NCBI GenBank assembly: GCA_001244265.2
Contig: LN717261.1
Location: 2,123,591 to 2,187,590, forward strand
DNA from: Microbotryum violaceum
Taxonomy: Eukaryota
Direction: 5' to 3'
DNA length: 64,000 nucleotides
Positions within the stretch are counted from its first letter, which is position 1, and every line of letters starts with the position of its first letter. Shown here in pieces: positions 1-64,000 of the stretch. A program made the position numbers and the translations under genes. The notes under the pieces are model-generated. The model was given only the letters and a program-made list of their open reading frames with translations. It made no database searches and was not told where the DNA came from.

Positions 1-1914
1 GTCCGTGATGCCGCAGAGGTAACGAGCACCCGAAAGTGCGGGCACAGGGGAAGGACCCCACACGTCGGCAAAGACACGGGAGAAAGGTGCGTCCGCGGGG
101 TGGCTCGCGGGTTCCCGGTTCGGGGAAGAGACGGTTTTGCCGGCGCAACAAGCATCGCACTGATCGAGGAGGCGAATCTGATCCGGAGTTACAGCTGCTA
201 CATCGAGTGGAATTTGACCCGACCTAACAAGCTCTACCAAACGACCCCAAGAAGGATGACCCAAGCGCTGATGCCAAAGCACTACGTCTGTAGGCAAGGT
301 GGTGGCAGTCAGCGCCAGGTGATCCGCCCGAGGAGGTGGGTGAGAACTTGCCTGAAGCACGTAGTGGTTGCGATCGAGGGCGAAGGAAAGGCGGGAGGTC
401 GTGCTCGAGATCGCGATCCCGGTATGTTTCCCAGCCGCGTCGCACTCGTTGGATAGCTCATACCCGTCCTTCATCAGGCCGGCGAGTGAGACGAGTTCAG
501 CGGACAGACCGGGGACGAGGAGGACGTCATGGAGCTCGATGGACGCTTCGTCGACACCGAACCGGAGAGTGCCCGTACCGGTCGCCATGGCACTGGAGTT
601 GAAGGCGCCGACGACCCGGATGCGCTCCGTGGTGAAGGGCTTGAAGTCGATGAGGAGGTCCCGGCGAGTCGTCATGTGGCGGGTCGCACCCGAATCAAGC
701 AAGTAGCGCGGGATGTCGCTCAGGTACAGCGCCGTGTCGTTGTCACCAATGGGTACGCCGACGACCAAGTATCCCTCGTAGGCCTCGTCCTCGAGCTGAG
801 CCTCGGGTGCACGGTCGACGGCGACGAGCGCCATTACGTCGGCCGCGCCAATGGTGATGTTGTGCTTGGCGAGAACAGCGATGCGGCGGCGAGAGACCTC
901 TGCCGACGGCACCGTGCATTCGTCGCCAAGATGTCCCTGCTCGTAGCACCTTCTGCACTGCATCCGACCCAGTTTCAGGCGACCAGCGTGCGAGATCCCG
1001 TGAGGCCACCTCTCCTTGAGGCCGGGCACCCTCGAGGCCTGAAGGAAGGGGGGCGCCGAGGGACCGGAAGGACGGCCCGAGGGTTTCGAGCGAGGACGAC
1101 CCGAGGCTGGCTGACTCCGAGACTGCACCCGTGCCGCTAATGCCTCCGCGATGGGCTCGATCTGCCGGCTCGAGGAAAGTGCGGCCCTACGTATCGCGCC
1201 CTCAACTTGCTCGAGCGATGGGAGCGTGCCGATGGAGTCGATGACCGTCACGAGGTTCCTCGGCATCCTAGCCTTCAAGAGGTCCATGCGAACGCCCTCG
1301 GACAGCGCGGGCGCTGGTACCCACTTGTCGAAATCGCTCTGGGTAAACGATGTGCCGTCAATCCTGGCGCGTTGATAGGCTTTGTCACGGGAGACGTGGG
1401 CGGCGACGAGGTCCTCAAACAACCGGTTGAAGTTCGCAAGCCATGGGTCGAGCGCTTCGCCGTCGACAAATGGCTCACACAAGAAGAGGGCGTCGAGCTT
1501 CGCTGAGCGCATGAAATCGTCCGAAGCGCGACCGAGATCCTTATCGAGCGCGGCCCACAAGTCGTGCGTGGCGTTGGCTTTGACGCGGGCGAAGGTGGAC
1601 TCCCCCAAGCATACGATTAGCGTGTTGCGCGCCTGCGCAAGGGCCTGATCGAGAGCGTCGACATCCTGACGGTACAATCGAAGTTGGTTGCGATAGGTGG
1701 CCACATCGTCTACCCGGTTGTCGCCCTCCAAGCGAGTGAACTCGGACTGCAAAGGCTCGGGGCCGACGTCTAGAACACCGGTGACGTGCTTGAGGCGGCC
1801 CTCGCCTTTCAGGACGTTCTGAAGTCGCTCCCTGGCAACACCCCAGTTGGTGGCGTCGACTTTGCCGTATAGGTCGCCCATCAGACTGACGTGGTCAGCC
1901 GTGGGAGTCGCCAT
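1..1914 (-). CDS. Ty1/Copia Gag-Pol polyprotein, 5' part (runs off window start)
   Basis: Hand translation from ATG 1914 appears open to base 1: Zn knuckle CRRCYEQGHLGDEC, protease LLDSGAT, WHQRLGH..CDAC pre-integrase, integrase start DVWGP..ARYLCGITD. It is absent from the ORF track, probably because no stop lies in the window. Confidence 0.9.
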   Translation of the reverse strand, partial: MATPTADHVSLMGDLYGKVDATNWGVARERLQNVLKGEGRLKHVTGVLDVGPEPLQSEFTRLEGDNRVDDVATYRNQLRLYRQDVDALDQALAQARNTLIVCLGESTFARVKANATHDLWAALDKDLGRASDDFMRSAKLDALFLCEPFVDGEALDPWLANFNRLFEDLVAAHVSRDKAYQRARIDGTSFTQSDFDKWVPAPALSEGVRMDLLKARMPRNLVTVIDSIGTLPSLEQVEGAIRRAALSSSRQIEPIAEALAARVQSRSQPASGRPRSKPSGRPSGPSAPPFLQASRVPGLKERWPHGISHAGRLKLGRMQCRRCYEQGHLGDECTVPSAEVSRRRIAVLAKHNITIGAADVMALVAVDRAPEAQLEDEAYEGYLVVGVPIGDNDTALYLSDIPRYLLDSGATRHMTTRRDLLIDFKPFTTERIRVVGAFNSSAMATGTGTLRFGVDEASIELHDVLLVPGLSAELVSLAGLMKDGYELSNECDAAGKHTGIAISSTTSRLSFALDRNHYVLQASSHPPPRADHLALTATTLPTDVVLWHQRLGHPSWGRLVELVRSGQIPLDVAAVTPDQIRLLDQCDACCAGKTVSSPNREPASHPADAPFSRVFADVWGPSPVPALSGARYLCGITD

Positions 1915-1970
1915 CTTGGATATGCGCTGCGTCTTTTCTGCGTGCGGATCTGTGCCTTGCGGCAATACAG

Positions 1971-2254
1971 ACGCTACCAAATAAGAGACTGACGAGCGTG
2001 TAATCCAACCGTCAGTTAATTGCATATGATAGTAGCCGTAGTGCTAGATGTACGTACCTGACGAGCGTGTAATCCAACCGTGGAGAGAAGACAACGGTTG
2101 GTGCGCATCGCCAGGCTTCACTAAACAAACGCGCGCTTCTAATCAAATAACCGAAAGCCGCCTTCCTGCTAATCCTCATTCACAACACGCCAACTGCCCG
2201 AAGGGTTCGATGTGCTATACAAGCGTTGCTCCTTACCGCTTGGTTGGATCATAA
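1971..2254 (-). repeat. 5' LTR (~1980-2254) and PBS of Copia-1
   Basis: PBS TGGTAGCG at 1979-1972 just upstream of the gag ATG; internal 24-bp direct repeat at 1989-2012 and 2058-2081. Outer end uncertain by a few bp. Confidence 0.7.
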
Positions 2255-3470
2255 CGGTGGCTGCTACTCCGGCACCCTCGCGGGCAGCTCACGCGCCACC
2301 GGCGCCGGCGGTCTCGGTGCAAGGCAAGCGCCCCGCTCGCAACGCCAATCCGTGGGTGACTTCTGACGAGGAAGAAAGCGACGAACCGACTGAGAATCTG
2401 GCGAGGACCCACCTCCGTCAGCTCGAGGCGGAGACCCAACTCCGTCAGCTCGAGAGCTCGGCCAATCGCCTCGCTCAGCGACCGACTAAGAAGAAGTCCA
2501 AGAACCCGGCACCCCCTCCAGCCCAGCGCGCTGTAGTGTCGTACCGTCCTTCTACACTATCGCAAGGTGGTCGTGTACTCCTCGATGAGGACGATGAGGA
2601 CCAGGAGATTCCGACCGCTACATCCATTGCTCAAGAAAAGGCGGCGAGGATGTACGAGGAGACTCTAGCAGTCCCTAGCACTGCTTACTCCGAACTCCCC
2701 GGCTACGTGACACTTTGCCACGACAAAGAGGATATGTAAAAAGAAGCCTTACTACTCCCTAGAGCGCACGTCTACCGCCTAGACAGACAAGACGCCGTAC
2801 TCAAGAAGAACCACGGGTTGAAACTGGACGTCATAGAGATCATGAAGGTCCTTACCGGTCAATTTGTCAGCGCGGTCGATGCCGATAACCCAGCGCCTTC
2901 CGACTTGTTCTACATGTTCCAGCATTCCGGCAACAAGTTCTACGGAATTGAAGCGATGGTTCAATCCAAGGCTAGCGTCAAAAAGAGAACACTTACGCAA
3001 GCAGGTCACACGGAAGCCTTGATGGAGCTCGAGAAGCTCGAAGGCGTCGTGTCAACTCTCATCAAGGTCGTAACTGGCAACACAACACTTGCTTCTTGAG
3101 GGAATTGGCCCAAGACCCAGATCTCGGATTCGACTTTGTAGTCCTGTACAATGACAAGTACCATCGGAATTTGGCCGATAGAGGAAAGTTGGTCCATTCC
3201 CTCCTCGACGCAAAACTCGGTGACAGCGTCTACGCACTCTTGATCAACAAGTGGCTCACCGGCAACCAGTTCTTTTGAAGCGAGGGGTCGTCCACGGCGA
3301 ACCACGGCCCCTCGAATGCTTCGCACCCCCGCTCGCTACCGGGCAAGAAAAAGCGTAACCCCTGCATGAGGTTTAACCGAGGCAACTTCCATGATGAAGA
3401 GGCGTGCGATTATCAACATGTCTGCTCAGCTTGCAAGGGAAACCACGCAGCTTTGAGTACTCTGCACGCA
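2255..3470 (+). pseudogene. Ngaro ORF1 (gag-like), disrupted
   Basis: Broken ORFs 2212-2739, 2818-3099 and 3096-3278, ending in the Cys/His finger PCMRFNRG..CDYQHVCSACKGNH. Confidence 0.55.
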
Positions 3471-5478
3471 TCGGCAGCTCAAATTGGGAGCTCGCCTCGC
3501 AGTGGCAGCCACGGGAGCAGCAGCTGATGCTGCCGCTCGGCGCTAGATACCTCGAGGACGGCAATGATTCAATAGCCCCGGACAAATTGTCGCTTGCGGT
3601 CATCATCTCAGACGACACTGGACCTCCGGGCCACCCTTCTCTATCTCACCTGTCGGGCTTAGGACTGGCACCCAAGTACCAAAGGTCATTCCACTTCGAT
3701 CCACCCTCGAAGGATTATCCTACTACCCCACTCCTTTCCTTGATGACGTCCGTGGGCAGGCTCCCTGGACCGATACCTCGAGCCTACTTCACTCCGGAGC
3801 GTCTGGCGATTATCAAGGACACTCAACAATTGTACCCTTCCCAATTCAACTTCACTCGGACGATTAACGATCTCTACCTGGGCAAGCTTATGGCAGAGCA
3901 CCCAAACACAATCTTAGTCAACTCCTTCCTCTCCGCTCTTCGCTCGGAAGGATTCAAACCACCACACGATGGCAGCAATGCGCGTGGCAATGACCCCGCG
4001 TCGGTAAGATTTCCTAAGAACAAGCATCATCGCGAGTTCATCCAAACGACTGTGGACGAGGAAGTCAAGAAACATTGGGTCTCTCCCGGCAGCGCATTTC
4101 CTCTCCCGGGAGTCACCTACAACTTGATTTTCGTAGTCGAGTTGACCAACCATAGGATGCGTGTGGTGGCAGACCACACCTCCTCCGGTCTCAACTACGG
4201 CATCCAACGAACCAATTGCCTGACAATCTATGATACTATCATTGACTTTATCCGTCTCCTTTGCTGGCATTGGTTTGCATTGGGACTTCTTACAGACACA
4301 TTGGTTTTCTGGAAGCTTGATGTCTCTTCGGTGTTCAAAATCCTCATCATGTCCAAGCGCTGGCAGGCGCGTCAAGGCATAGCAATCAAATGCAAACTTT
4401 CGGACGGTACACTACGCACTTTGTACCACATTGAATGGAGGGGCGTGTTTGGCTGTTGCGCGATGCCCTTCCTGTGGACTAGGTTCATGTCGCTACTGAT
4501 GTGGGCGGCTCACAACGTCTACGGAATTGAACACCCCCTTGCGTACATGGACGACGCTTTTGGCATTGATCTGGCAGGATTGATGGTCGCTTACAATCAC
4601 AACGGCACGACGCACACAATTCCGGCCCAACAAGCAGCGATGGCAGCGCTGTGGACCGGACTAGGCATGCCCTTCAAGCTCTCCCCGGACAAGGCACCAC
4701 ATGGGCGGCGCATCACAATCACAGGCATCGACTGTGACCTGGACTCGTTCTCCGTGTCCCTTCCCCACAAGGCGATTGAGAACCTTGTCAGGGAAATTGA
4801 CGCATTCCTTCTTGAATCGAGCCCGCACCCCACGCTCCGCAAGTGGAGACAAATGACTGGCTGGCTAAGTTGGTCCCTCAACGTGGCTCCGCAGGCTCGC
4901 CCGTATCTTACCCCGCTTTACAAGAAGCTCGCCGGCAAGAAACGTTCCAAAGCGGGGGTGCCAATCAACACCTCGGTTGTGACCGCACTCGCAGCTATGG
5001 CAACGCTGCTCGTCGAATCTCCCTTGCTCCTGGGGACGGGTGCAGGTCTCGGTTTCTGGTTTGAGTGGAAAGGCACGGTTCACCACTACACTGTCGGCCG
5101 CAACAAACCTACAAACGTATCCAATTCGCAAAAGCCTTGACGGTTGTTCTAGCATTAGGGATTGTTACACACCCTTCCAGTCCGTTCAAGCCGCTCTCGC
5201 GAGTTCTTGTATGCACGGACTCGGCTCCGGCGGTGTACGCAGTCAACTCGGGTGCAGCAAAAGACAGCGACTTCATGCTGCTGCACACCCTCACCCTTCG
5301 ATCATATGTCATGGCCCAACACCAAAAGTTTGACCTCAAAGTCATACACGTTCATGGCAAAGGCAACACCCTCGCTGACAACCTTTCGAGGCAACACAAG
5401 GTCCAGTTTCACCGGTGCTTCAGCCCTCTCACCCATTTTGACCCCTTCATCCCCGGGCTGGAGGGGGTATTGTTATGA
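3404..5478 (+). pseudogene. Ngaro reverse transcriptase + RNase H (frameshifted)
   Basis: KLDVSSVF, FGCCAMPFLW and YMDD RT motifs; RNase H CTDS..HVHGKGNTLADNLSR in the overlapping ORF 5065-5478. Confidence 0.85.
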
Positions 5479-8400
5479 CAAACATCAGACGAGAGGACAG
5501 AAGGCTTGTCTCCTTTGTGCCCCGTCCTCTCTTGGAGCCGGCTACTCGAGCTCAGCCGATGCTCCCACTGGATGATCTTTGTCAACTACGCATCAAAGCC
5601 GCCATCCTTGCGCTTGAACCCAAAGCTCAATCAGACTACGCTCGAGCTGTGCGGCGATGGATCACTTTCATCAGCTACTACCGCGCTCAGGGCCATGACA
5701 TCATGTATCACCCCACCAAAGACATGTTGTTGGTGTTCATCCAACATCGCTTCCGTACGGTCTCCTTGGTGTACCAGACACTTTCTGGCCTCGTGTTCCA
5801 ATTCCTACCGATCATGGGGAATACATGGACAACAGTGTGCTCCTCACAACTAGTCAGAAATATTGAAACTGAACAGCAATGTGCTGAACGAGTTGGCGGC
5901 AGGGACGAGCCAATGAGTTCGTAATCAAGTAAAGATTGCAATAAAGGAGTTCTTCACATACCTGAACGAGTTGGCGGCAGGGACGAGCCAATGAGTTTGT
6001 AATCAAGTGAAGAAGAGGAGACAAAGACGCGAATTGCGCGCGCAACTAATATAAAGTGGAGAAGCGCGTAGTGCAGATTTAAGGCAAGAGTAATTTACTT
6101 CAACACCCCCCTTGCTCTTGGCCTGAAATTCGCCGAAGGCCAATAGCGTCGCAATGACGCTGGAAAATCGCTCGAGGCAGCGGCTTGGTGAAGATATTGG
6201 CCACCATCTCATGGGTAGGGATGTAGGTGACCGAGATCTCTCCATTTCGAATGTGCTCCCGAACAAAGTGCTCCAACATGCAAAGGTGTTTGGTGCGAGC
6301 ATGGAAGACCGGGTTCTGGGTGAGCGCGATAGCGCCTTGATTGTCTGCAAGCAGACGAAGGGGCGACAATGTGTCAAGGCCGAGCTCGGTGAGGAGCAAG
6401 CGAAGGAAGACTGCCTCCTTGGCAGTGTGCGAAAGACCCAGATACTCGGCTTCCGTAGACAAACACGCCACTCGGGGTTGGAGACGGGATGACCATGATA
6501 TCGCGCCACCAGCCAGTTTGAACAAGTAGCCTATCATTGACCTCGACATGTTCATGTCAGATCCCCAGTCCGAGTCAGAATACCCCTCGTATCCCAGCAA
6601 GGGCTCGTTGTTAGCCATGTAATGGATGCCCAGATCGAGCGAGCCTTTGATGTACCGAAGGACGCGTTAACCCCGCTTTTCCAACAAACCGAGAGAGATA
6701 CCCCACAGCGTGTGCAAGATCGGGTCGGGTGGCAACAACGGCGTACATGAGGGAGCCGATCATAGAACGATACATCGAGTTGTCGGCTTCATCGGGGTCG
6801 ATCTTGGGCGACAACTGGAGGTTGGCCTCCATTGGCGATTTGCAGGGATTGCAATCGGACATGCCAAAACGAGCCAACACGTCGACAAGGTATTGGCGCT
6901 GCAGGAGTGTGATCCCGCCATCATCATGCCGGACAACCTGAACCCCTAGAATCCAGTCAGCCGGGCCGAGACGTTTTACGCCATAAAGGGTGTCGGGTTG
7001 ATCCAGGACTCGATCGATCTCCCCAAGGTCGGGACCAAAGAAGAGGAGGTCGTCTACGTAGAGCGCGATGTAGTGATCACCCAAAACGTCGGCACGCCTA
7101 TAAATGCATTCATCGCAGGCGAGACGGCGGTAGCCGAGATTCGCTAGAGTGGCGTTGATCATATCGTTCCAGACTCAACCGGCTTGCTTGAGCCCGTAGA
7201 TGGAACGGTGAAGACGGAGGCACTTGCCGTCATAGCCTTCGATGCCAGTGGGGACGCGTATGTAGATCTCTTCCTCCAGGACGCCGTGGAGGTAGGCCTT
7301 GTCCACGTCGGCTTGTATGATGTGGTGGCCCCTGGAGGCTGCATGCGCGACGAAAGCGCAAATGGAGGTGAACTTCGCCGTTGGTGCAAACGTCTCGTCA
7401 AAATCACCTGCCCGCTGTGCGCATCCCTGAGCTACAATGCGGCTCTTTAACGACACCATTTTGCCCACCTTATCGCGTTTGGTCCGAAACACGTGGCAAC
7501 TCGGCAAGATAGTGGCTGCCCTGGGAACGGAGGCAAGGTCGACCATGCTGAACACCTTGAAGTCGTCCTTCATCGAGCGGAACTCCTCAATGGCACCAGC
7601 TTTCCAACCTTCTGCATGAGGGTGGCGCATGGCTTCCTTCCAAGTACTGGATCGCTGGTGGGAAGCGTGAAAGGATCTTCGGGCTCGGAGAGAGGACGGT
7701 CCGCCTTCGAGACATCGATGCCGGCCTCCGCAAGATTGGCAACTAGCGCAACAACCTCGTTGCCGAGTGAGAATGCAAAGGCAGAAGGCGTCGAGCGCAA
7801 GGATGCGAGGGCTCCGTACCGAGCCGGCGGATTGCGCGCACGTGGGCCTGCGGGTGGCTGCCAGGCCGGGCCAGGGGCGTCGAAATGCAAGGCAGCCGGT
7901 GGGTCAACGTGCTCGGGGGAATAATGACGACCCCGCTGTCGTTGTCCCCCGCGGCCGGAAGCGGGGGCGCTCGGATACCCGTTGTTCAAGCAGGGAAGTC
8001 GTCCTCAAAGAATGTGACGCTGCGGGACTTGAAGACCTGTCTCGTGTTGGGGTCCAGCAGTCTGTACCCCTTGGACTCGAGGTCGTAGCCGACGAAGATG
8101 AGTGGGATGCCTCGCGGATCGAGCTTGCTGCGCGGCTCGGTGGTAGCGGTCTTCCACGCTCAACAGCCGAACACGCGTAGATGGCCAGCTGAAGGTTTGG
8201 AACCGTACCAACGTGTGTGAGGCGTGGTGCCCAAGTTTGCAGAGTGCGGCGAGCGATTTTTGACGTAGACGTACGTTGCCAATGGCTCGGCCCACAAAGC
8301 GTGAGGTAGGCCCGACTGGTGGAGCATTGAGCGGACACCCTTGGTGATCGAACGATTCACACGTTCGGCGACTCCATTCTGTTGAGGCGTGTCAGGGATA

Positions 8401-8915
8401 GAGAGCTGACGAGTAATGCCTTGCTCCTCCAGGAATCTGGAGAACTCGTTTGACACCCCCATTATCCGAGCGGACAGCAAGGACTTTGCGTGACGTGGAG
8501 CGCTCCACCTTCGCGAGCCAGGATTTGAAGGCCGCAAAGGTGTCGGACTTGTGTGACATCGGAATTGCCCACAAATACCAAGAATGGTCGTCCACAATGA
8601 CGAGAGCGTATCTTGCACCCCCTAATGACATGGCACCGTCGAACGCAAGGAGGTCCATGTGGACTTGTTCGAGCGGCTGAGCAGAGCAATCCGATGCGAA
8701 ATTGGAAAACAAAGGAAAGTTTGGCTGAACTGAGAATTGAACTCAGGTCCACTCTATTAATCAGAGTTGCAAGGGGACTGCCGCCTTTGTTTTCTTGAAG
8801 GGGACAGTAGAAGTCAATGTGACCGTGCACCAGTCCGCCCGCCATGGCTCCCAATGTGTGGTAGAACCACCGCCGGTGTGACTTGGGTGCACCGTCATAT
8901 TCATCTATTCCTACT

Positions 8916-8987
8916 GGTTGAGTAGCTCAGCGGTCAGAGCAACTCTGATTAATAGAGTGGACCTGAGTTCAATTCTCAGTTCAGCCA
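8916..8987 (+). tRNA. tRNA-like cloverleaf in TRIM LTR1 (probably not a functional tRNA)
   Basis: Acceptor GGTTGAG/TTCAGCC, D arm GCTC..GAGC, anticodon stem ACTCT/AGAGT with loop GATTAAT, T arm CTGAG-TTCAATT-CTCAG; A and B box-like motifs. Confidence 0.75.
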
Positions 8988-9220
8988 AACTTTCCTTTGT
9001 TTTCCAATTTGGTAGCGTCTGTCACTGCCGCAAGGCAAACTAAGATCGGTCACGAGTTGAACAATTGATTAAGTTGGTTGGCTTCAGTTGTTTAATCAAT
9101 TGAAGGGGACAGTAGAAGTCAATGTGACCGTGCACCAGTCCGCCCGCCATGGCTCCCAATGTGTGGTAGAACCACCGCCGGTGTGACTTGGGTGCACCGT
9201 CATATTCATCTATTCCTACT

Positions 9221-9292
9221 GGTTGAGTAGCTCAGCGGTCAGAGCAACTCTGATTAATAGAGTGGACCTGAGTTCAATTCTCAGTTCAGCCA
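9221..9292 (+). tRNA. tRNA-like cloverleaf in TRIM LTR2
   Basis: Copy of 8916-8987. Confidence 0.75.
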
Positions 9293-9507
9293 AACTTTCC
9301 TTTGTTTTCCAATTTGCGACGGCAGGGAACGGGTGATGCATAATTTTGCCAGCTTGGCAAGTGTCACATTTCAAATCCTTGTTTGAATCTACCTCCATGC
9401 TGACTCCCGACACGGCTTCAGTCAAAATCAACTGTCGGAGGGCGCGTGGGTGGAGGTGAGCAAAGCGTCCGTGCAAGACCAACATGGGAACGGCCACAAG
9501 CGCACGC

Positions 9508-11733
9508 GGGAGTAAAAAAAAGGGGCGCCTGCTTAATTTTTATTTTCAATCCCCTTTACCTTTTTATTCCAGTTTGTCGCCCTTTTTTATTTTTTATATT
9601 TTTATTTTTTTGCAAAAAAATAAAAAAAATAAAAAAGGGCGCTTATTTGTCTTTTTTTGTCCTGGACAAAAACAGCATATTTTTTATTTTTTGCAAAAAT
9701 ATGCTGCTGTTGCGAGACAAACAAAAATCTAAAGAGTCGGGAACGTGTGAGAAGTTAAAGGAAAAAAATTACCTTTTTTTATTTTTCCCGCAGCCCGCTT
9801 TTTAATTCCAGTTTTGTTAGTATTTTAATCTTTGCCTTTTCTTTCAGAGGCAAAGATAAAATACTATTAAAAAAAGGAAAGGAAAAACAGATACTAAATA
9901 ATGTGAAATGTTTACTCTAATGTTAAGTTTTTGGTTTAACAGCTCAGTCTAGTGATTTGGTTTCTGATAATAATAAAATCACCATTAGAGTTAAATCTGT
10001 AACTCCACTAAAAATGACTTACTTTATGGTATGTATTGTTTTCCTCCTGTTTTAGTATTTTTATCTTTGCCTCTGAAAAAAGAGGCAAAGATAATGCTTT
10101 TGTCCATCAGTCAGATACTAGTTATATTCAATCATAAGAATGGAATGGACTATTTAAGTCTTCTCTAGGTCGATAATTATCATGTTTGTAAACCTTCTCA
10201 GTATCCAAGCTAATACTTCTAACCAACCCTTGGTACTCTTTAGCAGTTATAATTTTACTATACATTTCCTTAGGTACTGTAAGGCGGGTCAGAATGTCAA
10301 CAGTGTGGATACAATAGACTATATCACGTTCCTTAGAAAAGAATCGAGCTTTAAATACCGTTACAAATTTCTGCTGCTATTGCTGCTCATGCCCGAATTT
10401 CTATCAACAAATTTAAAATTTGGAAGGATATGATATAGTCTAATCAATTATGTGAATAATTGCATTAAGGTTAAATGCCATCTTAGTAATCTAATGCTTT
10501 ACGTGTCAGTAAAGGATATCTGTCAATAAAACTAATTACGATATTATGTTGTTTCAGAGAGAACCAGCTTACAGACCGATTTTTAGTAGCCCTATTAATA
10601 ACGACATTACTGATTAAAAGGTTTCGTCTAAAGCAGATAACCATGGTATAAAATACCTTTATCTACTAGCGCCTTTTTATTTTCTTTTTTGTCCTAGCAA
10701 AAACAAAATAAAAAAGACGGACAGAAAGGTTGAGCAACAACATAGTATGTCAATTAACTAGCTGTGTTTCACAGTCTAGGTTTGCTACTGATCTCGCGAC
10801 CAGGATCGGACTATATTTTACATATTAACACAGGCCATAAAGAATGGTGCGTTAAATGTTATCACGTGTAGTGTCTACGGTGTCTAATCTTGTAATTAAG
10901 AAAAGTCTTACACTTAAACACAATTGGATAGAAAAATTATAAAAATTACTTAGTTTGGATAGCTTTTTTACGCAAACTAATAGAGACTATGACTCATTGT
11001 ACGCGTCTCATATTACCGGATTAGTAATAATTTAACCCTGTGCTTGAATTAAGGGTTATTTTTGTAGAGGCTAGATAGTTGGGCTTGACTTTTAATACTA
11101 GGATCAAACTTACATGTAATATTATATAGTTTATCTAAAATATCATATCTACTTTTAATAATATCTCTTTCTGTATTATCTGAAAAGAAGAGAATAATGA
11201 GAGGTTTCATTAATTTAATGGGGTAAGTTGGTAAACTTTCATTCAAATTTTATTATAAATTCGTCGAATTTACTTAAAGTATTGTATGAATGGAATGGTA
11301 CAGGACTCTCAAGTGTTCACTCTAATGAATGCGCATATTGTGGTCCACTTAACAATTCAGGCAAAAGTATTACACTGTGATAATAAATACTAGAAGATAA
11401 CGAGTATCTTCCTGCTCTCAACTAGCTTTTGTTGCCCAGCGCACAAGCACCCAGCAAAGCTGGTCCTTTTTCAGAAAAAAGACAGGTATGAAGCGCTGGA
11501 TGTTTGTGTCACAATTATTCCATTCCTTATACTGACATATAGGCTCACGTATTAGTTGTTGAACGTTCTTTTTTTTCATTCTTGGGTTACGTTTTACCCT
11601 ATGGGCAGATGAGTCTATGAGTGTGAAATTCAAACACAAGCACAAGCAGCCCTTTTTTTGGTTCTGATGAAAATACCTTTTTTAACTTCATGTTCTAACT
11701 TCATTTGTCCTAACTTTGAACCTACTAATTCCC
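9508..11733. other. AT-rich foreign insert, probable mitochondrial DNA (NUMT)
   Basis: Abrupt AT-rich 2.2-kb block; removal restores the Copia-2 frame (LVHQA|RALVAVP) with no TSD. Small hairpin repeats; fragment ELVGSKLGQMKLEHEVKKGIFI resembles protein-primed DNA polymerase B. Confidence 0.65.
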
Positions 11734-14703
11734 GCTTGATGAACAAGAGCAGCGACGTCGACGAGCGAGGCCTGCATGTGGTAAAGTCCGTTCTTGAGCT
11801 CGCCAGTGTGACACACCGTGTTGGCAATGGAGACCGTTGCCTTGGCCCGAGTCAGACGGATGTCGTAACCCCCGATGTCGGCACGACTGGCGGAGAACAG
11901 GTTGAACGGAGCGGTGGGCACGAACAAGGCGTCGTTGAGTTGGCCGATGCTGCCGTCGAAGGAACGAACGATTGCGGAGCCGACGCCTTTGATGGAGTTG
12001 ACAACTTCACCAGTGATACCTTCGAGCGGAGCTGGCTTGCACTTGCGGAAGGACGTGAAACATGCGCAATCGTTGACGATGTGGTGCGTCGCCCTGCTGT
12101 CCAGGATGATGGAGGGCCTGGCCAAGGTGGACATCGTGGCTGTGAGGTAGCCAAGCACAGGACCGTCAACCAGCGTCGAGATATCAGGCGCAGTGACGAG
12201 CGAGGCGGAAGGGCTGAAGGAGCCTTTGTCTTCTTCCCCTTGGACCCAGCCTTGTTGTCCGGGCACTTGCAATTCCAGTGTGGACCTCCGCAGTGGTGGC
12301 ACGGGGAGAAAAGAGGCGCGGTAGACTTGTCCGCTGTCGCAATCGGGCTTGCCACCATGGCGACGGGTTTGGGAGCTGGCGTCTGATCCGCCTGCGTGTG
12401 GAGCGACTGGAGGACCTCCGTCGGGCTTGGTAGCCTATCCAATCCTTGCCGAAGTGTTTGCGTGTAGTATTCACGGTACAGATCCTTGCCGAAGTGGACA
12501 AGGCGGAACGACACAATCTGCTCGAAAGTAAGCTCGTGTCCCGAGAGCGTGTTAAATAGCTCAATGGTTGTCGCTTGGTACTTTGCGAAGGCGTCCATGC
12601 CGGTGGGAGGGGGTCCCACGTTGAGCAACGCTTGGAGACGGATGAGAATGTCAGCCACCATGCCGGTACCGACCGCCTTCTTGATCATCTGTAAGACTTC
12701 CGCAGGAGTGTGGTCGTAACCATCCTTTATGTGTTTTCGGATGTCCGGTGAGACAGAACGCATCAGCAGCGCGACCGCTTGGAAATTGGCGTGATCGAGA
12801 TCCGTGCGCGTGTTGGGTGATTGGACGGGCGTTGCGAGGGTGCAGTTCCAATAGTCGCCGCCAAGGGTGCCTCGCACGTCGTCGATCCATTGCGACCAGC
12901 CCCAGCGTTTCGCAGATGGCATGATGGGTCAACATTGCGTGGTTTGATGAGGACGATAGGGGTTGTTCCCCCTGTGACCATGAGAGGAGTGCTCATGCCT
13001 TGATGACTCGAATTGGCTGGCCGCTCGGTTGGGCTTGTAACCTATTGAAACTGAACAGCGATGTGCTGAACAAGTTGGCGGCAGGGACGAGCCAATGAGT
13101 TCGTAATCAAGTGAAGAAGAGGAGACAAAGACGCGAATCGCGCGCGCGACTAATATAAAGTGGAGACGCGCGTAGTGCGGAGTTAAGGCAAGAGTAATTT
13201 ACTTCAACAAGAAACACAATCATTGGCGGTATCAAGCTTAAACGTCGAGCTCGGAAGCAAGCTAAACCACTAGGCTTCCGCTCCGTGGCCCTTGTATTTC
13301 GCACGGCGGGGGCACTCCGGGATCTGGACTACGACTCGCTCCTGTTCCTTGCGATGGTGTCTCTAGGTTTCGCGCCGTGTGCACGGAGTGCAGAGCTCAC
13401 TGTTCCCTCAACAATCCGTTTTCGGGATCCAGCCAAACTCCCGCAACGCAGCACAGTGAAGATGGACTCCAATGGCTTCTCAGTCCATCTTCCGTACCAC
13501 AAGGCAGACCGCCGTTGGCAAGGGTCGTTCCTGTACTTCACACCCTGCACGACGGATCCAGCCTTCCTACGCATCCTGCATCGCTACCTGCAGGCCCGGG
13601 ATAGTCGGAACAAGTCCTCCGACCTGCTGTTCTTGACAAGGGGAGGTCTCCCACCCACCCGCACCTGGTTCATTGGCCGCCTCCATCGCACCTTCGGATC
13701 AGCTTACAGTGGACACTCTCTTCGAGCCGGGGGTGCGACTCACTATGCTCTGCAAGGTCTCTCGGCGGATATCATCAAGCGGCTCGGGTGTTGGTGCTCG
13801 TCCGCTTGGGAGCCGTACATCAGGGTTTCCCCTCAACTGCAGCAAGCCCTCCTCAACTCAGCATGAACCCACATCTTAGATCTGCCAATCATCACCACAA
13901 TTACACAATACGGGATGCCTGGTTCTTATGCTGCAAATCCGACTCCATCCCAGCTATTTCGGTTCACATTGCACTCTTACGATGGAGTTGATGGTCTTTT
14001 CTGCTTTTGCTGCAAGAGTTTGATGTCGAGGACTCAAGCGCGTGCGACCTCTACCCTCCTTGCAGTAAGCTGTGCTCGCACGCCTGCCCCTCTTGCAATA
14101 AGCTGTGCGCCGCACGGCCTGCCCTTCCTGCAATAAGCCGTGCGCCGCACGCCTGCCTCGAGCCTTGGTCTGTAAGGTGCACTTGCGCAAGAGTTTACCA
14201 AGCCAGCTCCTGCCGCACCTTTCAGTTCCCACTGCTTGCCGTTGCCGTACCAGTATTGCTGTGTACCTCTGCCACCTCCTGCCAAGGTCAGTGGCCTTCC
14301 TTGAACTCTTCCTGCCGCTAATTGGCTGACAGGTTCCGAGCTTCTCACAGGACCCCTCCAGCAATACCGTACAGCTTCCGCCTTCCAGTCTTCTGCCTTA
14401 CCAGTTGATGACGAACAGCTGCCACTGTGTACGCCTCTCTTTTTCAACACTCCTTGTTGGATGGTTGACTGATGCTCCATACTTTGTATGCAGCCATCCG
14501 CCTGCACCTGCCAGTGCTGCGCCTCTTTCGGGTTCGACTGCGTCTCGCTCAAAGAGCCGAGGTACATCACCCACCTTCAGGCTCTACCTTAGGGTACTCC
14601 TACTCTCGACTGTCCTTGTTGGACACGTTGACTGACTTCGCTACCTTGCTACACAGACCCAACCTCGACGTATCAGCGTCCGAGGTCTGTTTTCCTTTGC
14701 TGT

Positions 14704-14904
14704 TGTAAGGCGCCGCTCCGCTTACGCCTAACGACGACCTCAAGCCGACCTCTGCGGCCCCACGCTTGCCCTCGCGCGCGGCGCCACCGCGTCTCTTGAC
14801 CTTCGTCCTTTTAGTAGTCTTTCTTCGCCTGCGAATTACACCGTTTGATCCTTTCAGTTTGGACTCGGAACCAGTGAGGCTCGAGAGCAATCTCGTGCCT
14901 TTCA
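14704..14904 (+). repeat. Solo LTR (Gypsy-like)
   Basis: TGTAAGG..CTTTCA with TSD GCTGT on both sides; shares its last ~33 bp with the LTR at 60935-61171. Confidence 0.85.
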
Positions 14905-17283
14905 GCTGTCTTCTTGTCTCCAAGCGACACACTTTACAAGCATAGGTATGCCATAGTCCTCAGAGTCTTTGCAGTATTCCGAGTACTAATAGAATCGCGC
15001 TTTACAAGCATAGTTGTTCTATCTTCGTCTCCTCCCGCCCACCCTTCAAAATAAAAACAAATACAAAAACAGCCTTGTTGGTCTATTTCTTTCCTTTACT
15101 TTCTTATCTATGGTCTCTCGTGGGTAGATTTTCATCCCATCCTGTTTGTTACGGGATGCCTGGTTCTTATGCTGCAAATCCAACTCCATCCCAGCTATTT
15201 CGGTTCGCACTGCGCTCTTACGATGGAGTCAAAGTGATTACCAAAGATGGCTAGTACTAAGTGACTTGTTCAAGCGCAAGCATCGTGAAATGTGTCTCGA
15301 AGCGAAGGCAAATGGGCCCAAAGTCATGCCAAAGACTGCTCAGGGTAGGCCAAAATTGCGTCGACCCATGGGAAAAATGTCAAAATCTGCAAAGGCGCCT
15401 CGGGGGCAAAACGTGTGTTTCGTTGTTTCGTCCCAAAATGTCAATTTTTTTGCAATGCGCCTCGATGATTTTCAGCATTTTGGGTCCTCAAAATGTTAAA
15501 AAAAAAAAAAAAAAAAGCGCCTCCGGCTGGGCTTTTGGGGGTCCTAGAGGGGTAGAGACTGGTAGAACTCTGGTAAAGAGGGAAAGCTCTCAGAGTGCTC
15601 TCGCTTCAGGCTGCTTCAGGCTGCTCTTGCCAGCTCTTGCAACTCTCTCGCCTGCTCTCGCAGAACCCACAAGAGGCGGCCCGCAAATTTGGATATTCTG
15701 GGGTCCGGAAAATTGGCTAGGCAGCCCGCAAATTTGGACATTTTTGGCTCAAAATGGGTCGAGGCTCACCTCATTTTTGGACATTTTCTTCCCTCCGGTC
15801 GAACTTTGAAGCGCAGGCCAGGGTAGCGGGAGGCGCAGGGCGCAGGGCATAGCCGGCCCAGCGGCGCGCTGTTTGCGCGCGTTAGTGTCTGCATTTGCTG
15901 TACGGTATGCGCCTCTGATGTGCATAAAATACAATCTGTTGTTCTTAACTGCTAGGCTAAAAGCAAGTCGTAAATAGAACTTGATAGTTCTAGCTACTCA
16001 GAGGCTACTTATGGGGCTGTTGCTGAAAGGCATCCCCTTACATTGCGAGTGGAGTCGTTTTTTTTTTTTTTTTTTTTTTTTGATCATCCCTTGCCCCAAA
16101 CGCCGACTTGTCGAGCTACGTCTCCTCTTCTTCCTTTCGATCTGGAAGCTTTCTTGCCCAGAAATATTTTCCTTTTCCTAGTTGGTCAATAGATTCACAG
16201 GGTTTGCCAGCGCCAATCTCGTTGAATTCTTTGGAACCGATCACCGAAATGGCACTCGAAGAGCTCCGGACGTCAATTCAGGAGTCCAAGGGTCGCCTTG
16301 TGTCTCTGTAAATCACCCAAGGGGAACTTGGTGGGCATGATTGATTCTGATTCAGGGTCAAAGAGTCCTACACTACTGGCCTAGCCAGTGTGCTCAACTG
16401 CATCTCCTACTTTTCCAGAGATTTCTAGGTATTAGGATATAGCGCGCGGCTGTGAACCTTATTTTGTCGTGCATTCTTCTAGGTTGATGTAGATTATAGT
16501 GTCATTTAAACTCATCGAATGACAAATGAGTAAACAAAGCTGAGATCCTATTTGAGTCCATTTCATTTTGAAAAAGGCTCGTTGGCGGTCGCGCTGGCGG
16601 CGCTCTTGGTACTTGGTGTGCGTGCGCAACCTTTCCCGCCCGCGTGCGGCGGGAATGCAGTCTGCGCTACACGCAGAAAATTTTCTGAGCATTGTACAGC
16701 TTGTAGAGTAGTTGTGAGAAATTATTCAACACTAGGCGGCCCTCATATTTGGACATTTTCAGTCAGAATCCGGGAAAACTTCTGGACATTTTGTCTCAAA
16801 AAAGGCGGTTTTTAGAGGGCCGCCTATGGCTGGGCTTTCGGGGATTTTTTCTCGTCTATCGTGCCCCTCCTTGCGTCGTATCAGCCACCAAGCGCCGCCC
16901 GTTCCCAATCCTCTCTTTCCTCCTCCGCTACCAGTTGAGTGTCCAAGGACGTGTTATGGCTGAGCCGCGCTCTCCATCGGTGCATCAACTGAATCTTGCC
17001 TGGTCTCGGGCGCTCGTAGCAGTGGTGTACCATAATACTGAATGGGACACATTCACGCGGGCGTCACGCCAAGTCTACGCGGCATCTCCCGGCGTGGCAA
17101 GTCCCGACTTGCCCCCCCACGCCGTCGCAAACTCCGACTCCGCTGCAGTACTAACGAAGTCGTGCCTGACCCCTGACGAATCGCATGGCTGCAGACCAGG
17201 TACACAATACGCTGGGGACACGATCTTGGAATGCTAGTGCTTAAAGTCACGGATGACCTTCAGGTACATCAACAACTCTGCTA

Positions 17284-17385
<102 letters not shown>

Positions 17386-17475
17386 CTACTAGAACAGAGG
17401 CCGAGGGGGCTGGAGGTTACTGGGGGGGTTGACTATGAGGTCAAGATTGCAGAAGGAAGACAAGAGCGATTTCTA

Positions 17476-17835
<360 letters not shown>

Positions 17836-19031
17836 TCAAATTGTCCCGGAGGCCGCCCACCACGCCCCGGCCGGATTCGACCCAAAAGGTAGGTAGATTT
17901 GCCTTAGAACTCTTGGCAAACTTGCGGGTTGGCATCTCTGATCTCCGCAAGTTCTACGCTCCCCTATAGCTTGGGTCTTGCAGCCGCTCGACAGCCTTGC
18001 TGTTCCTGCTGCTGCTGCTGCACCGCCGACCGCAAAGTCAGCTGCTACACCCGAAATGGAAAGCACTGCGAGGGGCAAGAAGGCGAAGAAGAAGACGAAG
18101 ACCTAGTTTCAGCAGTCATAGCAGTAGCGATAGATGTTAGGGCGAATAGGCACCCATTATGGCTTCCAAACGTGCATCGACGATGAGGAACACAAGGGAT
18201 TATTTGAGTTGGCAAGAGTACCTTGTGGAGTGCTTTGAGAGAACAGAGAGGCCGTCGCCGTCTTCCATCATGATTGCATATGCGACTTACAGATTCAAGT
18301 ATGCGCAAGGCAAGATAGACCAGCCAAACCTGTGCTGCCAATGTTGAGACACCGAGCTGCGAGCGCGTGGGCCGGCGGCAAGCTGCAGCGAGCTCATTTC
18401 GAGTCGAATTGGCGCCGCACATGAGCAGGTATCACAAAGGACGAGGATGAAAGAGGCGAGCCGGACGAGGGGCCACAGACAAGGGGGAGAGACAAAGGCT
18501 GAGTCGAAGGTGTCCCAAGGACGTCCATTGAAGGCCAGGAAAGGGGCAAGAGCAAGGGTGTGATCTGAGTCGAGATTCAAGTTGCAGAAAGGAGAAAGAG
18601 AAGCAAGCTATCACACTAAACACGTTTTATACACAAGATAGAATACAATGAACACGTGCCCATGAAACGAAGTTATGTGCATCAAGCGAGATGATGCAAG
18701 CCAAACGGAATCATGTGACCGAGCCAGATCGCGTGGCAGGCAAGATCACATGGACCAGGCAAGAGCACGTGTACAACCCAGCCGATGTACCCGAAGCGAG
18801 ACCGTGTGACCAAGTGAGCTGATGTAAGCCAAGCAAGATCATGTGATCAAGACGTAACATAATCACATGCGACGCAAGAACCCGTACTCCGAGCGAGCCA
18901 AGGTCACGTGGACCGGGTGAGATCACGTGAGCCAACAGTGCAAGTCCCCGCGAGATCCCATTTGTGACAGTAGGCCCTGCACGGACGGGTGCAAGCTGCA
19001 AAGGTTTTGGGCCCGTACCCATGTCGGGGGG

Positions 19032-22000
19032 TATGAGGCGCCGGAGCTAACATGAGCGCCGCAGAAAAAAATAAAAAAAAAGACGAGAGAAGAAAAAATA
19101 AAAAATGACAGCACAGCACAGTCATGCCGCAAGGTCGTCCGTCATGACCCATGGCATGGCATGACTTCCCTCCAATCCAGGGGACAGAGAAAGCTCTCTT
19201 GGATCTCAATTGTAGCCATCAGCTCTTCTGTACCCACCTGAGCTGAGCCTGCTGCTGTTACTGCTGCAGCGCTGCTTGACCTGAGGCCCGCACCCTCCCG
19301 CACCCAGCGCCCACGCGCCCAGGCAACCGCCTCGAGTTCGGCCTGGATTTGCCTCTTTTCCTCCTGCCACTCTCTTCCCCTTGCCTCTCGTGATAAAAAT
19401 GAACAACTCACCATCTGGTTTGACTGACGATTTGTTCAGCTTGGCCTTGAACTCCAATACGGCTTCTTCTTTTGGCGCTGCAACCGCTGGCGATGCACCT
19501 TTTTCGGTGCAACAACATATTGACCGCGTGTCGGGGCTCGTGCCTGACTCTTCCCAGCCCACTTGCGCCCTCCTTTTCTCGTTGCTCAACCGTCCGCTCA
19601 GCCTCAACCTCAACCTCAAGCTTCACTCACTCCAGCTCAACAGCTCGAAATGATGAACATGGTGGTAACGCTCCAGAAAATGAACAATAATTCGCTGCCA
19701 TGGCTGCCAAAATCGAAGCTCGCCAAGCCAATCTACGCTCAATTGAACAACGCGCGATGGCTTTTGGCAAGACGGAAGCTAGGGTCGCGGCTGAGAAACG
19801 ATTTCCAGCAGCAAATCTGGAGCTGATTAACTCTCAGAACCCGGGTCTAGAGGAAACAGGTCAGTCTCGTCAATTCACGTTTGCCTTCCCTTGTTCCGTG
19901 TCCCATTGCTGATCTCTTGGCTCTCGGTTTCGTAGACTGGATCCGCAGTAAGGTGCCTTAGCCTTACGTTAACGACCGTTCAAATCCCTTGGAATCCGGC
20001 TCGACTCTTTCCACATCCTCAAGTCACCCCTTGTCCATGCCTCGGGATCAAGCTCAACTCTTTTGCAGTCGTCGAGTCGCGCCTCGACCACTTGTCATCC
20101 AGCTCTCGCCGCACCATTGCCCGACCTGGCTTTTAGCCAATCAACCTTGAGCGATGCAAGGACGTCGCGATCATCTCCGGTACATGGGGATGATTGCAAT
20201 GGGGGTAGGCTCTTTACACCAGCGGCACGCTCGGCGCGTGGCCGGCTGAGTTCCGCTCAGCTAGGGCTCGATAAATCCTCTTCGCACACCCCCTCCCCCG
20301 CCGAAGCGATGCACTTGATGCCCGCTCGTAAGGAGAAGAGCAGGAAGGGCAAGGGCGTGCAAAGATTCGCACGTGGGAAGTGTGAAAGTGCGACGACTGC
20401 TCAAGCGGTGGTAAGGCTCTGATTGACGGACCAAAGAGACCAGACCAAGAAGTTGGTTTGTTACACACCTGCTCAAGCACTACAGTGAGTTATGATAGCT
20501 AGTAAAGGTAAAGGCAGAAGGTAGTGTAGTGCTCACCTGCTCAAGCGGTGGTAAGGCTCTGATCAACGGACCAAGGAGACCAGACCAAGAAGTTGCTTGA
20601 GCAGGAGAGAGAGAGGCGCGGAGCCAGTTGGCTTGGGTGAGCGCGCGGCTGGTCCAAAAGGAGGTAAGGTGAGACCAAGAAAAGGAGACATGATGCAAGA
20701 AGGAAACACAGGAGGTTGTCAATCTCACCCCCCCTCCCCCCCCCCCGACTTCGAGTATCAGGGAGAGCAGACACCAAGTCGACTGCAATGCCGAGCAAAC
20801 AGATCGCGAGACAAAGCCTTGGTGAAGATATTGGCCGTCATCTTGCTGGTGGCGATGTACTGGACACTGTTGTTGCCCAGGGAGACCATATCCTGGACAA
20901 AGTGTTCGTGGAGACGAATGTGCCGAGTGCGAGCGTGGAAAACCGGATTCTTGGTGAGAGCATTGGCACCTTGGTTGTTGCCATAGATGAGGACAGGTCG
21001 GGAGGAAGGAAGCCCAAGCTCACCAAAGAGCTGACGCAGGAAGATAGCCTCCTTGCCACCATGTGACAAGGCAAGGTACTCGGTGTTGCAAGTAGAGTCA
21101 GCAACCCGGGACTGGAGGCAAGATGACCATGAGACGGCCGCGCCTGCAAAGACAAAGGTGTAAACCATGGTCGACTTTGAAGATAGGACGCAAGCACCCC
21201 AGTTACAGTCGGAGTAGCCAACCAAGGGCGCTGGATCCCCGCAAGCGTTGCGGAGGCTGTGAGACAGAGTGCCAGCGAGGTAGCAAATAGCGTGCTTGAC
21301 AGCGCCCCAGGCAGCGGCAGATGGTGACTGAGACAACCGAGCCAAGTAACCGACGGTGTGGGCCAGGTCGGGTCGAGTACTGGTTGATGCGTACATGAGG
21401 GAGCCAATTGCCTGCAGGTACCGAGTGTGATCCGGGAATGGGGTGGGCTGAAGCTCGACTTTGAGGCGGAGATTGGCCTGCATGGGTGTGGCAACAGGGT
21501 GGGCATCGGACATACCAAAGCGAGCGAGGACGTCCTTGAGGTACTGCTCCTGACTGAGGGAGATGGCGCCATCTGCAGAACGCTGAATCTGGATACCAAG
21601 GATGTACTCTGCCTCACGAAGGCGTTTGACACCATGGAGCTGCTCAAGGCCCTGGAGGGTGCGCTCAATCTCTGGGAGGGAAAGGCTGATCATGAGCAAG
21701 TCATCAACGTAGAGCGCAATATAGTGGCGCTCATCACCAGCAGTTCGGACATAAACACAGTGGTCAGACTCTGTGGCGACATAGCAAAGAGCCGACAAAG
21801 CGGAGTCGATCTTGTCGTTCCAGATACGTCCAGCCTGGCGCAAGCCGTAGAGGGACCGGTGCAGCTGGAGGACCTTGCCGGACATGTAGATTCCTTTGGG
21901 CACACAAATGTACAGAGGTGTGTCCAGTTTACCGTGGAGATAGGCCTTGTCAATGTCAGCCTGGTGGACGTGGTACCCATGAGCGGCTGCAAGGGCCAGG

Positions 22001-25000
22001 AGTGCGCGAATGGATGTGAACTTGGCGACGGGTGCAAAGGTCTCGTCGAAATCAATGCCTGAACGCTGAGAGTCACCGCAAGCAACCAGTCGGCCTTTGT
22101 AAGACTTGATTCGGCCGTGTTGGTTGCGTTTTGTGCGGAAGACAAAGCATGAACCGAGAACCTTAGAGTCCACGGGCATGAGGGACTCATCAATGGGTGT
22201 GAAGGCCAAGAAATCACGGGATAGTGAGTCAAATTTGGCCTGGGCAGCGAGACGCCACTCGTCTGCTTGCGGGGTTGCCATTGCAGCGCGCCAGTGAGGA
22301 GGGTCCCGGGCAGGTGCGATCAGTTCCAACGGGTCAGTGAGCAAGCTGTTGAGCAGAGCAGCGGCTCCAGAGGCAAGGTAGGCAACAGGCGGAGGCGAGT
22401 GAAGCGCAGCATCCATGTCGTCAGGAAAATTCTGCGCAAGGCAGATGGAAGCAACATCACCCGAGCGTGGCAAGAGGTTGATGGGGTTGGGCAATATGGA
22501 TCGAGTGGGCGAGGGCGGCGCAGGCAATGGACATGGAGCAACTGGTTGCGGTGAAGGATAGGGCGTGGAGGTGGCCGAGTCAGAGCTGCCTTGGTCAGAG
22601 GCACAGGAGGTTGGAGAGTCTTGGTCAAAGTGGTCACCAGCTTGGGATGTGGGGGAGCCTTGGTCAGAGGCAGGAGGCGCGCATGAGTCCTGGTCAGGGA
22701 TGTCACGGGCCGGGGAGGGACGGCGCAGGCCTTGGTCAGAGGCAGCAGGCACAGGTCCAGGGAGCTTGGCGCAAGGCGCCAGAGAGCGAGGGGGAGCAAC
22801 GAGCAAAGGCTCAGAGTGGTCTACCTGGTCAGAGTAAATGTTGGCAGCCACAGGAAGTGGGGTGGTGCCAGTGTGGGTGTCGGCCACAGGCTGCAGGGCA
22901 GGGAACTCAGATTCACAAAAAGCAATGTTGCAACTGAGGATGATTTTGCGTGTAACCGGGTCGAATAGACGGTACGCCTTTGCATGGTTGTCGAGCCCGA
23001 CGAATATGAGTGGCACAGCCTTGGGGTCGAGGTCGGTGCGCTTAACCGAGGGGAGGCAGTGCTAAGCGCGGCAGCCAAAGGCACACAGCAATGAGATGTC
23101 CGGTGCAACACCATGCCAGCAAGTGTCAGGTATGTCCCCGCGAATGCCTGCATGAGGCATCAAGTTCTTGCAGTGCACAAAGTACCTGGCAGCCTCGGCC
23201 CAGAGGGGTGGATCGGCACCGCCCGAGTAGAGCAAAGCAAGGATACCCTCTTTAATGGTCCGATTTGCGCGTTCAACACATCCGTTTTGTTGAGGCGTGT
23301 ACGGGATAGGGAGTTCGCGACGGATACCCTTGGCCAAACAGAAGTCGACAAGATTGCGCAGAGTGAACTCGCCACCATTGTCAGAGCGAATGGTTTTGAC
23401 TCGATCACCCGTGGCGTTCTCTACCTCAAGGATCCAGTTGCGGAGACGGTGGAAGACGTCACTTTTGTAAGTGAGGAGGATGCACCACTGTTTACGGGTG
23501 TAGTCGTCAATGATCACAAGCATGTAGCAATGTCCGCCAAAGCTGGCTTGAGGCATTTGGGCAACATCGACATGGACAAGGTCCAGACGGCCAGACGCAA
23601 TGGACTCGGAACGAGCAAAGGGAAGGGCGTGCGCTTTGGAAGCGAGACAAGCATTGCAATTGAAAGACCTGACCTCTTCCTCTGAATATACCCAATCCAC
23701 CCAGTGACCAAGCCGTTCTGCACAACGTTCTTGAGTTACGCAATGGGTAAATGCGCGAAGCAACGGTGCAGAGTCAGCAAGGGAACTCTGCAAGGGGTGG
23801 CAAGGAGGGCATTGGGCATACAGGGTGAGGGTGCGATGTCCAACGCGTACAGGTCATTCACAACGGCTTGAGCAGTGGCAACGACGGTGCCAGAGGAGTT
23901 TCTGATCTTAGCGCAGCCGGAGCCAAAGGAGATGCTGAACCCAAGACAATCCAAGCGCCGAACGGACAGCAGGTTGCGTGGCAGGGAGGGCACCAAGAGG
24001 ACATCGGTCACCACGACGGGGCCAGCTGGAGTTGATAGGCGCACAGAGCCACAGCCGGTGGAAGGGAGGGAACCGGCAACTCCAGCAACAGGTGGGCCGC
24101 CACACAAGCGCAGCATCAAGAAGAGTGTACTGTCGTTGGCCATGTGACAATTTGCACCGGAGTCAAGGAGCCATGCCAATTTGTGGAACGGCAATGTGGT
24201 GGCAAGCAGGCAGGCGGTGAAAGTTGTAGGCTCGGGCATCTCGACAACAGCGGGGGAGGCGACGGCCGGGGACCCCTTCTTATGTCCTCGTGAACTCGCT
24301 CCGGTGGAAGCCCTGCGGGCGCGGAAAGCGGCGGCCCAGGCAGTGTCAGGACAGTCGGCGAGCCAGTGCAGTTGGCGACATTTTGGGTTGAGGCAAGGTC
24401 CGGGGGGAGCGCATTGCTGGGGGGTAGCGACAGCAATGGCAGGGGCTTCCAACGGGCGAGCCTTGATCTCCCGGTAGATGCGATCGAGGATGTTGGCCGC
24501 GGGGGGTAAGGTGCCGGACGTGCCCTGGGAATTCACGAAGGTCATGCGTCATGCAGAGAGGGACGGTGGCATCCTCGCGAGTAGGTGAGACTCAAGCAAG
24601 GAATCTGTGGTGACGTTGGAGTCGGCCAGAAGTCGAGAATCGTTGTCAAAGCGGTTGCGAAACTGGAGGAATGCGTCGGGGCTGTCAAGCATAGGCTCGG
24701 GGCTGAAGAGGCGAGCTACGACGGGGAGGAGGTTGACAGCTGAGACGGCGCCATATTGCATCCGGAGAGCCATCCAGATCTTGTGGCCGCTGTGGGCGTC
24801 GCTGAAGTAACGTGAGAGGCCGGGAAGAACCATCCGTGGGTCGACGGCGGCGCAGATGGAAGCGCGAGCATAGTGATCCCATAGTGGGACATAGGAGGGG
24901 GGCCAAGATGGATGGGGTACACCGGATTGAAGGTAATTGATGACGTCGGAGGGCAGGCGGGAGCACAGGGTGAGGACCCAGTCCTTGTATTCATTGGCGT

Positions 25001-27928
25001 CACGAAGGAGATTGGAGGGAGCGAAGGCTGCGACCTGCGTGGGTGGGCAAGGTGGGGGAACCGCGAGCGTTGTGGCGGGGCCGACGGACTTAGTATCGCC
25101 GGCCGCATCAGTGTCGTCACTCCGCCAGGCTGGGCCGTGCGAAGGGCGCAAACAATTCGACAGGCAAGGGCGGACACGGTGGTGGCCGCGCTGGTAGGTC
25201 GTATGGGCTGATAACCTGTGAAAGTGCGACGACTGCTCAAGCGGTGGTAAGGCTCTGATTGACGGACCAAGGAGACCAGACCAAGAAGTTGCTTGAGCAG
25301 GAGAGAGAGGCGCGGAGCCAGTTGGCTTGGGTGAGCGCGCGGTTGGTCCAAAAGGAGGTAAGGTGAGACCAAGAAAAGGAGACATGATGCAAGAAGGAAA
25401 CACAGGAGGTCGTCAATCTCACAGGAAGCAAGCAGAAGAAGAGGAAGACTGGGGGAAGAGCGCAAGTGTTGATGTGCCGGGACAACAACGACAACAAAGC
25501 GAGCGAGGATGATTCACCATCGTCGGGACTTTCGGAATCAAGTGCGGAGAGGCGTCAAGTTCAGGACATCCTTGCGGGGAAGCAAAGGATTCAGGAGATG
25601 GTTCTAAGTTTGATCCGAAGAGGGATCAGAGGACAAAATGTTACCTCCGCCGCCGCACTTTGGTCCGAGCGACAGCCAAGGGAGGTGATTGAGCAACAGA
25701 TGCAATCACTTGCCGACTCAAGGGAACATGCTACCGTTAGCTCTTCGACCAAACCTCCAGAAGATCTCACTTGCCTTGCTACCCCGCCTTGTTGAACGCG
25801 CCTTCGGATGTTTTTTTCCCCTCGACGCTCGGAACAAAACTCTCGTCCCCCGCGGCCACGAGACTAACCATGCGTTGTAAACTAGCGAGTTCGGGTTGAA
25901 AGTATAGACATTAATTCGTAGCATGTACCAAATTTTGACTCTTGTGCGAGACAGAGACGATCGGCGCATCGGCGACACTGTGCGGCTGTCACTTTGTCAC
26001 TCGGACGAGGCTCAGCTTGGATCATCAATTCCAGCTAGCGAGCGATAGGGTATGATTTCAAAAGCTGTCACATTGCATGGTTCTCTTCCGACCATTGAAC
26101 AGCCACCAAATACCTCCGCCGCGCCTCCTCAATCTCAAGAGCATTAGATTGGAAATCTTGAACTCAGATCTCCTCGAATGGCGCTTTCTTGGCTTGTTCG
26201 TCCAGCCGTCCAGCAGTTTGTCGCCGATTTTCGTTCCTAGGGCATGCTGACCGCCGTCTTGAAGGTGGGTGGGAACAGGCACCAACGTAGCCATCTCGGG
26301 GCGTTGGGCACTGAAGGGGGACCGCAGCAGACGTAAAGCGCCGTCGTCAACTCTCAGCGCTCAGCCACTCGACGCCTCCCGAGGGCTGAACCACCCCAGA
26401 GTTGGAGGATTTTTTTTTCTCGCGAGTAGTCTTGTGTGATTTTAATTTTTTTCCCTGCGCGCGCGCGCGATTCTCGTGTCCCCAAAGGTATGAGGCGCCG
26501 TTGCAATCACGAGCGCCGCAGAAAAAAGAAAAACGAAATGCGCGCCGCGCGAGAAAAAAAAAAAAAAAAAAAAAAGTCCTCGACTCGGACGTTGCCCCTC
26601 GGGAGCAGTCGGGAGCTCTGAAGCTCCGAGTCGCCGAGTGGCTGAGAGGTGACGAGTCTTTGTCTGCTTCGGTCCCCTTGAGTGCCCAACGCCGCGAGAT
26701 GGCTACGTTGGTGCCTGTTCCCACCCACCTTCAAAAAGAGCCTACCCCCATTGCAATCATCCCCATGTACCGGAGATGATCGCGACGTCCTTGCATCGCT
26801 CAAGGTTGATTGGCTAAAAGCCAGGTCGGGCAATGGTGCGGCGAGAGCTGGATGACGAGTGGTCGAGGCGCGACTCGACGACTGCAAAAGAGTTGAGCTT
26901 GATCCCGAGGCATGGACAAGGGGTGACTTGAGGATGTGGAAAGAGTCGAGCCGGATTCCAAGGGATTTGAACGGTCGTTAACGTAAGGCTAAGGCACCTT
27001 ACTGCGGATCCAGTCTACGAACCCGAGAGCCAAGAGATCAGCAATGGGACACGGAACAAGGGAAGGCAAACGTGAATTGACGAGACTGACCTGTTTCCTC
27101 TAGACCCGGGTTCTGAGAGTTAATCAGCTCCAGATTTGCTGCTGGAAATCGTTTCTCAGCCGCGACCCTAGCTTCCGTCTTGCCAAAAGCCATCGCGCGT
27201 TGTTCAATTGAGCGTAGATTGGCTTGGCGAGCTTCGATTTTGGCAGCCATGGCAGCGAATTATTGTTCATTTTCTGGAGCGTTACCACCATGTTCATCAT
27301 TTCGAGCTGTTGAGCTGGAGTGAGTGAAGCTTGAGGTTGAGGTTGAGGCTGAGCGGACGGTTGAGCAACGAGAAAAGGAGGGCGCAAGTGGGCTGGGAAG
27401 AGTCAGGCACGAGCCCCGACACGCGGTCGATATGTTGTTGCACCAAAAAAGGTGCATCGCCAGCGGTTGCAGCGCCAAAAGAAGAAGCCGTATTGGAGTT
27501 CAAGGCCAAGCTGAACAAATCGTCAGTCAAACCAGATGGTGAGTTGTTCATTTTTATCACGAGAGGCAAGGGGAAGAGAGTGGCAGGAGGAAAAGAGGCA
27601 AATCCAGGCCGAACTCGAGGCGGTTGCCTGGGCGCGTGGGCGCTGGGTGCGGGAGGGTGCGGGCCTCAGGTCAAGCAGCGCTGCAGCAGTAACAGCAGCA
27701 GGCTCAGCTCAGGTGGGTACAGAAGAGCTGATGGCTACAAATGAGATTCAAGAGAGCTTTCTCTGTCCCCTGGATTGGAGGGAAGTCATGCCATGCCATG
27801 GGTCATGACGGACGACCTTGCGGCATGACTGTGCTGTGCTGTCATCTTTTTCTTTTCTTTTTTTTTTCTTCTCTCGTCCTTTTTTTCTTTTTTTCGCGCG
27901 AAACTCGTGTTAGCTCCGGCGCCTCATA
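19032..27928. mobile_element. Long-TIR (foldback-like) element containing Copia-3
   Basis: Near-identical inverted arms 19032-20215 and 26735-27928; ends TATGAGGCGCC..GGCGCCTCATA; GGGGGG flanks both ends. Confidence 0.7.
20381..25423 (-). mobile_element. Copia-3, full-length degenerate Ty1/Copia element
   Basis: LTRs 20381-20729 and 25217-25423; TSD GGAAG; PBS GGTTATCAGCCC. Contains gag, WLLDSGAN, integrase IRSDNGGEF, RT YVDD and RNase H YSDCNW, broken by stops and frameshifts. Confidence 0.95.
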
Positions 27929-28095
27929 GGGGGGAGGACAGGAGAAACAAAAAAAAAGAGAGGGAAAGGAGAAGAGGGAGGGGAAGAGAAAGAACTTGGA
28001 GAAAGAAGAAGAGGGAGGGGGAGGTGAAAAAGGAGAAAGAGAGGAAGTGGTACGGAACAAGTCATTTTGACAACAGACTTCATATTGCGCAGGTA

Positions 28096-30535
28096 TTATA
28101 CAGCTACAAAGTTGTGAGACTTCTTTTGATGCCAAGCTTGGCCATTCATCTCAGCCCTTGTCAGTCCTCTACAGAACCTTTGTGATTGTGGGTCATTCGG
28201 ATCCATCTCGTCTGTCAGCCCGAAAGGCTTCCCGCAGTCCAAGCACGCCCCGTCACACTCAGTCACCGATCCGTCATTGCTTAGTTTTGACCCCTTGCGT
28301 TGACAAGTAGTTTGCCCACATAATTGACAGTGCCTTGCCCCTTTTGTGGTACCCGCGCGCGTCAAAGCGCTTCGTGCCCAATGTCATTCGTATGTGGTCA
28401 TATGGGTTGTTCCCTCCTTCATCTGTTTATCGTTCCTATGATGGTACTTGGGATTGAGCCTAGCGGCGTGTCATTCACTCCTTAGTCACTCAATCTCCCT
28501 ACTTTACTAGTCTTTAATCTCTTTCCTTATTAGCTTTACGCTTCACTTTCTAGCCTTCCGTGAGTCTGTCTCTTAGTCTCTGGCCACTCTGTTCTCCTCC
28601 CTGTTCATTGGACTGAGTTGTGGTCATCATCAGTTTCCACTTGAGAACATTTCTGCGACACCCAAGTCCGCGCTCGAACCAGCGTCGCTCGAGGCAGTTG
28701 CAACAAAGGGGAGGATGGATGACGTTGGAGGATCCGAGAAATCAACTTGTACCTCTGTAAGCCTCCCCAAGACAGGCGGTTTGTGACCGAGTAATGGCTT
28801 AGCCGCTAGCATGCTAACATCACGACCGCGGGAGGGATCGGTAAGCAAAGCTTGAATCACTATGACGTCGTTCCCACCCATGTTCATTGTGGCTTGAGCA
28901 TTTGCCAGCGACGACCATCTTGGTGCCCATGTATTAACGTGCTCTGGCATCTGTGTGAGGATTGCGCTTCAGCTCAACCTCACCATTCAGTGTGACACAG
29001 ACGCGACTTTGTAAAAAATGTCTAGTATGTTGGCATACTTGTTCCAAGGCTCGGTAATCTCCAATATCCGAAGATTTTGAGGAGCTCCCGGTCGTATCTT
29101 GCTTGAGAGATATCTGTATAGCGCTCGTTCGCTGGGTGTATGGAAATGTAATACAGCAAATCGAGTACCCTGACGTTCCGCTAGCCAGTCGTGGCGAAGC
29201 TTGCGATCGGTTAGCAGCGGGCTTTGCATATGCTGTATCGCCGACGTATGGTTTTGCAGCAAGTTCCGTGGCGACCACTTGACGGGCTCCAAACGCAGAG
29301 TCCCGCGCTCGACGTGATAGGGCTCGATCAAAAAGCGCATTTGCGCTGTTGGCGACTGAACAGGTACGATGCCGAATGTTTCGGTGGATGGGGTGTAGAG
29401 CAGCGGGTTGACTATATCTGACACAGTGGTTGAGTGCCATGGGAGAAATGCCGTGGTCTTGCGCCTCAGACGATGTATTTCCACAGTGAGCCAGAGGTCG
29501 TAGTGCCCCACGAATGGTTTTCCGGTACAATTGAAAGTCCCAACCTGCGAATACAAGGGATAGTGGGTGAGAAAGGTTGCCGCTTCTTCGAATCGCGATG
29601 GTGAAGTTGGACTGACCGTGAGATTGTGCACTAGCACGTAGTCAGCCATGCACGCATTGACATGGCTCGGAGAAACACCAGACTTTGGAAACCGTTGGCG
29701 AAGGTTCCGATGGATGCCTCCTTGGAGACTGTTGGTGTCGCGCCGGCAGGAATATAAACGGACACCGTCATCCGCCTTTCCATCTGGCCCTCCGCAAGGC
29801 CCAAGGTCGGTGTACAGCTCGATGCCAACTGGATCCGAGACTTGGCCTTTCCGAATCGCCTCAAGACATCTCTTCGCTGCCTCGTGCGCCGCTTTGTTGA
29901 AAAGTGGTTGCTTCGACTTCGCATCGACCGAGCTTCTCAAAGACCTCCCGGACCAAAGGCTCGAGAATGCCTGGCGGAGAGATCCATCGACGAACGCGTC
30001 TCCAAAGCTTCCTATTCCATACCGGCGAACGGACCGCTTCTTCCCACGTCATTCCGAATTTTGCTAGGCGAGCCTCCATCAGGAATCGATCATCCGCATT
30101 CGGGATGAAAACCGCATCGGAGAAGGCACGAGCAAAGGCTTTGGCAGCGCCATGTTTTTTGGACACATAGATCCGGTCAAAGAAATGCCAGAGATCGATT
30201 AGAATTGCACAGCGGTATCGTCTGAGGAAGGGACTAGTGAAAGGGAATGGTTCAAGATACATACGCCAGCTCCAGCCCCGGCGCCAGGACTGGCGCAAGT
30301 CCGTAGTAACTGACCTTTGCTTGTTGCAGCCTTGCCCCAGATAGCTTTGCCAACTGCTACATTTTGTCATCCGTGTTATCGGCGCTTCGTTTCCGAAAGG
30401 AGCGTGACAGTAGTTGCATTGTAGGATATGGCACGTTGCAGCATGAAGCTAAGGGGATGGCCGCGTGCCGTGCGCCTGATTGCGCCAACTCAGTCCGCCA
30501 ACTCAAGTGCGCCAACTCAAGTGCGCGCGGTGCGC
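28096..30535 (-). mobile_element. Zisupton-like DNA transposon remnant (transposase C-terminal part, internally deleted)
   Basis: IDLWHFFDRI..KKH..FARAFSDAVF and YSCRRDTNSLQGGIH resemble Zisupton-type transposase motifs (recalled, not searched); Cys-rich tail; 5' block shared with 42523-42721. Confidence 0.6.
28382..28660 (+). repeat. Solo LTR related to the 50605-52691 family
   Basis: TGTCATT..GACA with TSD CCCAA; shares GGCCACTCTGTTCTC..CATTGGACTGAGT..CATCAG with the LTR at 50605. Confidence 0.9.
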
Positions 30536-32246
30536 TAACTCGGGCGCTCGACTATGGGCCGCCGTTTGGGCAACAAATGGATTTGCGCACCCGGGGCCTC
30601 CGCGCGCCCAGAAATATGGATATGCGCGCCCCGCCGAACGCTTCTGCACGCCCGCGACTCGTCTAGCCTCGTTCATGCGCGACACACGCGAGCTCACGCG
30701 CGGCCGCCTTCTTCCACACACACACTGCCCCCACGTCAACCTTGTCCAGTTGTTCCCCGCTTTCACAACGACTCTGTTTCACTCAACAGCCTTCAACTGC
30801 TATCATGAGAAAAGTAGATGGTATCATTCCGACTTGGGAGAGGGAGTTGGCCCCCAAGGGTGCAAGTACGTTGCAAGCTGGGAGCTCTTTGAGCCCTCCT
30901 AATGCAGGCTGGAGCAAATGCAGAGATTCTTCCAGTGCCGATGTTCGATATATGATTCTGCTGCTGCATACCAAGACTCTTGGCCGAGAGCACCGGCGCA
31001 GGATTTGTCGGCCCACTCCGACAAATAATTATCTGGAACGAGCACCACTAGTTCTCTGGAACTCAATGGAGCCCGACTCTCCTCCTGCCATGAAAATGAG
31101 TTCCATACCGCGGAGTAAAAAGGCAAACCTCCTCCGAGTGGTGTCGGTTCCCGCGCAAGTAGAAAAAGCCGCGAGCGTGTGAGCGTTTCCGGTCACGCGC
31201 ATCTGCGATTCTGCGAGCGTGAGAACTGTTTTGGGAGCGCATGTAAGCAGCTTCCGAGGCGCGCAAATCGTAAAGAGCAGGGAATGCGGGGTTAGGAATT
31301 TTGCTAGGAAATTTAAAAAAAATCAAAATCAATTTTCGGATTTTTATTTTTTTATTTTTTTGGAAAAATCCCAAAAAGCGCGTAGATTGAGTAGGTTGCG
31401 CATGCATGAGCGCGCTGTAGCGCGCGTAATGCCCCGTCCGTGCGCGGATACGGCGGGGCGAGTGAGTCTAACAGTGAGTGAAAAGCGCGCGGACCGCCAA
31501 TAGGGGCCAGAAACCGATGTTTTTCCTGGAAAGCGCGCAACTCTGCAGGTTCCAGAGCGCATTAGAGACCAAAAGGGTGTCCAAGAGTGAATGATGCGCG
31601 TATGAGGGCCCTTTGGCGCGCAATTGCACGATTTTCGGCGCGCGTACAAACGAATTGTAATGCGCAAGTAGCCCCGGGCGCGCAAATCCATTCGTGGCCC
31701 AAACGGCGGCCCATACGACTGCGCCAACTCTGAATCAGCAAAATGGGCGCGCGCAAAACCCTCGCTTAAGGATTTGCAGGGGGCTTAACGGTGTCATCCC
31801 GCTTAACGCGAGCTTACGCAGCGGCTTAACGGCTTCCTCCCGCTTAATGCGGCTCTGCCACACTTTTTTTGAGACTACGGAATCCGTACAACCCAGTCTT
31901 CCCTTTTTTGAGACTCCACGCATGAACAACCGCAACAATAACGACACCAGCAATGCCACCCCCAGCGCTATAGCACCTAACCATCCTCCCAACTCCGCCA
32001 GCATCACCGCCACCACCCAAACCAGGTCGTACTCCGCAGCCGTCTCCGCCCGTTCCATGTGAAGACCAACGTGACCCCCGCCACCGCAAGCACTGTTGCT
32101 TCCCACCCGATGATTCACAACATTGCCAACTGTGTAATCATCAAGACACCTCCCACAACCACCTCTGAGAAAGTGCTCTCAGCACTCGATCACCACTACC
32201 CGTCCCTTGCAGGTGCCATGCCCTGCATCATCAAGGGACAACACGG

Positions 32247-33876
32247 TGGAAGCACCGCGTGCAGCCGTGCTCCAAGAACGATAGACAGAGTCAAACAGTC
32301 GTAGTTCAAGTCTTGAACCTCAAGGCAGTCAGCTGGCAAAAGCCAAGAGAGGTTCTAGGCACGCGCAAGCTATCCAACTAAGCCCCAAAATTCCATCACC
32401 TTCTTCCGGCTCCCGGGCAAAAGGCCTCAGGCCTTGCACTCTCCCCCTCCTGCATCAAACCCTCCCCTCCGTCCTCTTCTTCAGCTCCCAACGCCGAAGC
32501 GCCTCTGTCCCCTCCAAGTGCTCGCGCGGCTCCAAGGTGGCTTCGTGCTGCGGATATCCTTCCCACCACACACAAAAGCGCTTCTTTCCCCTTGTGGTCT
32601 CCTCCAGGATCTCTCACACGACCCATTCTTCCTGCCCATTGACTATAACCGGCTTTGGTCTGGGTTGTTCTTGGCTTGGGAAATAGCTTGGGTCATTGGC
32701 TCGGTAAGGTCAAAGTATGCTCACGTGGAATGTAGGATGTGATCGGTCACCCTCATTTAGCTGGAGTGTGTAATTAGAGGTGGCGACATTGGTGGCAAGA
32801 ACCTTGTAGGGTCCTTCAAAGCGATCAAAAAGCTTGGCAGATTTGCATTGTCCCGTCTTAAATCAAAGTTGACGGTCACGGGTATCCACCATAACAAGAT
32901 CTCCCACCACAATGTCCGGTTCTGGCCGGCAATGCCAATTAACCTGCTCCACTTGTCGTACCTTGGCCGCAGCCAACGCATCCCGCACCTCCACCAGTAC
33001 TGCCTTCCGCTTGGCTATCAGGTCTTTTGCTGCAGGCACTTTGGGCAGGTCGGGTCGATTGAGAGATGTTGGCAACAAGCTAGGCAAACGGCCTAGCACC
33101 ACTTTGAACAGCAACTTCTTTGTTGAGGCGTTGACACTGGCATTGATTGTGACTTCAATGTTAACCAGATGTTGGACCCAATTGGTCTGCTGGTGGTTGA
33201 CCACAGCTCATAAGGCCTGAATAGCGGTCTTATTGGTGCGCTCGCTGCGGCCATCGGTTTCAGGGTGGAACAATGTAGACACGGCGAGCCAAGTGCCCAT
33301 CAGCTTGTGGTACGCATGCCAGAAGTACGATGTAAACAGCTTATCCCAATCGGAGACCATACATATTGGTGGGCCAAAGAAGCGGTGCCATCCCTCGTGA
33401 AAGCGCTCGGCGACGTCCTTTGCGGTATCCGCGGCCCTGCTTGGTATCAAGCGTGTGTAACCTGACAGACAATCGGTGATGGTGAGGAACATGTCAAATC
33501 CCTGGCTCTTGGGCAAGGGGCCCACAGAATCGAGGGCCACCTCCTGCATCGGCTCGTTTGGCACCCCCAAGGCATGTGACACGTCCAATGGCACTGTGGT
33601 GGCTGCCTTGGTCCGTTGGCATATATTGCATGTTGAAACGTAGGCTTCGCACAAAGAACGCAGGCCCGGCCAGAAGAAACCCCGCGACACTTGCTGGAAG
33701 GTCTTGCGCGGGCCGAAGTGTGCGAGCGCATTGTGGGCATTGTGTAGAATGTCCTCCCAAAGCTGTGGCACCGCAGGTACCACCATCCTTCCCTCAAAAT
33801 AGAGCACCCCAGCCACACAAGAGAACCCTGGCAACAAATCGAGATTGCGCTTGACCTGCTGGCGAAAGGGATTGGC
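32247..33876 (-). mobile_element. Ty3/Gypsy chromovirus 3' fragment (integrase, chromodomain, 3' LTR)
   Basis: HHCC (HFGPRKT..CNICQ), [17 protein letters not shown], chromodomain EEWVV*EIL..VWWEGY; PPT GGAAGAAGG next to the LTR at ~32247-32398. Confidence 0.85.
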
Positions 33877-34099
33877 TGTAAGGCCCGTGCGCCTGGGCCT
33901 TAGGAAGAGGGGACGCGCGCCTGGGCACTCTTAGTCTCTCTCCAGCGACTGATACAAGTGTCCAGGTGAGCACAAGGTGGATCAGAAGGCATTGTCATAC
34001 CAGCGACTGATACGAGTGTCCAGTGTCAATTCTACATACTTTGGTCCTGTGATCCTTGTCGTCGTCGCTCAGGTGTACACTCCAACGGGGTGTATTACA
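33877..34099 (+). repeat. Gypsy 5' LTR
   Basis: TGTAA..TTACA followed by C-poly(T); 24-bp internal direct repeat. Confidence 0.8.
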
Positions 34100-34291
34100 C
34101 TTTTTTTTTCACACCGGTCAAAGACGCACACTGCCACGTGCGCCAGCGACACACCCACGGAACGAACAAACGACAACGAACGGTAACAGACGAACACGGC
34201 GCGTGGCAAGAACTCCACCGCCCAACCAGCGCCACCATCGGCACCAGAGGAAAGGGAGGACAGCTCGGACGATGAACAGGAGGTTGCAACG

Positions 34292-37200
34292 ATGCCAAGG
34301 GGCATGAAGCTCAGCGCGCCCAAGCTTGCGAACGGCACGAAACTCACTCTCTCCTCGATCCGCGCGTCCTTCGAAAAGAAGACGGCGAAAGCGGCTAAGA
34401 ACGACACCCTCCATCAAATTGCGGAAAACTCAGAAGACGACATCTCAACGGACGAAGAAAACGAGTACGCCCCTCAGTTCATCTCCACCATTCCCATCAC
34501 TCTGCACAACAACACGAAGTCAAAGACGTTGCAGGCACTTGCTGACTCTGGGGCCTCTTCCTCCTTTATCGCAGATAAGGTGGTTGAGAAACTGGGGTTA
34601 GTCATGCATCGTCTCCCTGTTCCTACATTGGTCAAAACTGCAATCAAAGGCCAAGCACGCGCGTTTCATGTTACCTCATTTGTAAAGATTCCGATCACGC
34701 TCGAGAATGGCGCATGGGAAGCGGGACACACGATTCTGAAGGTGGCTAAACTGCAGGAGCCCTTGGAAGTGGTACTGGGGTTCAACTTCCTTGTAAAACA
34801 CAAGGTTACCATCGACTTCGCGGCACACAAGATCCTGGTGCCACATCCGACCATGCCTGACGTAAAGATCGACCTTCTTGCGCCGGTCTTCGGACCCCAC
34901 CCCCAGCGAGCCGCGGCGAGGAATGCCAAACGAAGCGATAAAGCTCGGATCAACTGGCGTGCAGTGATTGCCTACATCGACGGGGTCCAGCAAAGGGAAA
35001 CGAAGTTGACGGAGTTGCGACGGCGGGAGGCAAAGCTACGGGTTGAGTTTGCGGATCGGTTCCCGGGGGATATTCCTCCGGTTTCGACGTATGAATCACC
35101 GGTCCGACACCGAATCGAGCTGAAGGACGGAGCAACAAAACCGAACTTGAAGGGTTATCGAGCGGCACACCGTTACCAGGAAGCCTGGAAGCGCCTGATT
35201 GATCAGCACGTCGCCAATGGCCGCCTTCGAAAGTCGTCATCAGAGTTCGCGTCCCCGGCGTTTGTCATCCCAAAGAAAGGTATGGATAAGGACCCGTCAA
35301 TCCAACCACGCATGGTCTGTGACTACCGAGTACTCAACGAAGGGACGGTCCGAGATCGCACACCTCTACCACTTCCGGACGAGATTCTGTCGGTCTGCTC
35401 AAACGCGCGATTCTGGGGGAAGATCGACATGACAAACTCCTTCTTCCAAACCAAGATGGCCGAGGAAGACATCCGGAAGACGGCGATTGTGACACCGTGG
35501 GGATTGTACGAGTGGACGGTAATGCCAATGGGACTCTGCAACGCCCCGGCAACGCATCAGCGCCGAGTCAACGAGGCACTCGGAGACCTTATCGGGAGCG
35601 TGTGTTTTGTGTACCTCGATGACATCACAATCTTTGCCGACACCTTGGAGGAACATGAACGACGGGTGCGACTAGTCCTGGAGGCGCTGAGACGGGCGGA
35701 TCTGTACGTATCGCCGAAGAAGACGGAACTGTTTGCTGCCGAGTGCTTTTTCCTCGGCCACCAGATCACTCGGGAAGGCATCAAGGTCGATCCTGACAAG
35801 GTGGAGCGGATCCAACAGTGGCCGCGACCAAGGACGGTGAAGCAATTGCGGGGATTCCTAGGTCTGGTGCAGTATCTGCGGAAGTTCATCGACAAGCTTG
35901 CGGATTTGACGGCGGTTTTAGTCCCGCTGACACGGAAAGGGGTGCATGTCGACGAAGGCTGGACGGGAGAGCACAACAAGGCGTTTGAGGCAATCAAGTC
36001 CTTGGTGGGCAACCTTCCTTCTCTACATCCCATTGACCATTCCGACAAGGGCGACCCATTATGGCTGATGACGGACGCGAGCAATCGGGGAATCGGGGCG
36101 GCACTCAGTCAAGGAAAGCAATGGCAGACGGCCATGCCGGCAGGCTATTGGTCACGACAGTACAACCCAGCGGAAGGCAACTATGCAGCCCACGAGATGG
36201 AATTGCTTGCAATTGTGGACGCCCTTCATCACTGGCGGGCGGACCTTTTGGGTGTTCGATTCAAGATCCTCACAGACCACCACTCCTTGGCGGGCTTCAT
36301 GAAGCAACCAAGCCTTTCACGACGACAAGCTCGATGGACCGAACGACTGGCCGATTACGACTTCGAGATTGTATATGTACGAGGTCCAGAGAACACAGTG
36401 GCTGATGCATTGAGTCGTTACTCTTTCCCGGAGGAACCCACAGCCGGCCGCCAGGCGAGCGACAATGTCAACGTGCTGGCGGAGGCAACTCTCGATCCTG
36501 CCTTCCTTTGCAAACTCAGGGACGGTTACCGCAAGGACCCGCAATGTCAACAAGCTATCAAGAACATTGACTCAACACCAGGCTACTCAGTCGACAATGG
36601 AATCGCACGGTTCAAAGGACGGATCCTCCTGCCAAAGACGGGGAACTTTCGGGAGGACGCGCTACATGACGCGCATGATGCCGCACGCCATTTTGGACTA
36701 CACAAGACGTATGAACACCTACGCCGCAACTTTCTCTGGTCGGGAATGAAGGATACATGCAAAGATTACGTTGAGTCCTGTGCTGCTTGTCAGACAATGA
36801 AGATGCATGGCACCGGTTTTGCCGGTCGGATCCACAATTTGAATGTGCCTGACCGGCCAATGCGGGAAGTTGGCCTAGACTTTGTCGGGCCACTTGTACC
36901 TAGCAATGGTAATGACGCACTGCTTACGGTAACAGATCGCCTTTCAGGCTACGTTCGCCTCATCCCCTGCCGCACGACGGACGACGCGACTACCACGGCG
37001 GACTGGTTCTTTGAGGGGTGGCATCGACACTTCGGCATGCCACGAGTGCTGGTCTCCGACCGCGACAAGCTCTTCACAAGCGAGTTCTGGCGAGCGTACA
37101 TGGGCCAGCTGGGAACGAAACTGGCAACATCGACGTCTTTCCACCCACAAACGGATGGCCGAAGCGAGCGAACAAATCGGACCGTGATCCAAGTCCTGCG

Positions 37201-37726
37201 AACAATGGTCAACCGACGGCAAAATGACTGGTCAAAGCACTTGGCTACGGTGGAGTTTGTGATCAACTCCAGTATGAACAGGTCGACGGGGAAGACGCCA
37301 TTTGAAGTGGTACTTGGGTTCACGCCGGAGCTGACACCAATCACCCCAGCGCACGCCTCACCAGCCGCCCCCGCACAATCTCCGCGCACCATGTCCACGT
37401 CCACTGCCCCTAGCCCCAGCCCCGCGTACAAGCCCAATGACCCGCCCCAACTCCACAGCACCTACGCACCGCATCCCTTTCCCCCCTTACCCGTCTCCCT
37501 ACTTGGCGCTCATGGCCCTCTCCTTGCCTCCGCCCTAGTTGATTTGGGATCGCCACAAATGTTTGTCAGTGAGGAGCTTGTTCAGCAATTGGGTTTGGAA
37601 AGGCGCGCCTTGGAACCGCACTCAAAGTACACCCTTGCAATGCAAAACCAAGGGCCCACTGTCTTCACCTGCACGCATTTTCTTCGAGTCCCGCTCGAGC
37701 TGGCCAACGGGCTCTGGGTGAGGTAG
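34292..37726 (+). CDS. Ty3/Gypsy Pol (PR-RT-RH-IN), no recognisable Gag, chimeric C-terminus
   Basis: 1144-aa [47 protein letters not shown]. After ~37340 it switches to a second protease-like segment (LVDLGS). Confidence 0.92.
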
Positions 37727-38699
37727 CGCGATCCGACGGCCGGGTACTACTATACTACTAGTACTAGCTGCGGGACACGGTCGCGCCACGTTGGTTGCCT
37801 ATTTGTGAGGAAACAAGGGAAAACTTGATTGAATGTATCCAGATAAATCGTGATAAGGTATGACCCAAATTTCGACGTCGCGTACTGGCACTCACCTCCC
37901 GCCTCGACGCCCTTTCTATAGCTACACATCACTGTGTGAAATTCATGGCGCCCATTGGGTGACCGCCCGGAGCCCAGGTCGGTTTTCGCGCACGGAGCCC
38001 ACGGGCGAATTCGTGCAATAGGGTTGTGGATCTCAGGCGGGCCAACTTGCTGGAAGCCGGGCGGGTGCCACGCCGATCAAAGGGCCTGTGCACCGGGAGT
38101 CTGTGTGGGCCTCCATGTCGCCTGGGGGTGTGATACCGCACCGACACCATGCAAAAGCTATGTGGATGCTATAGGGATCAGCCATGGCTCCCGCAACAAC
38201 CCCATGTAGATCCTGGTGTTAGATACATCACCGTATGCAATCCAGCAGTTCTGTTGGTACAGCTATTGTCGAGGAAGTAAAACAATATGAACTGCAACAT
38301 GCCCTAGAGAACGTGCACTGCGAGGCTAAAACCCATCGCTGATCGGGCCTCGACGACACTGTCGTCCCACCCAGCCCCAGACCCCACGCGCTCTTTACCC
38401 TAGTCTGCCTTCTGTTGCACCATCTCCTGTCGGGCGGACGTACGTGGGGCGCCACGCGAGCTTTAGTGTCGGCGCGGAAGATTTTGCGCAGACCGGAAGA
38501 GTGGGTATGCACTCACGAGAACCAGACATTGAAAGTCGGCGACGGGCTGACAAGTCGTAATCACGGTCGTGCACTGTGCTTGAAATGTTGAGTCCATGGT
38601 CGAGACCTTGGGTCGAATCGTCATGGGAGAGGTGTCGGCGTCATAGAACTGCGCGCCTCGTCGAACAGACTGATGTGGAGAGGGGCTTCGCGGACAACA

Positions 38700-40460
38700 A
38701 GAGGAAGTTTTGGCTCCACCTCAGCGGTATTACGATAAGCGTCCGCCGTACAGCTTTGTAGAACGGGCGGCGTCGTCAGCGCGAGGGCCCGATGGCCGAT
38801 CCGACGCTGAGCTAGCCCCACCACCACCTCTTCCTGCGCAGAGGCAAGTGCGCAGGCCTCGAATCGAGCTCTAACCACTCAAGCCCCACGTTCCCATTAC
38901 CTCGGCCCCAGATGGCCGTGTGTGCCCACAGCAAGGCTCGACACTGGGGGTGCAAAGGACGAACCGGACACTTCAGCACGTGCTGCTCGCAGGGTAAGGT
39001 GCAGCTACCTCCTCTGCGGCCCAATCCCGAGTATCGACAGCTACTTGAAGGGTCGGATACCGGTCAGTCTCTCCAGTCTGTCGTAGGCCCACATGCTGAA
39101 GGGTTCGACCCACCTACACAGAAGCGGTTGCATTCCGCGAGAATGCCCAGTCGTACAACAAGTTGAACGCGCTGTCTTCACTTCGCTCGCTGCCCACTTT
39201 GACCAGACTCGACTAGGCACTCAAGGACCCCGCATGTTTCGGATATTTCGACGCCTTTACCATCGACTCGGCGCACTCTCGGCGCCCTGAATCCTGCCGT
39301 CAATCAACGCCCAACCTTTGCCAAAACATGGCTCATCTGCCCGGCCGAGACCACCGACACTCAACTGGGACCCGACGGCGCAGACAGTCGCATACGAAGA
39401 TCTACTTTGGCCAAGCTCGATTCTACGTTGCGTACCGGCAATCGCTTTGTGAGGGAATTTGCATCGGCCAAAGCTCGCGCAGGTTAGCCCAAAGAGTGGG
39501 TCCTGCGCCTCTGCCTACCAGCTGGCCGAGACCGACGTACCCACAACCTTCCTATGTCGAGCACCGAAATGGCGATGCTTATCTGCGATTCCGACACCAA
39601 CACGGGAGATCGTGGACCGCAAGACCTTATTCTCCAGGTGCACGGTGATCGATGTCCCGATGGTTGGCCCAAGTACCAAATCGTTAGCTCGCTCCATCCG
39701 TCTGCGATACCTCTCCGTTACCCACTACTCTTCCCCGTAGAGGAAGGTAGCTTCCACCTCAACATTCCTCTGTGCGCGTTCAACCAAATTGGGCCACTCT
39801 TTTCCAAAAGACCGCGACGAGGAAGAAGGGGACGCAGAGAATGGTGATGGTGAACGTAAGCCCCTTCGGCTCTTTCTCGGATGTTCCATTCTGTTAAGGC
39901 GCATGCACAGACTGACATTGAACCCTTGAACACCCAGGACGAAGCTCAAATAAAGGGGATCGAGGTGGCGAGTCTCGCGTTCACAATTATTTGCGTACGA
40001 CTTGCACAAACGCGACGAGTACTTCTCAATCCCGCATTGCACCCAACGTGCCTTCCTGGCGTTCGTGATGACGGATACTCCCAGGTCGAGACCGATCGAC
40101 TCAACTTACCTCCAGTTTGATCAAGAAAACCTCCGCCTTACCACGGGCCAAGGCATCATCAGCTTGACCCCGGATCAAGTTGGATGTTCGGTGATTTTGG
40201 GCTCAACGTTCAAGAATAGACCGCGCGAGAACACGCAGCGTTACCAAGATGCGATGGCGTGCGTCGTAAAATATGGAAAGCCTTCGCTGTTCATCACGGT
40301 GACGTGCAACCCTGAATGGCCTGAAACCAAGGCTGCACTGGAGCCGAACGACCAAGCAAGCAACCGACCGGAACTCATTGCACGAGCGTTTGAAGCCAAG
40401 TTGAACCGACTCTGCGACGACAACGTTTTTGGCAACAAGCAACGGGTACGCTGTTTGTGA
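38700..40460 (+). pseudogene. Helitron RepHel N-terminal/Rep region, degenerate
   Basis: CCSQGKVQLP, LYHRLGAL, LRYPLLFP and YQDAMACVVKYGKPSLFITVTCNPEWPE..RPELIARAF (Helitron Rep motif 1). Confidence 0.88.
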
Positions 40461-40866
40461 ATGGAGAACTGTTTCTTTGCTGTAGTGTGTTTATTTAACC
40501 TCTGTTGAAATCATGTAGACTGTTCAATTCTCCTGCTATTTGAATTTCACCCTCCCGTTAGTTTAACGGGTTCCCACTGGTTATTATTACCCTGACTAGT
40601 AAAAAAAAAGTGTGAGTTAAGGAATGTACCTAAAATCGCTGTTTTTAACTAGGTTGCGGCCCTCCGCACCTGCCTGTGGTGGATGTACCAGCATACTGTT
40701 GTGTCTGCCGCACCTGCCTGTGGTGTCCATGTTCCGATCAGAAGTCATGTACAAGCCCTGTGGTGACTTTTGTATTTTCCGCGCCGTTCCAACGAAGCTA
40801 CAGCGCTCCCAGTATTTTCCTTCTTTTTTTCGCTCACATAAAACAATGCTTCCACTCATATTGCAT

Positions 40867-42721
40867 TTAATGAACCGCAAGCGCGTGGCTTTGCATGATA
40901 TTGCTTCTACAGCAGAGCTCTGCCTGACGTGCGAGGCGAGGGTTGGCGTTTGTCACGTGATGTGCCGTGACCAATAGGTTCGCAAATTGCTTCGAACCCA
41001 ATCCGAATTGGAAGACTCCTCGCATGAGGCTCCAGACAACCGAGGTGATTGCGCATCGAGGTGACAGGTGGAAAGGGAACATCGAATGAAGCGACGACGA
41101 CAGTTGATTGAGCACCTCGGGCGACCAAGACCGGTATCGCTTATTGCACTGCTTATTGTTGCATCGATGCGAGACCCCAATGAGGAACACCGAGTTGTTG
41201 AGATCGCATGCTCGACGAGGCCTGCCAAGAAAGCCGTCTTGTCGCAATACGCCTTTCTTCAGAGTCGATTCAGTTTGCTGGCATTTGTCGCACACTAAGC
41301 CGGATCCTGCCGGCTGGTCTTCTGGTTGGCCTAATAACACGAGCGGGTCCCAATAAAAAAACGGCGGGTCGAAGATCTTGAGGTTCTGCCGGGCGCACCG
41401 GGTATCGTAAAATCGACTCCAGATGGTTTTAGTCGGCAACCAGCCATGCAGCATTTGGTGGAAGGGTTTGCTGGAACCATTCGCGCCGGACCCATTTGCG
41501 TGCTTGATCGTCTCCCGATGGGAATTGTAGAGATCGGTTAACCAGGCCGGGTGTTCCCACCGACCTTGAGCTTTAGTGGAACCACCGCCATCATCTTCCT
41601 CGTCGCCATCGAACGGATCACCGCCTCCCCCATCGCACAAAAGCGCATCATCATCAGTGATAATTGGTTCACGGGAAGGAGAGGTCCGTGGATGCGCAGT
41701 TTGCAGGTTTGTGATCGCGGGGTTGCGCTTGCTTCACTCATATTCGAATGTGGATCCGAGTCAAAAGAGTCTGAATCGTCGGGCAATGCCAATCCGACCG
41801 ACGTCGGAATCGAGCGCGACGTGGGGTTGGTCGAGACTGTGACCATCGGATGCGGAAGGTATGGCAGACGAGCCATCTGGAAACGGAGTTTGGGGCGAAG
41901 TTGTTGCCGGTGCAAAGTTGAGCCTTGTTTGAGTCTAAGATTAGGAGCCACGGACATGCATTAGTTTAGTCAGAAGGAATACGGGCGACGGGAATGTAGC
42001 CCGGCTCAGAGTGTATACTTTTGCAGGGGGAAGCTGTATGGGTGACGTCAATGACACATGCCTAACAGGTTTTGACACTCATGATCCCAATGGTCTATCG
42101 CAAATCGGGCTTTCACAACTGACCTGCATTCGCTGACTCTGCTCATCAGATATGAGTTGGCGTTGAGGCGCTCGCTCGGCCTCTAGCCTAGCTCGCTCCG
42201 CTTCCTTGAGTTGTCTTGCACGTTCATCATCAAGTCCTCTTTCGGCAGCTTGCTGTGCTGCTCTCTCGGACTTGGCTATGGCCGCCTCCTCCTTCTCCTC
42301 CTCCGTCTTCCCTACGTGGTCGACCTCGTGGCTTCTTGGTCGACTGAACAATTGCAGTCGATCCTGTATCCTGTCCATCATTATGTATTGAAAGCTCATC
42401 GGAGCGGCGCTTCGCGGCCTGAACTTGGCTCGGGGTGTTCACGCTGTGTAGAGTGTTGACACAGGGGCCGATCTCGTTCTGGCACGCTGTCGATGCTGTC
42501 GTAGCCGAGGTGCCGACGACTTTGTCGTCCGCGTTATCGGCGCTTCGTTTCCGAAAGAAGCGTGACAGCAGTTGCATCGTGGGATATGGCACGTTGCAGA
42601 ATGAAGGCAAGCGATGGCCGCGTGCGGCGCGCCTGATTGCGCCAACTCAAGTGCGCCAACTCAAGTGCGCCAACTCAAGTGCGCCAACTCAAGTGCGCTA
42701 ACTCAATTGCGCCAACTCAAT
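40867..42721 (-). mobile_element. Zisupton-like DNA transposon remnant (N-terminal Cys-rich region)
   Basis: FFYWDP..CDKC..PRRACDL..RC..C..W..VLNQL..FPFHL pattern; subterminal 14-mer array; shares the MQLLSR N-terminus with the 30367-30535 block. Confidence 0.55.
42639..42721 (+). repeat. Tandem 14-mer (TGCGCCAACTCAAG)~6
   Basis: Read directly; related copies at 30481-30540 and ~31720. Confidence 0.9.
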
Positions 42722-42946
42722 TTGGCGCGCGCGAGTTAGCGCAAGCGCACCCCCCAGCACCGGTACCGCCCCGCAAATCTGGCCGCAGCTCATCGCCGCG
42801 CCCGGTAATCCCGCTCCGGAGGGTTGGGCGTGTAGGCAGGACTCGGCGCTACTCAGCTACAGGCCACCAGCCGCACTTCTGGCTCCCATCTTGCCTTCGT
42901 CCCTCTCCCACCCCACCCCACCGCTCACCACATCAATCCGTCCAAC

Positions 42947-43054
42947 ATGGGTGTCCCCGCTCTTTTTCGATGGCTGTCGAAAAAGTATCCCAAAATCGTG
43001 TTACCCGTACGTTCCCATCGTGCCCAAGTAACGGCCTCAGCTCTAGTGGGCCTC

Positions 43055-43089
<35 letters not shown>

Positions 43090-46000
43090 GGAACATCGAA
43101 CATCGAACATCGAGCTGACTTGTGAACCGGCTCTCATGCGCAGGTAATCGAGGATACACCTGTCAGTGTGCCTGGTCCGGATGGCCAGATGGAGGAGTTG
43201 GTGAGTGTGAGAATGAACGAGTGGGTGTGCTACAACCGTTGACGACGGGCGGCGGCGCAGTCGCTCACCTCGGCCCGTCCGTCGATCGCTTCCGCCTAAC
43301 CACTGCCATGACACTTTCCTACAGCCCATCGATACTTCGGGCGCGAATCCGAACGGGGAAGAGTTTGACAACCTGTACCTCGACATGAACGGCATCGTAC
43401 ATCCGTGTACGCACCCCGACGGCAAGGTCAGTCGATCGAGATACCCCCTCTCGTAATCGGTGCTTGAATCACAACTGACAGTCCCTCCTCACCAGCCCGC
43501 CCCTAAAACGGAGCAAGACATGATGCACGAGGTGTTCCTCTACACCGAACGCGTCGTCGCTATGGTCCGACCGCGCAAGTTGCTCATGATGGCCATCGAC
43601 GGCGTCGCCCCGCGCGCCAAGATGAACCAACAGCGATCCCGACGCTTCCGATCCGCCGCCGAGGCGAAAGTGAAAGAGGAGGAGAGGATCAAAGCTATTG
43701 AGGAGTGGGAGGCGATGGGCAAGGAGGTTAGTGACGAGATGAGGGGCGAGAAGGGTTGGGACTCGAATGCCATCACGCCTGGCACGCCGTTTATGGACCT
43801 GTTGGCCAAAAGTTTGAGGTATTGGGTCGCCAAAAAGCTCAACGAGGATCCAGGCTGGGCAGGGGTCAGTACATGCACATTTTGAATAGGTTGAACAGTA
43901 GGACACTGACCCTCACGTAACATATCACAGCTCCAAGTCATCATCTCGGACGCCTCGGTCCCGGGAGAAGGCGAGCACAAGATCATGGACTTTATCCGTC
44001 GCCAACGCAGCCACTCTTCGCATGACCCCAATACCAAGCATGTCATCTACGGCCTCGACGCCGATCTCATCATGCTCTCCCTCGCGACGCACGAGCCCTA
44101 CTTCCGCGTCCTACGTGAAGACGTTTTTGCGCAAGACTCGAAAAAGCCTCGAGGGTGTCACACCTGCGGTCAACCGGGCCACCACTCATCGCAATGTACG
44201 GGCAAACCCAAAGATCCACCCTTGGAAGGTAGAGCGGACCAGCTCGTCAAACCCTCTCCCCTGAAACCGTTCATTTTCCTCGACGTCTCGATCCTTCGCG
44301 AATACCTCGCCGTCGAACTTTCCGCGCCCGTGCATTCCTTTCCCTTTGATTTGGAACGCGCAATCGACGATTGGGTCTTTTTGATCTTTTTCGTCGGTAA
44401 CGACTTTTTGCCCCATTTACCTTCATTGGAGATTAGGGAAGGCGCGATCGATACGCTCATGACGATTTGGAAGAACTCGCTCGAATCGATGGGTGGGTAT
44501 TTGGCTCAACATGGGAAAGTCAATCTCGAACGAGCGCAACTCATCCTCGAACAACTCGCGTCGAGGGAGGATGAAATCTTTCGCAAGCGTCGGGAGGCAG
44601 AGGAACGACAAGACCGGAATGTAAAGCAGAGGAAATTGGAGAACGATCAGAGGAATCATGGCAAGGGAGGACAGGCGAGTGGTCAAGTCGGCGTCAATTG
44701 GCAAATGCAAAGGGAGCAGGATCAAATGAAAAGCATGAGTCAAGCGGCTTTATCGAATGGTTTGTCCGAAAATGGGCAACATAAAGCTCTATCTTCGAAT
44801 GGCGGACTACCCTCTAAACCGACGTGGGTTGATCCGGGTTCGCTTCCCGCTCCATCGAAAGGGGACGTCGCCTCCATGGTCGGTAGCAACGCGAGTATCG
44901 TCGCGAATCGAAAAGCGATCCGGATGGCAAACCTTTCGGCGAGGGACATGATCAAGGCTGAGATGCAGGCGAGCAATGGAGGGACGGAGGAGGCGCAGAA
45001 GGAGAGGAGCGGTTCGCCGACGGCGTCGAAGAAGAATTTGAGTGCGGCGGAGTTGTTGAAGAAGCAGATGATGGGTGGCGATGAGGAAGAGGCGGCGGAG
45101 CAGCAGGAGGAGGCTGAGAAGGCGGATGAGGAGAATGTCGAGATGGCTGCAACCGAGCCCGAAGTCGTAGACGAAAAGAAGGACGAGGCGCCCCAGGTCG
45201 ACGGGGAGGCATTCGCCATCGACGGCGACGTCGACGCGAGCGAGACATCGCCTCGAGGAACGAAACGCAAGGTCGAGGACGTTGAGCCCGAATCGGCTGA
45301 AGTGACCGAACTTGAAGACGACGACGACGAAAGCTCCGAAGACACCTCGATCGTTGTCCCCGGCGGCGTGCACAAGGTCAAAGTCGCTCCTCTCAAACAC
45401 ATGGGGAACAATGTCGTCGAACAGGACGACATGGTCAAGCTCTGGGAGCCGGGATACAAGGAACGCTACTACCGCCAGAAATTCGGCGTCGAACTGTCCG
45501 ACCTCGAGTTCAGGAAATCGATCGTCAAGTCCTACGTTGAGGGTTTGTGCTGGGTTCTCGAGTACTATTACCAGGGCACGCCGTCGTGGCAATGGTACTA
45601 CCCGCATCACTTCTCGCCGTTCGCGAGCGACTTTGTCGATATGAAGGACCTCAATATCAATTTCACGTTGGGGCAGCCGTTCAGGCCTTATGAGCAATTG
45701 ATGGGTGTCTTCCCCGCCGCCAGGTGAGTTGTGTTCGACTCCGCCGCGATTGATTTTGAGCAAGCCACTGATTCATCTCGTCACTTCCCACAGTCGTTTC
45801 CATCTCCCCGAGGCTTTCCAACCCTTGATGACTGAGTCCGAATCGCCCATCATCGACTTCTATCCCGAAGAATTCGAAGTCGACATGAACGGTAAAAAGA
45901 TGCTCTGGCAAGGTGTCGCTCTACTCCCCTTCATTGACCCCGACCGACTCTTGACGGCAATGGGGACCAAGTACCCACTTTTGAGCGATTTCGAGAATCA

Positions 46001-47054
46001 CCGCAATCAAATGGGTCATGATTCGCTCTTCGTGATGCAGGACCATCCTTTGTACGACTATCTCGAAGGGCTGTACACCAAACGAAGGATCCAAGAACCC
46101 GCCGCGTTGGATACGAAACGATCCAAAGGCCTGGCCGGACTCGTCCTACCCGAATCAACTTGCATCCCAGGAGCCATCTACGATTCCCCCCTGCCTTCTC
46201 TCCCTGATATTCAATCCGATCGATCGATCTCGGCGGAATACAAGTTCCCTGAACAAAAGACACCGCACAGGAGCATACTCCTCCCCGGAGTCAAAGTCGC
46301 GAGACCGGTGTTGAGCCAACATGATCGGGATGGCGTTAGGAGAGGTGGGGGTGAACAGAGATACGAGGGGAATAATGGGTTCCATGCACAGAGGCGAAAC
46401 GAGCAGACGGGACCGGGGTTCCATAAGCGGGATCAGGGGTTGAGAGGTCAGCAGGGGTATCAGCAGGGTGGGTACCAGCAAGGTGGTGGGGGAGGTGGTG
46501 GGTATCAACAACAGCAAAGACCTGGCGGGTACCAGGGTCAACCTCAGCAAGGTGAGATGCTTCCATTGCATCGAAGTTTGTCAGGTTCGGGGATTGATCG
46601 TGTCAACCTTTTCCATTCCCTTCCAGATGGTTATGGAGGCTACGGCGGTGCGCAAGGTTACTACGCGCAACAATCCGTCGCAGCAGGCTATGGCGGCTAC
46701 CAACCCCCCGTCGTTCAAGCCGGCTACGGAGGCTATCAACCCCCACCCCAGGCCGGCGGAGTCTACGGTGGTCGGGGTGGAGCACCTCATGCACCCGCGG
46801 GCTACTACCCTCCACCCCCTATCGCTCGTCCCCAAACGACCTACGCCGCACTTCCACCCGGGATGGGCACCGCCTACGGTGGTGCACGACCTGCTCCCAA
46901 TGCGGGCTACCAAGGCTATCAACCCCCTACTCATGGTCGAGGACCACCGGGTGCTCCTCCTGCTGCGGCAGCTTATGGTGGTTATGGAGCCAGTGCACCA
47001 CCGCCCTCTGGTGCGGCGAGTGGGTGGCGACCTGGTCAACCCCCGAGGAGATAA
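42947..47054 (+). CDS. RAT1: 5'-3' exoribonuclease 2 (Rat1/Xrn2), 7 exons
   Basis: [86 protein letters not shown] introns at about 43007-43143, 43201-43324, 43427-43494, 43864-43930, 45724-45793 and 46552-46626. Confidence 0.97.
43056..43112 (+). repeat. (GAACATC)~8 heptamer repeat in RAT1 intron 1
   Basis: Read directly. Confidence 0.9.
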
Positions 47055-47269
47055 AGATCTATTCACGTTCGAAGGTTTTATATGTTTCGTTCTTCTGTGA
47101 TGAAGATGTCCTTTTTCATTGTACGTTAGCAGACTCTTCTGTGTCTTTGCTTCAAAGGCAAGGTTGAAAACACCACAGCTCTTGTATATTGCGCAAGAAA
47201 CAGGGGCGAGAGAAAGACACAAATACAGAGCGAAAGAGAGAGCAGTCGACAAGGATTTAGGAAGACAAA

Positions 47270-48789
47270 TTAATTAGGTAAAGCCGAAGCGAGTCCGGTG
47301 TCCGAAGGGGCGGTTAGAACTCCAAACTCGGAGATGAGTCCGAAGTCAGAATCAGCGTCCATGTCCATCTCGACGTCCGGCGTCGATAGTGGGGGCGAGC
47401 CGAAAGACGAAGGCGACTCGGCCAACGTGGCTTGACGAGCAGTCAGGAGTCCACATGTCAGAGGGCTGGCATCCTCGGCCCCCATCGGTAGCTGGAACGC
47501 ATAGTTGTCGAGGTAAGAATCGGCCGAGGATGAGGATGAAGAGAAAGACGAGTCGAAGGCGTTCCAGATCGAGTTGTCGGGCGAGTAGTCGAAGTGCTCA
47601 ATCGCTTCGGTCGGAGGAAGCTCGAACGAGAATTGCATGTCGCTTGCGGGCGGAAGGGGGAGACCGTAGTAGCTCTCGGGAGTGTCTTGGCTCCACTTTG
47701 AATCAAGCGAGCTGTTAGAGAGGTCTGGTGAGTCGATTTGGTGGAAGAGGGTCGAGAAGTCGCTATCGTAGGATGCGATTGGGATGCAATTGAAGATGGG
47801 GCCACGGACCGTCTGAGTCGGGAGCGGTGCAGATACCGATACCGCCGGGAGTGGTAGAGTGGGAGGCAATCCATGAGGAAGTCTCGTTTCGAACTTCGTT
47901 CTGACTATTTCGATTGATGAAAGCCTAGCGGGAGCAAGCGAAGGCTCGCAAACCCTCAACGAATGGCCTCTGAGTCCCGAAGAGTCATTTGAGGTCAGGG
48001 TTTCTCCGATATTGAAGGGTTTTGTCACTCGTCGCGTTCTTCGTTGGCGCTGGTTTGCAAACTGTCAAAAATTTAAGGGATCTGGTTAGTCTTCGCGTAA
48101 TGGAAACACATCAGGACTGGTGTACTTGCCCAGGTTGCGACCTGCTTCTGGGTCAATCCCGTCCTCTTCGCCAGCGCTAGTCGCTCGCCTTTGGTGAGGT
48201 GTTCAAACTGATTGAATGCTGTAGAAAGCACGTTATTTACTTCTTCGTTGAACTCTCCAAAGACAACCGGCAGAAGCGTCGATGTTGGCGTTTGTTTTGA
48301 GAGGTCCAGAGGCACCGTCGATTCGGTCGGGAGTACTTCGAGCTGATGGCGAGCGTATTGGACTTCGTCGATCAGTCGGTGACGGAGGCCTTCCAACTCT
48401 TTGTGGAACATAATGGAAAATTTTGACCTTATCGCAGCTTCGAATTGCCTCCAGGAGGAGACGGAATCCCGCGTCGCAGTCACCATGCTCTGCATCGTCG
48501 ATTGAAAGGCTTCGGCGCAGGTGGCGGCGATAGCTTGCGCTGTTGTGTGGTACAGAGAAATAAGCTGGTCGTGGGCCACTTTAGAGCACATTTGTTCCAC
48601 CAAGGAACGCCGTAAGGTCTCGATGTCGGCCTGCTCCAGGTGCAAAGGATCCCATGCCTTCTCGTGGCTCCAGCCTTCCGGGCCGTCCCGAGCCTCTTCC
48701 TCGATTAGCACTCGTGCTGGGAGCGGTGCAATGCGCTCCGAACCAGCGGTGGCTTGCTGAGCTATTTGAAACCAGAGTGACTCCGTCAT
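47270..48789 (-). CDS. HD2: HD2 (bW-type) mating-type homeodomain protein, 2 exons
   Basis: Splicing out 48062-48129 gives ..ERLALAKRTGLTQKQVATW|FANQRQRR (WFxNxR); divergent from HD1. Confidence 0.9.
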
Positions 48790-49013
48790 AACTTCTCTCG
48801 GAACGATACGAGTAAGTCGCCGCGATGAGAGCTGGTGCTTGGGCGGCCCAACCAGCGCTCATCATCGCTCGCCACATTCCGATTGCCAAGTTGGGCGATG
48901 CGCACTGACCCCTTTCGTCCTTTGTCTCGCGACGGCGTCCTCCGAGCCTGGACCACAGGTCGGTGGAGACTCACTCATCACTACGCCAGGCTGACGTCTT
49001 TCCTGCCAAGACT

Positions 49014-50345
49014 ATGGATCTTCTCGAAACACTGCATTCCATCGAGGAAGAATTCCTGACCGTTGTCAGAACAGGGTCGACTGCTGACGATGCGATGCAG
49101 CGAGCTCAAAGCGTGATTGACGAAGTGGCTCGGCGCTCAGCGGCTGGAACATTGGACGACGATGTATTGCCTTCAATGCGCAGAATCCTATGTCGAATGC
49201 ATGCTATCGCTTCTGGAATCGACCGCTTCGCTTCGTTTTCGTCACAGTTGCTCGGCCACAATCGGGAGCGATTGAAACAGACGCTCGCGGATCGGGGTGC
49301 TGACTTGCTCAAGATCACGACAGTTGGTAGCTCAACCCCTACCAAGGTGATGGACGCATGCTCCCGGACGGAGGACGAGCTTGTTCAACCCTACCGACTT
49401 TGGTTCCTCGACAACTTTGCATGGCCGTATCCCGAATCCTCCGAGCGTCTGCGCCTCCTGGCCCAAGTTCCTTCGCACGGCCGCGCTCAGCTTTCCAATT
49501 GGTTCGTCAACTCGCGCCGTCGTTCTGGATGGTCTCGCCTCGCCAAGAAGTACACCGATGGCGATCGAGATGCATTCGCAGCATTCCTGCGCAAGATCGA
49601 CGGCGGTAACGCAACCGAGGAGGAGGCGGAGGATGTTGAAAAGTGCAAGGCCCACTTCATGGACAAGGGGAACATGCTCGTGCGGGATGGGATCGAAGAG
49701 GTCTTGACGGCCGCGTCCAAGGGGGCTTTGACCGATGGGTGTGTGCCACCGTCGAAAATGGCTCGTACTCGAATCTTTCCCATCAAAATCGAGAATCCGG
49801 GAAACCCCTGTTTGTTCAAGAAGCGTGGCCGGATCGAAGATGTCGAAGATCCGCCGTCCAGCCCTTGCTCGAAGCGGTCGACCTCGGGTTCATGGACCGA
49901 CTCTTCCGGCGTGCTTTCTAACGACACCGGAGAGACTTCGGTAGGCTCCAATTCCGATTTAACGACACCCCGACGCAAGAGTGCACGAGTGACACGATCG
50001 CCCGCCGCCAAATCGCTTCGACCCACCACAAAGCCCGCGCCTTCCACGCCGGCCCATCGAGCTCCTGTTACCCTCAGTCGCCTACCGCAGACGCCTCACC
50101 TCCGGAGCTTCTCCTCACCGCTCTCAAGTCCTACGGCCGGTCGTTCTACAAGGTCAGGGTCCACCTACCGAGCCGTCTCGTCCTCTTTCACCATCGAACA
50201 ACCGAACCTCGCTGGCGAGCTCGCGCTACCCCCACCCCCTTTCCAAATCACGTCGAACGAGCACTTTGTGACGCTGGCGGCGGCCGAAACTTGGAGCAAC
50301 CTGGACCCATGGCTCAACTTTGAGGTGGATTTGAATGCTATCTGA
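49014..50345 (+). CDS. HD1: HD1 (bE-type, TALE-like) mating-type homeodomain protein
   Basis: WFLDNFAWPYP..QLSNWFVNSRRRSGW; first ATG at 49014, 224 bp from the HD2 ATG. Confidence 0.92.
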   Translation: MDLLETLHSIEEEFLTVVRTGSTADDAMQRAQSVIDEVARRSAAGTLDDDVLPSMRRILCRMHAIASGIDRFASFSSQLLGHNRERLKQTLADRGADLLKITTVGSSTPTKVMDACSRTEDELVQPYRLWFLDNFAWPYPESSERLRLLAQVPSHGRAQLSNWFVNSRRRSGWSRLAKKYTDGDRDAFAAFLRKIDGGNATEEEAEDVEKCKAHFMDKGNMLVRDGIEEVLTAASKGALTDGCVPPSKMARTRIFPIKIENPGNPCLFKKRGRIEDVEDPPSSPCSKRSTSGSWTDSSGVLSNDTGETSVGSNSDLTTPRRKSARVTRSPAAKSLRPTTKPAPSTPAHRAPVTLSRLPQTPHLRSFSSPLSSPTAGRSTRSGSTYRAVSSSFTIEQPNLAGELALPPPPFQITSNEHFVTLAAAETWSNLDPWLNFEVDLNAI

Positions 50346-50604
50346 GATTTTCTGTGGTGTTGTACCTGACCAGGTGTGAGTTCAATGCTGCGTGGTCGGA
50401 GCGCTGTTCTCAGGTTGACGGACACTGATATTGCATCCGCGTCTAGCAAATCAGGTCTCGATTGAGAAGCTTGTAGTATGGTTGTCTGACATCCCAAGTG
50501 CTATGCATGAAGCTGTGAGAGAAGCGTATGTATAAAGTTGATCACCGGCAGGTACTACCATGCGCTCGGTCACGAGGCCCGTCTCAATGTGAGGATCACA
50601 TGCA

Positions 50605-52691
50605 TGTCATTATATGGTTGCATCGTCCTTCAGTCTACGTATAGTACCTGTGATGGTACTTCATCTTGAGCCTCTAGCGACTTCATGAATCCCTTCAGCA
50701 CCTCATTTGTCTTACCCTTTTTTAGTCACTATTAGCTCTTTATTATCTCCGCTTATCATCCCTTCCTAGTCCTTCTGGAGTTTGTCCCTTAGCCTTTGGC
50801 CACTCTGTTCTCGTCCCGTTCCATTGGACTGAGTCGTGGTCTTCATCAGGTATGCATTCTCTGGAATCCTACTCACTCTGTTCTCGTCCCGTTCCATTGG
50901 ACTGAGTCGTGGTCTTCATCAGTTACCACATGAGAACATTTTGACAATAGGTTATGAGCCCAACGAGCTACCAAGCTGCTCTCGAGCCTTCGTCTTCCGC
51001 CCTCATCTCTAGGATCCACCTTAGCGACAATCCGAACTCGTACGAAGAATGGTCCGTCTGGATCAGCAACCATCTTCGTCGCAAGAAATGTTTGGATGTC
51101 ACAACTGTGGGCATTCCTGCCCTGCTAGCGATCTATGAGGCCGCCCTTGTCACCCCGTCCACTTCGCAAGCAACCTCCGCAGGCGCAAAGATTTCACCCG
51201 CCGCGCCTCGCGCGCTCACCTCTGCTCAGCAAGGACTTGTCGACATCTACACCCTTGATCTTGAAGCCAAGGATGACAAAGCTGCTGAGTTGATCAACAA
51301 CACAATTACCGGTTCTCAAATGAAGATTATCAAGAATTGTGTTTCAGCCCATGAGATGTGGACCGCCCTACGGATTCACCACACCAAAGGCGCTGAAGCT
51401 CGCTTCATCCAGCTCATCCCCGTCATCTTCCGGAGCACGTTCACGCGTTCCAACACGTCCAATTTCAAGTCGTTTGTTTCCAACTTCCTAAACGCCGTTG
51501 AGGAAATCTCCACTATGGGTGTTCCACTGCCTGGTTTTGCGCAAGCCGCTCTACTCGTCCATTCGCTTCCGCCCGAATGGGAAAGTATTGCAAGTAGCCT
51601 TACTACCAACCTCACCCTCGCTACAGACATTGATTCGTTCATTGCTGTCCTCTACGCTCAAGTTGATCGCAAAATGGCCTCGTCTTCTACTACTCATGGA
51701 GCCGAGCGCCACGCTTACGGGGGGATTGAATCCGCGCTGGCTATGTCCGCGCAAAGTCACGATCACTCCAAGGTTCACTGCAAGAGTTGCAACGTTATGG
51801 GGCATAGTTCCAAGTGGGCTGGTTGCCCTTCCCTCAAGAAAGCGCAAGCAGTCAAGGACGAAGCAGCCAAAGCTATGTTTGTTAACAGCGCTTTCTGTCA
51901 CTCGCTTTAATCGTCACAAGTCCTCATCCTCACAAGTCCTCGTCGTATCGGTCTTCTTCAAGCCGATCACCCGTCCAAGTTTCGTATCGGTGTCTCTTCA
52001 TCAGCCCGATCAACCGTCAAGTCGTATTGGTATTCTTGCCAATCACCGTCCCCGTCTGCGAACATGATGGCTTCGTACACCAGCCCTTCGCTCCAAGTCC
52101 AAGTAGTGCCAACTAGTCCACCAGCGTACTCTGGTTTGTTGGCTTCCGTCCCCGCATTTGGTTATACTGGTCCCTTTCAGATCAGTTCTCCATCCCGTTT
52201 TATGGCGTCATTGTCCGTCATACCGCCACCCGTCTTCGGCCCTTTTTACCCGAACAAGTCCCGTCGCTTTCGGCTTTACCCGATCTCGTCAAAAGTCTTC
52301 GACCATGTACCGTTTACTCCATCTTCGGACCTTCCAACCGGGGGAGTGTCATTATATGGTTGCATCGTCCTTCAGTCTACGTATAGTACCTGTGATGGTA
52401 CTTCATCTTGAGCCTCTAGCGACTTCATGAATCCCTTCAGCACCTCATTTGTCTTACCCTTTTTTAGTCACTATTAGCTCTTTATTATCTCCGCTTATCA
52501 TCCCTTCCTAGTCCTTCTGGAGTTTGTCCCTTAGCCTTTGGCCACTCTGTTCTCGTCCCGTTCCATTGGACTGAGTCGTGGTCTTCATCAGGTATGCATT
52601 CTCTGGAATCCTACTCACTCTGTTCTCGTCCCGTTCCATTGGACTGAGTCGTGGTCTTCATCAGTTACCACATGAGAACATTTTGACAATA
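50605..52691 (+). mobile_element. Gag-only non-autonomous Copia-type LTR element
   Basis: 345-bp LTRs 50605-50949 and 52347-52691, apparently identical; TSD ATGCA; PBS GGTTATGAGCCC; PPT GGGGGAG; no pol. Confidence 0.95.
50954..51910 (+). CDS. Copia-type Gag
   Basis: 318-aa ORF with SAHEMWTAL, LLVHSLPPEWE and the knuckle CKSCNVMGHSSKWAGC. Confidence 0.9.
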   Translation: MSPTSYQAALEPSSSALISRIHLSDNPNSYEEWSVWISNHLRRKKCLDVTTVGIPALLAIYEAALVTPSTSQATSAGAKISPAAPRALTSAQQGLVDIYTLDLEAKDDKAAELINNTITGSQMKIIKNCVSAHEMWTALRIHHTKGAEARFIQLIPVIFRSTFTRSNTSNFKSFVSNFLNAVEEISTMGVPLPGFAQAALLVHSLPPEWESIASSLTTNLTLATDIDSFIAVLYAQVDRKMASSSTTHGAERHAYGGIESALAMSAQSHDHSKVHCKSCNVMGHSSKWAGCPSLKKAQAVKDEAAKAMFVNSAFCHSL

Positions 52692-53906
52692 ATGCACAGT
52701 CTAGCCACGCTTCAAAACGCCTGTGCTACAAGGGTTTCACTTGTCCCACCTGACTTACTATCGAAGGAGCGCGAACACATTGCCGCACTTACGCTCGTGC
52801 CGCCGCCACCTCGGACGACTTTTTGGCTGTTCCGAAAAGGGTGTACATCACGGCGAAATGTGTGCAGGTGTTGGACTCACGGGTGCTGGGTCGACGAAGC
52901 CAACGTCGAGCATTTGCTGAGTAAGAATCGCCTAGAGCTTGCACGGCCGCGTTCGTGCCGAGCGGTTCCATGTCACCGTCGGCGAGTGGAGCTCGATAGC
53001 TGTCTACGCGCAGCCAAATCAGTCGATCCATATCATGAGTTTCATCTCCGAGCACTTTTTCGTCGGCGTCGACAGACAAAAACGCATGAACCCCAAAGAG
53101 AATGCAGCGCCTCATGCGATCGGAATACATAACTGCCTTCCAATGAGCTACCATTTAGAAAACCGGTAAGTCAAGCTCCTGCCCGCTGACTCCGGCCGCT
53201 TCGGCATTTGCCAACATCCTTTTCACCACCTCGTACTTCACAGTAGTATCGGGTCCTTCCTCATCATCCCAGTCAACTTATTGCGCCCAACCTTTGTTGG
53301 CGATCTTACCCATCAGTTGTATGACTCCGTTCGATTTGGCGATGAGCGCAGGGGCCTTGATGCCCCCCAAGCATTGTGGATCGGGGTGCAGTGCAAGATG
53401 ATCGAGAGGACTTGCACTCAAGCCACGTGAAACATTGATCCTGTGTATAAGATTGGTATTAGGTAAGTACTGGCACATGCGAGGCGGACACGGATTGATG
53501 CCTCAACCTCGAGCTACTGTCGTAAAATACCGAAGGTGCATTGTCAGCCTTCTCAAGTTCGTTAAATGTCCAAGAAGAGTATCAAATGATCCCTCAAATA
53601 CGGGCGAGTCGATCAACCACTCGAGTTCGAGCAAGCCGTCGTTGAGGCTTTCGACAAATCGACGCAGGCTAAAACTGTCTTTGTTTCCGTCGCCACTGGG
53701 GACAATCGCCACCCCGGGGCCCACTGCAAGCCTGGATGATGCTCATAGCTAAACTTCAGTCGTTGAAATAATATTGTTTTCATTGGGCTCACTTAATTTC
53801 TGAGGTTCGGGCAGCCGCCATGAAGCATCCCGAAGAACAGGAGCGAGACTTTGCCCGACCGAAGCTTCAATTCGCGCAGGCCCCCTGTGACTAGATGGGT
53901 CCTAAC
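52692..53906 (-). pseudogene. Possible interrupted host gene fragment (Leu-rich)
   Basis: Fragments such as LLGHLTNLRRLTMHL and GGCPNLRN look LRR-like; no confident family. Confidence 0.25.
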
Positions 53907-54494
53907 CTTTTTTTTTTTTTTTTTGTAGAACTTGTTCATCATATTGCCCCCAATTCCTGTTCCCCCTGATTGGCCTACGGAAAAACTAGATGGAAGTCGA
54001 CGATGATAACACAAACCGCCCGCAAGATGCGAGAAACGGGCCGGTGTCCACCAATCCGATACTTGGGATTCAAGTGCCCCAGCCGAGCGGTTGCACCCCC
54101 CAGGAGACGAATGAGAGAGAGAAGGAGAGAGAAAGAGAAAGAGAAAGAATAACAAAACGATTTACTATCGACAAGAGACCCACCCCACACCCACTTCCCA
54201 ACTCGGTCGAGACAAAAACAGGAGAGCGACTGCGCAGCTACCCTGACCCGCGAAGTCCCAAGTCTATGCTCGGTCACAACAAGACGCGGCCGAGGCCCCT
54301 CAAAACCTCCACCTCAGCAGTCCCTGGTCCCTCAAAGCCGACTTTCTGCCTGTGTCTGCTGATCCCTCCCTTGACTCAGAACCCCGAAGACAAAGAACGC
54401 GAGCCACCGTCGAGTCAATCCCAAATCGCGAGCCGGTCCATGAGCAACGAAGGCAGACCTGTAATAGATGACAGATGAGATGAAAGCAAGATAT

Positions 54495-55350
54495 TTAGTA
54501 TACAGTGTTTTGTTGGAAGATGAAGCGTGATGGTGTGTGTGTGTGGGGTGTGGTGGGGGGGAAATCGAACCCAGCCTCTACTGCCCTCGCCCGCCCCTTG
54601 CTCCTCCCGCCCTCAACTTCATCCTCTCCTCCAGTACCACCCTCCTCCTCTCCACTCTTTCCATCCTCGTCCCGTGCTTCTGCATCCTCCATCTCCCACT
54701 GCTGATCATCTCCAAAACCATCCCTGTGAAGATCTCGATCGTCCTGCCCGCCCCTTCCTGTTCGCTGAGCTTGGCCTTGAGCTTGGGGAGGTCAAAGAGG
54801 CGTTGCAGTGTCGTGTACTGGTCGTCCTCGATCGTGTCGCACCCGAGTGCGTCGCAGAGCACGCCCCTTGCCGCGATCCAGACGTTCCGCGAGTCAACGC
54901 AGCCGAAAAAGTAGTGGTCGGTGTCGTCCACCGGCGCTTCGCAGACGAGGCACGCGGGAGAAGTGTCGTGGTTTTGTTGGTGTTGCAGCTTGCGCGTCGG
55001 GGTGAAGCGGAGAATCAGCTTGAACCAAACTTCCCTCTCCCTCGCCGTCAGTGCCTTCGGGTTGACCGCCTTCCAAAAGCTCCTGAGGTCGTCCGGCTGC
55101 GGTGGTCCCTTGAGCCCGAGCGTGTTGGTAAAGGCCTTCGCGTTCAGGACTCGGCGGATGCGACGGATGGTGTACGGTCGAGCCATGTTCAGCAGCTTGT
55201 ACTGGCTCGCCTGCTGTGGAAGCACCGGGTCCGGAAGGCGCTGCTCCATTGCGAAGCGGGCCACGGGCTTGGGGAGAATCGCCTCGAGCGGTGCGCTGGT
55301 GCCGATCCGGGGGTGCACGTTGAGCCGTCCCCGCCGCCACCGCCACCGCC
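54495..55350 (-). mobile_element. 5'-truncated LINE (ORF2 C-terminal zinc finger)
   Basis: ORF 54578-55318 with FWKAV..WFKLI..CLVC..DTDHYFFGC..W, typical of the L1/Tx1-like ORF2 end. Confidence 0.8.
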
Positions 55351-56562
55351 AAGGGCGTGTTCTTGTGTCGATCGACAGGCAAGATGCGAGACACTGATTT
55401 TTTATTTATTTTTTTGACTGGGGCTCATAAATTGCTATCCTTCGGGTTGGCTGGGACCGCTACAAAAAGAGCTAAAGGAGGTTATAAAGCAACGACGGCA
55501 AGCAGTTGGGTGAAAGTCAAACCCCTGCGCGCAAAGAGCGCTGCGCAGATCAAAACCCGCCGAGCACCTAACGCGGACTCCAACGGGCGGTGAGTACTGC
55601 TGCCGCTTCACGTCCCAAGAGCGGGAGCGAAGATACTCGAAAACCAGGCAAGAGCGCCTAGAGAAAGAAGGGGGAGAGTATACAGAAAGTCACGACTGGG
55701 GATACGGAGAACAGGAATACTAAGACAGAGAGGAGGGGAACACACCCGAGGGGCCAAGGGAGGGGGTCGAAGCCGGAAGTAGAGGTCCCCAGGGACTAAC
55801 AGGCCGCAGCCAAGCCCCAGCTACTCGTCACCCCGACAGCGCCTGATGTCCTCCCTTGGCTGAATCTCGAGTGCTGGCTGTTGAGCCGTCGGGGCCGAGA
55901 GAAAAGCGATCCAGTACAACGAAACGAGCCTCGCCTTGACGTGAGGATATTGACCAGAAACGAGCGACCTTCCTTCCCGAGCCATGTCGTAGATCTTGAC
56001 CAACGCGAACGAACGAACCATTCGACGGAATCCAACACACGGCTTAGGAGTAAAAGGAAAAGTGGCTGAAGCGTAGTCAACAACCGAGCAACAGGAACGA
56101 GAAGAGGAAGGGAAGGGAAAAAGGGGGGCAAAGGAGAGGGAAAAACTTCACAAAGACTCCAACGCAAAGACAATTGACCTGGCTTGCCGATCCATCCAAG
56201 AACAAAAACCCCTACTGCGCAAAGTAGAGAGAGAGAGGGAGAGGTGCGCAGCCTTCCACTGCGCAACAAGTTTCAAGACAGTCCGCTTCTAAAAGAGGAG
56301 TCGACCTCCGAAAAAGAAGGGAGGAAAGGAGGGGAGGAAAATGGGAAGGAAGGACTTAACTCGGTCATCACACCTCCCAATCTCGAGCCCCAGGCACAAA
56401 ACCCGCTCGAGAGAGAAATTCTCGCTCGAACGCTCTGAGTGCACTGGGGAGCGAGGGAGGGGCCACGACCTTGTCCAGCACGAACCGCTGATGAACGCGC
56501 CAGCGGAGCAGGTGCAGCCGCTGGAAGCCGATCGCGCAGGCCAGCCGAACCCACATCCATCT

Positions 56563-59500
56563 TGTTAAAAGTGGGGTCTGAGAGCCTAACTCATTGCTAT
56601 TAGTCTTGGTTAATACTTTATTCTGCGCGCGCGCCTATCTTTGTCTTTGCGTCTTTTTTCCTTCTGGGTTCCTTCTCCACGCTATTCTCATCATCTCACT
56701 CGTGTATCTCGGAGCTGAGTTGTGGAGTACCTCTTAGTCCTTGTTGCAACAGGTTATGAGCTCAACGGGCGAATCCGACTTCCCCAACGGGTCGGGCAAT
56801 CACTTGTATCTCAAGGACACACAAGGGTACAAGAGCTGGTCACAACGTGCGTTTATCAATCTTCGAGCCGACAAAGTATGGGATGTCGTCAATCAATCCA
56901 TTGACCCCCTTTTCGCGGACTATCGGTCCACGCTCGTTATCGCACATGCAACTGCGTCCGTCGCGCCAGTTGAACCAGCCTCCTCCGGCTTTAGCGGGCT
57001 TGGGGGGGCTCTGGTTCTGAGCACTCGGACGCCTCGCCCAGGCTCACCAGCGTTCAAGTTGCGGACAAGGTCGCGGAATATCGCGAATGGGCCATCCGCC
57101 GCAACGATTTGGCATGCAAGTACATCGCCAATTCGATCTCTGAGGAACAGATGTCTCACTTGATTCATCTTACCTCGGCGTACGAGATGTGGGACACCCT
57201 CCGTGGTCTGCACTCTCACGGTCGCCCGAGTCGCACTATGGACCTCCTCAACACTCTAGCGCAACCTTACTCTGGGGATATTCCTTTTAAGGAATTCGTC
57301 AACAAGGTCAAGATCGCCATGACCGATTTTCAGAACCTCGGAGCTCCGCTTCCGCATTGGCTGTTTGCAGGCATGCTCGTTCGGTCGCTCCCAGCCCAGT
57401 ATGACTCGATCGTTGGGAACCTTGCCTCCGACATCGACATCCACATGGATTGGAACACGTTCTATCCGAAACTCCTGATGAACGTCGAAATGGCTGATTC
57501 CCGAAACAAACAAAAGGAATTGTTATTCGCTCGGATCATTGACGATACTAGCCTCGTCGCCCGTATTTCCACCACGGCGCAAAAGGACTACTCCAAGTCG
57601 TATTGTTCGCGCTGCAAAGCACTGGGACACGAGCGTGGTTGGCGTCTCTGTCCAAGCAGGAACAAGGATGCGAGCGCTCCCGCTTCCTCGGACTCAAATT
57701 TGAACGTAGCTGCCATTGGTGTAGATGAATCTGCATTGATGACCTACACTTTCCCCTATTCGCGAACGATGCCACGTTTTCCATGGATCATTGACTCGGG
57801 TGCTAAGGTCCATTGCGTTGGAGACAAGTCGGTCCTATCGGACGTTGTCTCTGAGCCTCTCAAAATTTATGTCGCCGATCAATCTCAAATCGAATCTCCC
57901 GGTCATGGCTCAGTGACGTTTCTTACCTCATATGGCGCTCGTATCACCATTAAGACGGTCTACTACATGCCCGGTGCTCAATGCGGTTTTATCTCCATCG
58001 ACCGTCTGTTGGAATCGATGACGTACGCTGTTGGTCCCCAAAGCAATCTCATTTTCAGCATCCGCGGCAAGTCGATTCTGCGCTCGCTTCCTGGTCGGGG
58101 GTTTGTCATGGATGCAGCTCCCGTTCAGCCTATCATGTCATCCTCACCGCCTTCAATGGTCGGAGCTAATCGTCTCACTGGAACCTGTACGTTGATGGAA
58201 GCACATCGGAAGTTGGGCCATCAATCTCCTACGGCGATCGTTTTGGCCGTCAAATCCGGGGCTATCACTGGCATCACTCTGAAGGACCAAAAGGTTACTC
58301 CTTGCTTCTCGTGCATCCAGGCCAAGTCAAAGCGATCACCCTTCTCCAACGAGAGTACCGAAGCGCCTCATGCACTCTACCGCGCCTTCATTGATCTCGG
58401 GTTTGTCGAACATCCCAATCACCATGGCAATACTATCTATCTCGCTATTGTGGATCAGTATTCGACGGCTAAATGGACGATCGTGCTAAAGGACAAGAGG
58501 GCTGAGACGATTATCGAAGCATGGTCGAAATTTCAAGCCGAGTCCGAGCGTCACACGGGTCAGAAAATCAAGAGGGTCAGATCGGACAATGGTCGTGAAT
58601 TCGACAACTCATTGTTCCGGGCTCTTCTTGAAAAGCAGGGCATCATCGTGGAATTCACGGCCCCCTATACTCCGGAGCAAAATGGTCAAGTAGAGCGACT
58701 CAATGGATCTCTCATGGGTCTCGTTCGATCAATGCTCCTTGACTCCGGTCTTCCCATGCGATTCTGGTCAGATGCTCTGGCCGTCGCGACATTTGTTCTC
58801 AATCGTCGACCACATCCTCGTATTCAAGGAAAAACGGCAATCGAAGTTCTTTTCGGCAAGAAGCCTAGTCTTGCTCATCTTCAGCCATTCAGATCTACGG
58901 CGTTTGTCCACGTTCCCAAGGAGCGTCGCTCCAAGCTTGCACCTCGCTCCATTCAGGGAGTTTTCATCGGGTACTCCGGTGAATACAACTACCGTGTCTG
59001 GGTCCAATCGTCGAAATAGGTCTACGTTTTGCGTCACGTCACATTCCTTGAGACTCCTTCCGTTGTCACTTCGTCTCAAGATTGTGCGGACACTTCTGAT
59101 CCTGTTCATCATTCTCAACCTCCTCATCCTCCTCATCCTCCGCCAGATGTGTTGCCGTCTACACCAACTTCACCTGTTGTGGATCCAACTTTGCTGGATC
59201 CACAGCCTCCTCCGGTGGTTCCAATTGGAGTTGGTCAACAGGGGGGGTATCTTGCAGTCGTTCCTCGTAAGGATGACGACAATGACGACAACGATGGACC
59301 TGATAACTATCATGACGCAGAAGAACCACTCGGCGGTGAGGCGGAAGTCGCTCTCGCTCCTTGTGAAGGTTACGCCATCGTTTGCACTGGTCCAAATCCT
59401 GGCCAATTCGAGAATGTTGATCCTTCCAACATCCTTCCTGATGGTTCTCGTCGTTGACCTCAACCTCTGGAAAATATACTTCCCATCATTTTGGCTATCA

Positions 59501-60748
59501 TGGTCGATGTCTTGGATACTCCACCCATGTTCCACGACAAGCTTTCCTACAATGCCTACTGTGCTGCCGTGTTTGCCGAAGAAGACATCAAGATACCCAA
59601 GACATTCGAGGAAGCCATGAAGTCACCCTATTGCAACCATTGGAGTGCGGCAATGGTCTCACAACTTCTACAATTCAATCATCATGGAGTCTTTCAGGAA
59701 GTCAAGTGGCACGAAGGAATTCGGGTACTCGGCACGATCTGGGTCTACAGTATCAAGCACAATGCAAACGGCAAAATCATTCGTTTCAAAGCTCGTCTCG
59801 TTGCTCAAGGATTTGCTCAACGCCCAGGCATCAACTACCATGACACCTACGCTCCTGTTGCTCGTTCTTCGACGATTTTGTTCTTGATTGCTTTGGCTGC
59901 TGCTCAGGGCCTGTATCTCGAACAGTTCGATTTCGACTGCGCCTTTCTCAACGGCAAGATGACCGAGGATGTCTATGTTCGATACCCAAAAGGATGGGAT
60001 TGTCCTCAATCCCCTGGCAAGTGCCTCAAGCTCGTGGGTTCCATGTATGGCACCAAACAGGCGCCCCATGAATGGTATCGAGCCGTCAACAATCTCATGG
60101 TGTCTCGAGGCTACATGAGGGCAACTGCCAATGCTTGCCTCTACATCAAACATTTGGGCACTTCGTTTGCTATCATCACTCTCTATGTTGACAACGGTCT
60201 CATTGCGTCCAACAATCAGTCCTTCTTGGACTCCGAGCTCGGATCGCTTCACAAGGCCTTCCAGCTCAAGCGTCTCGGACCCGTCTCCTACTTCCTGGGC
60301 TTCGAAATTCATCGCACCAAAGATTACATCCTCGTTCACCAAAGCAAGTATGTCCGCACTATGCTCGAGAAGTTCGATTTCGCTTCTCCATCCAAGCGCC
60401 GTGCAGTCACACCCATGGACGATCGCCCCTCGCTCTGAATCGATGCTACTCCGTTTGCCGATGTGTAATTGTACCAATCGGCTGTGGGTTCCCTGCAGTA
60501 CGCGTCCACTTGATGTCGACCCGATATCGCGATTGCTGTTCGTGCCGTTGCTCAAAAGAACTCCTGTCCAACTGTCGACGATTGGGCTGCGGTCAAGCGT
60601 ATATTTTGCTACCTCAACAGCACCATCGATTTGGGAATTCTTTATCGAAACAGTTCCACAACTCAATTGATGGTCTACTCCGATGCCTCGTTTGCGGATG
60701 ACCCGGAATCTCGCAGATCGGTGGGAGCCTATGCATCAATGCTCGAAG
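56563..60748 (+). mobile_element. Copia-5, 3'-truncated degenerate element
   Basis: LTR 56563-56751 (TGTT..CAACA), PBS GGTTATGAGCTC, gag, WIIDSGA, VRSDNGREF, RT (YVDN) and the RNase H start YSDASFA, then cut off. Confidence 0.92.
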
Positions 60749-61171
60749 GTGGTGCGTGTGTGGGCGTGCTGGGCTGTGCTGGGGCTGGGGGTGTGCGTGC
60801 TATGGTTGTGGGATCGGCTTACCTTGACCGATCTGGGCTAGTCGATGGGTTCGATGGTTCGACTACGGCCGGGCCTGATGAACGTAGGCCGTATCGTCGG
60901 GGTACCAATGAACTCGACGTTGTCAAAAAAAAAGTGAAAGGCACGAGATCGCTCTCGAGCCTCACTGGCGACCTAAGCTGACAGATGCAAGTTCTATGAT
61001 TGCAACTAGCTTCTGGTGTCAGCCCAATCATCTACGAGAGTGCTGAGATATGGAACACCAGTACTCACCTAGCATCTGGTGTCAGCCCCATGAGGAGGGA
61101 ACTGAAGAAGCTAGGTGCGCGCGATCTCTATTTCTAGTGCCTGTGGCCCGTAGTAAGGCGCGCGCCTTACA
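60749..61171 (-). mobile_element. Gypsy-like 5' LTR (60935-61171) plus short leader
   Basis: Reverse strand reads TGTAAGGC..CTTTCA then C-poly(T), as in the LTR at 33877; 3' end matches the solo LTR at 14704. Confidence 0.75.
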
Positions 61172-61199
61172 GTTCCCTCTGACCGAATCCGAGCAAGGA

Positions 61200-61790
61200 C
61201 CGTTTCTTCCAAGAACGTTTTGACTGTCCCTCCCGGAGCATCAACGAAATCGACGATTTGTGTAGACGATGCCTTGGGAATAACGGGAAGGCATTGCTTC
61301 GGATCCCCTGTGATGTTGCAGTCGAACCGGTCAGTTACTCATGCTGCCCTGCGCTTTGCTTTTGAAAGATTGGCACACCTGCCACCACGACAATCACTCC
61401 ACCAAACCGAGCCGTTGAGGATCTGCCACGGTTTGGTGAGCCGCACTTGACGCAACCAGAGCCTGTTTTCTTGCGTGATTTGTTAGAGCTAAGCAGGACC
61501 TCAACTTCCCCCCATCAGCGTTCTATGATGCAAGCGTCGACAATTTGTGCAAGCGATTCCTTGGGAATAACGGGAACGCATTGCTTCGGATCCCCTGTGA
61601 TGTTACAGTCCAGCCGGTCAGTTAGCCATGCTGCCCTGCATTTTGCTTTAAAAGATTGGCACACACCTGCCAACGCGATGGTCACCACACCGAACCGAGC
61701 CGTTGAGGATCTGCCACGGGATGGTGAGCCGCGATTCACCCGACCAGAGCCTGTTTTCTGGCGTGATTTGTTACAACTATCAGTATTCAT
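61200..61790 (-). pseudogene. Two tandem Helitron PIF1 helicase fragments
   Basis: GDPKQCVPVIPK..IVDACI (PIF1 motif III-like), duplicated at ~61250-61480 and ~61535-61775. Confidence 0.7.
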
Positions 61791-62827
61791 GCTGTCGTCT
61801 TCTGTAGCAATGGCAGTGAAGACTCACATTTTGTGTCCCATGAACCCGGATCCTCAACCGTACAATGTCAACTTGAATCCTTCCGCTGTTTCACTGATGT
61901 TCAATGTCTGTTGTTCGTATCAGTTTTCCGCTGTTTCACTGATGTTCAATGTCTGTTGTTCGTATCAGTTTTCCGTCATAACTAAGACTGCACAGCCATG
62001 CCAAGGGATAACTCACGCATGCAGTGTCACCACCTGATGTTGAAGAAACAACTCGAAAGTTGACATTCAAAGAGGTCATGTTGAAGGGAATCTCTGCTTG
62101 GTAGTTCCCCATCAGCTTCTAACCAATCCCACACCAAGAGCACAGTTCATGAAGTTACTTACTCGAATTCGTAGCTATGTTGCATGCGGCAGGCATTTCT
62201 GTATCCTGTATTCGTTGCAGAGCTTCCACGACGACCGCTTCGGATGTCGCAAGCTCGAGGTGGCGATGGGATGAGGTGCGGTAGGTAAGGTGTGAAGAGC
62301 AGGAGGGAGAAAGATGGAGAAGTCTGCGCCTCAGTTCAAACCGGAGTCATAGAATGTCGCGGAAGGCCGCGGAATGTCGTGGAGTGAAGCCCGAAGCAGA
62401 GGGTCATGTGCCAGGCTGCTTTGATGGGAAATGGAACCTCGGCGAACGTGGACGAAACGGTCTGTCGTCACGTGGTTTGTCTCCCGTTCTCTGACATTCT
62501 TTGACATCGACGTGGTAGACACACGAAACAGTCTGCTTCGGGAGACAGAGAGTCACGTCACGTGCTATTCAATGGAACCTCGGCGAACGTAAGCGAAACG
62601 GTCTGAAACAGCGTTATGTAGCTAGCTGGGACGCGCTGGACCGAGAGCTGGCTATGACGTCACGCCACGTGGTTTGTCTTTCGTTCTCTGACATTCTTTG
62701 ACGTTCTTCGTCTCGACGGATCCATTTAGTAGTATATACTAGTGCGGTGGCGCTTCGCGCGCCATGACGTCACGCCACGTGGTTTCTCTCGTTCTAGAAC
62801 GTTCTTTGTCTCGACGTATCCATTTAG

Positions 62828-63152
62828 TAGTATATAATATATAATAATAATAATATATAGTATATAGTATATAGTATATAGTATATAGTATATAGTATAT
62901 AGTATATAGTATATAGTATATAGTATATAGTATATTAGTAGTATAGTATATAGTATATAGTATATAGTATATAGTATATAGTATATAGTATATAGTATAT
63001 AGTATATAGTATATAGTATATAGTATATAGTATATAGTATATAATATATAATAATAATAATATATAGTATATAGTATATAGTATATAGTATATAGTATAT
63101 AGTATATAGTATATAGTATATAGTATATAGTATATAGTATATTAGTAGTATA
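62828..63152 (+). repeat. (TATATAG)n minisatellite
   Basis: ~40 units with recurring TAATAATAA and TTAGTAG interruptions. Confidence 0.97.
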
Positions 63153-63185
63153 CTAGGTTCGGCGGCGCGCTCCGCGCGCCACCTC
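63153..63185 (-). mobile_element. Helitron 3' terminus (GC hairpin + CTAG)
   Basis: Reverse strand GGTGGCGCGCGGAGCGCGCCGCCGAACCTAG|T; a similar end lies at 62739-62764. Confidence 0.65.
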
Positions 63186-63547
63186 ACACCGTAACCGTTC
63201 ACCTGCAATGTGATGTACTTCGCTGCAACAGCTGCGGTACTGCTGAGTAACGCAAGCGTAGTGGTTGAAGTCGGGAGAGGACCGCGCGACGACAATCAAA
63301 TGCAAACAGCCTTTCTGGGAGCCCGATGATGAGCTCAGACTGCCATCGAGACCCGCATCGAGTGCGGACCTTTTCATGGATGCCTCCCGACATCGACATC
63401 CCTCACCTGCTATTGCCGGAGCTTCACTATGGAGCTTTGACATGACTCTTCATTTCACCGTACCAAACCGAGCCGTTGACGATCGCACATCTTGCAACAT
63501 CCTGTCCACCATCATCCCCAGCGTGTCAAAGGATTGACTTCGTACGG

Positions 63548-63679
63548 TGATTGCGTTGGATAATCACCTCCACCCCAGCCAACGCCCGATGTCAAATCCC
63601 ACACGCCGCACAGTCACCAATTGCACTGCGCTTGACATCGGGCGTTGGCTGGGGTGGAGGCGATTGTCCAACGCAATCA
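63548..63679. repeat. 48-bp inverted repeat with 36-bp spacer
   Basis: Arms 63548-63595 and 63632-63679, two mismatches. Confidence 0.9.
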
Positions 63680-64000
63680 TTTTACCCTGTTCTCTGGAGG
63701 TGGACTGATTTGTCGTGATTTGGCAAAGGCAGGGCTCGGCAAAGAACTGTGTGGGACCGGACCGGAACGCTCTCGCTCGAGCCTTTCCCGTTAACGATGT
63801 TGTTGCTGGTCTTCAGACCTCCGAGACGTCGTGCAACTACCAGCCTTTCCCGTCGTTGCTGATCTTCAGACCTCCAAGACGTCGTGCAACTATCAGTATT
63901 CTTTCTGTTGTCCATCTGTAGCAATGCAGCAGCAGGTCGAGCACCATGTCGTTGATGTGATCCACGCCCAATTTTGCTCGCTCTCGGAAGTTTGCTCGCT

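Follow-up and report, generated by a model that had tools for sequence, protein, structure and literature searches.

Six LTR sites in a single 64-kb window of Microbotryum violaceum DNA (the window is the whole 64,000-nucleotide stretch that was analysed, and all evidence comes from it) carry a direct repeat, X, whose first copy (X1) is followed at once by GT and a spacer and whose second copy (X2) closes the interval. This X-GT..X arrangement is best read as a genuine short spliceosomal intron in the R/U5 part of copia-type and gypsy-type LTRs, and introns are real in at least one family, as supported by an RNA joint at the predicted donor of the LTR near 61 kb. The nearest protein relatives place the host among the Microbotryum anther-smut fungi. 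Our leading but tentative account, to which we assign a probability of about 0.4, is that these real LTR introns are retained or dropped during first-strand transfer, by way of the X repeat. The same tentative weight attaches to its fuller form, in which the intron would be spliced from the RNA 5' end and rebuilt each cycle when strong-stop DNA lands on the exon 1 copy within the intron of the 3' LTR, there left unspliced, several families having converged on this solution.

The first-pass annotation had listed six LTR sites reading X-GT...X in element sense; re-extraction of the sequence bore out all six, and re-measuring the span that opens with GT and closes with the second X gave the same range of 58-140 nt. 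The borders are GTRNGY..YAG at every site, as in U2-type spliceosomal introns, while X itself varies in length from 20 to 59 nt and, summed over the six families, differs between its two copies at only 6 of 223 positions. The arrangement is always in element sense, downstream of the promoter-like part of the LTR and upstream of the PBS. On the best reading, U3 is followed by X1, which forms the end of exon 1, then by the GT-spacer and by X2, which repeats X1 and provides the branch region and YAG acceptor, and finally by a short U5 and the PBS; by inspection of the sequence, pyrimidine-rich tracts end at X1 in most LTRs.

Table. LTRs, predicted and RNA-verified introns, and associated features in the window.
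Feature	Position	Strand	Details
Copia-1 5' LTR	1989..2081	-	X1 2058-2081; X2 1989-2012; predicted intron GTACGT..CAG
Copia-1 downstream of X2			9 nt U5, then PBS-like TGGTAGCG, then gag-pol ORF to window edge
Copia-1 intron (predicted)	1989-2057	-	69 nt; GTACGT; X 24 nt; 0 X1/X2 mismatches
Copia-2 3' LTR	5861..6105	-	X1 5962-6008; X2 5884-5930; predicted intron 78 nt; purine tract before, target-site duplication TTTCT after
Copia-2 intron (predicted)	5884-5961	-	78 nt; GTATGT; X 47 nt; 1 X1/X2 mismatch
Copia-2 5' LTR	13043..13209	-	intron-less; single X joined directly to 23-nt U5; PBS GGTTACAAGCCC; TTTCT
Copia-3 3' LTR	20381..20728	-	X1 20537-20595; X2 20397-20455; predicted intron 140 nt; CTTCC
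Copia-3 intron (predicted)	20397-20536	-	140 nt; GTGAGC; X 59 nt; 3 X1/X2 mismatches
Copia-3 5' LTR	25217..25424	-	intron-less; single X joined to 16-nt U5; PBS GGTTATCAGCCC; CTTCC
Solo LTR	28383..28657	+	single X; CCCAA on both sides; relative of gag-only LTR
Gypsy LTR	33879..34098	+	X1 33942-33965; X2 34000-34023; predicted intron 33966-34023
Gypsy intron (predicted)	33966-34023	+	58 nt; GTGAGC; X 24 nt; 1 X1/X2 mismatch
Gypsy pol ORF	34187-37726		1179 aa; downstream of Gypsy LTR
Gag-only non-autonomous copia-type element	50605..52691	+	LTRs 50605-50949 and 52347-52691; PBS GGTTATGAGCCC; target-site duplication ATGCA
Gag-only introns (predicted)	50850-50922, 52592-52664	+	73 nt; GTATGC; X 49 nt; 0 X1/X2 mismatches
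Copia-4 5' LTR	56564..56751	+	PBS GGTTATGAGCTC
61-kb LTR	60968..61170	-	X1 61069-61088; X2 61006-61025; RNA-verified intron 60994-61068 (75 nt, GTGAGT..TAG)
61-kb LTR, GT to X2 end	61006-61068	-	63 nt; GTGAGT; X 20 nt; 1 X1/X2 mismatch
Host introns, RAT1/XRN gene and neighbours (RNA-verified)	43427-43495, 43865-43930, 45724-45793, 46552-46626, 50376-50454	+
Host GC..AG intron (RNA-verified)	48062-48129	-

The elements concerned are identified by LTR pairs, 5-bp target-site duplications and a PBS in Copia-2, Copia-3 and the gag-only element, and by Pfam domains (RVT_2, rve and copia-type gag; RVT_1, RNase H and integrase for gypsy). The PBS is complementary to what we take to be the anticodon stem-loop of the initiator tRNA, which a tRNA-like contig supports. 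Copia-1, Gypsy and the 61-kb LTR have one LTR each inside the window, a search of which gave no second LTR for the Gypsy element, and the 61-kb LTR abuts Copia-4 sequence at 60967/60968. The two gag-only LTRs are 100% identical, each with its predicted intron. X-GT..X is absent from the Copia-4 5' LTR; because this LTR can be aligned to the 3' portion of the gag-only X, it seems to be related to the gag-only LTR and to hold a single X. Alignment identified the Gypsy and 61-kb LTRs as diverged homologues, so that the earlier claim of unrelated X sequences in the different families does not extend to all of them.

Further signals within the predicted introns can be compared with those of the host. 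A host-like CTGA branch motif lies inside X2 in three of the six (Gypsy ACTGAT, gag-only ACTGAG and 61-kb GCTGAC, the last as the first-pass annotation had reported), 13-17 nt before the YAG of X2, and the branch-like ACTGAC reported for Copia-1 was also found, straddling the spacer/X2 junction 23 nt before the acceptor YAG; Copia-2 and Copia-3 offer weaker candidates only. The distance from CTGA-type branch to predicted acceptor is accordingly 13-23 nt in four of six introns, two of them short at 13 nt, compared with 17-26 nt in the host, and predicted lengths of 58-140 nt compare with 66-79 nt for RNA-verified host introns. The proposal that the donors match host RAT1 types or the fungal consensus holds for the general GTRNGY pattern, but only one of them, GTGAGT, recurs exactly among the six RNA-verified host donors, which are GTCAGT (two introns), GTGAGT (two introns), GTGAGA and GCAAGT. 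Whereas RAT1 has four verified introns, the coding regions of the elements are uninterrupted (ORFs of 1179 and 681 aa); the LTR intron is their only one, and its location is the single segment present in two copies in the RNA.

The association of the repeat with splice-like borders is far from what chance would give. A scan of the window for spacer-separated direct repeats of at least 18 nt lying 20-250 nt apart, with the satellite at 62.4-63.2 kb excluded, gave 18 raw loci, merged to 16 and then, with the two gag-only LTRs counted once, to 15 independent loci. The signature (X ending in AG, GT directly after copy 1, AG at the end of copy 2, element sense) was present in six of these 15 (binomial 1.1e-9 at 1/128 per locus), upholding the expectation that internal LTR repeats precede GT more often than chance allows. 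Exact repeats of at least 18 nt at that range number 13 in the real window, against none in fifty first-order Markov simulations.

RNA contigs were examined over two of the six sites, the 61-kb LTR and the gag-only element, with host introns as controls: RNA run X13 contains the RAT1 GT..AG joints, and the same joints are absent from DNA run X1 (a run name, not the repeat copy). At the 61-kb LTR a 75-nt GT..AG joint, from 60993 to 61069, is carried by a single contig of RNA run X13, at depth 143.7, and was absent when looked for in DNA run X1. The joint is not a product of recombination between the X copies, because that would skip 63 nt and the joint skips 75. The donor at 61068 is as predicted; the acceptor is at 60994 and not at 61006, so that the earlier placement of the acceptor at the last AG of X2 fails in the single RNA-verified case, where it falls 12 nt downstream of X2. 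The shorter side of the joint comprises 27 letters, and the spliced RNA thus extends at least 7 nt upstream of the 20-nt X1, which speaks against a start at the 5' edge of X1 unless the RNA reads through from upstream; three of those 7 nt match the sequence upstream of X2. For the gag-only element an RNA contig covers the interior, and the intron itself is not bridgeable by contigs because its X is longer than their word length, presumably 31; the contig ends fit this. To judge from contig ends, a branch of the contig graph at X fits the presence of unspliced forms in the runs. Run X18 has a loose end compatible with a single-X form, but at 10 letters it is too short to count.

Intron-less forms of the LTRs are present at the DNA level, and in them X runs exactly into what otherwise follows X2. 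In both Copia-2 and Copia-3 the target-site duplications are intact and the 5' LTR corresponds to the 3' LTR minus exactly one X plus the spacer, amounting to 78 nt in Copia-2 (159 matches, 8 mismatches, no gaps) and 140 nt in Copia-3. Such LTRs can form independently of splicing, if the X copies recombine as DNA or reverse transcriptase slips from one to the other. An intron-less 5' LTR together with an intron-bearing 3' LTR is not a product of strand transfer alone, and a second event must be added because reverse transcription normally makes identical LTRs.

In the cycle we propose, splicing of the 5' copy of the intron would make the minus-strand strong-stop DNA a copy of X joined to U5, while LTR sequence near the RNA 3' end would retain the intron. 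Pairing of the strong-stop DNA with X2 would then allow extension to re-copy the spacer, X1 and U3, rebuilding the intron in the new LTRs and rewriting X2 from X1 every cycle, whereas pairing with X1, or a slip from one X copy to the other during reverse transcription or DNA repair, would give intron-less LTRs. As to the use of the intron, intron-dependent expression and control of 5' polyadenylation are conjectural candidates. If X2 is copied from X1 at strand transfer, X1 and X2 should be nearly identical while X diverges between related LTRs. The divergence of X1 from X2 is indeed similar to that between the paired LTRs of the same elements (8/167 and 4/204), while the Gypsy and 61-kb X sequences differ at 8 of 20 aligned positions, in the same way in both copies, and the gag-only X differs from that of its solo-LTR relative. 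This part of the earlier proposal is therefore consistent with the data, although an independent recent duplication in each family may have the same result.

The self-restoring intron as a whole gains partial support. In its favour are one RNA-confirmed donor, the intron-less DNA forms, the concordance of X1 and X2 and the intron-free coding regions; against it are the 61-kb acceptor beyond X2, RNA reaching upstream of X1, and the unlike LTRs of Copia-2 and Copia-3. With the acceptor 12 nt past X2, progeny of the 61-kb element made by this route would lack those 12 nt, yet the 61-kb copy has them, and with only 3/7 upstream nucleotides matching at X2, full-length strong-stop DNA would not prime there and a premature transfer would be needed.

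Alternatively, the LTR introns may be real but replication may proceed through unspliced RNA, as in retroviruses; the X repeat would then be a scar of how the intron region originated, for instance by one aberrant strand transfer or a duplication, and would now do no more than favour precise loss of the intron. That the repeat mediates loss is evident from the asymmetric Copia-2 and Copia-3 elements and from the single-X LTRs; at the 61-kb LTR, given its acceptor and upstream exon sequence, X and exon 1 do not coincide exactly, and the contig-graph branch at X fits unspliced forms. We consider this explanation less likely than the self-restoring cycle; it leaves unexplained both why X2 ends exactly at the YAG acceptor position in 6/6 sites and why X1 and X2 are nearly identical in six families with X diverging between related LTRs; the scar would need to be recent six times over. 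Less probable again is that X2 is repeatedly made anew, when strong-stop DNA from the spliced 5' end comes down, almost or wholly unaided by homology, close to the end of a 3' LTR that retains the intron, and leaves an exon copy after the spacer. On this account X2 would automatically adjoin U5 and end in the acceptor, and the Copia-3 spacer, in which the terminal 10 nt of X recur and GTGTGT follows them, suggests that such a process happened twice; but the spacer/X2 junctions at the six sites are without the A-run or other filler expected from copying of a poly(A) tail, and a rare event is required in six families.

We give a small chance to the intron mainly controlling polyadenylation, a cap-proximal donor suppressing the 5' LTR poly(A) signal via U1 snRNP, as reported for foamy viruses (PMC3694450), with the X repeat incidental. 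The position of the donor, within the LTR shortly downstream of the promoter-like region, and the very short U5 would suit such a role, which leaves the repeat and the X1/X2 identity unaccounted for and is in any case compatible with the self-restoring cycle rather than exclusive of it. A functionless duplication of the R region with accidental splice-like signals is close to refuted: short duplications do occur in LTRs and the RNA test covers 2/6 sites, but GTRNGY follows X1 and YAG ends X2 in 6/6, in element sense (binomial 1e-9), and a canonical RNA joint uses one of the donors.

Two models of intron origin were rejected. In the Rogers model an intron is reportedly gained by tandem duplication of an AGGT-containing segment; as here, the new intron finishes with a copy of the upstream exon end, and splicing leaves the sequence in single copy again. 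Unlike here, the start of such an intron copies the start of the downstream exon, and none of the six spacers matched anything downstream of X2 or in the rest of the window, except for one 13-nt self-match in Copia-3. An introner-like mobile intron with a target-site duplication is not favoured either, as the spacers are unrelated (no similarity among the six in 15 pairs, lowest shuffle p 0.057) and the bracketing repeats are not of fixed length.

Our literature searches found no published description of repeat-bracketed LTR introns, although several known systems share parts of the arrangement. The tyrosine-recombinase retroelements DIRS, Ngaro and PAT have split direct repeats or an internal complementary region; as these duplicate terminal sequence inside the element, parts missing from the RNA template can be rebuilt by reverse transcription. 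No intron is known to be involved, whereas here, if our reading is right, integrase-type LTR elements carry the repeat inside the LTR. In deltaretroviruses the major splice donor lies inside R. Foamy viruses too have a 5' splice site within the LTR, in R and hence at both RNA ends, and this donor reportedly affects the choice of poly(A) site (PMC3694450). In both retroviral groups the acceptor is far downstream and the genomic RNA is unspliced, in contrast to the LTRs described here, where donor and acceptor both lie in the LTR and the intron end copies exon 1. Engineered split-intron retroviral vectors (Ismail et al. 2000, via PMC3182074) come closer, in that the copying of LTR parts during reverse transcription builds a functional intron in the integrated copy that is not present as such in the packaged RNA; their donor is in the 3' LTR and their acceptor outside it, and they are man-made, with neither an intron-bracketing repeat nor a cycle of removal and rebuilding described (PMC3182074). 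Introns inside the LTRs of maize retrotransposons are RNA-supported, to those authors' knowledge the first such evidence, but are long (mean 1303 bp) and belong to non-coding LTR-only transcripts, with no repeat bracketing or link to replication described (bioRxiv 10.64898/2026.05.08.723830).

Mechanism aside, it is a new and testable observation that five or six families have LTR introns bracketed by a repeat, with RNA confirmation for one family, and that precise intron-less alleles accompany them. Retroelements that replicate via spliced RNA should lose their introns, which raises the question of how one could be kept in a host that splices efficiently and may need splicing for expression. 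If the self-restoring cycle is true, these elements would keep an intron despite replication through spliced RNA, several families having converged on one layout. The repeat that rebuilds the intron at first-strand transfer would then represent a novel trick in the replication of ordinary LTR elements, the natural equivalent of the engineered split-intron vectors. It would offer X-GT..X beside a PBS as a simple signature to look for in other fungal genomes, and would explain why the intron occurs only in the LTR.

The six LTR families for which the first-pass annotation had proposed an intron bracketed by a direct repeat (Copia-1, Copia-2, Copia-3, a gypsy element, a gag-only element and an LTR at 61 kb) match the X-GT...X arrangement letter for letter when read in element sense. 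In each LTR a direct repeat X of 20–59 nt is present in two copies, the first of which (X1) ends in YAG and is followed directly by GTACGT, GTATGT, GTGAGC (in two families), GTATGC or GTGAGT, while the second (X2) ends in the same YAG and adjoins a short U5. The predicted intron extends from the GT after X1 to the end of X2 and includes a spacer between the two copies; the RNA-verified host introns of the window measure 66–79 nt, and their branch motifs (ACTGAY or CTAAC) stand 17–26 nt 5′ of the acceptor. A scan of the window for spaced direct repeats of at least 18 nt lying within 250 nt, with the AT-rich satellite at 62.4–63.2 kb excluded, returned 16 merged loci, or 15 when both LTRs of one element are counted once, and the AG/GT..AG signature was found at six of these 15, every one in element sense (binomial probability 1.1e-9 at 1/128 per locus). 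No such repeat arose in 50 Markov simulations of the window. The layout is confirmed and occurs far above chance expectation. Of the six intron-bearing LTRs, all five other than the gag-only LTR have a GCGCGC-type motif ~20–50 nt upstream of X1, and so does the LTR of Copia-4, a further copia-type element whose 5′ LTR lacks the X-GT..X layout; a pyrimidine-rich tract usually follows the motif and reaches to X1. This motif may be a host promoter element in common.

Repeat-bracketed LTR introns and other features of the window (window positions).
Feature	Position	Strand	X1/X2 mismatches	GT to end of X2 (nt)
Copia-1			0/24	69
Copia-2			1/47	78
Copia-3			3/59	140
Gypsy element			1/24	58
Gag-only element	50605–52691		0/49	73
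61-kb LTR	60968–61170	minus	1/20	63
Copia-2 interior of low G+C	8000–12000
Copia-2 5′ LTR	13043–13209
Inverted duplication flanking Copia-3	19032–20215 and 26735–27928
Copia-3 spacer	20456–20536	minus
Copia-3 5′ LTR	25217–25424
Solo LTR	28383–28657
Repeat of ~165 nt	30481–30529 and 42638–42731
Gypsy-type pol	34187–37726
GC..AG intron of host gene	48062–48129	minus
Homeobox (KN-type) gene	48909–50345	plus
Complementary stretch in 61-kb LTR	61106–61118
Its complement at the X copies	61066–61077 and 61002–61014
Tandem repeats upstream of 61-kb LTR	61250–62200	minus
AT-rich satellite	62430–63200
GCGCGC-type motif (approximate)	2150–2160, 6040–6050, 20640–20650, 33915–33925, 56625–56635, 61115–61125, 61155–61165

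Expression was followed over 43400–61240, a stretch covering the gag-only and 61-kb sites, by comparing a DNA run (labelled X1, and here called the DNA run) with three runs of uncertain kind. One of these, X13, is identified as RNA by GT..AG joints of the host control gene RAT1/XRN and its neighbours that are missing from the DNA run, and is almost without cover over intergenic 52920–53514 (depth 3.5 versus 226 in the DNA run). Within the 61-kb LTR one X13 contig (depth 143.7) joins 60993 to 61069 and skips 75 nt, a joint that the DNA run does not have and whose plus-strand ends, CT..AC, correspond to GT..AG in element sense. The donor is the GT predicted at 61068, but the acceptor, at 60994, lies 12 nt past the end of X2. 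The joint is attributed to splicing because its ends overlap by 3 letters only and recombination between the X copies would delete 63 nt rather than 75. As its shorter side spans 27 letters, the spliced RNA has at least 7 nt 5′ of the 20-nt X1. X13 also shows expression of the gag-only element (contig 50920–52376, depth 393), with contigs ending at the repeat borders around the predicted intron; in X18, an RNA run from a relative ~5% diverged, a loose end is consistent with the single-X form over only 10 letters, too short for reliance. An X13 joint also confirms a GC..AG intron in a host gene (donor GCAAGT, branch CTAAC). Upstream of X1 in the 61-kb LTR, a 12–13-nt stretch is 92% complementary to the X end and the first bases beyond, with its complement present at both X copies; such pairing could hide the donor in RNA, and is roughly within chance for a 520-nt region.

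Two elements present precise intron-less alleles. Relative to their own 3′ LTRs, the 5′ LTRs of Copia-2 and Copia-3 lack precisely one X together with the spacer (78 and 140 nt respectively), with a single X joined to U5 and then the PBS, and each element represents one insertion, since its target-site duplications match. Single-X relatives of the gag-only LTR are a solo LTR, with CCCAA at both flanks, and apparently the Copia-4 LTR. Intron-less LTRs are the product expected of splicing followed by reverse transcription, but they are not proof of splicing, because slippage or recombination between X copies yields the identical sequence. X is longest, at 47 and 59 nt, in the two asymmetric elements, and in the youngest element, gag-only with its identical LTRs, both LTRs carry the intron. 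A single deletion during plus-strand strong-stop synthesis would yield the 5′-minus/3′-plus pattern exactly, as would repair of a transcribed 5′ LTR using spliced RNA or cDNA. With the Copia-4 5′ LTR, the solo LTR and the uncertain 61-kb LTR left out, four 5′ LTRs carry the intron and two do not, against three and none for 3′ LTRs; a systematic asymmetry was dropped as these counts are too low to tell.

The two copies of X within an LTR diverge no more than the LTR pairs do (8/167 in Copia-2; 4 mismatches and 4 gaps in 208 in Copia-3). Two of the LTRs, gypsy and 61-kb, are homologous, both starting with TGTAAGG (shuffle p ~0.007 for U3 alone, z 7.7 for whole LTRs). Alignment of their X sequences shows 8 differences over 20 positions, each family having its own version common to both copies, a pattern that would reflect either regular re-copying of X2 from X1 or else a recent duplication in each family. 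Beyond the donor region the spacers of these two LTRs have no significant likeness (p 0.16); their introns are likely of ancestral origin. A common origin of all six spacers was rejected after 15 pairwise local alignments (lowest shuffle p 0.057), and blastn-short of the spacers against the window returned only self-matches, including one of 13 nt inside Copia-3. Tandem duplication was discarded because the spacers have no match downstream of X2, an introner-type origin because the six spacers are unrelated and the bracketing repeats vary from 20 to 59 nt, and self-priming complementarity of the gypsy-type LTRs because the inverted-repeat arms reach just 10–13 nt, judged within chance. Within the Copia-3 spacer the final 10 nt of X occur once more, with GTGTGT after them, so that removal of the first 67 nt would re-form a donor at the junction, suggestive of a nested or recursive splice-site arrangement.

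Pfam identifies copia-type ORFs in Copia-1, Copia-3, Copia-4 and the gag-only element, and a gypsy-type pol, as well as RAT1/XRN and a homeobox gene. LTR pairs, purine tracts and 5-bp target-site duplications are present in Copia-2 (TTTCT), Copia-3 (CTTCC) and gag-only (ATGCA). In four copia-type elements (Copia-2, Copia-3, Copia-4 and gag-only) the PBS takes the form GGTTAYNAGCYC, which we take to be complementary to the anticodon stem-loop of the initiator tRNA; this identity fits a tRNA-like contig that adjoins the PBS in X18. X2 lies merely 9–27 nt from the PBS in copia-type LTRs. The element coding regions are without introns, in contrast to RAT1 with its four verified introns. Among proteins, the Copia-3 polyprotein comes closest to named Microbotryum entries (80–89% identity), so that the host is an anther-smut fungus or closely related to one; viral contigs scanned with the gypsy pol gave no pattern match, and of 18 pattern matches among metagenome contigs scanned with Copia-4 gag-int none was confirmed.

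The Copia-2 interior has 37–47% G+C versus ~55% elsewhere and fragmented ORFs, which fits mutational decay of a repeat, and Copia-3 is flanked on both sides by a 1.2-kb inverted duplication (97.8% identical). Immediately upstream of the gag-only element, where transposons are very dense, is the homeobox gene; this could be a mating-type (HD) region. Upstream of the 61-kb LTR, 287-nt tandem units each contain an intron-like segment GTGTG..CTAACTGAC..CACAG, accompanied by 46-nt units, likewise in tandem, with GTGAGT..ACTGAT..CAG. A multi-intron non-autonomous element may have its interior here. The satellite has a 7/14-nt period and ~22+ units, with longer repeats spaced 98–207 nt at its flanks. 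Two copies of a ~165-nt repeat, ~90% alike, end in tandem 14-nt units GCGCCAACTCAAGT, more numerous at 42.6 kb, and lack the intron-like signature.

The first-pass annotation had read this layout as a possible self-restoring intron. In such a cycle the reverse-transcribed element RNA would be spliced at its 5′ end and, the LTR being the sole transcribed segment that the RNA carries twice, an intron located there could be recovered from the 3′ copy when strong-stop DNA, a copy of X and U5, pairs with the intronic X2. This route would automatically set X2 directly before U5, with the last AG of X2 as acceptor, and would overwrite X2 with X1 sequence every cycle, so that the layout and the X1/X2 identity would both follow. 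The LTR introns, one of them spliced, the precise intron-less alleles and the near-identical X copies support the proposal in part, which we nevertheless hold only tentatively, at a probability of about 0.4, because of the displaced acceptor and extra 5′ sequence of the 61-kb case, and because the asymmetric Copia-2 and Copia-3 require an additional event.

Unspliced RNA might instead be the replication template and the X repeat a scar, which we consider unlikely. It is less probable again that X2 is made repeatedly by low-homology jumps. A cap-proximal donor that controls polyadenylation is an improbable account; in foamy viruses the major donor lies within R and polyadenylation is affected (PMC3694450). 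Duplication of R without function is very improbable.

In the openly available full texts searched, neither a repeat-bracketed LTR intron nor its restoration by strand transfer is described, and the phenomenon appears undescribed so far. A 2026 maize preprint reports spliced LTR-contained transcripts as, in its own words, first evidence of introns within LTRs; those introns are long, and the available part describes no repeat bracketing, unlike the short repeat-bracketed introns here (bioRxiv 10.64898/2026.05.08.723830). Introns are stated to be required for gene expression in Cryptococcus neoformans (PMC5851062); for such a requirement in Microbotryum nothing was found in the full-text literature. 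The usual fate of a retroelement intron is illustrated by Tto1, whose engineered introns are lost in cDNA (PMC3061985). The closest analogue in logic to the proposed rebuilding is that of engineered split-intron retroviral vectors, where an intron is created in the provirus through LTR copying (PMC3182074). The rebuilding of LTR introns through X2 at first-strand transfer, as yet unproven, is a plausible and testable mechanism.
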